A stretch of 64,000 nucleotides of DNA from Vitrella brassicaformis CCMP3155 (taxonomy: Eukaryota; Protista; Chromerida), in contig CDMY01000738.1 in NCBI GenBank assembly GCA_001179505.1, positions 1-64,000 on the forward strand, in the 5' to 3' direction. The notes under the pieces were generated by a model that was not told the DNA's origin, searched no databases, and worked only from the letters and a program-made list of their open reading frames with translations. The position numbers and the translations under genes were made by a program. Below are positions 1 through 64,000 of the stretch, in pieces. How positions within the stretch are numbered: position 1 is the stretch's first letter; the number at the start of each line of letters is the position of its first letter.

Positions 1-468
1 GAGTGACCACCGTGTGTGAAGAGATTCGACTCGAAGAGAAGCTACTCAGGAGGCTTGCTTCATCTGACGTGCCGAGGCTGTGGCCAATTTCACTTAGCTT
101 GTTGCGTTGCTGGTGCAGGTCATTGTTAGGCTGATCCTGGCGGCTCCCATTTGATTGACAAGCCGATTGACAGTCATCGAGGGCAGTCTTCGATAGCCCC
201 TTCAAGAGGCACAACCAATTGTCGAGTGAGGCTGGCAGCATCCATCGAGTGACCACCGTGTGTGAAGACATTCCACTCGAAGAGAAGCTACTCAGGAGGC
301 TTGCTTCATCTGACGTGCCGCGGCTGTGGCCAATTTCACTTAGCTTGTTGCGTTGCTGGCGCAGGTCATTGTTAGGCTGATCCTGGCGGCTCCCATTTGA
401 TTGACAAGCCGATTGACAGTCATCGAGGGCAGTCTTCGATAGCCCCTTCAACAGGCACAACCAATTGT
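1..468. repeat. 246-bp direct tandem repeat (about 1.9 copies visible)
   Basis: gagtgaccaccgtgtgtgaaga starts at 1 and at 247; the copies are near-identical to about 468. Period = 82 codons. Confidence 0.95.
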
Positions 469-823
469 ATCCAGCGATGCATTGATATACTTGACGAAGC
501 ACGGCTTCAAACGGGCTCCTGCTGCCTTCAAACGGGCGCAGCAGGAGCGGCAACATGGGGGGTGTCTTGTGTTCTTGGTGCAGCCCTCTGAGTACCTGCA
601 TGTTATGGCCACGTCTGTCTTCGAGATCTGCATGTTTTTGAGACTCTCGCCATTGTTGCATGCGTTGGTGTGCTTCTCGCCAACACTTGTGCTGTCTCTG
701 TGACGCATAATTGAACCACCACTTCGCACGCTTTTTTCGACCCCCGCCCAATTCGCGGCCCGGGGTGCCCACGCAGTGGGTGCCCCTTACTCGGAATTCG
801 AACTCGGGACAATTCGGATCATG
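1..823 (-). CDS. Partial minus-strand open frame running off the left edge; encodes 82-aa tandem repeats; function unknown
   Basis: Manual translation finds no stop from about 823 to position 1, with in-frame ATGs at 661 and 556. The 246-bp repeat keeps the frame (unit NWLCLLKGLSKTALDDCQSACQSNGSRQDQPNNDL..). It is probably absent from the ORF track because no stop lies in the window. Confidence 0.35.
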
Positions 824-1180
824 TCACGAACTCCTCCGCCACTCAAATAACCGGTCTGAGCCCTAAGGCACACCTTTCACCACACTCACCCTGCTCAAAC
901 GTCAGCCCTCCTCACATTTGCACCTTCTGGCTCTCACCCAGTTGGCATAAGCAAGTGGCTGAACTCCCCTCGCAACCCCTTCCGTACCATCCTCAAACAC
1001 TCAACTCGGCCCCGACCCTGTGGCGGCATTGACTCGAGTGACGCTTTCAGTAGCTGCGTTGGGTTCGAACTCGGGACAATTCGGATCACGACACGAACTC
1101 CTCCGCCACTCAGATAACCGGTCTGAGCCGTAAGGCGCGCCCTTCACCGCACTGACCCTGCTCAAACGTCAGGCCTCCTC
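797..1180. repeat. Two ~118-bp direct repeats (797-914 and 1064-1180), period 267 bp
   Basis: ttcgaactcgggacaattcggatc...ccctgctcaaacgtcag occurs twice with scattered substitutions. No frame stays open across both whole units. Confidence 0.9.
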
Positions 1181-1651
1181 GCCGAAGCTCGCATATTTTG
1201 AATGAGAATCTCGTTCCGTATCTTCGATGAGAGGCTCGTCTGATGCCTCCACACCTCCTCTCGTCACCATTGGTGACACCAAAAGACTTCTCGGCCCATT
1301 CACTCAGTGAGCCGGTGCGCTAAGCCTTCCCATCAGCGAGGCCAACTGAGGGAGGCAGGCAGAAAGGGAGATGATGCATGAGAGATAGAAACGACAGGCA
1401 ACACATTCCCTTCCCTCCCTGTGTGGCTGTGCAGTGTGTGGGCTGTCAGATCTGACAACGGTGCCGGGCTGAGTGAGAGGTTCTGGACGTCAGCCGGGCT
1501 GGTGTCAGAAATGATCTTCTTGATGGCTGACGCCAAAGCTCACACACTGAGCAGTGAGTCGGCAGACTGAGAGCACAGGCATACTGATGACTGCATCCCA
1601 TCTCGCTGTGTGGCTGCTTCCTTGGTGCAGGTGGTTGACCGTGTTGGTCAG

Positions 1652-3412
1652 ATGGACAGTAGCCACGACGCCCCGGCTCCCTCCAGAGGTGGGCGCCAAG
1701 AAGAGGCCGACAGCAACAAACAGCATAGCGAAGCGGTGCGCACAAGTCAGAGACCCACACAGACACACGAACCCATTGATGTGTGTCGCTGGTCAGGTGC
1801 CTGCTGATGACAGCGGCGCCAAGAAGCGTAGACGCGTAGACATCAGCCATACTGCTGCTATACTGCTGCTGCTGGTGGACACAGTGGAGGTACGCAAAGC
1901 GTCGGCTGCCGTTGGTGAACTGACATATCGTCATGGCCCTCCTGTGCTGTGTGGTGCCTTCAGGTGGCTCGATTGGTGCGAGTGGTGCTGCGGCAGCGAC
2001 ACAGCAGCAACAGGGAGGTGCCAGCTCACTGTCGGCAGGTCTGACGGCCCCCATGCAGCACCCCCACCAGCAGCAGCAGCAGCAGCAGCCCCAGCAGCAG
2101 CAGCAGCAGCAGCACCCCGTGTGGTACGTCTGCGCCCACCGCGGCAGCGATTTTCTGCTGCGGGATGTGCTGCGTCTGAGGACGACCTGCAACTGGGCCA
2201 GAGGCCTCTTCGGAGCACCTCAGCTGTGGCAGCGGCTCAGCCACTCGCTCAGCACACAGACGGGGCTGCGGCGGACGGCCAACGGACAGCAGCTGCTGAC
2301 ATTCGACGACCAGCAGATGGGCGAGGGTGACCTGCTGGCGGCGCTGTGTGTGACGGAGGCGGGCGGCTGGAGTGAGATGAGCGAGGCGGTCAAGCTGGCG
2401 GGGCAGTGCGGCAACTGCCAGCTACCTGTGAGGCTCACTGCGGGCGATCTGCACCAATACCCAAACAAGACGGTAAGCCAACCGAGTTAGGGAGCGAGGA
2501 TGGCTCTCACTCGGTGTGTGGTGTGTTGATGTGTTGTGTGTGCAGGCGTATTTGGCCGCTCTCCGTGTGTTGGCTCAGCTCAGGATGGTCGGCCCCCACA
2601 TCCACTTCGGCAGCGGCGTGGCCTTTCAGCTGTTCTTGCGCGGCAACACACTTCGGGCCATCAAGGACCAGAATGGCTACGAGATCAACATCGACCCGCC
2701 TCTCCCTCCCAACCACCTCTACCAGCAGCACCGACAGCAGCATGACCCGCCAGTCCGCTGCGGCATCAACTATTCCCCGCTGTCGCCCGGGGGCTGGCAG
2801 TCGCCGCATAGTGGTCACTACCCGTCAGTGTCGTCGTGTGTTAAGAGCATCGTCATCCGCCACTTCAAGGGGACTCACCAGGCCAACACCACGAACAGCC
2901 ATTCTATCGACAGGTGAGGCCGGGCATCACTCTTGTGTTGGAATGGTCACATCACATACAAGTGTATGTTGTGTGTGTGTGTCAGGCATGCTGACAACAG
3001 CTGGATGGACACTCTACTGACACAGTCATCCCACACACTAGTAGAGGGATGCACCACCACAGCATCGTACCGCTCCACGACCCGCTCCACTTACCGTCGT
3101 CTCGTCCTGACCGACGCCAGCCACTCGTTCGTCGCATGGATCATCGTCTAGGATCTGCACATCAATAATGTCGGTCAGCCCAGCACGGCACAGCGAGGGA
3201 GAGGGCGCACAAGCGAATAATCATACATACAACACTCACTCTCATCTCGGTCCTCTGCTGTCATTCGTTTGCAGTGGATGTGTACATCTACACGACCGAG
3301 TCGGCTGTGTCTGGTGTGGGTGGCGCCTTCCAAGGACCGCTTCCCAGTGACCACTCGGCTGGCGCGTACGGTGCTGGGGGCCGTCATCTCAGCCAGGATC
3401 TTCGGCCAATAG
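1652..3412 (+). pseudogene. Family A copy A1 (F-box-like N-terminus, poly-Gln, KKRRR motif); disrupted
   Basis: Six exons colinear with A2. An 11-nt duplication (catactgctgc/tatactgctgc, 1848-1869) shifts the frame relative to A2. TAG at 3149-3151 lies where A2 has CAG. Confidence 0.75.
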
Positions 3413-4203
3413 ACACCTGAGGTATGTCTGCATCAAACACGATTGAGACGAGCAGATGATGCCCGGACGAGGTACCAATGCTGTCCGTTCTATCCATGTG
3501 TGTGTCAGGCTGGGCGGCGGTGTTGGCCTTGGAGCGATCCGCCCGACAGATTCACTCTTGTACAGTCGCTGCATGAATCTGTGGGTGGTAGATAGAGGGG
3601 CGCGCGGGGGGTGGGGCACTCGCTTTCGTGTGCCGTGTGGTGCTAGACAGACGTCTGCATGTCTTTGCTTGCAGTGAGTGAGAGGAAGCGTGTGCGTGTC
3701 CGTTGCGCGCGTTGTGCACATTGGCGTCTGATGGACGGATGTATGTGTTCGTGTTGCTGAATGCCTGGCTGTCGTTGCGAACGAATGGGCTTAGGTGATC
3801 ACACGAACCACAACGCACCACCAACACACACATATGAGCTGTGCACACAAGGGTCTCCATCTGCCTGCCTGTGTGTCTCTTTTGACGCCCGCACCCTTGA
3901 TGCGGCGTTTGTTCTCGTACAATACAGTAGGCAGCGATGCCTGGAAGCCAGCCAGCGCTTTCACGTCACCCACGGACACACACAATTCACTCACGCACGC
4001 CCGAAAGCAGGTAGAGGGCCCGGTGCAGTCAGTCACTGTCAGGCAGATATCGATAGACGGGCAGACAGGCGGATGGTGGTCAGAGATAGGTGGGCGGATG
4101 GACGTCGGATCGGATGGATACCGATCGATCGGATCGATCTGCATCATTGCATTTGTATACGTATCTGTATGTGTATGTGTATGTGTCCCCGATCCATGTT
4201 GTG

Positions 4204-4209
4204 TACGTG

Positions 4210-4240
<31 letters not shown>

Positions 4241-4243
4241 GTA
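4204..4243. repeat. (ATGT)n microsatellite, one example of the many (CA/GT)n, (CAGA/TCTG)n, (GATG)n and (CAG)n tracts across the window
   Basis: Directly visible gtatgtatgtatg.. run; a similar tract lies at about 50525-50585. Confidence 0.9.
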
Positions 4244-5063
4244 AGTCTGATCGATCGAGGAGAGAGTGATTTGTACGGATCGGATGGGCGCGGGTTAATT
4301 GCGGTGCGCAGACGTGTGCGCGTGTCACTCACTATATATAACGAGAGATATCAATTGACTGACTGGCGCCGGCGTGGGGTTTGGCTGACTGACTGACTGG
4401 TTGGTCGACTGATTTGATGGATGGATGCATTTGGACCAACTCTGGCACTCATTGCCTCACTCAGACTCTATTGAGTGAAGAAAGCGATGGCTTCTTTGCA
4501 ACAAAGAAACGCACCCACAAGATCGAAGCAGCGGTTGATAGCACGAAGCTTCGTATGTACTTCCCGGGTAGGCGAAGTCATCGGCCTACGGGGGAAGCTG
4601 GCGGGGGCGAGTATTCTCGCCGAAGCTCGCATTAATCTGGCGAACAGATTGTCTGATGCCTCCACACTCTCATCACCATCATCGGTGAGACCAAAAAACC
4701 TCTCCACACATTCACTCAGTAAGCCGGTGCGCTACGCCTTCCCATCAGCGAGGCCAACTGAGGGAGGCAGGCAGGCAGACAGATGATGCATGACAGATGG
4801 AAACGACAGGCAACACATTCCCTTCCCTCCCTGCGTGGCTGTGCGGTGTGTGGGCTGTCAGATCTGACGGTGACGGGCTGAGTGAGAGGTCGGCTGCGGC
4901 GGGCAGCACTGAGTCGGGCTGCTTCTTGATGGCGATGGCTGACAACACAACTCACACACTGAGCAGTGAGTCGGCAGACTGAGAGCACAGGCACACTGAT
5001 GACTGCACCCCATCTCGCTGTGTGGCTGCTTCCTTGGTGCAGGTGGTTGACCGTGTTGGTCAG

Positions 5064-6776
5064 ATGGACAGTAGCCACGACGCCCCGGCTCCCTCGAGAC
5101 GTGGGCACCAAGAAGAGACCGACAGCAACAAACAGCATAGCGAAGCGGTGCGCACAAGTCACAGACCCACCCACACAGACAGACACACAAACCCATTGGT
5201 GTGTGTCAATCGCTGGTCAGGTGCCTGATGATGACGGCGGCGCCAAGAAGCGTAGACGCGTAGACATCAGCCCTGCTGCTGGTGGTGGGCATAGCGGAGG
5301 TACGCAAAGCATCGGCTGCTGTCGATGGACTGCATATCGTCATGACCCTCCTGTGCTGTGTGTTGTGTGGTGCCTTCAGGTGGCTCGATTGGTGCGGGTG
5401 GTGCTGCGGCAGAGTCACAGCAGCAACAGGGAGGTGCCACCTCACTGTCGGCAGATCTGACGGCTTTCAACATGCAGCACCCCCACCAGCAGCAGCAGCA
5501 GCAGCACCCCGTGTGGTACGTCCTCGCCCACCGCGGCAGCGATTTTCTGCTGCGGGATGTGCTGCGTCTGAGGAAGACCTGCAGCTGGGCCAGAGGCCTC
5601 TTCGGAGCACCTCAGCTGCGACAGCGGCTCAGCCATTCGCTCAGCACACAGGCGGGGCTGCGGCGGACGGCCAACGGACAGCAGCTGCTGACATTCGCCG
5701 ACCAGCAGATGGGTGTGGGTGACCTGCTGGCGGCGCTGTGTGTGACGGAGGCGGGCGGCTGGAGTGAGATGAGCGAGGCGGTCGAGCTGGCGGGGCAGTG
5801 CGGCAACTACCAGCTGCCTGTGAGGCTCACTTCGGCCGATCTGCACCGATACGCAAACAAGACGGTAAGCCAACCGAGGGAGGGAGGGAGAAGGGATGGC
5901 TCTCATTCGGTGTGTGGTGTGTTGATGTGGTGTGTGTGTAGGCGTATTTGGCCGCTCTCCGTGTGTTGGCTCAGCTGAAGATGGTCGGCCCCCACATCCA
6001 CTTCGGCAGCGGCGTGGCCTTCCAACTGTTCTTGCGCGGCAACACACTTCGGGCCATCAAGGACCAGAACGGCTACGAGATCAACATCAACCCGCCCCTC
6101 CCTCTCAACCACCTCTACCAACAGCACCGACAGCAACATGACCCACCAGTCCGCAGCAGGATCACATATTCCTCGTCCACGGGCTGGCAGTCGCTGATTG
6201 GGGAGGCTCGGGTCTACTCGTCTGTGTCATCGATGGTCAAGAAGATCATCATCGACCACTTCAACGGGACTCACCCCACCGTCACCACTCACTACCGTAT
6301 AGTCGACAGGTGAGGCGGGGCATCACTCTGTGTGGGCATTGTGACGACACACGAGTATGTGTTATGTGTATCAGGCATGTCGACAACAGCCGGCTGCACA
6401 GCATCATGACACAGTCCCCTCACACACCAGTGGAGGGATGCACCACAACCGCATCATTCCGCTTTGCTGCCATTTTCGCTGACCGTCGTTATCTCGTCCT
6501 GACCAACGCCAGCCATCCCTTCGTCGCATGGATCTACATCCAGGATGTGCTGCACAACACTGCTCAGCCCAGTCCGGCACAGCGAGGGGGAGGAAATGCG
6601 CCACTCTCATCTCTGTCCTCTGCTGTCATCCATTTGCAGTCGCTGTTTGTGTCAGGACGACCGAGCCGAATGTGTCTGGCGTGGGTGGCGCCTTCAAGGA
6701 CCGCTTCCCAGTGACTTATCGGCTGGCGCGTGTGGTGCTGGGGGCCGTCATCTCAGCCGTGGTCTTCGACCAATAG
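5064..6776 (+). CDS. Family A copy A2, uncharacterised F-box-like protein; last intron donor mutated
   Basis: Exons MDSSHDAP.. / VPDDDGGAKKRRRVD.. / ..LLRDVLRLRKTCSW..ANKT / AYLAALRVLAQLKMVGPHIHFG..HDPPVRS.. / HVDNSRL..HPFVAWI / ..TTE..FKDRFP..*. The donor at 6563 reads CTCAGC where paralogues have GTCAGC/GTTAGC. Confidence 0.7.
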
Positions 6777-8229
6777 ACAGCTGAGGTATGTGTGCATCAA
6801 ACACGACTGAGACGAGGAGAAGACGAGTACACGACAAACCAATGGTGTCTTTGTCTGTCCATCCATGTGTGTGTCAGGCCGGGCAGTGGTGCTGAAATCG
6901 AAGCGATCCGCCCGACAGGTTCTCTCTGGACGGATCTCGTACAGTGTGGGTTACCGGTAGATAGAGGGGGGCCGGTGGGGACCTCCTCTCCGGCCGTGTG
7001 ATGTGCTCTCTGCTGTGGTACTGGCTGATGGATGGATGGATAGATGGTCTGCTTCCTTATGTCCACTTTTTGCTAACACCTGCCTGGCTGGCTCGCTTGT
7101 CCCTGTCTGTCGTGGTGCTGTCCCCTCCCCTCCCATTGCTCCCCTCTCCCACTGCCCCCACTCATGTGCATTGGCCGACCAGACCGGCGATATTTCAGTC
7201 GGAGAGATCGAGAACAGACAGCAGCGAGGGGAGATGGGCGGACAGAAGGCTAGGCAAGGCACACACACGGTGGGAGAATCGAAGTAGCCCCTCGGCGAGC
7301 CTTAACACTGACAGACAGACCGAGATGGTGTGAGCGTGGATTTGACTTGATCCGACTTCATTGACTGCATTTCTTTTGATGTGTGTGCCATGGCGTCAAT
7401 GTGTGTGTGTGGATGAACCTCAAGTTGGCCATACGCCAGCCGAAGCACTAGTAAATCGACGAGCGCAGGATCAGTTGACGCCCCTCAGCGTGAACGACAT
7501 CACCTCAATCTTAGAGACGTCTGACTCATTCAATTCACACAACAGATAGGGAACCCGGCGGTCTGTCTCTCTGCCCACACCGGCATCTGTTCTCTCTGGA
7601 TGGATTGATTCGATCAATGCACTTGACTGCTGATGCTCAAGCTGCCTCTGGCCACTTTAGCACAACCAACAACATTACAACAATCACGCCAACAATCAGG
7701 CCGCGACTACCGGGCCACCGACACGTGAGTGTCTCGACGGATTGGCGTATTGCTACCGCTAGTGGCTCGGTCCGTCGGAAGAGGGCGGGGGCGAGGGATG
7801 AAGGTATGGTAAGACAGCAGGATGAGCCATCGAGACATCGAAAGGGAGGCGAACACGGCACAAAAAATGTCTGCCAGAGCAGCACGCCATCACACCAATG
7901 GTCGGTCATAACAAAAACCCGACAAAGGCGCTCATTCTCCCTTTCCCTCTCCCAACGTCTACACGCCAGCATCTGGCAGCCCCCATCTGTCAATTCTGCA
8001 CAGCTACCTGGTCACTCGTCCACACACACAGACACTCACACACACACATCGCAGCCAGTCCATGCAGCACATAAGTGTCGTCAGCTGATCCCCACTGCCC
8101 CTCTGCTATGAATGACCCACCACACACAACAGCCGGCCTGACAGACACCACCATCACCACACACAGAGATCAGACACGAACACGGTCACAAAATCAGCCC
8201 CTCTTATCAATGAGTGCCATTCCCTCACC

Positions 8230-10274
8230 TCAGGCATTGAGAACTGCAGTCATTGTCACCCATGTGCCCCCATAGCCACTGATGCTTCTGATGGTGAAGC
8301 TGTCGATGTTGGTGCCGACAGGGACGGAGGTCTCGATGGAAGCACGCTGCTCAGCTGTCGTCCCGTCGACTCTCAGCTCCACACACTGCAGGCCCCTGAT
8401 GTGCGAGGTCACCGAGGAGAGGCTGGTGCGGACGAAGCTGCCGGCATCCTCCACACTATCGGGCACTGAAGGGGAGGGAACACACACGGCAGAAATGAGG
8501 ACGGAGGAACACAAATGGCCTCTTCTCTCAGCGTACGTGTCATTGTGAAACGAAGTTCCCTGATCGTCGGCAACTCGTTGGCCGCCCCCAGCAGCTGGTC
8601 GACACCGATGTGCCCCATCCACACCTCACCCACCTCTCTCTCACTCGCCAGCGCCGTCAACACGCCCACCCTTTCCTCACCCGACAGCCTGTTGATGTAC
8701 ACCCTCCCCAGCTCCTTGGGCATCTTGTCGGCCAGCAGCCGGGCGGCTGCACCACCCAGGTCGCTCGAGACATACAGCTGTGAGGCCTTGGGGAACGGCT
8801 GCATGTGGGCGATGATGGCGGGGTAGGGCGATGGGGTGTTGGCGCGGGGATGGAAGCCAGGGGCATGATTCTCGACGATCACCTCACGGCCTTGTCGGAA
8901 AGAGAGGCCGGATACAATGTCGACGGCCGATTCACTGGGGCTGCCGAGGTTGTCGGTGAGGCCATCCTCGGTGAAGATGTACTCCACCGATGAGGCCGTG
9001 TCTGCCAGCTGCTGGATCATGGTCTTGAATGAGGGTGAGGGATGGGAGGGGAGGGGAAGTTGGGGTGGTACAAGATGGAGAGGTCGAAGCCGAAACGGCT
9101 GGTGTTGGTGAGCGTGAGTGGGGCGTCCTGTCGGCAGCACGCGCCGACCAGCTGGTCCAGGGCCAGCAGTAAGGGTAATGTGGGGCGGCCGATTCTGTAG
9201 AACTCACTCGAGTGCAGCTCCTTGAGTGACCGTCGACAGCCCCGCGCAACGAGCACTTCCTGAAGGCAAGAATACATGCAAGAAGGACATCATGAGCCAA
9301 TCCACACTGTACATGTGTGTGCGTTGTAGTCACCTGAAGCTGCTCGATGCCCGCCGGACGCTACCTTCGACCACGATGGTGCCGATGCTCTCCAGCTGGG
9401 CGAGTGGCCCTCCCTGCTGCCCAGCAGGTGTCGCAGGGATGCGCTCGAACACCCTCGCCCATCCCTCATCCCTAAAGCTACCGTCCACACACTGCAACGA
9501 GCGGGACGAGCTGATGAGCTTGCCCAGGCTGCCGGGGAGCCACCCCTCCTGCCGCACGATGGCAAGTGAGGGCATCCGCCAGCCCCGGTAGGCCAGCACC
9601 TCATGGTCGCCTGTCAGGCCAGCGATGATGGTGAGTGCGTCGAGGGTGAGGGGCGGGTCGAGAGGGGCTGGGAGGGGTGGGTGTGTCCTCGCGACGCTCT
9701 GCCTCGCCGTGCCGGTCAGCCGAACGCCTCCCTCGATGGCGATGGTCTGCAGCGTCCCGCCGCACAGGTTGGCTGCCCGTCGGTCGGCGATGTGGCCCTC
9801 GATGACGGCCACAAAGACGTCGAAACACCAGCAAGGGAAGCAGAGAGGGTATTGGAGAGTGATGGTTGTGAGCTGTCTGAGGTATGTGGCCCATTCCTTG
9901 ACGAGGTCGATGGTGGCCCTCTGCCAAAACGACCGCTGGTCTTCGTCCGCCGCGCTGATGGCGAGGTGGTGCTGTTTGCGGGCCGCGTGTTGCCATGTGA
10001 GGGGCGGCAGCTGCAGCTGCATGAGCAGATGAATGGGGAGGAATGCCATGACGATGCTAAGGAGACCGGGCTGCACACAACCACACACCACACGGGACGG
10101 CAAGGGATGTGGGTATCCATCAGTGGATGGCCTCAGTGCGTGTGGTTGGCTCACAGGCGCATTCCCCCAGAAGCGTCTTTCCCTCTCAGCCCGACGCTGC
10201 CGCTCCTCAACGCTCTCGCCGCCAGCATCGTCACCAGATGCAGCCGATGAAGACGAAGCCGGTGCCTGACACAT
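8230..10274 (-). pseudogene. Family B copy B1 (F-box-like LLSIVMAFLP motif followed by LRR-like repeats); two frameshifts
   Basis: Colinear with B2. A 1-nt deletion near 9358 (GGT AGC G-T CCG vs GGT ACC AGC GAT CCG in B2) and a 5-nt excess near 9045-9056. The ORF track shows the protein split across frames (9330..10295, 9017..9277, 8409..9140). Confidence 0.75.
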
Positions 10275-11184
10275 ACGAGTCCTTTTGACCTGCACACATA
10301 CCCCAAACAGACACAGCCGATGTCCGTCTGGTGAAGTGCGCCGTCCATTGCCAGCGGTGCTGTGATGCGCCTCACCTTTCTATCGAATCCCATCCCTGTA
10401 GATCTGATTCAGCGGCTCACAGTAGCGGCTCGCTGCAATGAGAACTCCAATGTCTCCACTGAGGCGGCGACCGAGGCGGCTACTTGACCGAAGCTCACGG
10501 TCTCTCCCTGACGGACAAACACACACAGCCCAGGAGTGCGGCAACGATGGTGAATTCGCCATCTTCCTGCCCTCTCCGCCGCACCTCAGGATGGACAGAC
10601 GCGACGATTCTTCTCAGTATAACTCATCGATCTGAGGCGAAGCAAGCACAATGCGGAACCTCAGCTACCCCTCGATGGCTGCACAAGGGTGCTCGCCTCT
10701 CCTCGCCTCCCCTCCCTTGAGGTTTGTTTCTCTTCGTGAAACCGCTGCGGAGAGACAGGCTTTTTTCCATTGGATTGGTTCTGCTCACATGTTGGGAGGC
10801 CGCCCCACATGGGGGGGCTACACGAGACTACTATCCATCGACCTGGCAATGTATGTATCTACCTGTATATGTATTGTGTATGAGAGTAGGAGACGCAATC
10901 ATCGCATCCATTCATGAGTGTGTGCCTCATTGCGGCACGCCACCATACATTCCAAGCACTAACTAGTGTCAAATCAACTCGATGATACCCTACACGGCGA
11001 GAGACCTCACACACACATGTAGCCACCCACCCCGCCCACCCCATTCACTCACCCACACAGCGTCAAACCGATCCCTCGTCTCACATCAATGTGGACACAC
11101 ACACACACGCGGCAAGCAGGCAGGCAGGCCTGTCAGCTGACAACAATGCACACAGGATGCCAATGGACCAACACACCCATTCTC

Positions 11185-14100
11185 TCACCCCGCCGGCGTA
11201 TTTGTGAAGGTTCCATAAGCGGCCTTCCCATTTGCAGCAGCCGAGGGGCTGTCAGGGTTGAGGAACGGCGACTCCTCGCGGGACGGCGGGCCCAGGAGAG
11301 TGTCGAATGACACCGATCGTGTGTTGGATTTCTGCGTGACGGGGATGGGCGATGAGCGCTCGACGGATGTGCGGACGGCTGTGACGAAGAGGGCTAGGGA
11401 CACCAGAAGCAGCACACAGAGGGCCTTGATCTGCACACACACACACAAAGAGTGGTGGGGGGACTGGCACCACTGGTGTGGTGTGGTGTGGTGTGGTGTG
11501 GCCCGCTGACCGGCGTGACTGTGTCAGGTGAGAAGGGCCACTCCTTTGACCCAAACATGTGCTCCAGCACCTGCACACAACACACCAGGCGTCATATGCC
11601 CGCACCATCCACACACACGGAGACGGTACGTTACGTACCTTCTGGCCATCCATGGTGTGCCCCTCGATGGCCTCCGGGCAGAGCCCCTCGCCGAGCGTCT
11701 CGATCTCGTAGCACCGGCCGGGGATGAACGTCAGCATCAGAGCCTCCAAACCCCACTTGTGAGGCGACACCAAACCTATCACCTGCACAGATGCACAGAC
11801 ACACACGTACGTCCATGGTGATAGAAACCGAGGGGGAGGGAGGGAGGGAGGGAGGGTGGCTGACGGACTTTGAATGCGAGGGGCATTGCGGATGAGCGGA
11901 TGAACCCGCCGCTCCACAGCATCAGCACTGCCTGCTCGTACACACCCAGGGCCCATCCCAGCTGACGCAACACACACGGACACAGAATGGATGGATGGAT
12001 GTGTGTGTGTGTGTGTGTGTGTGGTCGTACGGTGACGTCTTTTGCGATGAATGCGATGCAGATGGTGAGGGCCTCGGCCACGAAGGCCACACACCATGTC
12101 ACCAAGACGAAATAACCAAACCTGACAAACAAGTCACACCCACACACGCGTTGCTCGCTGGTGCCATCATCGTCACTCACTCACCCACCTGTCGGCGTCG
12201 AAGCCGTCCTTGTCCATCTGGAGGGCAAAGTACACCTGCCCACATCCATCCATCAATCCATCCATGCCGAGACACACAAATCCAGCACGACACAAAGAAC
12301 GAGGCCTGTCGATTTCATCCACTTACCAGGCATGCATTGGGGAGGGTGAAGAGCATCAGAGACGGCAGCCGCAGCTAACCCAGCCAGCGACATACACACA
12401 GAGTAGGATGTGCACAAGAACACACAGATGGATGGATGGATGGATGTCTCAGTCAGTCACCGCCAGTGTGGCGACAATATACGTTGTCGGCCGATAGAGA
12501 CGGGCGCGCTGCTCAGCCTGCATCGCATCGAGACATCCACACATACATGCATCACTCCAGATTTCTGTTCCTGTGACCCCTTCCTTCCACGGCATACCAC
12601 GAAGATGCGTCTCTCCTGCTCTATCTGTGGCAACGACATCAGCGCGGCAAAGCCCGTCGCGACCAACGTGAACAGCATCGCACCCTGACAACCACATACC
12701 CACCACACACAGCCGTGTGGCCATCACAAGGTGGGTGCGTCTGTATGGCCATCATTGGGTGTAGATTAATTACCTTGAGGTCGCCCACGGCCTGCAGCTC
12801 TTTCCGTGCGCCGATGCGCCACCACTCAAAGGCCAGCATCAGTTTGACCAGCATCTCCAGGAAGAACCGCACGAAAAAGGCCACCGGGTCGCGACGGAAG
12901 ATGATCCTGACAGGACACCAGCCATCACCCCACACCACACCACAGCACACCCACCACATAATACATACCCACTGATGCATCCCTTTGGTCTGCATGCTCA
13001 CGCGAATCGCCTCATTTGCACGGCCACCTGCCGGCCGTATCCAGTGGGGTAGGCCCCCCTCTTCACCTCGCCCTCGCCCGAATCCGAGTCGCCTTCATTC
13101 CCGAGGAAAAACGACCGCATGGAGCCGCCGAACGGGGAACCATCGGCAGCCAGTGGATGGCGCGGCGAGACTGCAGTGAAGGAGAGGGACGACTCACTCC
13201 TTCCCTGACAGAGAGAGACAAAGGACACGCCACACCACCCAGGTTCTCCCTCCACTCCTCTGTGTGTGGGTGGGGTGCATGGGATGGGGGCGTACGGTCA
13301 TGATGATGCCGATGCCGCTCTCTTCGTCAGGCGGTGTCACAGGCGAGTGCAGCGCTTGCAGGGATGGCAGTGACCTGTTCCTCTCGCGGCGCCTCCAGGT
13401 GCGGAGCAGCCTGTTGGCGCGCAGCAGCAGCTGGTCCTTGGAGTCAGTGCGGATGGGGCAGGGGGGCACGGACAGAGAGGCAGGTGATGCAGACGGCTGG
13501 GAGGGTGGTTTCACGGGCGACTGCAGCGGACGGCTGGGGAAATCCTGAAAGAAACACAGGACGGGAGAAGGTTTTGTTGCCCACCTCTCTGTGTGTGTAT
13601 GGTACATCCATCCTACCTACCCTGTGTATGACGCTGAGGACAAAGTCAGACACGGGGACGTCCTGTGGCGGCTCGTAGCCCAGCTCACGGAAAAACACAG
13701 ACAGACCCCTCGTGCCACCGAAGTACACTGTGCGACCGCCGGCAAGCAGCAGCACCTGACCACACACAACAGACACGCGGCAAAGAGAGAGAGATGTATG
13801 GTATGTGTTTGTCATGTCATGTGTGTATGGGTGGGGGAAAGGCCACTTTGTGCGTTGCGTGCCTTGCCTTGTCGAATGAGTGGAGGAGCTCGCTGCTGGG
13901 CTGGTGTATGGTGCAGAAGACCACCAGGTTCCGCCGCCTCGCCAGGTGGATCACCGAGTGCACCACCTGCAGAGCCGTGAAGCTGTCCAGACCAGATGTG
14001 GGCTCATCCTGACACACACACACACACACACAAAACACACAACACCCATGCATCCGTGGGGGGCGTGTCCATGCTCACTCCCTCTGTCTGTTTATGCGTG

Positions 14101-15128
14101 TGAGTGTCTGAGTGCATCCATTTATCGCACCAGGAAGAGTATCTGCCTGTGTGTGACCATTTCCTTGGCGATGGACACGCGCCGCTTCTCGCCGCCGGAT
14201 ATGCCTCGCGAGAAGTAGTCGCCGATGCGCCGAGAACTGACGTGAGTGAGCCCGAGGTCGCCCTTGACCTTCTCCACCTCCAGCCGACGCTCATACGCAG
14301 GGATCGACGCATCCAGCCTTCACGAAACATACACACACAGGCGTCGGTCTGTCTGCCTGTCTGTGTGCCAACGAACGACCAGGTTCTATTCTTTACCTGA
14401 GGTCAGCGGCGAAGGAGAGCTCCTCGTGCACAGTGAGGCAGCCCACCAGGTGGTCCTCTTGCTCCACATAGGCCGACAGGGACCTCATGCGTGTTGGGGA
14501 GAACATCTCGTTGCCCACGAAGATCTGGCCCTTGAAACGACCCTCTTGCACACGACCGGCCAGCAGGGAGAGAAAAGTCCTGACACACACACACACACAT
14601 ACACACACACACACACACAACGCACACAGATAGAGATGCACAACCCAGTGATGCCTGTCCGTTGGCCGTGTTGGTGCCCTGTGCGTGGCGGTGCTGACGT
14701 TTTGCCTGCTCCGCTTGGCCCCAAGCTGCGGGCAGACCAGACACATACATACCCCCACACACACATACAGATGGATTTCCACAGGTGCAGATGTCCTTTG
14801 AACGAACAAAGGAACTGATTCATGGGTGTACATTGCGAGTGTTTCTCCCGGCAGCAGCTCCCCCTGCAGCCCCTCAAGGATCACCAGACCCGGGTCAGAT
14901 GCGCGGCGAGATCTGCATCAGCACAGGGACCAAACACTCACACACACACGGAGATCTGGCAAGATTCCTGTGCAGAATGGTGTTGTGCAGTGTGCCTGAC
15001 CCGTCCACTCACCCGACGAGGCTGTATCTCTGTATGTCCCATCGGACGGAGTGCCCCGCCGCCCGTGAGGGCCATTCAAAGGCCCAGCCATCGGTCGCGG
15101 CGGGCGTGCGAGCGTCGCCCATCACCAT
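11185..15128 (-). CDS. ABCG (White-type) half transporter, NBD-TMD, multi-exon; start uncertain (15128 or 15365)
   Basis: Spliced motifs [26 protein letters not shown] (Walker A), SAYVEQED (Q-loop), [15 protein letters not shown] (signature), [12 protein letters not shown] (Walker B/D-loop), TIHQPSSE (H-loop), followed by several hydrophobic TM exons at 11.4-12.9 kb. Confidence 0.92.
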
Positions 15129-15373
15129 GCAGCACGATGAACGTTGATTCGATGATTTCTCCTCGTTCACAGTTGCGAGCTTAGGCTGCGAGCTCAGAGA
15201 TCTGAGCCGAAAAGGGTGCCATTGGTTCTGAGGTGCGGCAGTCAGAGGCGTTTGGTCGAGCAGGAGCATCCACGCAAGTCGTGATGGATCCGCCTGCAGA
15301 AGGTCCTCCCACGATTCGTCTGCAGAGCGAGTCGAGGACGCCCGTGGACAGATCTTCGTCCGCATCGCTCGGG

Positions 15374-17196
15374 ATGCCGTCCCCTTCAGGAGGACCAAAC
15401 AGCGCCGGCAAACAGGTCTGTCGAAGGAAGGCCAATAGAGGGAGGACTCATAGACTCATATAATTCGCATGTGTGTGTGCTCTCATCAGACCCAGCGCGT
15501 TGTGTTTGCTTGCCCAGAGTTTGAGGATCTGGCTGACGAGCTCGTCACCATGAACCCCTGCTTCGTCAAAGGTCAGTGAGTGCAGTGCATCTGCATCAGG
15601 GACAGCCCAGCAGACGCACGCACACATGCTGGTGGAAGTGTAATGTGTGCAATGTGTGCAATGTGTGCGTGTGTGTGTGTGTGTGTGGGCCAACCACCCA
15701 TGGATGGCTTCAGGCAAGATAACCTGGGGCAGGTTTGAGGACGGCTTCCCCAACATCTCGGTGCAGGACTGGCACTGCCACCTCCGCGGCAAACACGTCA
15801 TATTCCTCGCAAGCTTCATGCTCGAACACGTCAAGACCTCCATTTTCGACCAGGTGTGTGCCATTTCTGCACCGCACCCACCAGACAGAGTGACGGACTC
15901 TTTTGAATCCTTTCGCGCCCTGATTGATTTGATTGTGTGTATCTGTCCGTATCTGTTGGACAGATCTCTGTGATATATTCGGTGCCCCGGAGCTTCGCCA
16001 AGTCCCTCACCGTGTTTCTGCCCTATTTCCCCACAGGCACCATGGAACGGTCAGCCAGCCGCTCAGCCACATATCATTCACACACAAACAAACAAAGAGA
16101 CCACTGACTGTATGTGTCTGTCCTCTCTTGATTGGTTCATTCATTCATCCAGTGTGGAGAAGGAGGGGCAGATAGCGACGGCCAAGACGCTGGCTCGCAT
16201 CCTCTCAGCCACACCCAAGTGTCACGGTACCGGGCCGGCCCAGTGGGTGTTCTTCGACATCCACGCGCTGCAGCAGAGGTTCTACTTCGGCGACGAGATC
16301 ATTCCTGTCCTGCTCACGGCCATTCCCCTCTTCAAAGACGCCATCGCGCATCAAAGCGGTGAGGCGCGCAAACACGCCCGCACACACACACACGCGGCAC
16401 TTCTGGTCTTCGTGTCTGGGTGTGTGTGGGTGTGGGTGTTGGGGGGGATTGCTCAGATGTGGCGATAGCGTTTCCCGATGAGGGCGCGCGAAAGCGGTTC
16501 GGTCGTCAGTTCGACGACGAGCATTACGAGCTGATAACGTGCAGCAAGGTGCGCAACGGCGACAAGCGGATGGTCAAGATCACTGAGGGCGACCCCACCG
16601 GCAAGAACGTCTACATCGTCGACGACCTGGTGAGCAATCCATCCATTCGTCCAGCCATGGATTGGATGGGTGGACGTGTGTGAGTCCATGGCTGTGAATG
16701 TGTGTGTGATTAGGTCAAGACGGGCGGGACATTGATTCAGTGCAAGAAGGCACTGTTTGAGGCGGGGGCAGCGTCTGTCAGCGCATTTGTCACCCATGGG
16801 GTCTTCCCACAAGTCAGTCGACACACACAGACACATGGACACAGAGAGACACAGAGAGAGCCCTGTAGGTGGTGCATGCTGCTGCTGCTGCTGCTGTGTG
16901 GGTGTGTTCATCCACAGGAGTCGTGGAAGCGGTTTGTGCCGTCGGCTGCTACTGCTGGTGGTGGTGGCAACGGCGAGGAGAAGAGCTTCAAGGACTTCTT
17001 CGTCACCGACAGCTGCCCCATGGTACACACACACACTCACATACACACACACAGAGAGAGAGAGAGGGGTGTGTGTGTGTGTGTGTGTCAGATGTCGAAG
17101 ATTCTCGCGTCGACGCCGCCCTTTCGCGTACTGTCGCTGGCACCGGCGATATACAACTTCCTCAAGTTTGAGGACAGCACCAAGTTCTTCGGGTGA
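15374..17196 (+). CDS. PRS: Ribose-phosphate pyrophosphokinase, class II (plant PRS3/PRS4-like); start could be 15284
   Basis: Exons give [108 protein letters not shown]. These match my recollection of Arabidopsis PRS3/4 motifs. Confidence 0.92.
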
Positions 17197-19207
17197 TGCA
17201 ATGCATGTGGGTGGGTCGGTTCTCGTGAGTGACGTCCTGTGTTTCTGTATAGTTTGTGTCCGTGGTAGTTGGTGTCTGCATGGACGGACGCTTTATCCAT
17301 CCATCCGTCCATCTGTCCATCTGTGTGGATGGATGTTGTGTCGCGAGTTGTGTTGTGTTGTTGTTGTGTTAGGTGATAGCTCGTGTGCTGTGTGTGTCGG
17401 TCGTGTGGATGAGAGAGACAAACCATTAATCCTTCATTCACCTCACCCGGCCGTTCGTTCATTAACAAGCCTGCATCCCGTCGAATTGATTCCCCTCTGT
17501 CTGCTGTGACCGTCTCTGTCTTTTGTGTGTGCGCATGGTGTCTGTCCGTTGTGCTATGACGCAGGCGCCCCGGACGTGTGTTGGGTGCAATCTGTGGACG
17601 GATTGCACGACGCAAGTCCGGGAAAGACACGTCACAGCACAAGTGGACATCCACGCAGACACGCACACTTTGCGGCCGGCCAGCCACGAGCCAGATGTGT
17701 GTATGTGCTTGGTTGACAAAAGGAAAAGTACCGCGAGAAATAGGCCAAAAACAACCGTATGACGACAAATCTCTCTCTCTCTCTCTCTCTCTGGGCTAGC
17801 TACCATCCGTACCATCTCACATGGGAATCAGCCAGTCAGTCAGTCGTGTGTCCATATCATTCCTGCAGCGAGCGACTCGGGAGAAGCCAAGAGCCCAGGC
17901 CAGCAGTGATTGAGTACGATGGATCGAGCTAGATATAAAGGAGCCGTTCATTCAACCAATTACCGTAAATACACACACACATACGCACGCACACACACGC
18001 ACACGCGGCTGTCGGCTGACTAGGCCTATACACCTACACTTACACACGAGCATGCGCTCGTTCACACACGAGAGCAGTCTCTCCTGCTTTGGTGCGATGT
18101 GTGTGTACCGTGTTGTGTTGTGTTGTGTGTGGCGCGGTGGGTCGGAAGAGCGCAAAACTGACAGACAGATGGTCGGATGGAAGCGGCCAAAGCACAAAAA
18201 CATGCGCGCACACGACACACAACACGCGACAGCGATTGCCCTCCCTCCCTCCCTCCCATGGGTGCGATGTAAGTATGTAATGTCTGAATTGTGCGTGCGA
18301 TGGGCTCTCGTGATGAGAACAGAACAGAAGATTCATTCGCCTCTCTCTCTCCTCTCTCTCTTGCCAGCAATCGCCGTACCGTACGATATTCGCAACTGAC
18401 CGGAAAAAGGCCCATAGAACACAACACGCCTGCCTCATTGATTCATTCATCCAGTCAGTGCATATGTGTTTTGTTGGTGTACATACATGGGTGTAGGCAA
18501 TGTATGTATCAGCCAGCCAGCCATTCAGTCACCCTATACCACCATGACAAACATGCAGACACATGTCATGTATGTGACAGTGAGAGAGGGGAGGAACGTC
18601 CACCGCACGCATAGCCATGCAGACACAGTGCAAGCGAAGCCATATGTCCCTTTGTCGTCCCTTTCTGGCTGTGGCTGTGGCTGTGGCTGTGCTGTGTGGA
18701 CAGGCGGCTGGTGCCAGTTGTCGAGCCGCCCGCCACGACTGACCGAAGCTCATGCGCGTGAGATTCGGTCAAGAGTGACCCGAAGCTCTGCAACTGGCGC
18801 TAGCACACCGACACAGCATCGGACACCATCAAGTGATGCGCTCTCTGATCCCTCCCTCTTAGGCAGTGCCGTCTCTTGGCATGTCCGTTGATGCCTCCTG
18901 CGTCTCACCGCGTCTCGGCACGCAGCAGCAGATCACTTCGGTGTATGATCGTTAGCGACGTGCCGAGAGACAAGGACAGGAGGCATCAACAAGACATGAT
19001 CACCACAACAGCAGTGGGTAGGCTCTGGCGCGACCCAGCTGTGAGTGACCTTCCTCCCCCCTCTCTCTCGACATAGCACACAGCACAACACAGGGCAACA
19101 CAACACATGACATGCAATCACACGCAATGCATCCATGGACACATACACGCACACGCATATATCTTATGGGTGGATGCGACAGTGCTCTCTTCTCATCAGT
19201 TTCGCGT

Positions 19208-19929
19208 TCAGAGAGCCACAAGGACCAGCAGCAGGGCAGGCACCGCTGCCACGACAGACCACGCCGCGGACGCACCTGCACACGGCACACACAGAGACAC
19301 ACACAAAGATTGATGCAACATGACTGCCGCAGACTCCCCCCCGCCCTGTCTGTCTGTGTGTGTGTGTTCACCTGATTCGACGCGTTGGTCCAGGCCCTCC
19401 ACCGACAGCTGCTGCGCCCTCACGCCGTCGCCCGCCAGTGAGCTGGGGATTAAACCGTTCGGACCCAAGTCGCCTGCACACATTACCAAGACCACAAGAG
19501 CACACATAAAGGTCAGTTGCTGACGTGCCGACGGTTCAATGACAGAGCCCACCTGCGATAGTGTCGTCGGGCGGGGCCGTCGTCACATCTGCAGGCCGAC
19601 AGACAGACAGACAGACAGACAGACATCCTCACCCACAGATAAGCGTCGTCTGTCCATCACTGACCTTCTTCGGTCACGAGAATGTCATTCTGCTCCACCG
19701 GCGGCAGCAGCAGCCCCGAACCAGAAGACGCGAACCCCTCCGCAGTGTCGTCATCATCATCGCTTTCAGGAGGCGCCTCGACCTGCTGCCCAATGGCGCC
19801 TACGGTCGTCTCGTCATCATCGCCACCGTCCCCTCCCTCCAGGTAAGGAGACGTGTCGTATGTGGGCACCGATGCCGAATCCACCGCATCCGAGGGCGGC
19901 GGGACGCGGTAGTAGTCCTCGGGGTTCCA

Positions 19930-19963
<34 letters not shown>

Positions 19964-20723
19964 ACATCAGTGCCGCCTCCGGGAGTGTGGTCGACCGACA
20001 CGGCGGATGACGGGGATGGGGCGGAGGGGACCTCGCGGTTGTAGGGGGACGATGGCCGGGAGGGGGAGGGGTGAGCAGGCGTGTGGCTGACCGGCTGATC
20101 AGATGCAGACAGACAGGCAGACACAGATGGATAGATCCCCACGGCAGGCGTTTCTCTCGCCATCGCGTCACTCACCTGGTGGTCGACGTGTGTGGGCGTC
20201 GGGACCGGGTGGTACCCACCACTGACACCGCCCCCATAGCCATAGCCATAACCGCCCCCATAGCCATAGCCATAGCCATAGTCGTAGCCACCGTGCCGCT
20301 TGTGGTGTTTGCTGTGGCTGTAGGACGGGGAGTGGCTCCGACGCCCGTGACGGCGGTGGTAGTACCCCTTCAGCTGCCGACCTGCACACACATCACACAG
20401 CACACAGCACACAGCACACAGCACACAGCACACACAGCCAGCAGTCATGTCATGTCATGTCATGTGCCTGGGTCGGTGCTGAAGATTCGTCTCCTCCCTC
20501 CCTGACCTCGCTCCACTTCCTGACCGTCAGTCTCCGTGGTGGCAGAGATCTCGGCGAGGGCGGTCGTCAGGTGCCTGAGGAGCACACATACACACACCCC
20601 ACGGACGTGTTTGCGCCACCCCCTCACCCGGTGCAGCCTTGTCCTCCCCCTAAGACTTTTGGATGAAACCTACCCGCAGAGCAAGATGGCGAGCAGAACA
20701 ACTGGCCCAGGTACCACTGCCAT
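19208..20723 (-). CDS. Secreted His/Gly/Tyr-rich, Pro/Ser- and Asp-rich protein with hydrophobic C-tail (putative GPI-anchored surface or wall protein)
   Basis: Phase-consistent splicing gives MAVVPGPVVLLAILLCGHLTTALA-EISATT..GRQLKGYYHRRHGRRSHS..GGYDYGYGYGYGGGYGYGYGGG..PSPSRPSS..DDDDDDDDDD..ESGASAAWSVVAAVPALLLVLVAL*. Confidence 0.75.
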
Positions 20724-20852
20724 CGTGTACACGAGGGGAGAGAGAGAAAGAGAAGAGGGCGCAGTTCCAGATTTGCGAGCTTGATGTCATTTCAGCTTTT
20801 GGCGTTAACGCATTTCAGCTGCACGATACCACGACTCCGGAGCGCTGCAGGA

Positions 20853-21995
20853 ATGACGAGGCGTTGGTTGTTTGTTGTAATCGTGGGGCTGGTGGCTGCT
20901 GCCGGTCAGGAGCCGGTGAAGAAGAAGCCGGTGGCGCCAAAGTTAGCAGTGGACCCTGAGGGCCTCGTCGGCACATGGTGAGTGAGGGACCACACGGAGT
21001 CCCGATGGATGGATGTTGGTGGATGGGCTGCATTCTTTGCTGCATCCGTGTGTGTGTTTGTAGGTATCTGATGTACACCAGCCTCACCGAAGTGGCGCTC
21101 GGCCGACCGACCGAATGCGTCGTCACGGGTACGGTACACATCGCACCACACACAACACCACGCACAGACTCACAGACTCCGATGGATGGATCTCCCTCGT
21201 GTGTGTGTTCTCTCCTCATCTCTCTCTCTCTCTTGGATGAGCAGAGGTCACGAAGCGCCCCGGTGCTAAGGTAGCGCTGGACATTTCGAGCACCGGCTCC
21301 CGGGACGGCAAGTACCAGACCGACAAGGGCGTCTTCATCTCGACGGACCCCAAAGACACATCCAAGTGGAAGTAAGTGTGTGTGCCGACGTCCGTTGATC
21401 GGCATCAATTTGCTTCTTGGTGTGTCAATGTGTGTGTCTGTCTGTCTGTCTGTCTGTGTGCAGGCTCCAATATGACTTGGCTACCAAGAGCCCCGCACTG
21501 GACATGGAGATGCTGTACCTGGGAAAGAAGGACAAGAAGGTAGGGTAAGAGAGCCGATGAATGAACCAAAAGCTACACACACGCAGCCAGCCAGCCAGTG
21601 AAGGCAGGAATGAATGGACGAGCGACGCCTCTGTGTGTGTGTGTGTGTGTGTGTGTGTCAGGGCGCCTACGATTCTATTGTGATAGCCGATCCGTCCCGG
21701 GCGCAGTTCCACATCGCCGCACGAGATTGGAAGAAATTCGCCGATGCCAGCTACGAAGATGTATGTAACCAGTGCGCTGCGCACGACCCGACCTCCACAC
21801 ATCGGCTGGACTGGCTGCCGCCCATGGATATGTGTGTGTGTGATGTGCATTCGATTGGCGCAGGTGTTGAAAGAGGCGAAAAAGTATGGCATCGGCGGCA
21901 CCCTCAACGCCTTGGTGTCCGTGACCCAGGGGGGCCCTTGCAAGACGACACGCAGCCTCCTCTCAGGCGTTGAAGAGCCCACCATATACACCTAG
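20853..21995 (+). CDS. Secreted lipocalin-family protein (6 exons)
   Basis: Signal peptide MTRRWLFVVIVGLVAAAG; SCR1-like DPEGLVGTWYLMY; SCR3-like YDSIVIADPSRAQFHIAAR; two Cys. All exon phases join in frame. Confidence 0.75.
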
Positions 21996-22809
21996 GCAGT
22001 TCACTTAGTTGACTGACTGGGGGAGAGGGAGGGTACCCTGGAGTGTGCTGTGCTGTAGACAGACGACATTGGATGGATGGATGGATGGCGATTAGCTGCG
22101 TGTGGTGTGTATGCGTTGCTGTTGCCGCGTTTGGCTGTTTCGTGAGACTGACTGTCCGTCCGTTTGGCTGGCACCAACCATTTTATGGCTGCTTGCCCGT
22201 CACTTACTGTTTGTTTGTTCGTCCTTCCTTCGCACACACAATGCTGGTGCCGATCGACAAGAGAACAAGAGGAAAACACCTTTGTGGCCGGCCTTTGTTG
22301 GGGTGTGTGTGTGTGTGTGTGTGTGGATGGCCTGGCCGACTTTCTTTGTCGGTATTCGGACGTTATCGAATGGGCCGGCCTGTCGTGCGTGACGCGTGGC
22401 TCGTGACGACTATTTGTGTGCGTGGCCCGGGGGTGTGCGATTTTCAATGTTCGGATGGATGGATGGCTGGGGTGGGTGGATGGGGTGAATGCGTGACGGT
22501 GGATTGGATGGACACATGCGCAGTTTTCCACACAGGGCTGGCCTGGCACCAGTCGACTCGTCCACGTCGTGGCCATCGTCTGTTCCCCTGTTCAGACGTT
22601 CAGGCGTACAGTCGATGGCGTGCCGGCGGAACGAGTCGATTGGTGGCAGACCGGTCTGCAGGCAGTGGCGTGACATTTGTTTGTGGAGTGCATGTGCCGG
22701 CCGAACACCTTCATGCCATCGATTCATTCATGTAAGCGATATGAATGCAGCGCAGCGTCAATCGTTATATCACACGTCCGAATGAATGCACAATTCCTTT
22801 TCGAGCGAA

Positions 22810-24065
22810 CTACTTGCCTTTCTCATTCACAAGGTCATGAATATGCTCGAAGGAGGTGATGGCCTTGAAGGAATGCCCCTCGGGCAGCGCCATGGTGCCC
22901 GGCCGCACACTCACCAGCACACGCAGCCCCGCCTCATCGGCAGCATACGCCTCCTTGATGTTGTCCGTCACAAACAGAACGCTGCTTGGTTCGGCACCTG
23001 CACACACACGCGACACAGAAGGACAGAGGAAGGAATGCTCGACACATACCGCGCGCCTGTGGCTGTGCTCTCTCCCTCCCTCTCCCTCTCCCTCTCTCAT
23101 ACCCATCTGTTTGCAGATGGTTGTGTAGCTCTCGGCCGCCAGCTTGGAGCCAATCATTGTGTCGAAATGACCGGAGAAGAACTGGCAGGCAGGCAGGCAG
23201 GCAGTCAGGCAGTCAGGCAGGCAGGCAGAAACACAGTCGCCTTGGAAATGAAAGTCGAGCACTCACTGAGTGTGTCTATGTACCTTGGTGAGGTCGCCTT
23301 TCTCCGAGTGGGCAAACAGCAGCTTCTGGGCCTCGACTGACCCAGAGCTATATATCCACACACTCGCCCCCTGCTGTGTGGTGGCGGCCTCCAGGAACGG
23401 CAGCACATCCGCATACACATGGCCCTTGATCAGACCGGACCGATAGGCAGCGCGCCACATGTGACCCTGAAGCGCCTGCATGAGCCGACACAGGCGACAA
23501 CATCCTGGTGACCGCATCATGCGCAATGAAAAGTGTCGTCTGGTGAGAGGCTACCTTGAGTGCAGGCATCTTCCTGTCGTTATCCATGCACCACAGCACG
23601 AACCTCTGCACAGCGGCGACCAGCCGGGCCCTCTCCTCAGTTGACAGCCGCGCCCTGCCGTTGCTCTGCTCGCTGCCCTTCCCGCCAGCAACGGTTTTGA
23701 CCAGCTCCGACACGTCTATCTGGGGAGCCTCCTCGCCGTCATCTCGCGCCTATATCCATCCGCCAACAGTGATGCCTTGTTGTGATGCTCTCATCTCATC
23801 TTTCATGCCATCTCACCTGTTTCGCGAGTGCGCGTATGTCGTCTATCGTTTCGTCGTCCTGGCCTTCAAGCCGCTCGGTGAGATGCGAGCACAGGTGGTC
23901 GCGCACATAGGGGAAGAGAACGTCGGCCACGAACGAGATGGATGTGGTGGTGCCCTCGATGTCCAAAAGATAGTCCCGCACTGCCGATGATGATGCGTTG
24001 TCGTTCGCCTTCTGCCGCTTGGAGTCATCGCTGTCAGCATGGCAGTCCTCAGCAGCTCTCTTCAT
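22810..24065 (-). CDS. ENOPH1: Enolase-phosphatase E1 (methionine salvage, HAD family)
   Basis: [98 protein letters not shown]. Confidence 0.95.
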
Positions 24066-24211
24066 CCTTGATAGCGTAGATCTGCACTGAGCAGCGTCTG
24101 ACGGAGCAACCAAGTGACCTCAGGGACGGTAGTTCAGCGCAGATCGCCTCGCGGCTCGCCCGCGAAGTTTACGAAAGGAGATCTTAGTTTTTCCCTGTGC
24201 TTCCCGATTGG

Positions 24212-25913
24212 ATGGATTCATTGTTGTTCTCGTCGGCTATGATATCGCGTCGGTTCAAGCTGTTTTTGTTTCTCCTACCGTGCACCTTCGCCCTCCTCCT
24301 CTTCCTCACCAAAGTGGACTTCTGGCTCCTCAGGAGGCGCCGGGGATTCGACTTTGTGCCGTCATTCCGGGACACACGCAGCACAGGTGCACAGCCAGCA
24401 TGAGGGCCATCTCACTGGACGATGTTTTGGTAGTTTGTGTGTGGGATCCAGGGGCGTGGTCGTCGCCCTTCGGCTCTCCGTCGTGCAATTGGACGTCTGG
24501 AGGTGCGGTGGTTGCGATATGGCATCCGCACAGGGAGACGACGGGCGGCCACTGGTGGCATGTGGCGTCTTACGCCATGTCATACCATGCCAGGCTCAAG
24601 GACAACTGGGACGCCATAGGCAAGCCAAGTTTTTCGCACCTCACCCACCGTGTTCTGATGATGTTTGTCCGTGTGTGTGCCAGGTCCTGCGTCGGATCTT
24701 TATGTTCTTGTCACGTCCTCTTCATTCTTCGCCCAGCTGACGCCATTCGTCCGCTTTATCCTCTCTGTCGGGCTCTCGCCGCCCTCTGCCGCCCAATCCA
24801 TCCACTTCCTGCTGGCGCCACATCCGATCGATGAGCAACCCCTGGCTGATGAAGGCCACACGGGGGAAGGCAATCTCACATTGCTGCTTCACGGGGGCAG
24901 GAGGGGAGACCTGAGCCAGCTGCCGACGATGTTGCTGCCGAAAGAATGGTTCAGGGAGGAGTTTCGCATCCTCCCTTCTCAGCACTCGAGCGAGAAGTTC
25001 AAGCGGCATGCTTACCCGTCTTTCGCCCCGCCCTCTCCCGCCCTTCAAGTGTGCGCAAAGGTCCTCAGCCCACACTGGTTTGGCAGCGAGCCGAAGGCCT
25101 TCCAGGTCAACAGAGGCGACTTCTTCCAGAGCCCAGAGGACCTGGCGAGACTGCGGCAGACAGTAGACGCCATCTGCCCCGGCGTGAGTGAGATCCAGCA
25201 GCAAGTGGCGGTGAGGAGGGAAAGAAGGAGCAAGGGGGAGAAGGACGGTCAAGGCAAGGTGCTGATCTATCAGCGGGACAGGACACGCCGCATCATGGCT
25301 GTACACAGGCTGCAGAGGGCGCTAGACGAAGGGTTAGGGGGGCGGGAGGGGGACAGTGGATGGTCTGTGGATGTGTTTTGGCACGATAACCGTGTGGCCC
25401 CGTGTGAGCTGGTGAGGCGGGTGGCGGATTCGGACGTACTCGTCACGGCCCACGGCTTCCATCTCACGCTCCTATTATTCATGACAGAGGTCAGTGGGCA
25501 GCCAGCCAGCCAGAAAGAATCACAAATCATTCGCGCAGATGACCGGATTCTCCATCCCTCCCTTTCTGTGTCTCTCCCTCTCTCTGTCTGTCTTGCAGGG
25601 GTCTCTTGCGTATGAGATGTTCCCCAAGCTGTATTACAAGGGCGCCTACATCGCCCTGGCGCGCAGCCTGCACCTGTCCCTGCACCAGCGGATGTGCCGC
25701 CGCGTGCAAAGATTCTTCCTCTCCATCGCATTTTCGCTACTGAGCGTGGTGCTGTGGGAGAAGCTGGATGCGAGCCGCTGTTTCCACCTGGCCTACTGGT
25801 GCCGGTACCTTGCGCGTCAGGACGATGTGCGGTTCTATAGGGAGGACGTCAGTGACGTGGTCAGGACTATCAGAGAGCATGATGATGGCAGTGACAAAGA
25901 AACAACAACATGA
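24212..25913 (+). CDS. Type II membrane glycosyltransferase, GT61/DUF563-like
   Basis: N-terminal anchor FKLFLFLLPCTFALLLFLTKV; KVLIYQRDRTRRI; VADSDVLVTAHGFHLTLLLFMTEGSLAYEMFP..YYKGAYIALAR resembles the GT61 HGA-GLTN..G..V.E..P signature. Confidence 0.65.
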
Positions 25914-26123
25914 ATGCAACTGTGAGGCCCTTGAAGCTCTCTCTGTATTGGCCCACTCTCACACTTGGCGCGCATGGGTGGTGCGGGCTGCCATCTGCCC
26001 AAAGAGCGCACGGAACAAAGCATTCAACCCCGCCCCATTGCAGTGCGCCCCCATTTCCCCGGGGCCCCCAGTCAAAGCGATCTCCAAATTTTCGACCCCT
26101 CCTTCCGAACACAGAAAGTCCCC

Positions 26124-29100
26124 ATGGATGACGTCACCAGCCCCACGGCCCGCTCGTCACTCAGACAGGCGGGCAAAATGCTTCGCCAGAAGACCAAGGA
26201 ACTCGGGTAATCGTGAGCTTGTAATCGTGAGCTCTGCCTGCAGTGAGATGAGATTCTGAGTTCTTTGTGTGTACGCAGCTTGAGCAACCTACGAGCACGG
26301 ATTGATCCCGACGCCTTCTCTGCCGTCGACAACGACGGCAAGGAGAAGCTCCCCTTGCCAAAGAAGCCGTCATATGGAAGGGCCCTCTCGCACGACGCTC
26401 CCCGCACGAGTGTCCAGAGCTTTCTCGGCATCAACCTGGGCACACTCTTGCATGGCAAGCAGAAAGAGTCAAAACGCCGGAGCTCCTTGGTGTCGAACCA
26501 TGAGAACTGGTTCCCGAGCGCCTATGAGATGGCCAGGGCATCCAACCAGCTGTGCAAGGAGCATTACGTCCTGCCGCCGGACGCACTCATTCGCAGCGTT
26601 GTGGATTTCTCCCTCGTGTGCATCTCCTTCTTCTACGCGGCCTACCTTGCGTGGGGTCGAGGGCAGGCAAACAGTCGATGGCAGGCAAACAGTCATCAGC
26701 ATCGACATGCATCTCCTGTCCTGTCCTTGTGCAGGTTTGCCTTCAGCTTTGTCCCTTACGAGACGGTTCACGTGTCGTGGTTCATCGCCGACAACGTCGT
26801 CGATTTCCTCTTTTTCCTGGAGATCACCCTCAATTTCGTCACGGCATATGCGCCCGACATGAAGGAGCTGGAGAGCGTGATTGCCCTCTACTCGAGGCCC
26901 ATCGAGGTCTGTGCTGCAAGGATGGATTGTATGTGTTCTTTTCCCTGTCCTGTGGATGTGTGTGTGTCTGCAGGTCCGGAAGTGCCTGATTGCCCTCAAG
27001 TACATCTTTGGTGGGGGATTCCTCCGCGATGTCATCACATCATTTCCGCTCATCGGTCAGCGGACGCCACCGCGTAATGCTGTTTTCCTTCTTTTACCAG
27101 TCTCTCTTTGTTTCTGTGCTTGGCAGATGTGTGGGCTTTGCTGCTGCTGAACATTGACGGCAAATCCCTTGGCATCATCATGACGCCCATCAACACACCG
27201 GAGGGGCGGCAGCTGCTGAGGACGGTCGCCACAAAACTGAGGCTTTGTCGAATCATCAGGTGCGACAGCCATGGAAGCTCCCGCATGTCCGTCTGTCTGT
27301 CTGTCTGTCTGTCTGCATGAGTGCTTTTGTGCATCCTCAAGGCTTTTGCTGCGGATATGGCGGTGTCGGCGCATCACTTGGAAGGGCCGGTACAACGAGC
27401 TGGTGCAGGAGCTGCACGCACGCTTCTCTTCCTGGGGCCCTGTGATGTCTGTCGTCTGGTTCGCCCTTAACTCACTGCTGCTTATTCACTGGTGACTTTC
27501 ATCCAGCGAGGCACATCGACACACACACGATTTCTGCACTTATGGTCACCATTGCTGCAGGTGCGCGTGTCTTTTGTTCTACGTGGGCGGCTCTGACTGC
27601 CAGCTGCCGACGCAGTGCCACTTTTCGATGGTTCCGTACCTCAACAGTAAGCAACAGAGACGTCACACTCAAAGTTTCTAGCCCTCTTCTCCACTCCGCT
27701 GCAACTTGCGCAGAGAATTCTCCCTTCGACGTTCAAAGCATGATAGAGGATTATGAGGCGCAGGGTCGGCCGGACGACTACCCCTGGCCTGAGCAGCCGC
27801 CCACCCTGAGAGCCTACCTCGCGACGCTCTTCTATGTGCTCACGCTGTTCCATGGGCAGGGCTACGACCTGCAGAAGGACACCAGCAATGAAGAAGTGCG
27901 CGCGCACACGTCAACACCGACAGAGACAAAGGGAGCAGTTTTCTGTGTGTGTTTGTTGTATGTTCAGGTCGCTACTCTGGTGGCCATCATGATCATCGGG
28001 GCCGTGTTGCTCGGCTCCATATTCGGTGAGGTGGCCGCCCACCTTTCCCGAATCAATGCCGAGAAGAAAAGCCACTACGCAAAGGTCGACAAAAGGAGAG
28101 GGATGTAAGAATGTGTGTGCCCTGATGGTGGCCGCTCTTTGGCTGAGTGGTGTGGTGTGTGCAGATGAATATGTTGGAGCACACGATGAAGGAGCTGCAG
28201 CTGGACCCCTCACTGCAGTCCAAGCTCCGAGACTTCTTCCAGATCCGATTCGACTTCCACAGACACGAGAACCAAGTCGAGGAGGTAGCTTGCCACCCTC
28301 GCTTGGATGGAGTGGAGACAAACGTCTCGTGTGGCCGCATTTCCCTCTCTGCAGGCATTTGCAAAGGAGCTTAACGACTCTCTCAAAGGCCTTGTCAGCC
28401 TCCAGGTCTCGCACACAGGCACGCGCATCCACTTTCACCCACATCATGTCTCCCCTTCTTCCGTTCTGCAGACCAAAACAGAGCTGATTAGTGAGTTCCC
28501 GGCCTTGTCCGACGTGCTGCGCGAGTCCAAGCTGGTGGCGCAGAAGATCACCCTCCATCTCAAGGTGCAGGTGTACCTGCCCGGCGACGTGCTTTGCAAC
28601 GCCTTCCAAAAGGTGAGTCGCCACCGACAGGAAGGATTCGTGTGTACGTTGATTGGCTCCCTGATCGTGCAGGTGTCCAAGATCATTTTCTTTCTTGAGG
28701 GACGGTGCCGCGACGTCAGCGTGGCGATGCTCAACAACAAGAACAAGTGGGGGACGACACAGCCAGCAAGACCACCATCTGCTCAGCCATGACGTGGGGT
28801 GGTTTGTCGGTGGTGCATGCAGGCCTGGTATGGCGGTTCGGGATCGTAGTGTGGTGTTGGGGCAGGGACAGAACATGAACGAGATTGTCGGGCCAAGGTG
28901 AGAATGAAAAATGAGAACACTCAGCCGGCCGCTGGCTGTGCAACGGCCCCTCCCGCACATTTGTCTCTGTCAGAGTGATTGGTGCCAAGGCGGTTACGAT
29001 GCAGCATCCAGTGTACACCACCACACGTAAGCGCGTTGCGTTGGCCACGCAGAGCATTGCCAGTCAGCTTGCTTGTGTTCCTCTTCCTTGGTTCAGTCGT

Positions 29101-31463
29101 GGCCACTGAGCCGTGCGAGACACACGAGCTGTGTTTGAGTGACTACTACGACATCAAACTCAGCTTTCTGAAACCTTCACTCCACAGGCACACACAGACA
29201 GACAGACGGGCAGAGAGCGACAGACACCCATCCGACCATCGTGACCAGGAAGTGTTGTGGCTTTCAATGTCAGGGATGCGCTTCAAGTCTTCGAGAAATC
29301 CTTACTCAAGGAGGACGACTCCCTCGGCACCTTTTGCGACGACTCAGCGAACGTCTTCGCCAACATCCCTCTCGACCCGGTGCTGCTCCATCATGTCGGT
29401 CTCGCTGCTGCTGCTGGCACCAGCATGCGGCGGGCCACCACATTCGGCGGGCTCAACAACCACCGGCACAGCGGCAGCTCCATCACGACTCACGTGCCTA
29501 ACAGCTTCCTCAGCATGCTCTCCCCCGGTGCGCCTTTCTCGCCCAAGACGGCCGACAAGGACACCGTGAGCGAGCTGCCGCCCATCAGTGAATGCCACAG
29601 ACGGCACTCAGTGGCGGTGAGTGCGTTGTGGAAGTGACGGCTACGTGCGTGGTGAAAATCCGCTCACCCGTCTGTGTGTCTGTACGTCTGCAGTCGAGTA
29701 GTGTGGCGTCAGGGGACACTGCGTCCCGCAGGGTGTCTCAGCAGGGCGACCACCATGTGGCCCCTCGGCTGTCGGTCGACTCGTCCTACGCACCCAGCCA
29801 CCCCTCACACGTACACGAACAGGTAGACAAGGGAGACAGGACAGGCTGGGATCTATGATTGCAGTGCGGCAGACACACGTGCCACGTGGTGCTCTATATT
29901 TCTTGGTTTGCCTTCGTGTGTGTGCGCTCAACTCAAGGCCTCTCGCCGTGTGTCCCAGGAGATCCCTCGCTCGCCAGAGCAGTGCCGCTTTCCCAGGCAT
30001 GAAAGGAGTCCATGTATAGGAGTGCATCATGACAAATACCTCTGTTGTCTCTCCCCAGCTCATCTGCGAGCATCCTGACAGCGGACTTCCACACACCGAT
30101 GAAGGAGGTGGGTGGGCGAAGAAACATCTATTCACATCGTTTGTGTGAGCAAGCGACTGTTTGTCTTTCCTTCTTTTCGGCAGGTGCCAGCGGAAGGAGA
30201 AGTGCTTGATGGCGCTTTGGCACATTCTGCTGATTCTGAAGCTAACAAGTCGCCCTCTCTCCGCAGCACCGGCAGAAAGCCAAAGACCGCAAAGTGAGCC
30301 CGAGCCGAGTCAGCAGCACACACTCAACGAATGACTCGATTCGCTTTGTGCAGGAAGCTGGCCGTGGACCAGAGTTCAGACAGCGATGACGAAATGAACC
30401 TCTTTGGCGACCAACAAGTGAACAACATATATCACCCATGACTCCCTCCCTTTATCGTGGGTGTCATGGATCTCACGTTTGTTGCAGCTGGAGCCTGAAT
30501 TCCGAATGATGGCTGCGCAAGCATGGCGTGCGGCAGGCAAGCGAAGGATGCGGCGGCGGTCAATGATCACCCAGCAGTATGACCTCGACCACATGGAACC
30601 CAAGGAGCCCCGCGCGACACCGGCCGAGCGATCCGTCGGCCTCCGCACATTCGTTAAATCTCGAATCGGTCCGGCGATGAAGCACACTTTGCAAACACCC
30701 ATGTGTGCCATATCTCCCCATTGCAACATGTAGGATGGTGGATGAGCCCGAATGTTCTCCGCGACACAGAGCCGCTGTCAAGCCCAGAGACCCCATGTCT
30801 CCCAAATGCGAGGCGAAAGAAAGGAGATGACAACGAGTCACGGGCGTCGAGCCGCACTACTGACGGGGGCCGGAGGAAGCCAAAGGGCAACAACAGGAGG
30901 GACCACCGCGGCAAGAGGAGACGGCACACGGTCGACTTCATCAAACAGGCCGACATCAACGCTCATGAGAAGAAGGGAAAGGGCAGCAAACGCACCTCAG
31001 TCGATGGCATTAAGGTAGGTCCGCAGTGAAGAATGTGTCAAGGACACGAGACACGTCTCTCTTTTCTTTGCAGAAGGGCATCTCGCCGCTCAAGCTGCGC
31101 CGGCAGACCTTCTCTGGCATATCCAACAAAGACGCGAAGGAGGAGCAGGCCGAGGAGACACCGCTTGACGATGACCTTATGTACACGATCCTGCCCCAGC
31201 AGTCAGCACCCGCGGCCCCTATCTGGGTTATGGACAGCGAACACCCTCTGTGCGTGCCGCCGATGCCGACCGGTGACCCGCCCCTCCCCACCGACAGCCC
31301 TCACGGTCTGGACGTCTCTGGCGAGGCCGACGACGCACATGGCCAGGGGAAGGTGCCCATGAAGGTGTGGCTGTCATTTGGGGAGGGAGCAGGGGAGGGG
31401 GGTGTCGAAGAGGCGCAGGGTGTGTTGCCTGAGATGTCAGGCCTGCTGCACAGAGACGTGTGA
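26124..31463 (+). CDS. 6TM cation channel of the CNBD superfamily (CNG/KCNH/HCN-like) with long low-complexity C-tail; about 20 exons
   Basis: S1-S3 (VVDFSLVCISFFYAAYL, VVDFLFFLEITLNF, GGGFLRDVITSFP), S4-like KLRLCRIIRLLLRIWRCRR, pore YLATLFYVLTLFHGQGYD, S6 VAIMIIGAVLLGSIFGEV, C-linker MLEHTMKELQLDPSLQSKLRDFF, CNBD start VQVYLPGDVLC..KIIFFLEG and VATEPCE. Confidence 0.85.
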
Positions 31464-31580
31464 GCCGGATCTGCATTTTGCTTCGGATTGTCTGCGTGCT
31501 TTTCGGTGGGATCTGCGTGTGCATGAAGCGGTGCGGGAGTCCGCGTGTGACACGCTGCGTAGGACAGATAGAAAGAATCC

Positions 31581-32489
31581 ATGAGTGCGACCGAAGATCA
31601 TCCCCTTTGCTTGGGGGCCACAGTCTCCCAGTCTCGGCGCTTGGGGGGCCGTCTTGTTCGAGTGTTGTATATAGCGCCTGCAGTTGACGATGGATCCGCA
31701 AGGTATATACCCCCTCATATCCACTCCATCTCCATTCCTCACACCAATCAGCGCACAATCCGTCACCGTGCTACTCTGCACTGCGCGTCTGTCTCTCTGT
31801 CTTCTGTCCATGTTCCTGCAGTGATGCACGGTGAGATGATGGACGGCCCAGGCCCTTTCGGTCCCATGCTGTCGCACCAGCCGTTCCCGATGCCCATGGG
31901 CCCGCCGCCGCCCGCCATGCTGCCGCCGTTCGGATACCCTCACCCCCACGCCCAGCCGATGATGCCCGGCGGCCCTGGGCAGATGATGCAGCCGCCCTTC
32001 CCAGGGCCTGCCATGATGCCGTTCCCGATGCCCGCTCCGGTGCAGGACGACGACGGCATGATCAACTTGAACTTGAAGCAGGTAGAGGATCTCGAGGAAG
32101 GGGAGGACGGTGTCGGCGGGGAGACGGGCGAGGAGGGCATTGCAAAGGAGGTTGGCGCTGCCGCTGAGACGGAGCCGTTGGTGCGGAAGTACGCCACGGG
32201 ACACTACGTGGCCCGCGTGGTTTCAGTGACGGTCAGGGAGGGAGACATCACGAGACACCTCACCTCCCATGATCTGCGTCTGTCTCCTCCTTCTCCCCAG
32301 CAAAGGTACGTCGATTGGGAGGAGGTGGACAGGGCGACCTTCCCCGAGCAGCACTACAACGAGCCGGGCGTGGTGCGGCTGTCCCAGGAGCAGCTCAAGA
32401 TGCTCGGCCTGCAGATGCCCCAGCCACAGAACGCGCCCATGCCGCCGCCCTCACAGCAGCAGCTGCCCATGCTGGACCAGGAGAACTAA
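31581..32489 (+). CDS. Pro/Met-rich, acidic hypothetical protein (5' end uncertain; core exons from about 31822)
   Basis: Coding-like stretch MHGEMMDGPGPFGPM..PFPMP..DDDGMINLNLKQVEDLEE..KYATGHYVAR, spliced to QRYVDWEEVDRATFPEQHYNEPG..*. No family recognised. Confidence 0.55.
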   Translation: MSATEDHPLCLGATVSQSRRLGGRLVRVLYIAPAVDDGSARYIPPHIHSISIPHTNQRTIRHRATLHCASVSLSSVHVPAVMHGEMMDGPGPFGPMLSHQPFPMPMGPPPPAMLPPFGYPHPHAQPMMPGGPGQMMQPPFPGPAMMPFPMPAPVQDDDGMINLNLKQVEDLEEGEDGVGGETGEEGIAKEVGAAAETEPLVRKYATGHYVARVVSVTVREGDITRHLTSHDLRLSPPSPQQRYVDWEEVDRATFPEQHYNEPGVVRLSQEQLKMLGLQMPQPQNAPMPPPSQQQLPMLDQEN

Positions 32490-33025
32490 CCAAGACAGGC
32501 AGGCCAACCTTGACAGACAGAAACGAACGCCTGAGTGGATGCACTGCACGCATAGCCATGGACCTACAATGGACTGACTTTTTGAGCGAGCCAAATCGAA
32601 ACGAGCTGAAAGCGCCTCTCGGCACACCACACCACACCGGAGTGTGTCAGAAACCCATTCATCTATCGTCGCTCAGTCAGTGTCAATTAGAGAGAGATGT
32701 CGTTATCTCATCTGTCTGTACACGGAGATGGAGAGACAATTGAGTGCGTCAGCCATCCCATCCCTCATCTACACACACTACACACACGACGGCCAGCCAG
32801 CCAGCAAGCCAGCCATCGGCCGTCAAAAACTCTCACCTCATCCGATCCGGCCGATCGATGTATCACACGTGCAATGCAAAACACAGGCAAAAGATGCATT
32901 GCGTGCCATTTGGGAGCCAGTGTCGGTCTGTTGACACAATGCCGACCCACTCACTGCCCCGTCACCCACCACACACTAATGACTGACACCCGTCCCCTCC
33001 TTCCCCCTCTCTCCCCTTCCACCTG

Positions 33026-33096
33026 GCCCGCCAACAATCGGAGAGCCCCAGTGCCGCACAGCGACCTGCCTGTGGCCTCGTCATCCGTCAGCAGAC
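33026..33096 (-). promoter_or_regulatory. SECIS element in the SELENOO 3' UTR
   Basis: Minus strand: stem I GUCUGCUGAC/GUUGGCGGGC (10 of 10 pairs including G-U), AUGAC..CGAU core quartet, stem II GAGGCCACAG/CUGGGGCUCUC, apical mini-stem GUCGC-UGU-GCGGC. Folded by hand. Confidence 0.8.
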
Positions 33097-33240
33097 ATCA
33101 CAGTGGATCGATCACCCATTCCCCATCATTGTCACTTCCACTCCTCTGCGGGCGAGAGGGCCACTCCATCTCGTGGATGGGGTGGATCGCTCATCGTACC
33201 CGCGAGCCGCGCGACCATCGTGGACGGATGGCGGCGCGGC

Positions 33241-36200
33241 CTACGAGGATCATGTGACGAGCAGGGGCGATGAACCGGGCGGGCGGGGGAGGGCGTCTGC
33301 ATCACACCACACACATGAGTGACTGATATGCATAAGGATTGGACGCAGCTTGGTTTGGACGTACCGTCATCAGAGTGTGATTCGTCAAATGGCGTCTCGA
33401 GCACGGCTAGCAGCCGACGGACCTCTGAGAAGTCGCCTGCATTCAAAAAAAACATCATCGACAGGCACCATAGAGTAGACGTGCGGTGAGTGTGTGTGTC
33501 CGTGAAGTGCCGTGTGCTGCTGACCCTGCTCGGCCTTGTCGATGGCCCGCTGAGCTACGTGGTTCCGTAGGACCACCTTGGGGTTGGCCGCGTCCATGAC
33601 CGCCACCCTCGCCGACTCGACCGACGACACATTGTCATCGCCTTCACCCGACACGTCAGCAGCCTGCATGCCCAAATAGACACAGACACACGTACACGCA
33701 CATTGATCACATCTGTGTCTGTGTGTTGTCTCTCCCACCAGTCTGTCGCAGTATTTGCTCATCCACTCGTGCCACAGCCGCCGGTCCTGCGCGTCCTTCT
33801 CTCCCTGTGTCCACTGCACACACACACACACACACACAGAGTTGGATTGGGACGCACCCAACATACCCATGCCGACTGCGTACGTACCGATTGCATGTTG
33901 GTGTACATCTGGTACTCATCCCGCCACTTCTGGAGCTGCTCAGCCGACAGCCCCAGGGCCTCGAGCACCATCGGCTGCGTCTCGGCCAGCTGCATGAACA
34001 TCCCCAGCTGGTTCGGGCTGATCGACGGCCTGACACCCATGACATGGAATGGACAGACACCAGACACCAGACACCAGACACCACACCACACACACCAGAG
34101 AAAGCCGTAAGCATCGCCGTGTGGTGCCCGGTGCAATTGATGACTTACTTGGACGCCTGTATCATGTCTTGGCAAGTAGCGAGGTTGGCGGAGATGCAAT
34201 CGAGGGCTGCGGCGAACCGCTCGTCGCCAGCACGACTGATGCACACCAAACGCAACGACCGGAACGTCACGGTGAAGTCGGCACCTAGACACACAGTCAG
34301 ACATACAGATCCATCCATTCATTCATTCAGATGGTCCTTTCTCGCCCTGTGTGTGTGTGCGGTGTGCTGTATAGGTCTGGGTACCAGTGCGGTGCATGGT
34401 GTCGAGCAGTGAGTCGATGAGCTGCTTGTCGTCGTCCAGCTTCTTCCTAATTAATCCCAGCTTCTCGCGCATCCTTACAGAGAGAGACATCACACTCGTG
34501 CATGCAGCATGCCTGTGTGTGTGTTTTCAGGCTTTCCCATGCCCTGCCTGACCCAGTCACCCACCTGTCTATGTATCGCTGCTTGAATATCCCGTCATAC
34601 TCAGCGATGATGGCCCGCGCGGCCGCCGGCTCCAGCAGCGGGCTCAGCGCCTCAGCCAACTTCTCGCAATTCCACCTGTGTGTGTGTGTGTGTCGTGTGC
34701 AGGCAACGTCTCCGTGTGTCTTCATCTTGCCCACGCCACGTACTTGCAGATGTCCGGTTGGTTCTTGTAGGCGTATCTTCCCTGGTCGTCGCTGGCGTTG
34801 CAGACGTAGTTGGGGTCGTAGCGCTCCATGAAGCCGTAGGGGCCGTAGTCGATGGTGTCGCCGATGATGCTCATGTTGTCCGTGTTGAGCACCCCGTGGC
34901 ACCACCCAACGCACTGCCACTCGGCCACCAACCTGACACACACAGACAGACAGACAGACACCCATGTGTGTGCAGATCAGATGGGTATGTGCGGATGCTC
35001 ACTTGGCGGTTCTAGTGACGATCTTCTTAAAGAAGTCCTGGTACAGCTCCTCTTTGAGCGGCTGTCTGGCCGCGGCATCCTCCCATGCGGGCGGAGCGAT
35101 GGCAGCGGCCGATGTGGCATCTACGTCACACCACATGGATAGATGGCAGACACATGACCAACCACACAGCATACATAACATAGCTCTGAAGGTGTCTGTC
35201 GTTGCAATGCGTTCGCTGCCCACTGACCAGGGTAGTGTTTGGTGTACAGGTGGGGGTAGTAGGACCGGATGACAAAGTTGACGAGGGCCGTCAGGATGTC
35301 CACACGGCCTGTGCTGGGCCCCTTCCGGCCGGTCACCCTGTCAGTCGCCTTGAATATCTCAAACGAACCAAACCTGATCAATGGATGGGCGTATCCACGA
35401 AACGACGCAAGAGCTCTCACAATGGCAGATGTCTGTCTGTCTGTGTCTGCGCGCGTGTGTGTGAGTGCCTACCGGATAAACGTCTTGGCCATCCGCAGGA
35501 TGATGGTGGCCCGCTCGTGGATGGCATTGCCATTGTAGAAGATGTCACGGACGACGCGACTGTTGGACTGACAGACACACTCAGACACACACACACATTC
35601 CCTCGTGTCCGTCTGTGTGTATGGCTGGCTGGCTGCTGTGGGCCGCCGCCGGACCGGACCTACCGTGACGCATGTGCCGGCTCGTGTGGTGGGAATGCCC
35701 AACGCATTGATGTGCTCAGAACACAGAAACTGGTCCAGCAAGATACAGACAGACAGACACGTGGTTGAGTTGAGTTGTCTAGGCTATCTCACGGTCTTTG
35801 TTGGCCACTGGGCTGACCCACCTCTCGTATGGATGATCTGAGCACCTTCCGCCCGTCAGCAGACCGCGAATATGGCGTCTTGCCGGCACCTGCACACACA
35901 CGTGTGTGAATGTGAATACGACGCCCCGGTGTCTGTCTGTCTGTCCAGGCGCACCCTTGAACTGAATCTCCCACTTATCGCCTTTGGCGTTGGTCACCTC
36001 CCCCAGGTACATGGTCGCGCCGTCACCCAGCTGGCCAGAAAAGTGACCTAACACACACACATGTGGAGCGATAGATCCGTTGACATTGAGACGATACACA
36101 CCCACTGTGTGTATGGGTACCGAATTGGTGTCCGCAGTAGCAGTGTGCCGCGGGCTGGCTGCCCGGGATGATCATGTTGCCGCTGAAATACGAAGCAAAA

Positions 36201-36642
36201 CCCTCACGAACGATCTCACCTGGCCACACGGACGCACAAACGAACAAACAAACACGGCATATGCTGTATGTCAATGCCCCTCTTTTGGTGTATTTCGGTT
36301 GACCTGGTCCGAGGTCGATGAGGCCGAGCGCCTTGTCCGACGCACACACCAGCTGAGGGCGGTCACATGGCGTGGGCGACACCCTGCACAAACACCAGAC
36401 ACACCTCGGACAGGGGTTTCCACCCTCGTCTCTTTCGCCACCGACCGGGAGAAGCAGGCGCCATGAACCTGTCTGGTGTAGTTGTCGGGCTCCTCGTCTA
36501 CCGGCAGGCACCGCAGGCAGCTGTTGTCGAACTGCAGCGATGTCACCGACGCCGACGCCGACGAACTCATCTTCCGTGCGATGAGCGACACAGAGGGGAA
36601 GGTCCGCTGCACGATGGGCAGATGCGACGCACCACGGAGCAT
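33241..36642 (-). CDS. SELENOO: Selenoprotein O / protein adenylyltransferase SelO with C-terminal selenocysteine
   Basis: [105 protein letters not shown]. The last exon (33296-33241) reads ..PLLVT-TGA-SS-TAG. The N-terminus is Arg/Ser-rich, like a mitochondrial presequence. Confidence 0.95.
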
Positions 36643-36860
36643 CTACATCTGGGAGGCGTCAGCTTTGCTGCTTTACACGGAAGCATGCCAGCAAAGCTCG
36701 CGTCTTTCGCTCCCTGAAACCGCTCTCTCTTTGTCTTCAAGAAGCCGTCCTCTTCCAGGGCTTCCCCGGCATCTCGCTTTCGCCCATCGCCCTGTCTGTC
36801 CGGCTTCCGCGCTCTCACCCGTCCGCCTCTCTCAGCAGATCTGACGGCGATGCAGCACTA

Positions 36861-38197
36861 ATGCAGCACAACCAACAGCAGCCCGACCAGCAGCAGCAGC
36901 ACCCCATCGAGTACATCTTCGTCGGCCGCCGCACATTCTACCTTCTCAGCCTCAATGACATCCTGAGGCTGAGGAAGACCTGCAGATGGGCCAGAGGCCT
37001 CTTCGGAGCGCCTCAGCTGCGGCAGCGGCTCAGCCATGAGGTCAGCACACCCGCGGGGCTGCGGCGGACGGCCGACGGACAGCAGCTGCTGACCTTCGAC
37101 GACCAGCAGATGGGCGAGGGTGACCTGCTGGCGGCGCTGTGTGTGACGGGGGCGGGCGGCTGGAGTGAGATGAGCGAGGCGGTCGAGCTGGCGGGGCAGT
37201 GCGGCCACTGCCAGCTGCCTGTGAGCCTCACTGCGGGCGATCTGCACCAATACCCAAACAAGACGGTAAGCCAACCGAGGGAGGGAGGGAGCGAGGGAGG
37301 GAGAAGGGATGGCTGTCAATCGGTGTGTGGTGTGTTGATGTGTTGTGTGTGCAGGCGTATTTGGCCGGTCCCCGTGTGTTGGCTCAGCTGAAGATGGTCG
37401 GCCCCCACATCCACTTCGGCAACGGCGTGACCTTCCAGCTGTTCGACCACGGCAACAAACTGCGGGCCATCAAGGACGACATCGACCTCGCTATCGACAT
37501 CGACCCGCCCCTCCCCGCCAACGACTTCTTCCAGCAGCACCGACAGCAACATGACCCAGCCGTCCGCAGCAGCATCACATATGCCTCGCCTACGGGCTGG
37601 CGGTCGCTGACTGTTCCTTGGGACTACTCATCTGTATCGTTCTTCGTCAAAAACATCGTCCTCAACCACTTCAAGAGGTCTCACGAGACCAACGGGACTC
37701 ACCGTGAAATCGACAGGTGAGGCGGGGCATCACTCAGCTGTGTGGGCGCTTTGCGTGTGCACTGTCACGACACACACGAGTGTACGGTGTGTGTGTCAGG
37801 CATGTCGACAACAGCCGGCTGGACACCCTCATGACGCAGTCCCTACACACACCAGTGGAGGGATGCACCACCACCGCATCATTCCGCTTTGCCGGCCACA
37901 CTTGGTGTCGTCTCATCCTCACCGACGCCGGCCACCCCTTCGTCGCATGGATTGCCGTCATGTATGCTGCCTAACAACGGTCAGCCCAGCCCGGCACAGC
38001 GAGGGGGAGGAAATGCGGCGCCACTCTGATGCGCTGTGCTCTCCTGCCCTTCGTGTGCAGTGAGTGTTGAGGTCAAGACGACCGAGTCGGCTATGTGTGG
38101 TGTGGGTGGCGCCTTCAGGGACCGCTTCCCTCAGACCACTCGGCTAGCGCGGGCGGTGCTGGGGGCCGTCATCTCAGCCATCCTGTGCGGCCGATAG
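36861..38197 (+). pseudogene. Family A copy A3; lacks the A1/A2 N-terminal exons; frameshift at end of penultimate exon
   Basis: Colinear with A2 from about 36835 (cagcagatctgacggc). ATG TAT G CTG CCT AAC AAC G|gtcagc is 2 nt short relative to A5 and gives TAA at 37972-37974. Confidence 0.7.
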
Positions 38198-39290
38198 ACA
38201 GCTATGGGTACTGTCTGATAGAGGAACGACGGTGGGGTTGTTGAGTGGAGGGTGGACAGCAAGTCTCACTGACGGACTTCTCCCAAGACGACGCTTTAGA
38301 CAGCGCCGTGTTTTCCATGTCTTTCTTTCCACTCACACATACACACACCGTCCGTCCGTCCGTCCATTGCGCCACTCGTTCAATTGTTTTTGGGTGTATG
38401 GTTTCGCCCCCACGGCTGACCCACACGCACACACAAACACATCCGCAGGTGCCGTGAATGACGTCGTGGCAGCGTGTGGATGGATGGATGGATGTGTGTG
38501 TGTGGTGGGTGGCTCTGTGAAGACATACCGCTGGATATACAGCACATCGGCTGTCTGCGTGAATGGAGACCTGTCTTGAGTGTGAGTGTGAGTGTCTGTG
38601 TGTGTGTATGTGTGAGTGGACCGCAGCGAGTGAGCTGTGCTATCAATCGGTATTTCTGTGGGTCTCTCTCTCCCAATTGTGGCTCCCATTTTCAGGCGTT
38701 CACTCATTGCAATCAACAGCCAGGCATTCAGCAATACGGACACACACATCCCACACAGCCGTCCGTCAGACGCACGCACAAAATCCAACACGCCCAGCCA
38801 GCAAAGGCGTCCACCCTCTCTGTCTGTCTGTCTGTCTGTCTGTCTGGGCTCGCCAAGGGGCTCGGCAGCCACCGCTATGACACATCAGTTTGCCCACCGC
38901 GTGTGTGTGCCTTACCTTGCCTTCTGTCGGCCCCTCCCGTCTGCTGTCTATCCTCTTTCAGCCACTTGAGGAGAGGAAAAGGCCAGACGGCAGACAGTCA
39001 GCCAGCCAGACACACTGATGAGAGCAAACGCCGAAAGACTTACGGCAGTCGTGTGTGTGTGTGTGGGTGTGACGTGTCAGCCCCCCTCAGAGTCATCCAC
39101 ACAGACACCACACTCACACGGCCCGCAGCTATGCTATGCAGCACATAAGTGTCGTCAGCTAAGAATGGCCCCACTGCCTCTCTGCTATGATCGATCCCCC
39201 ACACACAATGGCCGGCCTGACAAACACCACCACCATCACACACACAGAGGTCAGACATGAACACGGTCACAGAAGTAGCCGTTCCCCACC

Positions 39291-41334
39291 TCAGGCATTG
39301 CGCGCCGCAGTTATTCTCAAATATGTGGCCGCGTAGAATATGCGCGTGACACTGAAGCCCTCGATGTTGGTGCCGTCAGGGAAAGAGGCCTCGATGAAAG
39401 CACGCTGCTCAGCTGTCGTCTTGTCGATATACAGGTCCACACACTGCAGGCCCCTGATGTGGGTGATCACCGACGAGAGGCCGGCGCGGACGAAGCTGCT
39501 CGCGTCCTCCACATCATTGGGCACTGAAGGGGAGGGGACACACACGGCAGCAGTGAGGGCGGACGGACACAAATTCTCTCTTCTGTCGGCGTACGTGTCA
39601 GATCAAGACGCTGATCGAGGCGTAGCGTCTTGATCGTCGGCAATCCTTCAGCCGCCTCGGCCAGCTGGTTGACGTCTACCTCTCCCATCTGCACCGTACC
39701 CACCTCCCTCTCCCTCCCCAGCGCCGTCAACACGCCCACCTTCTCCTCGGCACCCGACACCCTCTCGATGCACACCCTCCCCAGCTGCTTGGGCATCTTG
39801 TCGGCCAACAGCCGGCCAGCTGCACCGCCCAGGCGGTTGCGGACAGACAGAACTGAGGCTTTGGGGAACCGCTGCAGGTGGGCGATGACGACGGGATGGG
39901 GCGATGGCGTGTCGGCCGGGGGATGGAGGCCAGGGGCATTCTCGACGACCACCTCATCGGCCTTGTCGAATGAGAGTGTGGATGCGATATCGATGGCCGC
40001 TGGGCTGGGGTCGCTGTGCGAGTCGGTGAGGCCGTCCTGAGTGAAGATGTACTCCACCGATGTGGCCTGCTGTGCCAGCTGCTGCATCATGGTCTTGAGT
40101 GGGGGTGAGGGGCGGGTGGGGAAGTCGGGGTGGCAGAAGATGGAGAGGTCGAAGGTCCAATGGGAGGCGGTGGTGAGCGTCAGTGGGGCGTCCGGTCGGC
40201 AGCACTTGGTGACCAGTCGGTCCAGGGCCAGCAATGTGGGCAACTTGCGGCTGATGGCGTAGCGGGCAGAAAAGTGGACGTGCAGCTGCTTGAGAGAACG
40301 CCGGCAGCCCCGCGCAACGAGCACTTCCTGAAGACGACAACACACAAATATGGGACATCATGAGCCAACCCCACGGGCGCTGCTGTCCTGCCCTTTGTGT
40401 TCACCTGTAGCCGCTCGACGCCCGCCGGATCGCTGGTACCTTCGACCACGATGGTGCCGATGCGCTCCAGCTGGGCGAGTGGCCCTCCCTGCCGCCCAGC
40501 AGGCGCCACAGGGATGTGCTCAAACACACTCGACCACTCCCCACCGTCAAAGCTGCCGTCGACCTGCCGCAACGAGCGGGACGAGCCGATGTACTGGCCC
40601 AGTCTGCCAGGGCGCCACCCCTCCTGCCGCACGGTGGCGAGTGAGGGCATCAGCCAGCCCCGGTCGACCAGCTGCCGATGGTCGTATGTCAGGCGGCGAT
40701 GGTCTCGAGTGCGTCGAGGGTCGGGGGCGGGTCGAGAGGGGCGGGGAGGGGAGGATTTGTCTGTGTGATGCTCTGCCTCGCCGGGCCGGTCAGCCGAACG
40801 CCTCCCTCGATGGCGATGGTCTGCAGCGTCCCTCCGTTGAGGTTGGCTGCCCGTCGGCCGGCGATGTGGCCCTCGATGATGGCCACAAAGACGTGGAAAC
40901 ACCAACAAGGGAAGCCGAGAGGGTATTGGAGAGTGATGGACGTGAGCTGTCTGAGGTATGTGGCCCATTCCCTGACGAGGTCGATGGTGGTCCTCTGCCA
41001 AAACAACCGCTGGTCTTCGTCGGCCGCGCTGATTGTGAGGTGGTGCTGTTTGCGGGCCGCGTGTTGCCATGTGAGTGGCGGCAGCTGCAGCTGGATGAGC
41101 AGATGGATGGGCAGGAAGGCCATGACGATGCTAAGGATACCGGGCTGCACACAACCAGACAGCACACGGCGCGACATGTGGGTATCCATCAGTGGATGCC
41201 CTCAGTGCGTGTGGTTGGCTCACAGGTGCGTTCCCCCAGAAGCGTCTTTCCCTCTCAGCCCGACGCTGCCGCTCCTCATCGCTCTCACCACCAGCATCGT
41301 CACCGGGCTGAGCATTAGAGGAAGAGGCCACCAT
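39291..41334 (-). pseudogene. Family B copy B2; single frameshift
   Basis: ATC GCC -GC CTG ACA vs B1 ATC GCT GGC CTG ACA: a 1-nt deletion near 40694 gives TGA at 40691-40689. The homology continues in another frame (LTYDHRQLVDRGWLMPSL, ORF 40180..41070). Confidence 0.72.
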
Positions 41335-42124
41335 TGTGGTGGGTGAAGCAACCTGCTACAAATACCCAACGCACACAAACACGGCCGACATCCGTCTGGT
41401 GAAATGCGCCATTCATTGCCAGCGAGGCTGTGATGCGCCTCACCTGTCTATCGTCCACAATGATGGCTCTTGATCTGATTCAGTGGGTGCAATGAGAACT
41501 CCAATGCCTCCTCTGAGGCCGCTAATTAACCACTGCTCACGGCTCTATGACGTCCCTCGCTGACGGACAAACACACACAGCACATGAGTGCGGCACCGAT
41601 GTGAATTCGCCTTCTCTCTGCCCCTCCGCGCACCTCAGGATGGACAGACGCGACGATTCTTCTCAGTCAACTCATCGATCTGGGGCGAAGCAAGCACAAT
41701 ACGGCGCCTCGGCCGCCCCTCGATGCTGCACAAGGGTGCTCGCCTCCCCTCCCTCCCCTTTCCGATCTGCGAGCTCGCACACCAATGGTGTCCTTCCTCT
41801 TCTGATGAGATCTCAGCGTGTCATCCTCCCGCCCCTCTCGGCAGGCTGAGCCCCGTTCAGCCCTCCCCCTCGACAATTGCCCCTCGACGACATCGATGCC
41901 ATTCGCCCAGCGGCATCAGCAAGAGCAGCTATGCCATCGAGATCTGTCACGCATTCATGTGCCGGACTCGACGACACCTGACCGGCCGATTCAATCAGCC
42001 GTCAGGTCGGTATGTCGGCTGCCTTCCACAAGCAAAGCACTTCATGAATGCGTCATCCACACTGTCAGCGGTTGTGTGTGCTCTTTCCTGTCTGTGTCTG
42101 TCTGCAGTTACTCTTGCGTCAGCG

Positions 42125-43507
42125 ATGACTCAGCCTCGGCCCCGCAGCAGGAGCAGCGACCTGGACTCGCCCGTCGTCAACGGCGAGGCGGTCCGCTGCA
42201 TCTTCGGTGACTCGCGAGTTCGGCTGCTCAAGGTCAAGGACGTCGGTAGCCTCAGAGTGGCGGCCCGCCACCACAGCCTCGTCGACTTCCCTCCCAATGC
42301 ACTCCGCGCACGCCTCACCCACTCGCTGCATCGAATTCGGCTCGCCGACGGCTCACGGCTCAGCACAGTGCTGGCCTTCGACACCCAGACAGTGTCAGAG
42401 CCACGGGTGCTGCTGGCGGCCGTGTGGCTGGTGGAGGAGCAGAAGTGGGACGAGATCGTCGACGTATCGCGGCTGGCGGCGCACTGCGGCCGCTGCATTC
42501 TGCCGGTGCGGCTGACTGCTGACGACATTAACAGACACGCCAACAAGACGGTGAGACGCACACACAGGGGCGGGAGGGCAGAGGAAAGGGCCTTGTTCAT
42601 TCTTCTCTCTCTATGTGGTCGTGCGGGTGTATGCGTCGCTTCCCCGTGTGTTGGCTCAGCTCAAGATGGTCAGCCCTCACATCCACTTCGGCGACGCCGT
42701 GACCTTCCAGCTGTTCCAGCACGGCGGCAGAGTGCGGGCCATCATGGACGAGGACGGCTTCGAGCTGACCATCGACCCGCCCCTCCGTCCCAACCACCTC
42801 TACCAGCAGCACCGACAGCCACATGACCCACCCGTCCGGAGCAGGATTGGATATTCGCCGCCCACGGGGCCGCCGCACACGGGCTGGGTGCACCCGGGTG
42901 CTCGTGACCACGCGTCCATATCGTCGTTCGTCAAGACAACCGTCATCAACCACTTCTCGCGGACTCAGCAGCACAAAAGCACTGGCGGCCTCATCGACAG
43001 GTCAGGCGGCGCATCATTCTGTGTCGGCACTGTGACGACACACACGAGTGTATGCCTTGTGTGTGTGTCAGGCATGTCGACACCCACCGGCTGCACACCA
43101 TCATTACACAGTCCCCACACACACCAGTGGAGGGATGCACTACAAGTGCATCGGACCACTTCGCTGCCGGCTACACTTACCGTCGGTATCTCGTGCTCAC
43201 CGACGCCGGCCACCCCTTCGTCGCATGGATTGAGATCTGGGAGAACCCCTTCGACGGTCAGCCCAGCCCGGCACAGCGAGGGGGAGGAGGGTGACAAACC
43301 CAAGGAGGCACATAGTCTCATCTACTGTCCACTGGTGTCCTCCCCTGTCCTTCATTTACAGGGGATGTCCGCATCCACACGACCGAGTCGGCTGTGTCTG
43401 GTGTGCGTGGTGCCTTCAAGGACCGCTTCCTTCAGACCACTCGGCTAGCGCGGGCGGTGCTGGGGGCCGTCATCTCAACCAGGATCGTCGACCGATTAGG
43501 CATATGA
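42125..43507 (+). CDS. Family A copy A4 (MTQPRP.. subtype); first intron acceptor mutated
   Basis: Four exons colinear with A5. The acceptor at 42624-42626 reads CGG (paralogues CAG/TAG). An in-frame CAG 33 nt downstream could rescue the frame. Confidence 0.65.
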
Positions 43508-44906
43508 CTGAGGTATGCATCAAACACGACTGACACGAGCAGAAGATGTCCATACAGACGAAAAGTTAACAACGGTGTCTATCTTTCCGTGTGTGTGTCA
43601 GGTTGTGCGGTGGCGATTGACATTGGGAAGAGCACTGCCGGCCGCATAGGCGGCTGCAATGGTGCACACACATCGTCGGGTTTTCCTATTGTTCACTCTC
43701 TGTCCATCTGCCGGCTGCTTGCTTCGCTCCCAGCATCTGCCACCTGCATCGAGTCTGTGTCGCTGCCGGCGACCAAGATCCCAGCCCATCTTTCAGTGGG
43801 CGTGGCGCTGCTGGGGATGAGCCGTCTTTTGTTCTGTACTGCCTTCTCTTCCGAGCCGCTCTCGGGCTGGGGCTTGCTTGCGAGACTTTTCGACGGTCGT
43901 CAACGTCTGAGTGTGTGTTGATGAGTGACTCGTTAGCTGTACAGATTGACGGACGGACGGGGGCTGCCTGATGCTGACGTGTGAATCGATGTTGGCAGGG
44001 AGGGAATGTCGAATGACTGTCGATACACTTAGTCAGGTCAGCCAAGAGGTATCGATCACTTGGTCAGGCACTGAATGAACACCGGCACCCATACACACAA
44101 GACAGACAGACAGAGACACTTGCCTACATGCACCCACAGCTGCCCACACCGCATACCACATAGTCTCGCGCACAAACCAAATAAGAAACACTCTGGAAGT
44201 TCCCTGCACGGACATCCCTATCTGCTTTTCGTCGTATCGTGTGACGTCAAATGCTTGATCAAGCAGACTGACACGGGTGCACACACGGCGTTACTCTCTG
44301 TTTGGGGCTAGTTTGGGTGGCTGCACAGGCCGAGTCAAAATGAGCAGGCGATTGTCTTGATCGAGTCATACCATTCATCACAAACACACACACAGACACA
44401 CACGCCGCCATCGGCTGAATCAGACAGCGCGACCTCCCTAAATCATCCATCGCCAACACGCATACCTGGCGATCCATCCGCCTGTCATTCCACTAAGAGC
44501 TGCACACATGAGATGAGTGAGTCTTGTCTTTCGCTCGATCATCCCCGCCGCTGCCTCTCTCGCCTGTCTGCCCAGCTCTTTGTCGGTGACCCGGCTGTGT
44601 GAGTGCGAGGGACGGAGGGAGGGAGGGAGGGGGGGAGGGAGGGAGGAAGGGGGGCAGAAGACCCACACAGGCAGCCAAAAGTGGAACGCACGGGTGGATG
44701 GATTAATGGATGGGTTCGTGGCCGATACGATCTGGTCATCATATCGAATCAACTAAGTGGGTCATGCAGAGATACACACCCACATGGACACTCACATGCA
44801 TGAGTGAGCTCTACACATCTATTCCATCCATGCCTCCATCCATCCATCCATCCATCCATCGTCCACCCGCACAGCCGAGCTACATCGGCCGCACCCCCAG
44901 CCACAC

Positions 44907-47856
44907 TCACGTATCTGACATACACAACACACAACAGAGAGACAGGGAGGGGATGCGCGCGTATAGATCGGTCGGTGAGGCTGGCTGGCTGTCTGAGTGG
45001 GTCCAGCTGGGGATGGTCTGCCTGTCTCTCACCTGGTGTGCGGCGCTCGACAGACAGGGTTCTGACGAGCATGCTGACCTTGCACAGACCGGTGCCGACC
45101 AGCTGCGCCAGGAAAGGCTGCTCAACGCGACGAGGCGACCCAAAAGTCATCTTGATCTGAGTACTCTTGTGGCCCTGCCGACCAGAGAGGCGCAAAGCAG
45201 ATTGCCCAGCAGCCATCTGTCTGTCTGTCTGTCTCTCTGTCTGTCTGTCTGTCTGTGACTTTTTCGTTGAATGTGGTCACCATGTCCATCACGCGGTTGT
45301 AGAATGTCTCGAGCTGGTCATCCGCCAACTTGTCTGAAACAGCAAACGAACAGAGCACCGACACGGCGATTAGCTCCCACTGATTCCCGTCCCCCCCTCC
45401 TTACCCCCCACATCAACATCAACATGCACTTCCTCGATCGGCGGCAGCTTCGTGGTGTCCTGGTCCCACAGACAGGGGCTGCCGTCATGGTGGATGGGTG
45501 TGTTAGCCGACAGGCTGAGACCCAGATACGACAGGCTCCTCTCCCCCCGCCCCCTGGTCACCCGCGCCGTCTGCAGCCCCTCCAGGAAGCGCCACAATTG
45601 ACCAAGGGGTGCGGTCAGGGTCTCACCCCACCAGTGTGATACGACGATACGCGCCAGGCTGGGCATGTTGGAGGCGATCTCCACTGCGCGCTGAATATTG
45701 GCGTTGCTGGCCAGTGCCTTGTGCTGCAGCTCCAGGGTGTGGGCGGCGGCGAATGCGTCGTCCCTGATGGCGGCGGGGGTGGTCTCGTCATCATCGTCAT
45801 CAGGGTCGACCTTGGCGAAGTCGACGCCGTAAGTCACGGTGCCGGCAGTCTTGGCGAAGCTGCCGATGAGCTTCTGGGCAGAAGCGGTGCCGCTCCTGCT
45901 GCTGAGCGAGAGGAGCTCCGCGTCAATGCGTCCATATGTGCCGTCGTCGGTGAGTGCGAAGACCTCCTCCCAGCCTACCTCGGGAGCCGCAACGGCCTCA
46001 CTGATAGCACACGAAGCACAGACATGTGTTGCGCTGTCCGTCATCATGCTCTCTCTTTCTGCATCCTTACATGAAGCGGGCAGCGCTCTCCGACCACACC
46101 ACAGTATCGTGATCATCATTCATGTCCCTCACGGTGATCTTGAGCTCACGAATGGACCGCTTCGCGCCCCTCGCCACCATCACCTCACGCAGCCTGTCGA
46201 CCCCGCTCCTGTCAGTATCCACCTCATCCATAGATACACCTCGGAGTGTGTGCAGCGCCGCCAGCGACTTGCCGTCGGCAGGCAGCGCACTCAGCAGATC
46301 GGCCGTGGCGGCGAAGTAGATATGCTTGAGGTCCAGCACCTCAATAGCCTCACAGCCGCCAACCCATGCCTTCAGGCCGTCCATCTCGTGAAACCATGAC
46401 GGATCCAAATAGGTCCCGACGATGAGCGTCGTGACGGCAGGGGTGCGCCACTGGCGGCCCACGCGAGCAGACCTGCAATCGCTGGGGATGTTGTCGACCG
46501 TCTTGAGTGCCGGGAGGTGGATGGGGGCGGTGGGTGCAGGGGGCAGAGCAGACCCGGGGGGAGGGGAGGGGATGCGAATGCTGTTGTCGAGGGTGACGCT
46601 CTCGAACGACAGCACCTCCAATGTGCCGTCACCAGCCGACTTGCCGCTGTCATCAGTTTGCCTTGACGAAGCAGCAGCTGCCGCAGCTGTCTCCTCCCCT
46701 CCCTCCCTCTTCCGCCGCTTCTGTTTGGCTGCGATGGCCGCTCGGCCGCTGGCGTGGCCTTCTACCAGCGCATTCCACGTCCCCAGACACCAATCCACCT
46801 CGCAATCCTCGGGGTAGCGGTGCTTGATCTCTCTGATGTTGGTCGCCCTCTGCCCCCACCTCTTGCGCCACGGCCAGTGGCATGGCCGCCGACATACGCC
46901 TGGCCTTGTCGTCCTCACAGTCGATGACCGGGTTGGTGTAGCTGGCGGCCGACTGGGTGAAGAGGCGCGTGCCGAGACGCTGTCGGTAGGGCGTCAGCTC
47001 CCAGGGCTGCAGGTGGCCGAACACGTTGGAGAGCTCATCACGCGACAGACGGCGACGGGCCTGGGGGCAAAGAGAGAAGGCGTTAATACGTTAAGGTCGG
47101 TTTGATGTATCAGGGCTATCATGGTGTCATTCTCACCGGTCCTTCGTAGACGGAAGGTGGGATGCTGCTCCGATGCACCAGACGATACGATGGTCGCCGC
47201 ACCTGTGACCAGCACATGCGATGGACTGGACACGATGCTCTCGTCTGAATCTTTTGAGTACATGATGTGTACCTGTGGCTGTCGGTCGGTCTCTGCAGCT
47301 GCCGAGCTATTGGCTGGTGGCGGCGTGGGGGCGGCCGCCAGAGCATCCATGGCTCCCGAGAGGCCCGACTCGACAGACGACAGCTGAGTGAGGGCGGCGT
47401 TGACAAAGGACTCCAGAAAGGACAGCTGAGTGTGCACCAGCAGCGACTCATGGGACGATGCCTACGACCGAAGCGCACCAAACCATGTGCCATGACCTGC
47501 TGCCCACTGCGGACTCTGCGTGTACCTCGGCAGGGTGATTGGCAGGGTCCAGCTGATTGATCTCCGATAGACGAGCACCAACCTGATGCAGCCACCGAGA
47601 GATCAAGGGAAAGAACCATCAACACAGCGAAAGAGAGTGTGGCGTTGGGCCTGTCAGGGACATCAATCATATCATACCTTCGAGTGGAGCTGCCGCAGCT
47701 GGTCCAGGCCCTGCTCCACACGCGCCGCGTGCTCTTTCAACTAAACACAGCACACAGCACACAACACAGAGCACACAACATGACACAAGAGCCGTTGGAT
47801 GGGAGGTGCTGGCTTGTCTTGTTCGTCAGTCCGCCATTCACCTGAGCTACATCCAT
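44907..47856 (-). pseudogene. Family B divergent copy B3 with N-terminal coiled-coil-like extension; +1 frameshift; 3' end uncertain
   Basis: Exons MDVAQ/LKEHAARVEQGLDQLRQLHSK/VGARLSEINQLDPANHPAE/LSFLESFVNAALTQLSSVESGL.. then ARRRLSRDELSNVFGHLQPWEL (F-box-like). RYPEDCEVDWCLGTWNALVEGHASGRAA is similar to B1 QYPLCFPCWCFDVFVAVIEGHIADRRAA. The frame switches near 46860-46870. Confidence 0.65.
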
Positions 47857-48362
47857 GGCGCCGATCACTTGTTGCTATCAATGGTCCGCATGAACGGCGA
47901 ACAAGCCTGCAATCATCCAGAACAGAGAGAGCCAGATCAGATCAGACCGGCGGAAAGTATTGTGAAAGCGCCGTTTCTCGGTCTGAATTCTCATTTCTAT
48001 GCTCGTGTGTCGCCATCTCCCTGTGAGCCCTCGACTCGAGCCCTCCCGCGCCATGCGCTCACCTGGTCAGTAGCCACGGCAAATCGCTCCTCGTGTGCTG
48101 GCGATGGAAAGCCAGCCACAAAGGGGACCCCAAACAGCAAAACAGCAGAAATTGATGAAATGGATAATCTATAGGGTTTTCTGGGGTTGCAGGGTATGAA
48201 CCCAGCACTCCTTTCCCGAGAAAGGCTAAGTTGCTTCATTGCGTCAGATCGGTAGGTGGGCTGCCTTCTCACAAGCAAAGCAATTCATGAATGCGCCATC
48301 CACACTGTCAGCGGTTGTGTGTGTGCTCTTTCTTGTTTTGTCTGCAGTTACTCTTGTCCGCC

Positions 48363-49700
48363 ATGACTCAGCCTCGGCCCAGCAGCAGGAGCAGCGACCT
48401 GGACTCGCCCGTCATCAACGGCGAGGCGGTCCGCTGCATCTTCGGTGACTCGCGAGTTCGGCTGCTCACGGTCAAAGACGTCGGCAGCCTCAGAGTGGCG
48501 GCCCGCCACCACAGCCTCGTCGACTTCCCTCCCAATGCCCTCCGCACCCGACTCACCCACTCGCTGCATCAAATTCGGCTCGCCGACGGCACACGGCTCA
48601 ACACCGTGCTGGTCTTCGACGCCCAGACGGTGTCTGAGCCACGTGTGCTGCTGGCGGCCATGTGGCTGGTGGAGGAGCAGACGTGGGACGTGGTCGCCGA
48701 CATACTGCGGCTGGCAGCGCAGTGCGGCCGCTGCACGCTGCCGGTGCGGCTGACTGCTGACGATATCAACAGAATCGCTAACAAGACGGTAAGATACACA
48801 CACACAGGGGCAGGAGGGCAAAGAGAGGACCTCCTCCATCCTTCTCTCTCTCTCTCTCTCTCTCTTTTGTATGTGTGGCGCGTAGGTGTATTTGGCCGCT
48901 CCCCGTGTGTTGGCTCAGCTCAAGATGGTCGGCCCCCACATCCACTTCCGCGACGGCGTGACCTTCCAGCTGTTCGACCATGGCAACACACTGCGGGCCG
49001 TCAAGGACGAAGACGGCTTCGAGATCGATATCCCCCCGCCCCTCCCTCCCAGCCACCCTCTTTACCAGCAGCACCGACAGCAGCATGACCCGCCCGTCCG
49101 CACCAGGATCGACTATTTTGCGCCTCTGGGCTGGCGGTCGCTGACTGTCCCTTGGGACTACTCATCTGTGTCGTCGTCTGTCAAGAGCATCGTCATCAAC
49201 CACTTCTGGTGGACTCACTAGATTAACTCCACTGCCCGTATGATCGACAGGTGTGGCGGGGCGTCACTCTTTGCGGGCATTCCGACGTCACACGAGTGTA
49301 TGTTATGTGTGTGTGTCAGAGATGTCGACAACAACCGGCTGGACACTCTGCTGACACAGTTCTCCTACACACCAGTGGAGGGATGCACCACCACCGCAAC
49401 ATACCGCTCCACTGCCGGCTTCCCTCGGCGTCGCCTCGTCCTGACCCGTGCCAGCCACCCCTTCGTGGCGTGGATCGCCGTCACGCACCTGCTGGGCGAC
49501 AACGGTTAGCCCAGCCCGGCACAGCTAGGGGGAGGAAATGTGCTCCCTGTCGTTCCTTTGCAGTGCATGTTGAGGTCTTCACCACCGAGTCGGCTGTGTC
49601 TGGTGTGGGTGGCGCCTTCAAGGACCGCTTCCCTCACACCACTCGGCTGGCGCGGGCGGTGCTGGGGGCCGTCATCTCGGCCATGATCTTCGACCGATAG
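48363..49700 (+). pseudogene. Family A copy A5; premature stop
   Basis: ..NHFWWTH-TAG(49219-49221)-INSTARMIDR|gt. The frame and donor continue past the stop as in paralogues. Confidence 0.75.
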
Positions 49701-51410
49701 ACAGCTGAGGCATGTCTGCACCAAACACGACTGACACGAGCAGATGATGTCCGAAAACAACGGTGTCTGTCTTTCCGTGTGGGCGTCAGGTTGTGCGGTG
49801 TTGATTGACATTGGGAGGAGCACTGCCGGCCGCATAGCTGGCTGCAATGGTGCACACACAGCGTGGGGTTTTGCGATTGGGCAGTGTCTGTCCATCTGCC
49901 TGTCAACACGCTACTCTTCCATGTATATAGCTATCAGTGGCTGGCTGACATGTCTGTCTGTCTGTCTGTCTGTTTTGCCTCTCTCTCACCATGCCATCTC
50001 CCTGTGTGTACTGAATGACTGACTGCATCGGTCGGCTGGGTGATTGGTGCTTTTGTCGGTGTGTGCTGCACGTGATGGCTGGTGACATACTGACATCTCT
50101 CTCTCTCTCTCTCTCTGTCTGTCCGTACACACATCTATGTGTTCATCCACACACATGACGATCGATGCACCGCACCACATTACCTCTGCATTCATCCGTC
50201 CGTCTGTGATGCATTGCTTGCTCCATACACACGAACATACAAGCATAGCGGTGTGTGTTTCACACCCACCCGTTGCCCAGCCACTTGCACATCATCACAC
50301 AGACACACAGACACACAGACACACATACAGGCTGCTGCCATGTAGTCAGTCATTTTTGCCTGCTGGTGGGCCCCCTTCCTGTCTAGACATGTGTGTGTCG
50401 TCCTGTTGTGCGCGGCCACTCGGTCGCCAAGGCGGGCACACACATGTGATGCGGTGGGTGGATGTGCGTGTGTGTGTATGACGGCGGGGTGTGCTGTCTC
50501 TTCGATCTTCCTTATGTGTCTCTGTCTGTATATGTATGTATGTCTGTATTTGTACGTCTGTCTGTACACACATACATATACATATGATCGATGTCCAGAT
50601 ATACTGCCTTACTGCATCCGATCCATACTATAGCTATCTCTCTTTAAGTGTGTTGCCTGATGCAAACAAATGTGTGCGGTCGTGTTGATGATCATCGGTA
50701 TACTGCTCGGTGGGCCAACGTGGCTTGACGCTTGACGCTTGACGTGTGGATCGATGGATCGCTTGAATGGATTCGTACACATACGTATACGGTTGTGTGA
50801 ATCCATTCGATCATCGCCGCAAGTGGATGGATGTATGTAGGACTGTCATTCCATTCCATCTCTTGTCCGTTCCATCACGTCGTATGGATTTCTCGTCGTG
50901 TGTCTCGTCTCGAGCAGCCAGTCTGACTTGGCTGGCTCTAATCTACAAGCAGCCAGGCCGGCAGGGCTCTCTCTCTCTCTCTCTCATATATATATTGCTC
51001 CTTCTCTCGAGCGTCGTGCGCACAACCATCACTCACACAGACCGTCCATGTCAGAACTGTCTGTGCAAATTTCAGAGTACACGGAGAGAGCCACTGCTTC
51101 TGCCATTCCATCGACTTCCCTCCCCTCCCCTCATCCATGCATTACCCATCGACAAATCGCCCACACGTGAATGCATCTGTGCATCTTCGTTGGGCACTGG
51201 ACCCTTCTTGTTCTCTTCGTCCATCGCGGTCTCTTGACGTGACACACCCACACCCACACAGAGAAAGAGGGGCACGTCAATCAAAAGGGGTCATCGTGAG
51301 AGACGTCAAGTAAACAAATCGTCGTCAGTCACATCCACCCACTCAGCAAAACATGCACAGACACGTAAGTCAGACTGGACGGCCCTTCAAGGACACAAAC
51401 AGCTTGCTCA

Positions 51411-53372
51411 TCACGGTTGGCCATCAATAAGGTGCTGCAGCCCGAATCGCCTCACGGCAGCCATGGTGAGAGGGAGCCGCTCATCGACAGCCTCTCCGCC
51501 CGCCGCCTCCACCTCGGTGGTCCTGACGATTATGTGCCTGCCACCAAGGGATACGGAAGCCACCACAGACCCACCACCGAGCAATAGGACCACCATGCGG
51601 TGGCGACTTAGAAAAATTTCATCCACGATCTCAAAGAGGCTTTCCTTGTTATCGACAGGCGTCCATCGCCTGTCGATGACCAGGACGTCGCTGTGGCCGC
51701 TCAAGGAACCGTCAGTATAGAGTGAGCGATAGCCTCTGGCCTTCCACGGGTTCACCTGGCCCTCGAGAACCACCCTCAGGGTGGTAGGGAATGCGCCTTC
51801 CAATAGCACGTGGAGTGCAAATGAGCTGAAGGAGGGGTATATAATACCCAAGCTGACCAGCGTGACGGGCGGGTCATCGCGGCGATAGGCCCGCCAGAGA
51901 AAGGGGCGAAGGCACACCAGCTCATCCCCGCCGATGATGCGAAAGGTTGTCGAACCGATGCCATAGTGCTGGACGAGCCTCAGATGCTTGTGGGCGCGCC
52001 GGACGATTCCTCTGGTCCCCACGGATGCCACGAAGGAGTCGCAGAGTAGAAAGGTGAGTGCTAGCACGGGCACGAAGATAGAGATGGCCCAGTATAGGAT
52101 GCTGCCCCTGGTCACGTCACGAAGAAGCCACTCAGATATGAGCGAACAGTTGAAGAGCGTCGTCCCGGCAGTGACACACGCGAAGGCCGCCAAGCAGATG
52201 ACGTAGAATGCTGCGAGCAGGACCCGAGACAGTATAGTGGCCGGCACGATCAACAAGGAGGCCTTCACTCTGTTGTCGACCTCCCTCAGCTGCAACTCTC
52301 CTGCTGCTCCGTCGTTGGCGTCGGGCGGCGTGTGGCTCAGTGCGTTGTAGATGGCCATTGCAGTCGGAAGCCGGTGGAAGCTGGCCTTGTTCGGCAGATG
52401 GGCCGCCACACTCTCAGCCGACAGCACCAGCGGCAGCTGGCCAGCCACACCGCAGACACCTGCGACCTTGATGAGTGTGGCCATCGTGGGCCACTCAGCC
52501 GCCTGCTCGATGACGTAGGCGCAGCGAGCGAGATACCCAAGCCGCGAGAGGGATGGCGGCAGCGGAGGGGCCGAGGGGTCGACGCCGCGGTCCCTCTCCA
52601 CGTCAATGAGGCCGGTGAGCTGCTGCTGGGCGAGGGAGCTGTCGATGCGCCATAGGAAGGCCTCGTCAATCAGCTGAGAGCTGTATGGCTGGCCGACCGC
52701 CCGAGTCATCACAGCGACGTCGACAGGGAGGAAGGACACCACCAGGCCCAGGACGTCTGCAGGCAGCGTTTGATCTTCGCCAGCGATGGCCACCGACAGG
52801 GAAACCATCTCACATTCATCAGCAGCATCGGGCGGCACTCGCTCATAATCGTGACGGCGATTCCAGGGCAACAGACGACAATTTATGAGTCTCATCCTGC
52901 AAACAAAAGAGTACAGGTGCATATGGACACGGGTGCGTCCTTGTGTTTCGTCCAATGGCATCCTCTCCCACCTACAGTACGAGGCGCCGGGATGAGTTGA
53001 AGCTCTAAAATCCACCGAGCAAGGCTCTACAGTACGAGAGGCTGAAAGAACTCTCGGGAGTAATTCCCTTTGATGTTGAGCGTTACCCTTCCCGAGATGG
53101 ATCCCTCCATCTCCGAGCAGTTTCACGAATGTCCTAGCGCCTACGAGCTGCGAGAACAGCTGCAACGGTTGGACTGGCGTTCCTTTGAAGCCTACGATTT
53201 GTTCCTGCGGAGGGTAAATCTCCGCCTCCTTTTGACAAGTGGAGTGCCTGCCCTTCGGGCAGGCGTGTTCGTAAAACAGTAAAAGCGAATGTTTAGGAAA
53301 TGCGTGAAACCGGAAGGCATTGCCAAAATTCGTTTTCTTTTTTCCCTCCTTTGTTCGGCTGCCGAACGACAT
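51411..53372 (-). CDS. Divergent family-A relative ('C') with F-box-like motif and an inserted hydrophobic hairpin; start 53372 (with 75-nt intron 52971-52897) or 52895
   Basis: LPADVLGLVVSFLPVDVAVMTRAV (F-box-like). CAYVIEQAAEWPTMATLIKVAGVCG..QLPLVLSAE..HLPNKA matches family A LCVTEAGGWSEMSEAVELAGQCG..QLPVRLT..YPNKT. Also RRDDPPV..YPSFSSF and VRTTE..ERLPLT. Uninterrupted ORF. Confidence 0.7.
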   Translation of the reverse strand: MSFGSRTKEGKKKTNFGNAFRFHAFPKHSLLLFYEHACPKGRHSTCQKEAEIYPPQEQIVGFKGTPVQPLQLFSQLVGARTFVKLLGDGGIHLGKGNAQHQRELLPRVLSASRTVEPCSVDFRASTHPGASYCRWERMPLDETQGRTRVHMHLYSFVCRMRLINCRLLPWNRRHDYERVPPDAADECEMVSLSVAIAGEDQTLPADVLGLVVSFLPVDVAVMTRAVGQPYSSQLIDEAFLWRIDSSLAQQQLTGLIDVERDRGVDPSAPPLPPSLSRLGYLARCAYVIEQAAEWPTMATLIKVAGVCGVAGQLPLVLSAESVAAHLPNKASFHRLPTAMAIYNALSHTPPDANDGAAGELQLREVDNRVKASLLIVPATILSRVLLAAFYVICLAAFACVTAGTTLFNCSLISEWLLRDVTRGSILYWAISIFVPVLALTFLLCDSFVASVGTRGIVRRAHKHLRLVQHYGIGSTTFRIIGGDELVCLRPFLWRAYRRDDPPVTLVSLGIIYPSFSSFALHVLLEGAFPTTLRVVLEGQVNPWKARGYRSLYTDGSLSGHSDVLVIDRRWTPVDNKESLFEIVDEIFLSRHRMVVLLLGGGSVVASVSLGGRHIIVRTTEVEAAGGEAVDERLPLTMAAVRRFGLQHLIDGQP

Positions 53373-53563
53373 GCGAATGGGATCAACAGCGAGTGCATGC
53401 TCGGTTTGTAGATCTCCAACTTTTTCACAGCAGGCACTCCCCAACCCCGAGCTTACAGCTCGCAGCGAAAAATCGCTCGGCGAACGCGCAGCTAATCGAT
53501 GAATGAAGAGCAGCAACGAGGTGCTGATCACGTGAGGGCGCCGTGGACTGGCGTGCCGCTGCC

Positions 53564-55394
53564 ATGAATGTGTCCATCCTGACGCCATCAGGTCAGGTTG
53601 GCAGACACACACCGCACTCGCATCGATCTATGGGGGACAGATCATCAACAGCATTTCCTGCATGTTTGTGTGTTTTGTCTGTGACCACAGGCCCGTCGCC
53701 TCTTGATTCTTCGGGCGGCATATCGTCGCAGCAGCAGCTGGTCATGCCGGGCCAAGTCATCCCCACTCACTCGGGATACATGCGGTCAGCAAACACTGCA
53801 TTGCGGCAGCAGCAGCAGCACACGAGGCTTACCTGTGCGTTTGTCTGGTGTGCAGGGGTCACGGCACTACGGAGGAGAATGGCCAGCTGATAGCGACGGT
53901 GTGCGGCCTGGTGGAGCAAGTCAGTGCTCTCATCTATGTGCGACCACTCAGGAGCAGGTCAGTCAGTCAACCGGGCGTGCTGCTTTGATCGAACTGACTG
54001 ACAAAAGGCATCGGATTGCCGCACGCAGCTGCGCATTTCTGTGCACAGGTATGTGGGCGAGGTGGGCGATGTCATCGTCGGCCGAGTGGACGAGGTAAGG
54101 TGCTCGCACGCCCACCACCGACACACACACACATACACACAGACACACACACCTGTGTGTGTGTGTGTGTGTGTGTATATTCCGTCGATCGACAGATCGG
54201 CAACGGTCGTTGGTACGTGGAGGTGTGCTCCAGCCAGAGGGCGCAGCTGCACCTCGCAGCCATCAACCTCCCGGGATCTGTACAGGTCAGCCGCGTAACA
54301 TACGAGCGAGTCGAGTCCATCAGCCATATTCACCTATGTGTGTGTTTAGCGTCGTCGGACAGAGGAGGATGAGAAGGAGATGAGGCGCTTCCTCGCAGAA
54401 GGCGACATACTCTCGGTACGGAACCTCCGCACACCCGTACGCACCCAGGCACCTAGGCAGCCAGGCAGGAGTTGACCTCTGTGTGATTTGATGCCGCAGA
54501 CTGAGGTGCAGCGTGTGCAGAGCGACGGGCTGATCCTCCTGCACACCAGAAGCGCCAAGTACGGCAAGGTCAGGCCACCTCATGTCAGAGACACACACAG
54601 ACAGACACACAGCCGCCTGGACCGGTCTCCATTGCATTGACTGCAGCTGGAGAATGGATGCCTCGTGCAAGTGCCGCCGCAGCTGGTATGGCCGTTTGTG
54701 CGCCTACTGCATGCCATCCATCCATCCATCTGTCTGTCTGTCTGTCTGTGTGTCCGTGTGCCGTAGGTCCGCCGTCAGGCCTCGCACATGGTCAACCTAC
54801 CCTGCGAACCGCCCGTTGGCGTCGTGCTCGGAAACAACGGGTAAGTCCTGCCTGCCCAGAGGGCCTCTTAGGGTCGTATAAGGTGCACGAGTGTGTGTGT
54901 ATGGTGTGTCTTTCAGGTACATCTGGGTTGGCCTGCCCCAGCGTGAGTCGGCCCGAGACACCATCAACTACGCCCTTGGGGAGGTCACTTACCAGGTGAA
55001 CGAAACAACACAAGACAACACCACGGCACAGATGTCACTGTGTGAGCTGGTGTCCATTGAGTGATGGTTATGCGGTGTGGCTGTGTGTATGCAGGCGGTG
55101 TCGCCGCCTCAGCGGCAGGCCATCTGCCGTGTCCGCAACTGCATCGCCGCACTGAGTGCCCACTACCTGCAGCTCACCCCTCAGGTAGGGTAGGTCACCT
55201 GAGTGGGCCGCTCGGCGTCTCATGTGTCTCATTCAGTGTGTCTTCTGATATGTTCGGATGTGTGTGGTGGTTGTGTGCAGTCGATAATGGATGTGTATAG
55301 CGCGTCGGTGCGCGGCAAGCTGGAGGTCAGCTCGCTGACGAACCCTGAAGTGGTGAGAGACCTTATCAGAGAGTATATCAAGACCAAAACCTGA
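53564..55394 (+). CDS. RRP4: Exosome complex component RRP4 (EXOSC2)
   Basis: VMPGQVI..GYMRGHGT, ATVCGLVEQV..VRPLRSRYVGEVGDVIVGRV, LAAINLPG..RRRTEEDEKEMRRFLAEGDILS, LHTRSAKYGKLENG, VVLGNNGYIWV. Confidence 0.95.
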
Positions 55395-55907
55395 CTGACT
55401 GTGTGACGGCGTGTAGTTGATCCATGTACTATGCATCATTAAAGTCGCAGATACGCTCACTGCTGCTATCTGTTCTGGTCGCCAGTCAGCGAACACCTCA
55501 GTTCATACACACATCGTGTTGCAGGCAGGCAAGTCGGTCGACATGGCCCTCGTCTCCTCTCGTCCAGCGGTGTTGCGTCAGCCGCGCCCTCCTCACGTAA
55601 AGGGCGTGCAAAAGCTCGTTTGTATGCCCTTTACGTATGGAGGCAAGTGGTGACGCCATCACCACAACAAGAGGAGGCCGCACAGCGCTTCTCTTGCACA
55701 ACGTCATGATCGATCTGTCTGTCTACCCCATTTTGCATTCCCGTCTCACCCCACGCAAAAGAAAAACAGCAGCCAGCAACCCAACGCAGTGCCCTTCGTT
55801 GATCCATCATGCTACAAGCCTCTCTAGGCACACATCGACAGAAACATACACCCACCGACGCGCAAACACATACACACACACACAAACCATCCCCTTTGTT
55901 TGTCTGT

Positions 55908-57647
55908 CTACTGGTACATGGAAGTGGGCGGTGGTCTGTCTGGTGCGGCCGTCTGCAGGGGCGGGACGGGCAGCGGCAGGGTGGCCTCGTGCAGCCAGGC
56001 CAGGAAGTCGGGGTCGCGCTGTGCGTACGGCTCCAGCTTGGCACGCACCTCATCGTGGTAGTCGTTCAGATACAACACCTCGTCCCTGCACACACACATT
56101 ATTACACAAACACGTCAGACACTCTGTGCGAGGGAGAGGGGGACGGTGAGAGTGGGGAGTGCTGTGCCGACCGTGTGAGCAGGTCGAGGTCGATGAGTTT
56201 CTTCTGTATGGGAACCATGGTGAGGTTCTCAAAGCCGTAGTAGTCACGACTGTCGGGGAAGTTGTTCCTGTCAGACAAAGACAGAGAAAAGGTGGGCAGT
56301 GGTCGGATGGATGCTCCGCCCTCTTATCGACCTGGTCTCGGCCTTGACGACGGTCACCAAATTCTCAATCCGGATGCCCCACTCATTGGACTGAACACAC
56401 ACACACACACACGGACGGGAGGGACCTCCATCCATCCATCCGTCCATCGCACAGGCCCGCGATTCGACTGACCTCATAGTAGCCGGGCTCGTTGGACACG
56501 ATCATCCCCGGCTGCAGCGGCACCCTGCACACACCATCCCACCATACCACCACACCACACGCCAAGTGAGTGAAGGAGCAGAGTAAGAAGCCCCTTGGCC
56601 CCTCCTCTCTGGCACCACCCACTTACGCGCCCGCCCTGCTGTTGCCCTTGGTGGTGATGCCGATGGGCCCCTCATGCACACAGAGGAAGGACCCCACGCC
56701 ATGGCCGGTGCCGTGGAGGTAGTCCAGGCCGACCTCCCAGAGGTGCTGCCGGGCCAGGCAGTCCAGCTGAGTGCCTGTCGTGGTGGCGGGGAAGATGCAG
56801 CGCGCCACTGCTACGTGGCCTTTGAGCACCTGACAGACAGACACACAGGGGGAGAGAGAGAGGAATTGGGTGTGTGGGCGTGGAGCGTCTCAGTGATGTA
56901 GGTGCGCATACTGACTGACCCGTGTGAAGCACTCCTTTTGTTTCTGTGAGGGTGTGCCGAGGTGGAGGGTGCGTGTGACGTCTGTCGTGCCGTCTCGGTA
57001 CTGCGCACCTGAGTCTATCAGGTACATCTCGTTGCTGCACACACACACACACACACACGCACGGGGACTCGTGCAATTGCGGATCGTCTGTGTGTGTGTG
57101 TGTCTGTGTGTGTGTGACGGACCGTGTGATTTTCTTGCAGCCTGCGCTTTTCTCTGGTTTGTAGTGGATGATGGCGCCGTTGCTGCCGACGGCCGATATG
57201 GAGGGGAAGGACAGATCCACATAGTCGGCCATCTCACTGCGGAAGGCCTGCAGCCTGCAATCGACCCATCCCATCAGGGACAGCACAGCACGGCGCCATA
57301 CGTGTCTGTGAGGGAGGGAGGGCGGCGTTGGTCTCCCTTCCTGGCGCTGTGTGTGTGTGTGGGTATTTACTTGTCAGCGAGGTCGACTTCGTCGAGTCCC
57401 TCTTTGCCCTCCGTGACGATCGTCTTCTCCAGCCAGTGCAGATACCGAGACTTGGCGGCACCTGCACACACACACAGCACACCACATCTGAGTGGATGGA
57501 TGTGTGTGTGTGTGTGTGTGTCGTAACTGACCGTCCCGTATGTGTGCGTGTTTGGTGCCCTCTATCTCGGCCCCCGTCTTGACGGCCTTCATCACCATTA
57601 TCGGCGTGTGCGACATCAGACGCACCTCAGGCGGAATGGCCTGCAGA

Positions 57648-57686
<39 letters not shown>

Positions 57687-59117
57687 GGGGATTGGTTTGA
57701 CGTCTCTGCGTGTGCATCCTGTTTGTGTGTGTGCGGGAGATGGTGTTGCTGGCCACACCGAGTGCAGGGCGACGTTGGTGGAGGGGTCGATCCACATGCG
57801 TGGCCTGGGGTAGCACCGGAGGTAGCTGAACATCTGGCTGATCCGCTTGACGTCCTCCACCACCTGTCAAACAGAGGATGAAGGGCGTCTGCGTATGGTG
57901 CGTCCTCTGGCGTAGCGCACGTTGTCGTATGGTAGTATGTCTGTGATGTCGTTCTCGGCCAGATGCGCCTTCACCTCATCAGTCAACTTGGCCTCTGCAG
58001 AGACCAGACGACATCAGACAAGACACACAGGAAGCCGCTGCTCATTCCGCCTAGACACACGTATGGTATGTGTGCTTCATGTGTGTGTTTCGTTTCAGAG
58101 GACTGGACTGACCGTTGACATACACCCGCACTGAACCGGATACGGGCACCACGACGTAGCCCAAAAACACGGGCGTGTAGGGGATGTCGGAACCTCGCAG
58201 ATTAAGCAGCCACGCCACCTACACACACACACACACATGCATTCGCAGGCAGAGAGAGAGAGAGAGATGCCCTCCCCTCCCTAATCAACCCATTCCAGCA
58301 GTACACTTGTTCCTTCCGCATTCACCTCGTCGAGTCTGGCCACGACGAGGCCGTGGACCAGCTCCCCCTCCTCGGACATCTTCTTGCGCACGTCGGCCAC
58401 CTTGTCCTTGACGCTCTTGCCGGCATACTGCAAGGGCTGCACGAAGCACTGGCTGGAGGCCATGGGAGGCTGGTCGGGCCAGATGCGGTCGATGAGATTG
58501 GGCGGGTCGATGAGTGTGATCCGGGTGGCGCCGAGGGCGTCCGTCAGGGAGGTGTAGAAGGAGATCGACACGCAGTAGGGGTCTGATGATCAGATCAGAC
58601 GAACGCCCGCATCCCTGACAGTACTACGTGTTGGCCATTCACTTGTGTGTGTGGCGTCAGTCACCGAGTCCGATTTGTCCGGCGACGTTTCTCTTCAGCC
58701 ACTGGGGTATGGTGGGGGTCTCCTGCAGCCCCTGCCGCATCAACGTCCACTCGGGGCTCAGCTCCTTCTCGGCCTGCAAGAAGTACCGCCCGTCCGTCCA
58801 CAGCAACGCCTGACCACTCAGACACATCCACACCACACACCACAGCACACCCGACATGAGGTGATGACGCGCCAATTTTGTGTGGTTGGCTTGGCTTGGC
58901 TTGCCTGGTCTCCCTGTCCTCCATCTCCCTCTCCGACAGTCACGACGGCGACCCCCTGTGAGCCCGTGAAGCCCGAGATCCAGGCGCGCCGCATGTCCCG
59001 CTTGCCGACGTACTCGGAGTTGTGGGCGTCCTGCGTGAGGACGACGAATGCGGTCACGCCCGCCTTGCGCATCTCCTCGCGCAGCGCCGACAGCTTGGCT
59101 GCCGGCGTCATCGCCAT
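55908..59117 (-). CDS. Xaa-Pro aminopeptidase (aminopeptidase P, M24B; XPNPEP1-like); may have an extra N-terminal exon
   Basis: [118 protein letters not shown]. Confidence 0.95.
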
Positions 59118-59687
59118 GGCTGTGGCGGGTGTGAGTGTGGTGCCGTCTGGCTTGAGCTTCTTTGACGGACGCTCAGCCAGATCTGCAACGCCGACGCCCT
59201 GAACCCCCGAAATCTTGACGCGACGAACGAATCAGAAGGGATCACCCTGATCCTCACGCCCTTGCGAGCATAGCATGACGATCGGCCAGCAATGGTCCTG
59301 TGGAATGAATTGAGACCGTATTGTGTCGCGACCTCGTCACACACGTCAGCCAATCCACCATCACATGGCATCCATCCATCCATCTATCCATCCATCCATC
59401 CATGCAGTCACCTGACTCTCTCCCCGACTCACCTGACAGCCAGACAGATAGAAACACATCCACGCTCCGCTCGCTCGCATACGTACAGAACATCCAAGCG
59501 GTCACTTGGCCAGGAGTGAATGTATGCAGTCTGTCTGTCTGTCTGTCTCTGTCTCGTCGTGTGCACTTGATTAGCTACAGAAAAGAAACTGTCTGTGGAT
59601 GGGGTCTGTCTATGTTCGATCCATCGATGTTGTCTCCTCCTGTCTGTCTGCCTGCATCCGTCTCGCCGTATCCCTCTGCATGTCTTC

Positions 59688-62600
59688 CTACTGTTCCTCC
59701 GCGGGTGGCTTCTTGCCGTCATTGACCTCGTGGCCAGCACCGCCATCGCCATCGCGACTGTCCGAACACCCACACACCCACACACACACACACACACACA
59801 CATGACGTACGCTGCTTGCTTGCGTCGTCTTGTGTGTGGTGATCGTGTCATTCGTTGTCTTGAATGACTTACCGATCCGCCCCGCCATCCTTGTCCTTGG
59901 ACGATGCACCAGCTGAAGCCGAAGCAGCAGCAGCAGCAGCAGCAGGGGCAGCAGCAGCAGGGGCAGGGCCAGCTGATGAGCGAGGACGCCAGACCCGGGA
60001 AGGAAGGGTCGGCGGCCGTCGGTTGCTGTCCCTGCTGTCCCAATCGTTGTTGCCAGATGCAGCACCATTGTTGTTGTTGCTGCTGTTGTTGTTGTTGTTG
60101 TCGTCGTCGTGTTGCAGTGGTGTGTGGCTGCTGACTGGGGGCTGCCCATTGCCGGCTCGGTCGTGACGGTGTCTGTCGGGCCCGGCCATACTAGACACGG
60201 TCTTGTACGTTTCAGCATAAGTGCGTGAGCTTGGGATCATTGGAATGAGACCGCCATCTCGTGTGGCCCTGATTGCACACACACACACACACACACAGAC
60301 CGACAACCCATACACACACATTGAGATGGTTGTCTGCCTGCCTGCGGCGGTCACTGACCTCTGTGCGCTCATGGCTGTCAGGTGCTGCACAGTCAGCGGC
60401 GCGCTGGACATCGGCGCCATCCGCGGGCCGCCCCGGCGCGTCGCATTGCTGGAGGCAGGGCCAGGATACTGTCGAATGAGGCAAACAGAGCGGACACACA
60501 CACACGCACGCACGTACAATAAAGGGTTGAGTGGCGTACAGTACCATTTGCGAAGATATATGGCGGAATCGCTTTGAGTATGTCTGCAGCGCCGCTGGGT
60601 TGGATGAGCACTGGCTGATCCGCTCCATCACGCGCACCGCAGAGTCGATGCGCTGGTTCAGCAGATGGCCACGGCCGGCATTCTCTAACACACACACACA
60701 CACACCCCGACACAGACGAGAATGGCGACGCTGAATGACGCACATGGCTTGTGTGGGCTGCCGTGTACCTACCGTCATGCAACGCGGTGGTGAGGGCCTG
60801 CTGAGCTACGCGCTCGGCACGGGCCATCGACACCTGCATCAATCCACACCACAGGCAGGCAACACACTCCGAGACACCACAGATGCCCCCTTGGCCCTTC
60901 TCTCGCCCACCTCCTCATCAGCCCGTATCCCCATGGCCAGCAGACGCTTCGCACCCGCACTCTCACGCTCACCTCCATCCCCACCACCAGCCGCGGCAGC
61001 AGCAGCAGCCGCAGCTGCGGGCACGCCATTCTCGCCAGTGTCGGCCTCCTCTGGCTCGCCCTCTGGCTGGGGCGCCCACACCCGGCGGATGGTGAGAGTC
61101 TGTGGCGCGAAGTGGAAGATCTTGCGGGCTGTGACGTCCTTGTAGCGGCCGGAGAGGGTCAGGATGGCCTCCTCGGTGTCGGTCGAACTGGCGACCTCGG
61201 GCACCTCCTGAACACACACACAGATACATGTGTGTGGTCTGTGTGGTGCACATGTTAGTTACCATTTCGAGCAGGATTTGTCGCCCCTCGTCAGCGGCGC
61301 AGTCTGGGAGGGTCAGAGTGCCTGCCTTGCCGCCAGGAGTGAGGCGGTGCTCGAAGTCGGAGTGGAAGGCCTTGATCGCCGAATTGTCCGCCTCAGTGGC
61401 CTGCCACGCACGTAGAATCGACACACACACATACATTGGCCGTATGCTTCTTGCGCGTGTGTTTTGTCCTGTGCTGCCTTACTTTGAAATCGAGCGTGAT
61501 GTCCTGAAATGCGATGAACTTTGCGGCCCCGAGGGCAGCGGCAAACGACTCGCCCATCACGGAAGGAGACTGCATCCATAGCAGCGGCCAGCACTTCATC
61601 CATCCGTGTGTCTCCGCCCCCCGGCTCCCTGCCTCCCCACTCACTTCGATGTATGTGAACGGTGTGTGGCAGAGCTCGGCATACCCGCCCAGCGTCACCG
61701 CATCGTGATCGGCGCCAAAGCCGAACGGATATACACCACCTATGGATAGACAACGACAGAGGAACACAGATAGATGACACACACGCCGAATGAATCACTC
61801 CCTCCTTGTGCCCTTGTGCCTGAGTGGTCACATCCCTCCCTCCCTCCCTCCCTTCCTTCCCACGCTCTCACGCACATCGATTGGCTACGAAGCAGGACTG
61901 CACCAGCTGGCGAGTGGCTGAAGGGTATTGGTATCCTAGGTTTTCCTTCCCATCCGTCAACAGAAACGCCGCGCAGATCGGGTTGTGTGTCCGGCGCGCC
62001 TGCAGACACTGAATGGCGCTCTCCACACCAGAGCGGATGGACGTGCCGCCCTCAGCTCGGAGGCGCATGACTGCCACAAGCACAGAAAGACAAAGAGAAG
62101 AGAGCGTCGGTGTGGACCGGACCACGTGCCGGCCTGTGTTTGTCTCGTGGGAATGCTGATACTGCGTGTGGTGGCGAGGCTCTTCTTGGCCTCCGTCATA
62201 AGGGTGAATGGCAACTCAACCCGTGCAGCACTCGAGAACGATATCACACACAGCCTGCACACACAGCACAACACAAGACACATTGGCCGGCACTCTCACG
62301 TCGCCCCCCCCAACCCCAACCCCATCTCCGCCCATCTCCACCTACCGGTCTTTGTCTGTCAGCTGCCCGATGACGAAGCGCATCGCGTCCTGCACTGAGC
62401 CCAGCTTGGCACCTGACATGGAGCCTGATACGTCGAGGACCGTGACTAGATCGAGACCCACGCCGCCACCCTCAGACACCGACACAGCACCACCAGGACG
62501 AGGAACGCTAATGTCAGCTGCCGCCACCGCAGCAGCAGCCGGAGATGGCTGGAAGGAATGAGAGAGCAAAGTATGTGTTATGTGTGCCTTTGTACGAGAT

Positions 62601-63007
62601 GTGTGACGTACTTTGTCCCTAGTGTCGTCGCCTGGGTCGTCATCGGTGGTTGTGTGTGGCTTTTTGGCGACCTTGCACAGCACGAAGACGGCCATGGACT
62701 GGTCCACAGGCAACGCAGAGTACTCCAACTTCAGCGACACACCCAACGGACCTGCCAGGCAGTCAGTCACACCAACGAACGACACAGACAGGCATCTTCT
62801 CGCGTCACCCAACGCAGACCCAACGACACACGTGTACCCACCGGCATCCGGTGTGTCGTCATCTTCAAATTCCTCCTGCGATTCCGTTATCTCATCGGCA
62901 GCGTCCACGCCCACATTCACACCATGGTCAAGAGGAGCAGCCACATCCCGCCGACAGGACTGCCCATGCGACGGCCGGTTGCCGCCCTGTGCTGTGCTGG
63001 GAGGCAT
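59688..63007 (-). CDS. von Willebrand factor A domain protein with low-complexity C-terminus
   Basis: GLDLVTVLDVSGSMSGAKLGSVQDAMRFVIGQLTDKDRLCVISFSSAAR (MIDAS DxSxS), LRAEGGTSI, AAFLLTDG, VYPFGFGADHD. Downstream exons are Ala/Gln/Asn-rich. Ends approximate. Confidence 0.85.
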
Positions 63008-63440
63008 GACGGGCCCGGGGGCGTCAGGCCTGTGTGGGAGCGACGAGGCTGTCAGTGGACGGACAGAACAATGATACCCACCTTCATAGACTCAGAAGTT
63101 CAATCCTTATTCGGCTTACGAGGCGAGTGTTCACTCTCTGGCTCGCTGCGAGGATTGGAATGCATTGCGGGAGGCCGCCCGAATGGTCTCATCGCTCGCA
63201 ATGCGATTAGAAAGGCTGCTTCTGCGAGGAAAGGGCAATGAACCAACGCTGTAGGGCTCTCTCAAGGCATCTCCCAAACAGAATGACGAAAAGGGATCAA
63301 TGACCGACCTCCGACGCCCGCGTTGGGCGTGATGAAAGAGGCTCACTTGTGCGAGCTGTCAAACGGTTCAACGGCTGGCGAGTCTACACCATGGTCATAG
63401 CTTCACTTGCTTACCCACGCAAATAGCCCACCGCCAGCAG

Positions 63441-64000
63441 ATGCTATCTGTGTGTGCGACAGCCGTGATTGCCGCCCTCGGCTGCCTGGGGCGCGTTGCG
63501 GCTCAATGCTCGGGCAATGGTACGGCAGACATGATGTCGCGGGCTATCAAGAAGCTGCAGAGCGACGGCACCCTCAACCAGCCCTTCATGTGGGGCACCG
63601 CCACGGCGGCGTACCAGGCATGATAATGCACGACACAGCTGGACACACGCCAGGAAGCAGCACTGTGTGTGCGTGGCGTGCGGATCTCTGTGTGTGTCTG
63701 TGTCTGTGTCTGTCTGTCTGTGTGTGTGTGTGCAGGTCGAGGGGGCATGGAAAGAGGGCGGGCGTTCCCCGAGCCACTGGGACACATTTACGCACAACAA
63801 AGGAATGGAAAATGTACGGGCCTAAGTACACACACTACAGCTGGCGGGGAGGCGTTCCGATCACAGCTGCTGGGATTGGCGTGTCTGTCTGTCTGTCTGT
63901 CTGTCTCCATGGCTGTATGTTTGCAGGGCGATGTGGCCTGCGATTTTTACCACAAGTACCCGGAGGACATCCAGCTGATGAAGCAGCTGGGCTTCACGCA
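63441..64000 (+). CDS. Glycoside hydrolase family 1 (beta-glucosidase-like), secreted, 5' partial
   Basis: Signal peptide, then FMWGTATAAYQ|VEGAWKEGGRSPSHWDTF..N|GDVACDFYHKYPEDIQLMKQLG, the canonical GH1 N-terminal signature. Runs off the right edge. Confidence 0.93.

Follow-up and report, generated by a model that had tools for sequence, protein, structure and literature searches.

Lineage-specific expansions of the F-box superfamily are well known in nematodes and plants, where the genes lie in tandem arrays, evolve by birth and death and leave many pseudogenes. Two other described systems are also relevant here. Paired NLR immune receptors of plants (e.g., RGA4/RGA5) are encoded by head-to-head genes with fixed orientation and partner and show co-phylogeny, and some known nematode toxin-antidote genes belong to fast-evolving private families. 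The apicomplexan parasites have free-living, photosynthetic relatives in the chromerids, whose F-box repertoire is difficult to detect by sequence. The same difficulty has been noted in Toxoplasma (PMC11570480). A literature search found no description of F-box or LRR expansions in Vitrella.

We analyzed a window of 64,000 nucleotides (contig CDMY01000738.1, positions 1 to 64,000) from the chromerid alga Vitrella brassicaformis CCMP3155, in which two gene families, A and B, had been noticed. Five copies of family A, all on the + strand, and three copies of family B, all on the - strand, were found in the order A1> A2> <B1 ... A3> <B2 A4> <B3 A5>, as the preliminary description had given it. 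The features are as follows.

1227..3420, + strand: A1, family A copy (tblastn mapping, translations and self-BLASTN)
5064..6776, + strand: A2, family A copy (100% tblastn mapping of the annotated protein P0013, 449 aa)
7200..7340, + strand: 3'-flank element of family A genes (own-genome DNA search and spacer BLASTN)
8233..10307, - strand: B1, family B (predicted F-box/LRR) copy
36861..38197, + strand: A3, intact family A copy, annotated as P0004 (337 aa)
39294..41334, - strand: B2, family B copy, annotated merely as a 188-aa fragment (P0088)
42125..43498, + strand: A4, diverged family A copy
45370..47060, - strand: B3, diverged family B copy
48363..49700, + strand: A5, diverged family A copy

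Profile-profile comparison agreed with the view that A and B are mutually unrelated, and hhalign detected no similarity between the N-terminus of A and B. Two unrelated multigene families, each private to the species, probably make up the mixed cluster in the window. In the protein-level analyses below, full-length proteins are annotated proteins retrieved by the searches, and the exons of the window were searched singly.

A1 is annotated as P0009 (464 aa), which includes additional exons at the 5' end; its core consists of exon 1 (2053-2472) and exon 2 (2546-2917), and the homologue of the last exon (~3290-3410) is shortened. A2 is apparently intact, with exons at 5064-5150, 5221-5319, 5379-5864, 5942-6310, 6373-6570 and 6639-6776. 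A3 has four exons (36861-37265, 37355-37716, 37800-37908 and 38060-38197), and direct reading of the sequence showed GT..AG introns. The exons of A4 lie at approximately 42125-42550, 42630-43001, 43070-43180 and 43367-43498. In A5, exon 2 contains an in-frame TAG (49219-49221) at a position occupied by Gln in the paralogues. Self-BLASTN revealed 82.6% identity between A1 (1238-3611) and A2 (4651-6979), 77-81% between these two and A3 (36829-38203), and 78.7% between A4 (42000-43712) and A5 (48242-49900). The assignment of A4 and A5 to family A as diverged members was confirmed by identities of 35% (exon 1) and 54-66% (exon 2).

For family B, the N-terminal exon of B1 is an ORF of 321 aa (9330-10295) carrying the F-box-like motif LLSIVMAFLPIHLLMQLQLPPLTWQ, followed by C-terminal exons at ~8538-9035 and 8233-8469; its annotation ends prematurely (P0085, 297 aa). 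The B1 region (8025-10713) is 79.8% identical to the B2 region (39098-41759) by self-BLASTN. In the DNA alignment with B1, B2 lacks 1 nt at ~40693, which shifts the frame within the LRR exon, and tblastn placed the frame change at 40692. B3 is without a DNA-level match by self-BLASTN. It consists of an F-box-like exon, LSRDELSNVFGHLQPWELTPYRQRL, from ~47048, which is +1 out of frame with the LRR ORF (46067-46918), and a C-terminal ORF (45370-46119); the frame shifts near 46858, inside a run of G. Errors of the assembly could account for the frameshifts in both B2 and B3. BLASTP of B3 against the full-length paralogue P0086 gave a colinear match (24% identity over 250 aa, E 2e-7), and intermediate loci were matched by both B1 and B3 queries, confirming B3 as a distant member of the family. 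A 733-aa ORF downstream of A5 (51411-53612) was considered as a missing B partner and rejected, as it is not B-like.

Family B had been described as F-box-like from its N-terminus, and this holds at the level of the fold. The AlphaFold2 model (pLDDT 90.8) contains three short N-terminal helices (39-44, 49-54 and 59-67), followed by the beta/alpha repeats of an LRR solenoid. Foldseek returned COI1, TIR1, D3/MAX2, FBXL2 and Dia2 as top matches (E down to 4e-9), and VIA-align matched FBXL17 (Z 9.5, model 30-325), FBXL2 (Z 9.3, 29-514) and Skp2 (Z 9.1, 22-328), with alignments beginning at the F-boxes of these three proteins (model residues 22-30). Z values of about 9 are equalled by plain LRR proteins, and the F-box part of the assignment thus rests on the aligned range and on which proteins rank at the top. 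In addition, the B paralogue P0086 is named 'F-box domain-containing protein' in UniRef. The predicted architecture is that of the FBXL class (Skp2, FBXL2, FBXL17, TIR1, COI1 and D3/MAX2), in which a short three-helix N-terminal motif leads directly into a curved beta/alpha LRR solenoid. TM-scores against FBXL structures are low (0.25-0.42) because the curvature differs. Unlike the FBXL class, the B sequences escape the Pfam F-box, F-box-like and LRR models, and the family, with ~200 loci, is private to Vitrella. Neither F-box nor F-box-like models of Pfam matched B at E<=0.1 (44 members) or E<=1 (10 members), and the B profile found nothing significant among PDB sequences, the best match being the LRR of a plant resistance protein (E 0.37). 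On the strength of the structural model, B is best described as a private F-box/LRR family.

The evidence for family A, which had also been called F-box-like, is fainter. Pfam searches of single ORFs and of sets of 23 and 47 (A) and 44 (B) family members gave nothing above threshold. A sub-threshold match to PF12937 (14 bits against a cut-off of 24.3, E 0.026-0.043) was found in 4 of the 47 members of A, with positions 15-45 of the model aligned on the quoted motif YLLSLDDVLQLRATCRWLRELF. It may be that A is not an F-box family at all, its N-terminal likeness being due to chance, and that the cluster combines SCF adaptor family B with an unrelated orphan family, a reading that we rate somewhat below an even chance. 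Consistent with it are the sub-threshold level of every Pfam match, the lack of profile similarity to the B N-terminus, and the N-terminal profile of A, which retrieved no F-box protein among PDB sequences. The AlphaFold2 model of A has a mean pLDDT of 61.7 and falls below 50 across residues 1-31 (residues 31-69 are helical at 54-79); Foldseek and a wide VIA-align comparison of this model gave no fold or F-box match (best Z 4.7, generic helices), and the C-terminal part, searched in the ESM Atlas, yielded nothing usable. Genome-wide scans with F-box HMMs also missed every A or B locus in the lists from the protein searches. On the other hand, PF12937 is the commonest Pfam family match among the 47 members (n=4) and falls in register on the motif, and, with a handful of F-box models hypothesized beforehand, a library E of 0.03-0.04 carries some weight. 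Two F-box clusters are also found among the language-model neighbours of A, at 0.90 and 0.88. A may be a second class of SCF adaptor.

To place the window in its genomic context, we analyzed the distribution of both families. At least 215 loci of A were detected, with the best ~150 of more than 300 candidates scored for each A query, and an A-specific motif pattern gave 142 matches compared with none for the control. Among the matches listed there are ~213 loci of B (~112 B1-type and ~109 B3-type). Outside these searches, 141 relatives of B were present among 1.84 billion cluster representatives, and all named homologues of A and B are 'unnamed' or 'uncharacterized' Vitrella proteins without Pfam domains. 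Most copies occur in single-family arrays. Among the matches listed, eight contigs (C246, C638, C454, C389, C164, C238, C770 and C718) carry B arrays without an A match, and nine (C351, C409, C391, C528, C336, C617, C666, C399 and C302) carry A arrays without a B match. A member of the other family lies within ~5 kb of ~15 of the ~213 B loci and ~17 of the at least 215 A loci; more than 90% of the copies listed for each family lack a partner nearby, with the reservation that, with about 150 candidates scored per query for A and B alike, very divergent partners beside 'unpaired' arrays may be absent among the matches listed. This distribution does not bear out the proposal that A and B form a linked two-component module.

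Within the window, joint duplication of the A2-B1 and A3-B2 units had been suggested, including their noncoding spacers. The two units are indeed colinear, with identities of 80.6% and 79.8%, but their spacers (0.9-1.2 kb) are not colinearly conserved. BLASTN of the spacers found a single piece common to both units, 7200-7340 versus 38893-38955, the latter being an inverted partial copy. This conserved element occurs 12 times across the genome, and at least seven of the copies closely follow the 3' end of a listed family A gene. Moreover, other contigs carry at least eight paralogues with ~80% identity to A3. These are as close to it as A2 is, and A2 is no special partner of A3. The proposed tail-to-tail geometry is present at A2/B1, A3/B2 and A4/B3, but B2/A4 and B3/A5 are arranged head-to-head, with ~790 bp between the ATGs of the former and roughly 1 kb between the starts of the latter. 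Because the B2/A4 junction is located at a duplication breakpoint (41759-42000), it is secondary.

Across the genome, 18 A-B junctions were found in 12 regions, compared with 4-6 expected from random gene order, and both junction and region counts exceed random expectation (P 3e-7 to 0.02). After reduction, the 18 junctions correspond to about five subfamily pairings, with no excess. The raw count speaks for an alternative in which A and B have been inherited jointly as an ancient two-gene unit, most likely arranged head-to-head around a shared promoter of ~1-2 kb, whose products cooperate (for example, as a heterodimer of two SCF receptors or as a sensor/helper pair) and whose unpaired copies are decaying or secondarily specialized. 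We consider this unlikely. Nine junctions are indeed head-to-head with 0.8-2.2 kb between starts: four on the contig of the window, C738 (B2/A4, B3/A5, 107380/109550 and 115020/116460), one on C404 (18225/19707), and those on C451, C298, C887 and C694. The remaining raw junctions comprise 5 tail-to-tail and ~4 tandem, and collapsing of duplicates left 7 head-to-head, 3 tail-to-tail and 3-4 tandem. The orientation of A and B is therefore variable, and the head-to-head share (7 of 14 after collapsing, with 25% expected; P 0.04) loses its significance once the number of testable orientations is considered. Against the ancient unit also stand the unpaired majority of listed copies, with whole arrays of a single family, the secondary nature of the B2/A4 junction, and the fact that both B copies of the window with a head-to-head A neighbour, B2 and B3, are frameshifted.

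Pair identities rise and fall jointly at three depths (A ~78%/B ~65%, A 57%/B 39% and A 35%/B 24%); since the divergence levels of A and B match across pairs, an old neighbourhood inherited by both does exist, and the two may have some functional tie. In the youngest clades, 30-50% of copies are paired. In the A tree, the state 'has B neighbour' required 8 changes compared with 10.2 for shuffled labels, and the nearest relatives of paired A copies are unpaired: paired copies are interspersed among unpaired close relatives, and none occur in one major clade. It is quite improbable that A and B began as one ancient head-to-head pair with a bidirectional promoter that was co-duplicated as the two families diversified, with products acting jointly (e.g., as a heteromeric unit of two SCF receptors) and with most unpaired copies as relics. 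Some A-B neighbours resemble paired NLR genes in lying head-to-head and sharing a short upstream region; in contrast to the NLR pairs, A-B orientation is variable and most copies are unpaired.

A selfish toxin-antidote cassette spreading as a pair had also been put forward. The local recurrence of A beside B in the window and the precedent of private, fast-evolving families among nematode toxin-antidote genes are compatible with such a cassette. It is nevertheless extremely unlikely and was not borne out by the genome-wide data, as linkage is not kept and most copies of each family stand alone. The predicted fold of B is that of an ordinary F-box/LRR receptor, and several copies already carry disruptions. 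Scans of the units and of the larger ORFs around them revealed no transposon, toxin or nuclease domain, and no terminal inverted repeats of >=150 nt are present. A transposon origin was likewise rejected, as neither transposase nor reverse-transcriptase domains (family ORFs and the ten largest neighbouring ORFs) nor long inverted repeats were detected.

The data fit best with A and B turning over by birth and death, through tandem and segmental duplications accompanied by frequent decay. The alternation of A> and <B would then be a by-product of copying blocks that hold one gene of each family, and the two would adjoin here because blocks were duplicated, not as a fixed two-gene module. That the arrangement in the window reflects such block duplication, and not a conserved functional pair, appears likely to us. 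The adjacency represents a few co-duplicated lineages, orientation varies, and decay is evident in the window, where two of the three B copies (B2 and B3) are frameshifted and A5 has an in-frame stop. B proteins (~550 aa) would combine a very divergent F-box with a leucine-rich-repeat solenoid; from the model, the three-helix motif may dock on Skp1 and the LRR arc may present substrates to an SCF ubiquitin ligase. A proteins (~340-450 aa) probably combine an N-terminal motif that is degenerate and possibly descended from an F-box, a C-terminal alpha/beta domain that is private and without a fold match, and a conserved C-terminal helix.

Like the F-box expansions of nematodes and plants, A and B show hundreds of copies, clustered arrays, rapid divergence, frequent frameshifts or stops, and new copies made by local block duplication. 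Unlike those, their host is a chromerid alga and the C-terminal domain of A has no recognized fold; neither family is related to the FBA/FTH types of nematodes or the FBA/kelch types of plants. The claim of a paired module, although more interesting, fails genome-wide. The analysis reveals in Vitrella ~200 loci of an F-box/LRR family that Pfam cannot see, alongside a similarly large second family whose head is faintly F-box-like and whose other domain is unrecognized. Together, A and B point to a large set of candidate ubiquitin-ligase adaptors with fast turnover in this organism.

The repeats of two families, A and B, in the window are real. Self-BLASTN, together with protein-level alignment for B3, confirmed the copy order and strands given in the preliminary description, with five A copies on the forward strand and three B copies on the reverse strand.

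Family A and family B copies in the window
1238-3611, forward strand: A1, by self-BLASTN
4651-6979, forward strand: A2, by self-BLASTN
8025-10713, reverse strand: B1 region, by self-BLASTN, 79.8% identical to the B2 region
36829-38203, forward strand: A3, by self-BLASTN
39098-41759, reverse strand: B2 region, by self-BLASTN, 79.8% identical to the B1 region
42000-43712, forward strand: A4, by self-BLASTN
45370-47060, reverse strand: B3, by protein-level alignment to a full-length B paralogue
48242-49900, forward strand: A5, by self-BLASTN

Protein searches assign the window to Vitrella brassicaformis CCMP3155. The assembly that carries it comprises 72.7 Mb in 1064 contigs; the window has a G+C content of 58%, and its introns are short and of the GT..AG type. 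The annotated protein P0004 (four exons, 337 aa) is an exact match to A3; the counterparts of A1 and A2 are P0009 and P0013, both of which are annotated with additional 5' exons. The annotations of B1 (P0085) and B2 (P0088) are N-terminal fragments only, and tblastn with full-length paralogues located the remaining exons at 8233-9035 and 39294-40345, respectively. Annotated proteins were used wherever whole proteins were needed, and window exons were treated one by one. A4 and A5 are diverged members of family A that share 35% identity with A3 over exon 1. B3 had no DNA-level match in the self-BLASTN of the window. Its colinear alignment to a full-length B paralogue (E = 2e-7, 24% identity across 250 aa) and the several genomic loci matched by B1 and B3 queries alike identify B3 as a genuine, distant member of family B. 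Profile-profile comparison of A with B found no similarity.

Several other features were observed in the window. The longest ORF (51411-53612, reverse strand, 733 aa) has no Pfam match and is unrelated to family B. Two direct 222-bp copies, 98% identical and 246 bp apart, lie at the window start (1-468). ORFs at 24665-25615 (forward) and 62342-63007 (reverse) gave weak, sub-threshold Pfam hints of glycosyltransferase 61 and a VWA domain. No transposon-type domain was found among the neighbouring ORFs scanned with Pfam.

One full-length paralogue of family B, P0086, is named "F-box domain-containing protein" in UniRef. Pfam found nothing in this family, and its profile had no significant match among PDB sequences. 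AlphaFold2, given 44 paralogues, modelled P0086 with confidence (pLDDT 90.8, pTM 0.70). Three short helices (residues 39-67), which span the F-box-like motif previously proposed for family B, are followed by a regular strand/helix repeat up to the C-terminus. The best Foldseek matches were COI1, TIR1, D3/MAX2, FBXL2, and Dia2 (E down to 4e-9). The top VIA-align rows included FBXL17 (Z = 9.5, model residues 30-325), FBXL2 (Z = 9.3, 29-514), and Skp2 (Z = 9.1, 22-328), all beginning at the N-terminal helices; plain LRR proteins scored about equally, but their alignments begin later in the model. The model shares with the F-box/LRR receptors (COI1, TIR1, D3/MAX2, FBXL2, FBXL17, and Skp2) N-terminal helices followed by an LRR-type repeat. 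In our reading, family B consists of very divergent F-box/LRR receptors, and we infer that its members bind Skp1. As a separate observation, one member in the family B alignment had a weak Skp1_POZ match (E = 0.0011).

All 84 relatives found for family A are Vitrella proteins or unnamed metagenome/transcriptome proteins, without domains. P0004, modelled together with 47 paralogues, gave a mediocre structure (pLDDT 61.7; about 80 in the C-terminal half, residues 180-337, and below 50 in residues 1-31 and 101-176) that matched no solved fold. The most recurrent Pfam match was PF12937 (F-box-like), found in 4 of 47 members at 14 bits against a cut-off of 24.3, its positions 15-45 lying in register on YLLSLDDVLQLRATCRWLRELF of family A. 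Language-model neighbours of the first 135 residues included two F-box clusters (0.90 and 0.88). The family A N-terminal profile found no F-box protein among PDB sequences, and the two Pfam F-box models gave 49 and 51 matches genome-wide, none of them at the A or B loci listed by protein searches. Evidence for an F-box head on A is faint; on balance, we lean towards a degenerate F-box. On the reverse strand of contig C268, both Pfam models also matched weakly (E = 0.18-0.44) at 134850-134921. An A copy lies on that strand too, with its exon 1 about 650 bp downstream of the match, which may mark an alternative exon for the F-box head or may be noise. Some A paralogues have an intron 1 that reads through in frame, and exon 1, intron, and exon 2 form one ORF of 282-356 aa (for example, L006 1051-1899 on C437 and L002 970-2040 on C528, both reverse strand); retention of the intron would add about 27 residues and no stop.

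For each family A query, the best 150 or so of more than 300 candidates from a first look were scored, and the union of lists from several queries gave at least 215 loci. A back-translated pattern of the near-invariant A motif HRQxHDPPV had 142 matches, versus 0 for the reversed control. Family B loci among the matches listed were about 112 of B1 type and 109 of B3 type, 8 being common (at least about 213 altogether). Both locus lists are lower bounds. Most loci lie in arrays of one family alone: among the matches listed, contigs C246, C638, C454, C389, C164, C238, C770, and C718 carry B arrays without an A match, and C351, C409, C391, C528, C336, C617, C666, C399, and C302 carry A arrays without a B match.

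A-B junctions, defined by at most about 5 kb between the two genes and read off the coordinate lists, numbered at least 18 among the loci listed; they are spread over 12 regions and include about 15 B loci.

A-B junctions by orientation (C738 is the contig carrying the window)
Head-to-head, 9 junctions: C738 B2/A4, B3/A5, 107380/109550, and 115020/116460; C404 18225/19707; C451 66780/67949; C298 22835/24090; C887 50884/51837; C694 11665/12573
Tail-to-tail, 5 junctions: C738 A2/B1, A3/B2, A4/B3, and 117303/120854; C517 36188/41209
Tandem, about 4 junctions: start of C404; C437; C468; C982

Taking about 22,800 genes, as the genome paper reportedly gives, random gene order predicts 4-6 junctions. 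The proposed excess of A-B adjacency holds for the raw count of 18 and marginally for the 12 regions (P = 0.001-0.02). It disappears (P = 0.4-0.7) when the regions are reduced to about five subfamily pairings: A3-type/B1-type, A4-type/B3-type, a pair type of intermediate divergence (C887 and C694), and two mixed pairings. The segment at 112-121 kb of C738 mirrors the window block A4-B3-A5. The convergent geometry that had been suggested is not the rule, since head-to-head junctions (7) outnumber tail-to-tail (3) and tandem (3-4) ones once duplicates are collapsed. In an alternating array each B has A neighbours of both kinds in any case.

When 52 A exon-1 sequences were placed on a tree, having a B neighbour required 8 changes, versus 10.2 after the labels were shuffled (P = 0.03). 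Paired copies are scattered among unpaired close relatives, and one major clade (18 rows) contains no paired copy. At least eight paralogues on other contigs share about 80% DNA identity with A3, and A2 is no closer. The spacer was thought to have been duplicated together with the A2-B1 and A3-B2 units, but colinear conservation is absent. The sole shared piece is a conserved element of about 130 bp (7200-7340, forward strand), with a partial, inverted counterpart at 38893-38955 (reverse strand) in the A3-B2 spacer. Of its 12 copies in the genome, at least 7 follow a listed family A gene on the 3' side at a distance of a few hundred bases. The element may belong to the 3' UTR of the family or act as its terminator. 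Because B-type similarity ends at 41759 and A4-type similarity starts at 42000, exactly flanking the B2/A4 head-to-head junction, this junction is a duplication breakpoint.

Three of the eight copies in the window carry a single disabling change: a 1-nt deletion relative to B1 near 40693 in B2; a shift near 46858, within a run of G, that places the F-box-like exon of B3 +1 out of frame with the LRR ORF; and an in-frame TAG (CAG-to-TAG, 49219-49221) in A5, where paralogues have Gln. The changes reflect either recent pseudogene formation or errors in the assembly, and the latter could apply to some of them. Stops are present in many copies outside the window too, and the broken copies fit the usual birth and death picture.

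A linked two-component module, whether of paired SCF adaptors or a toxin-antidote-like cassette, is not supported. The residual signal for pairing comprises the junction excess, partners that co-diverge at three depths, and a mild head-to-head bias. Block duplication, which would have copied a few ancestral neighbourhoods, explains this signal best; a co-regulated head-to-head A-B pair within a subset of copies is improbable. Both families deserve attention as a private and hidden set of probable ubiquitin-ligase adaptors.
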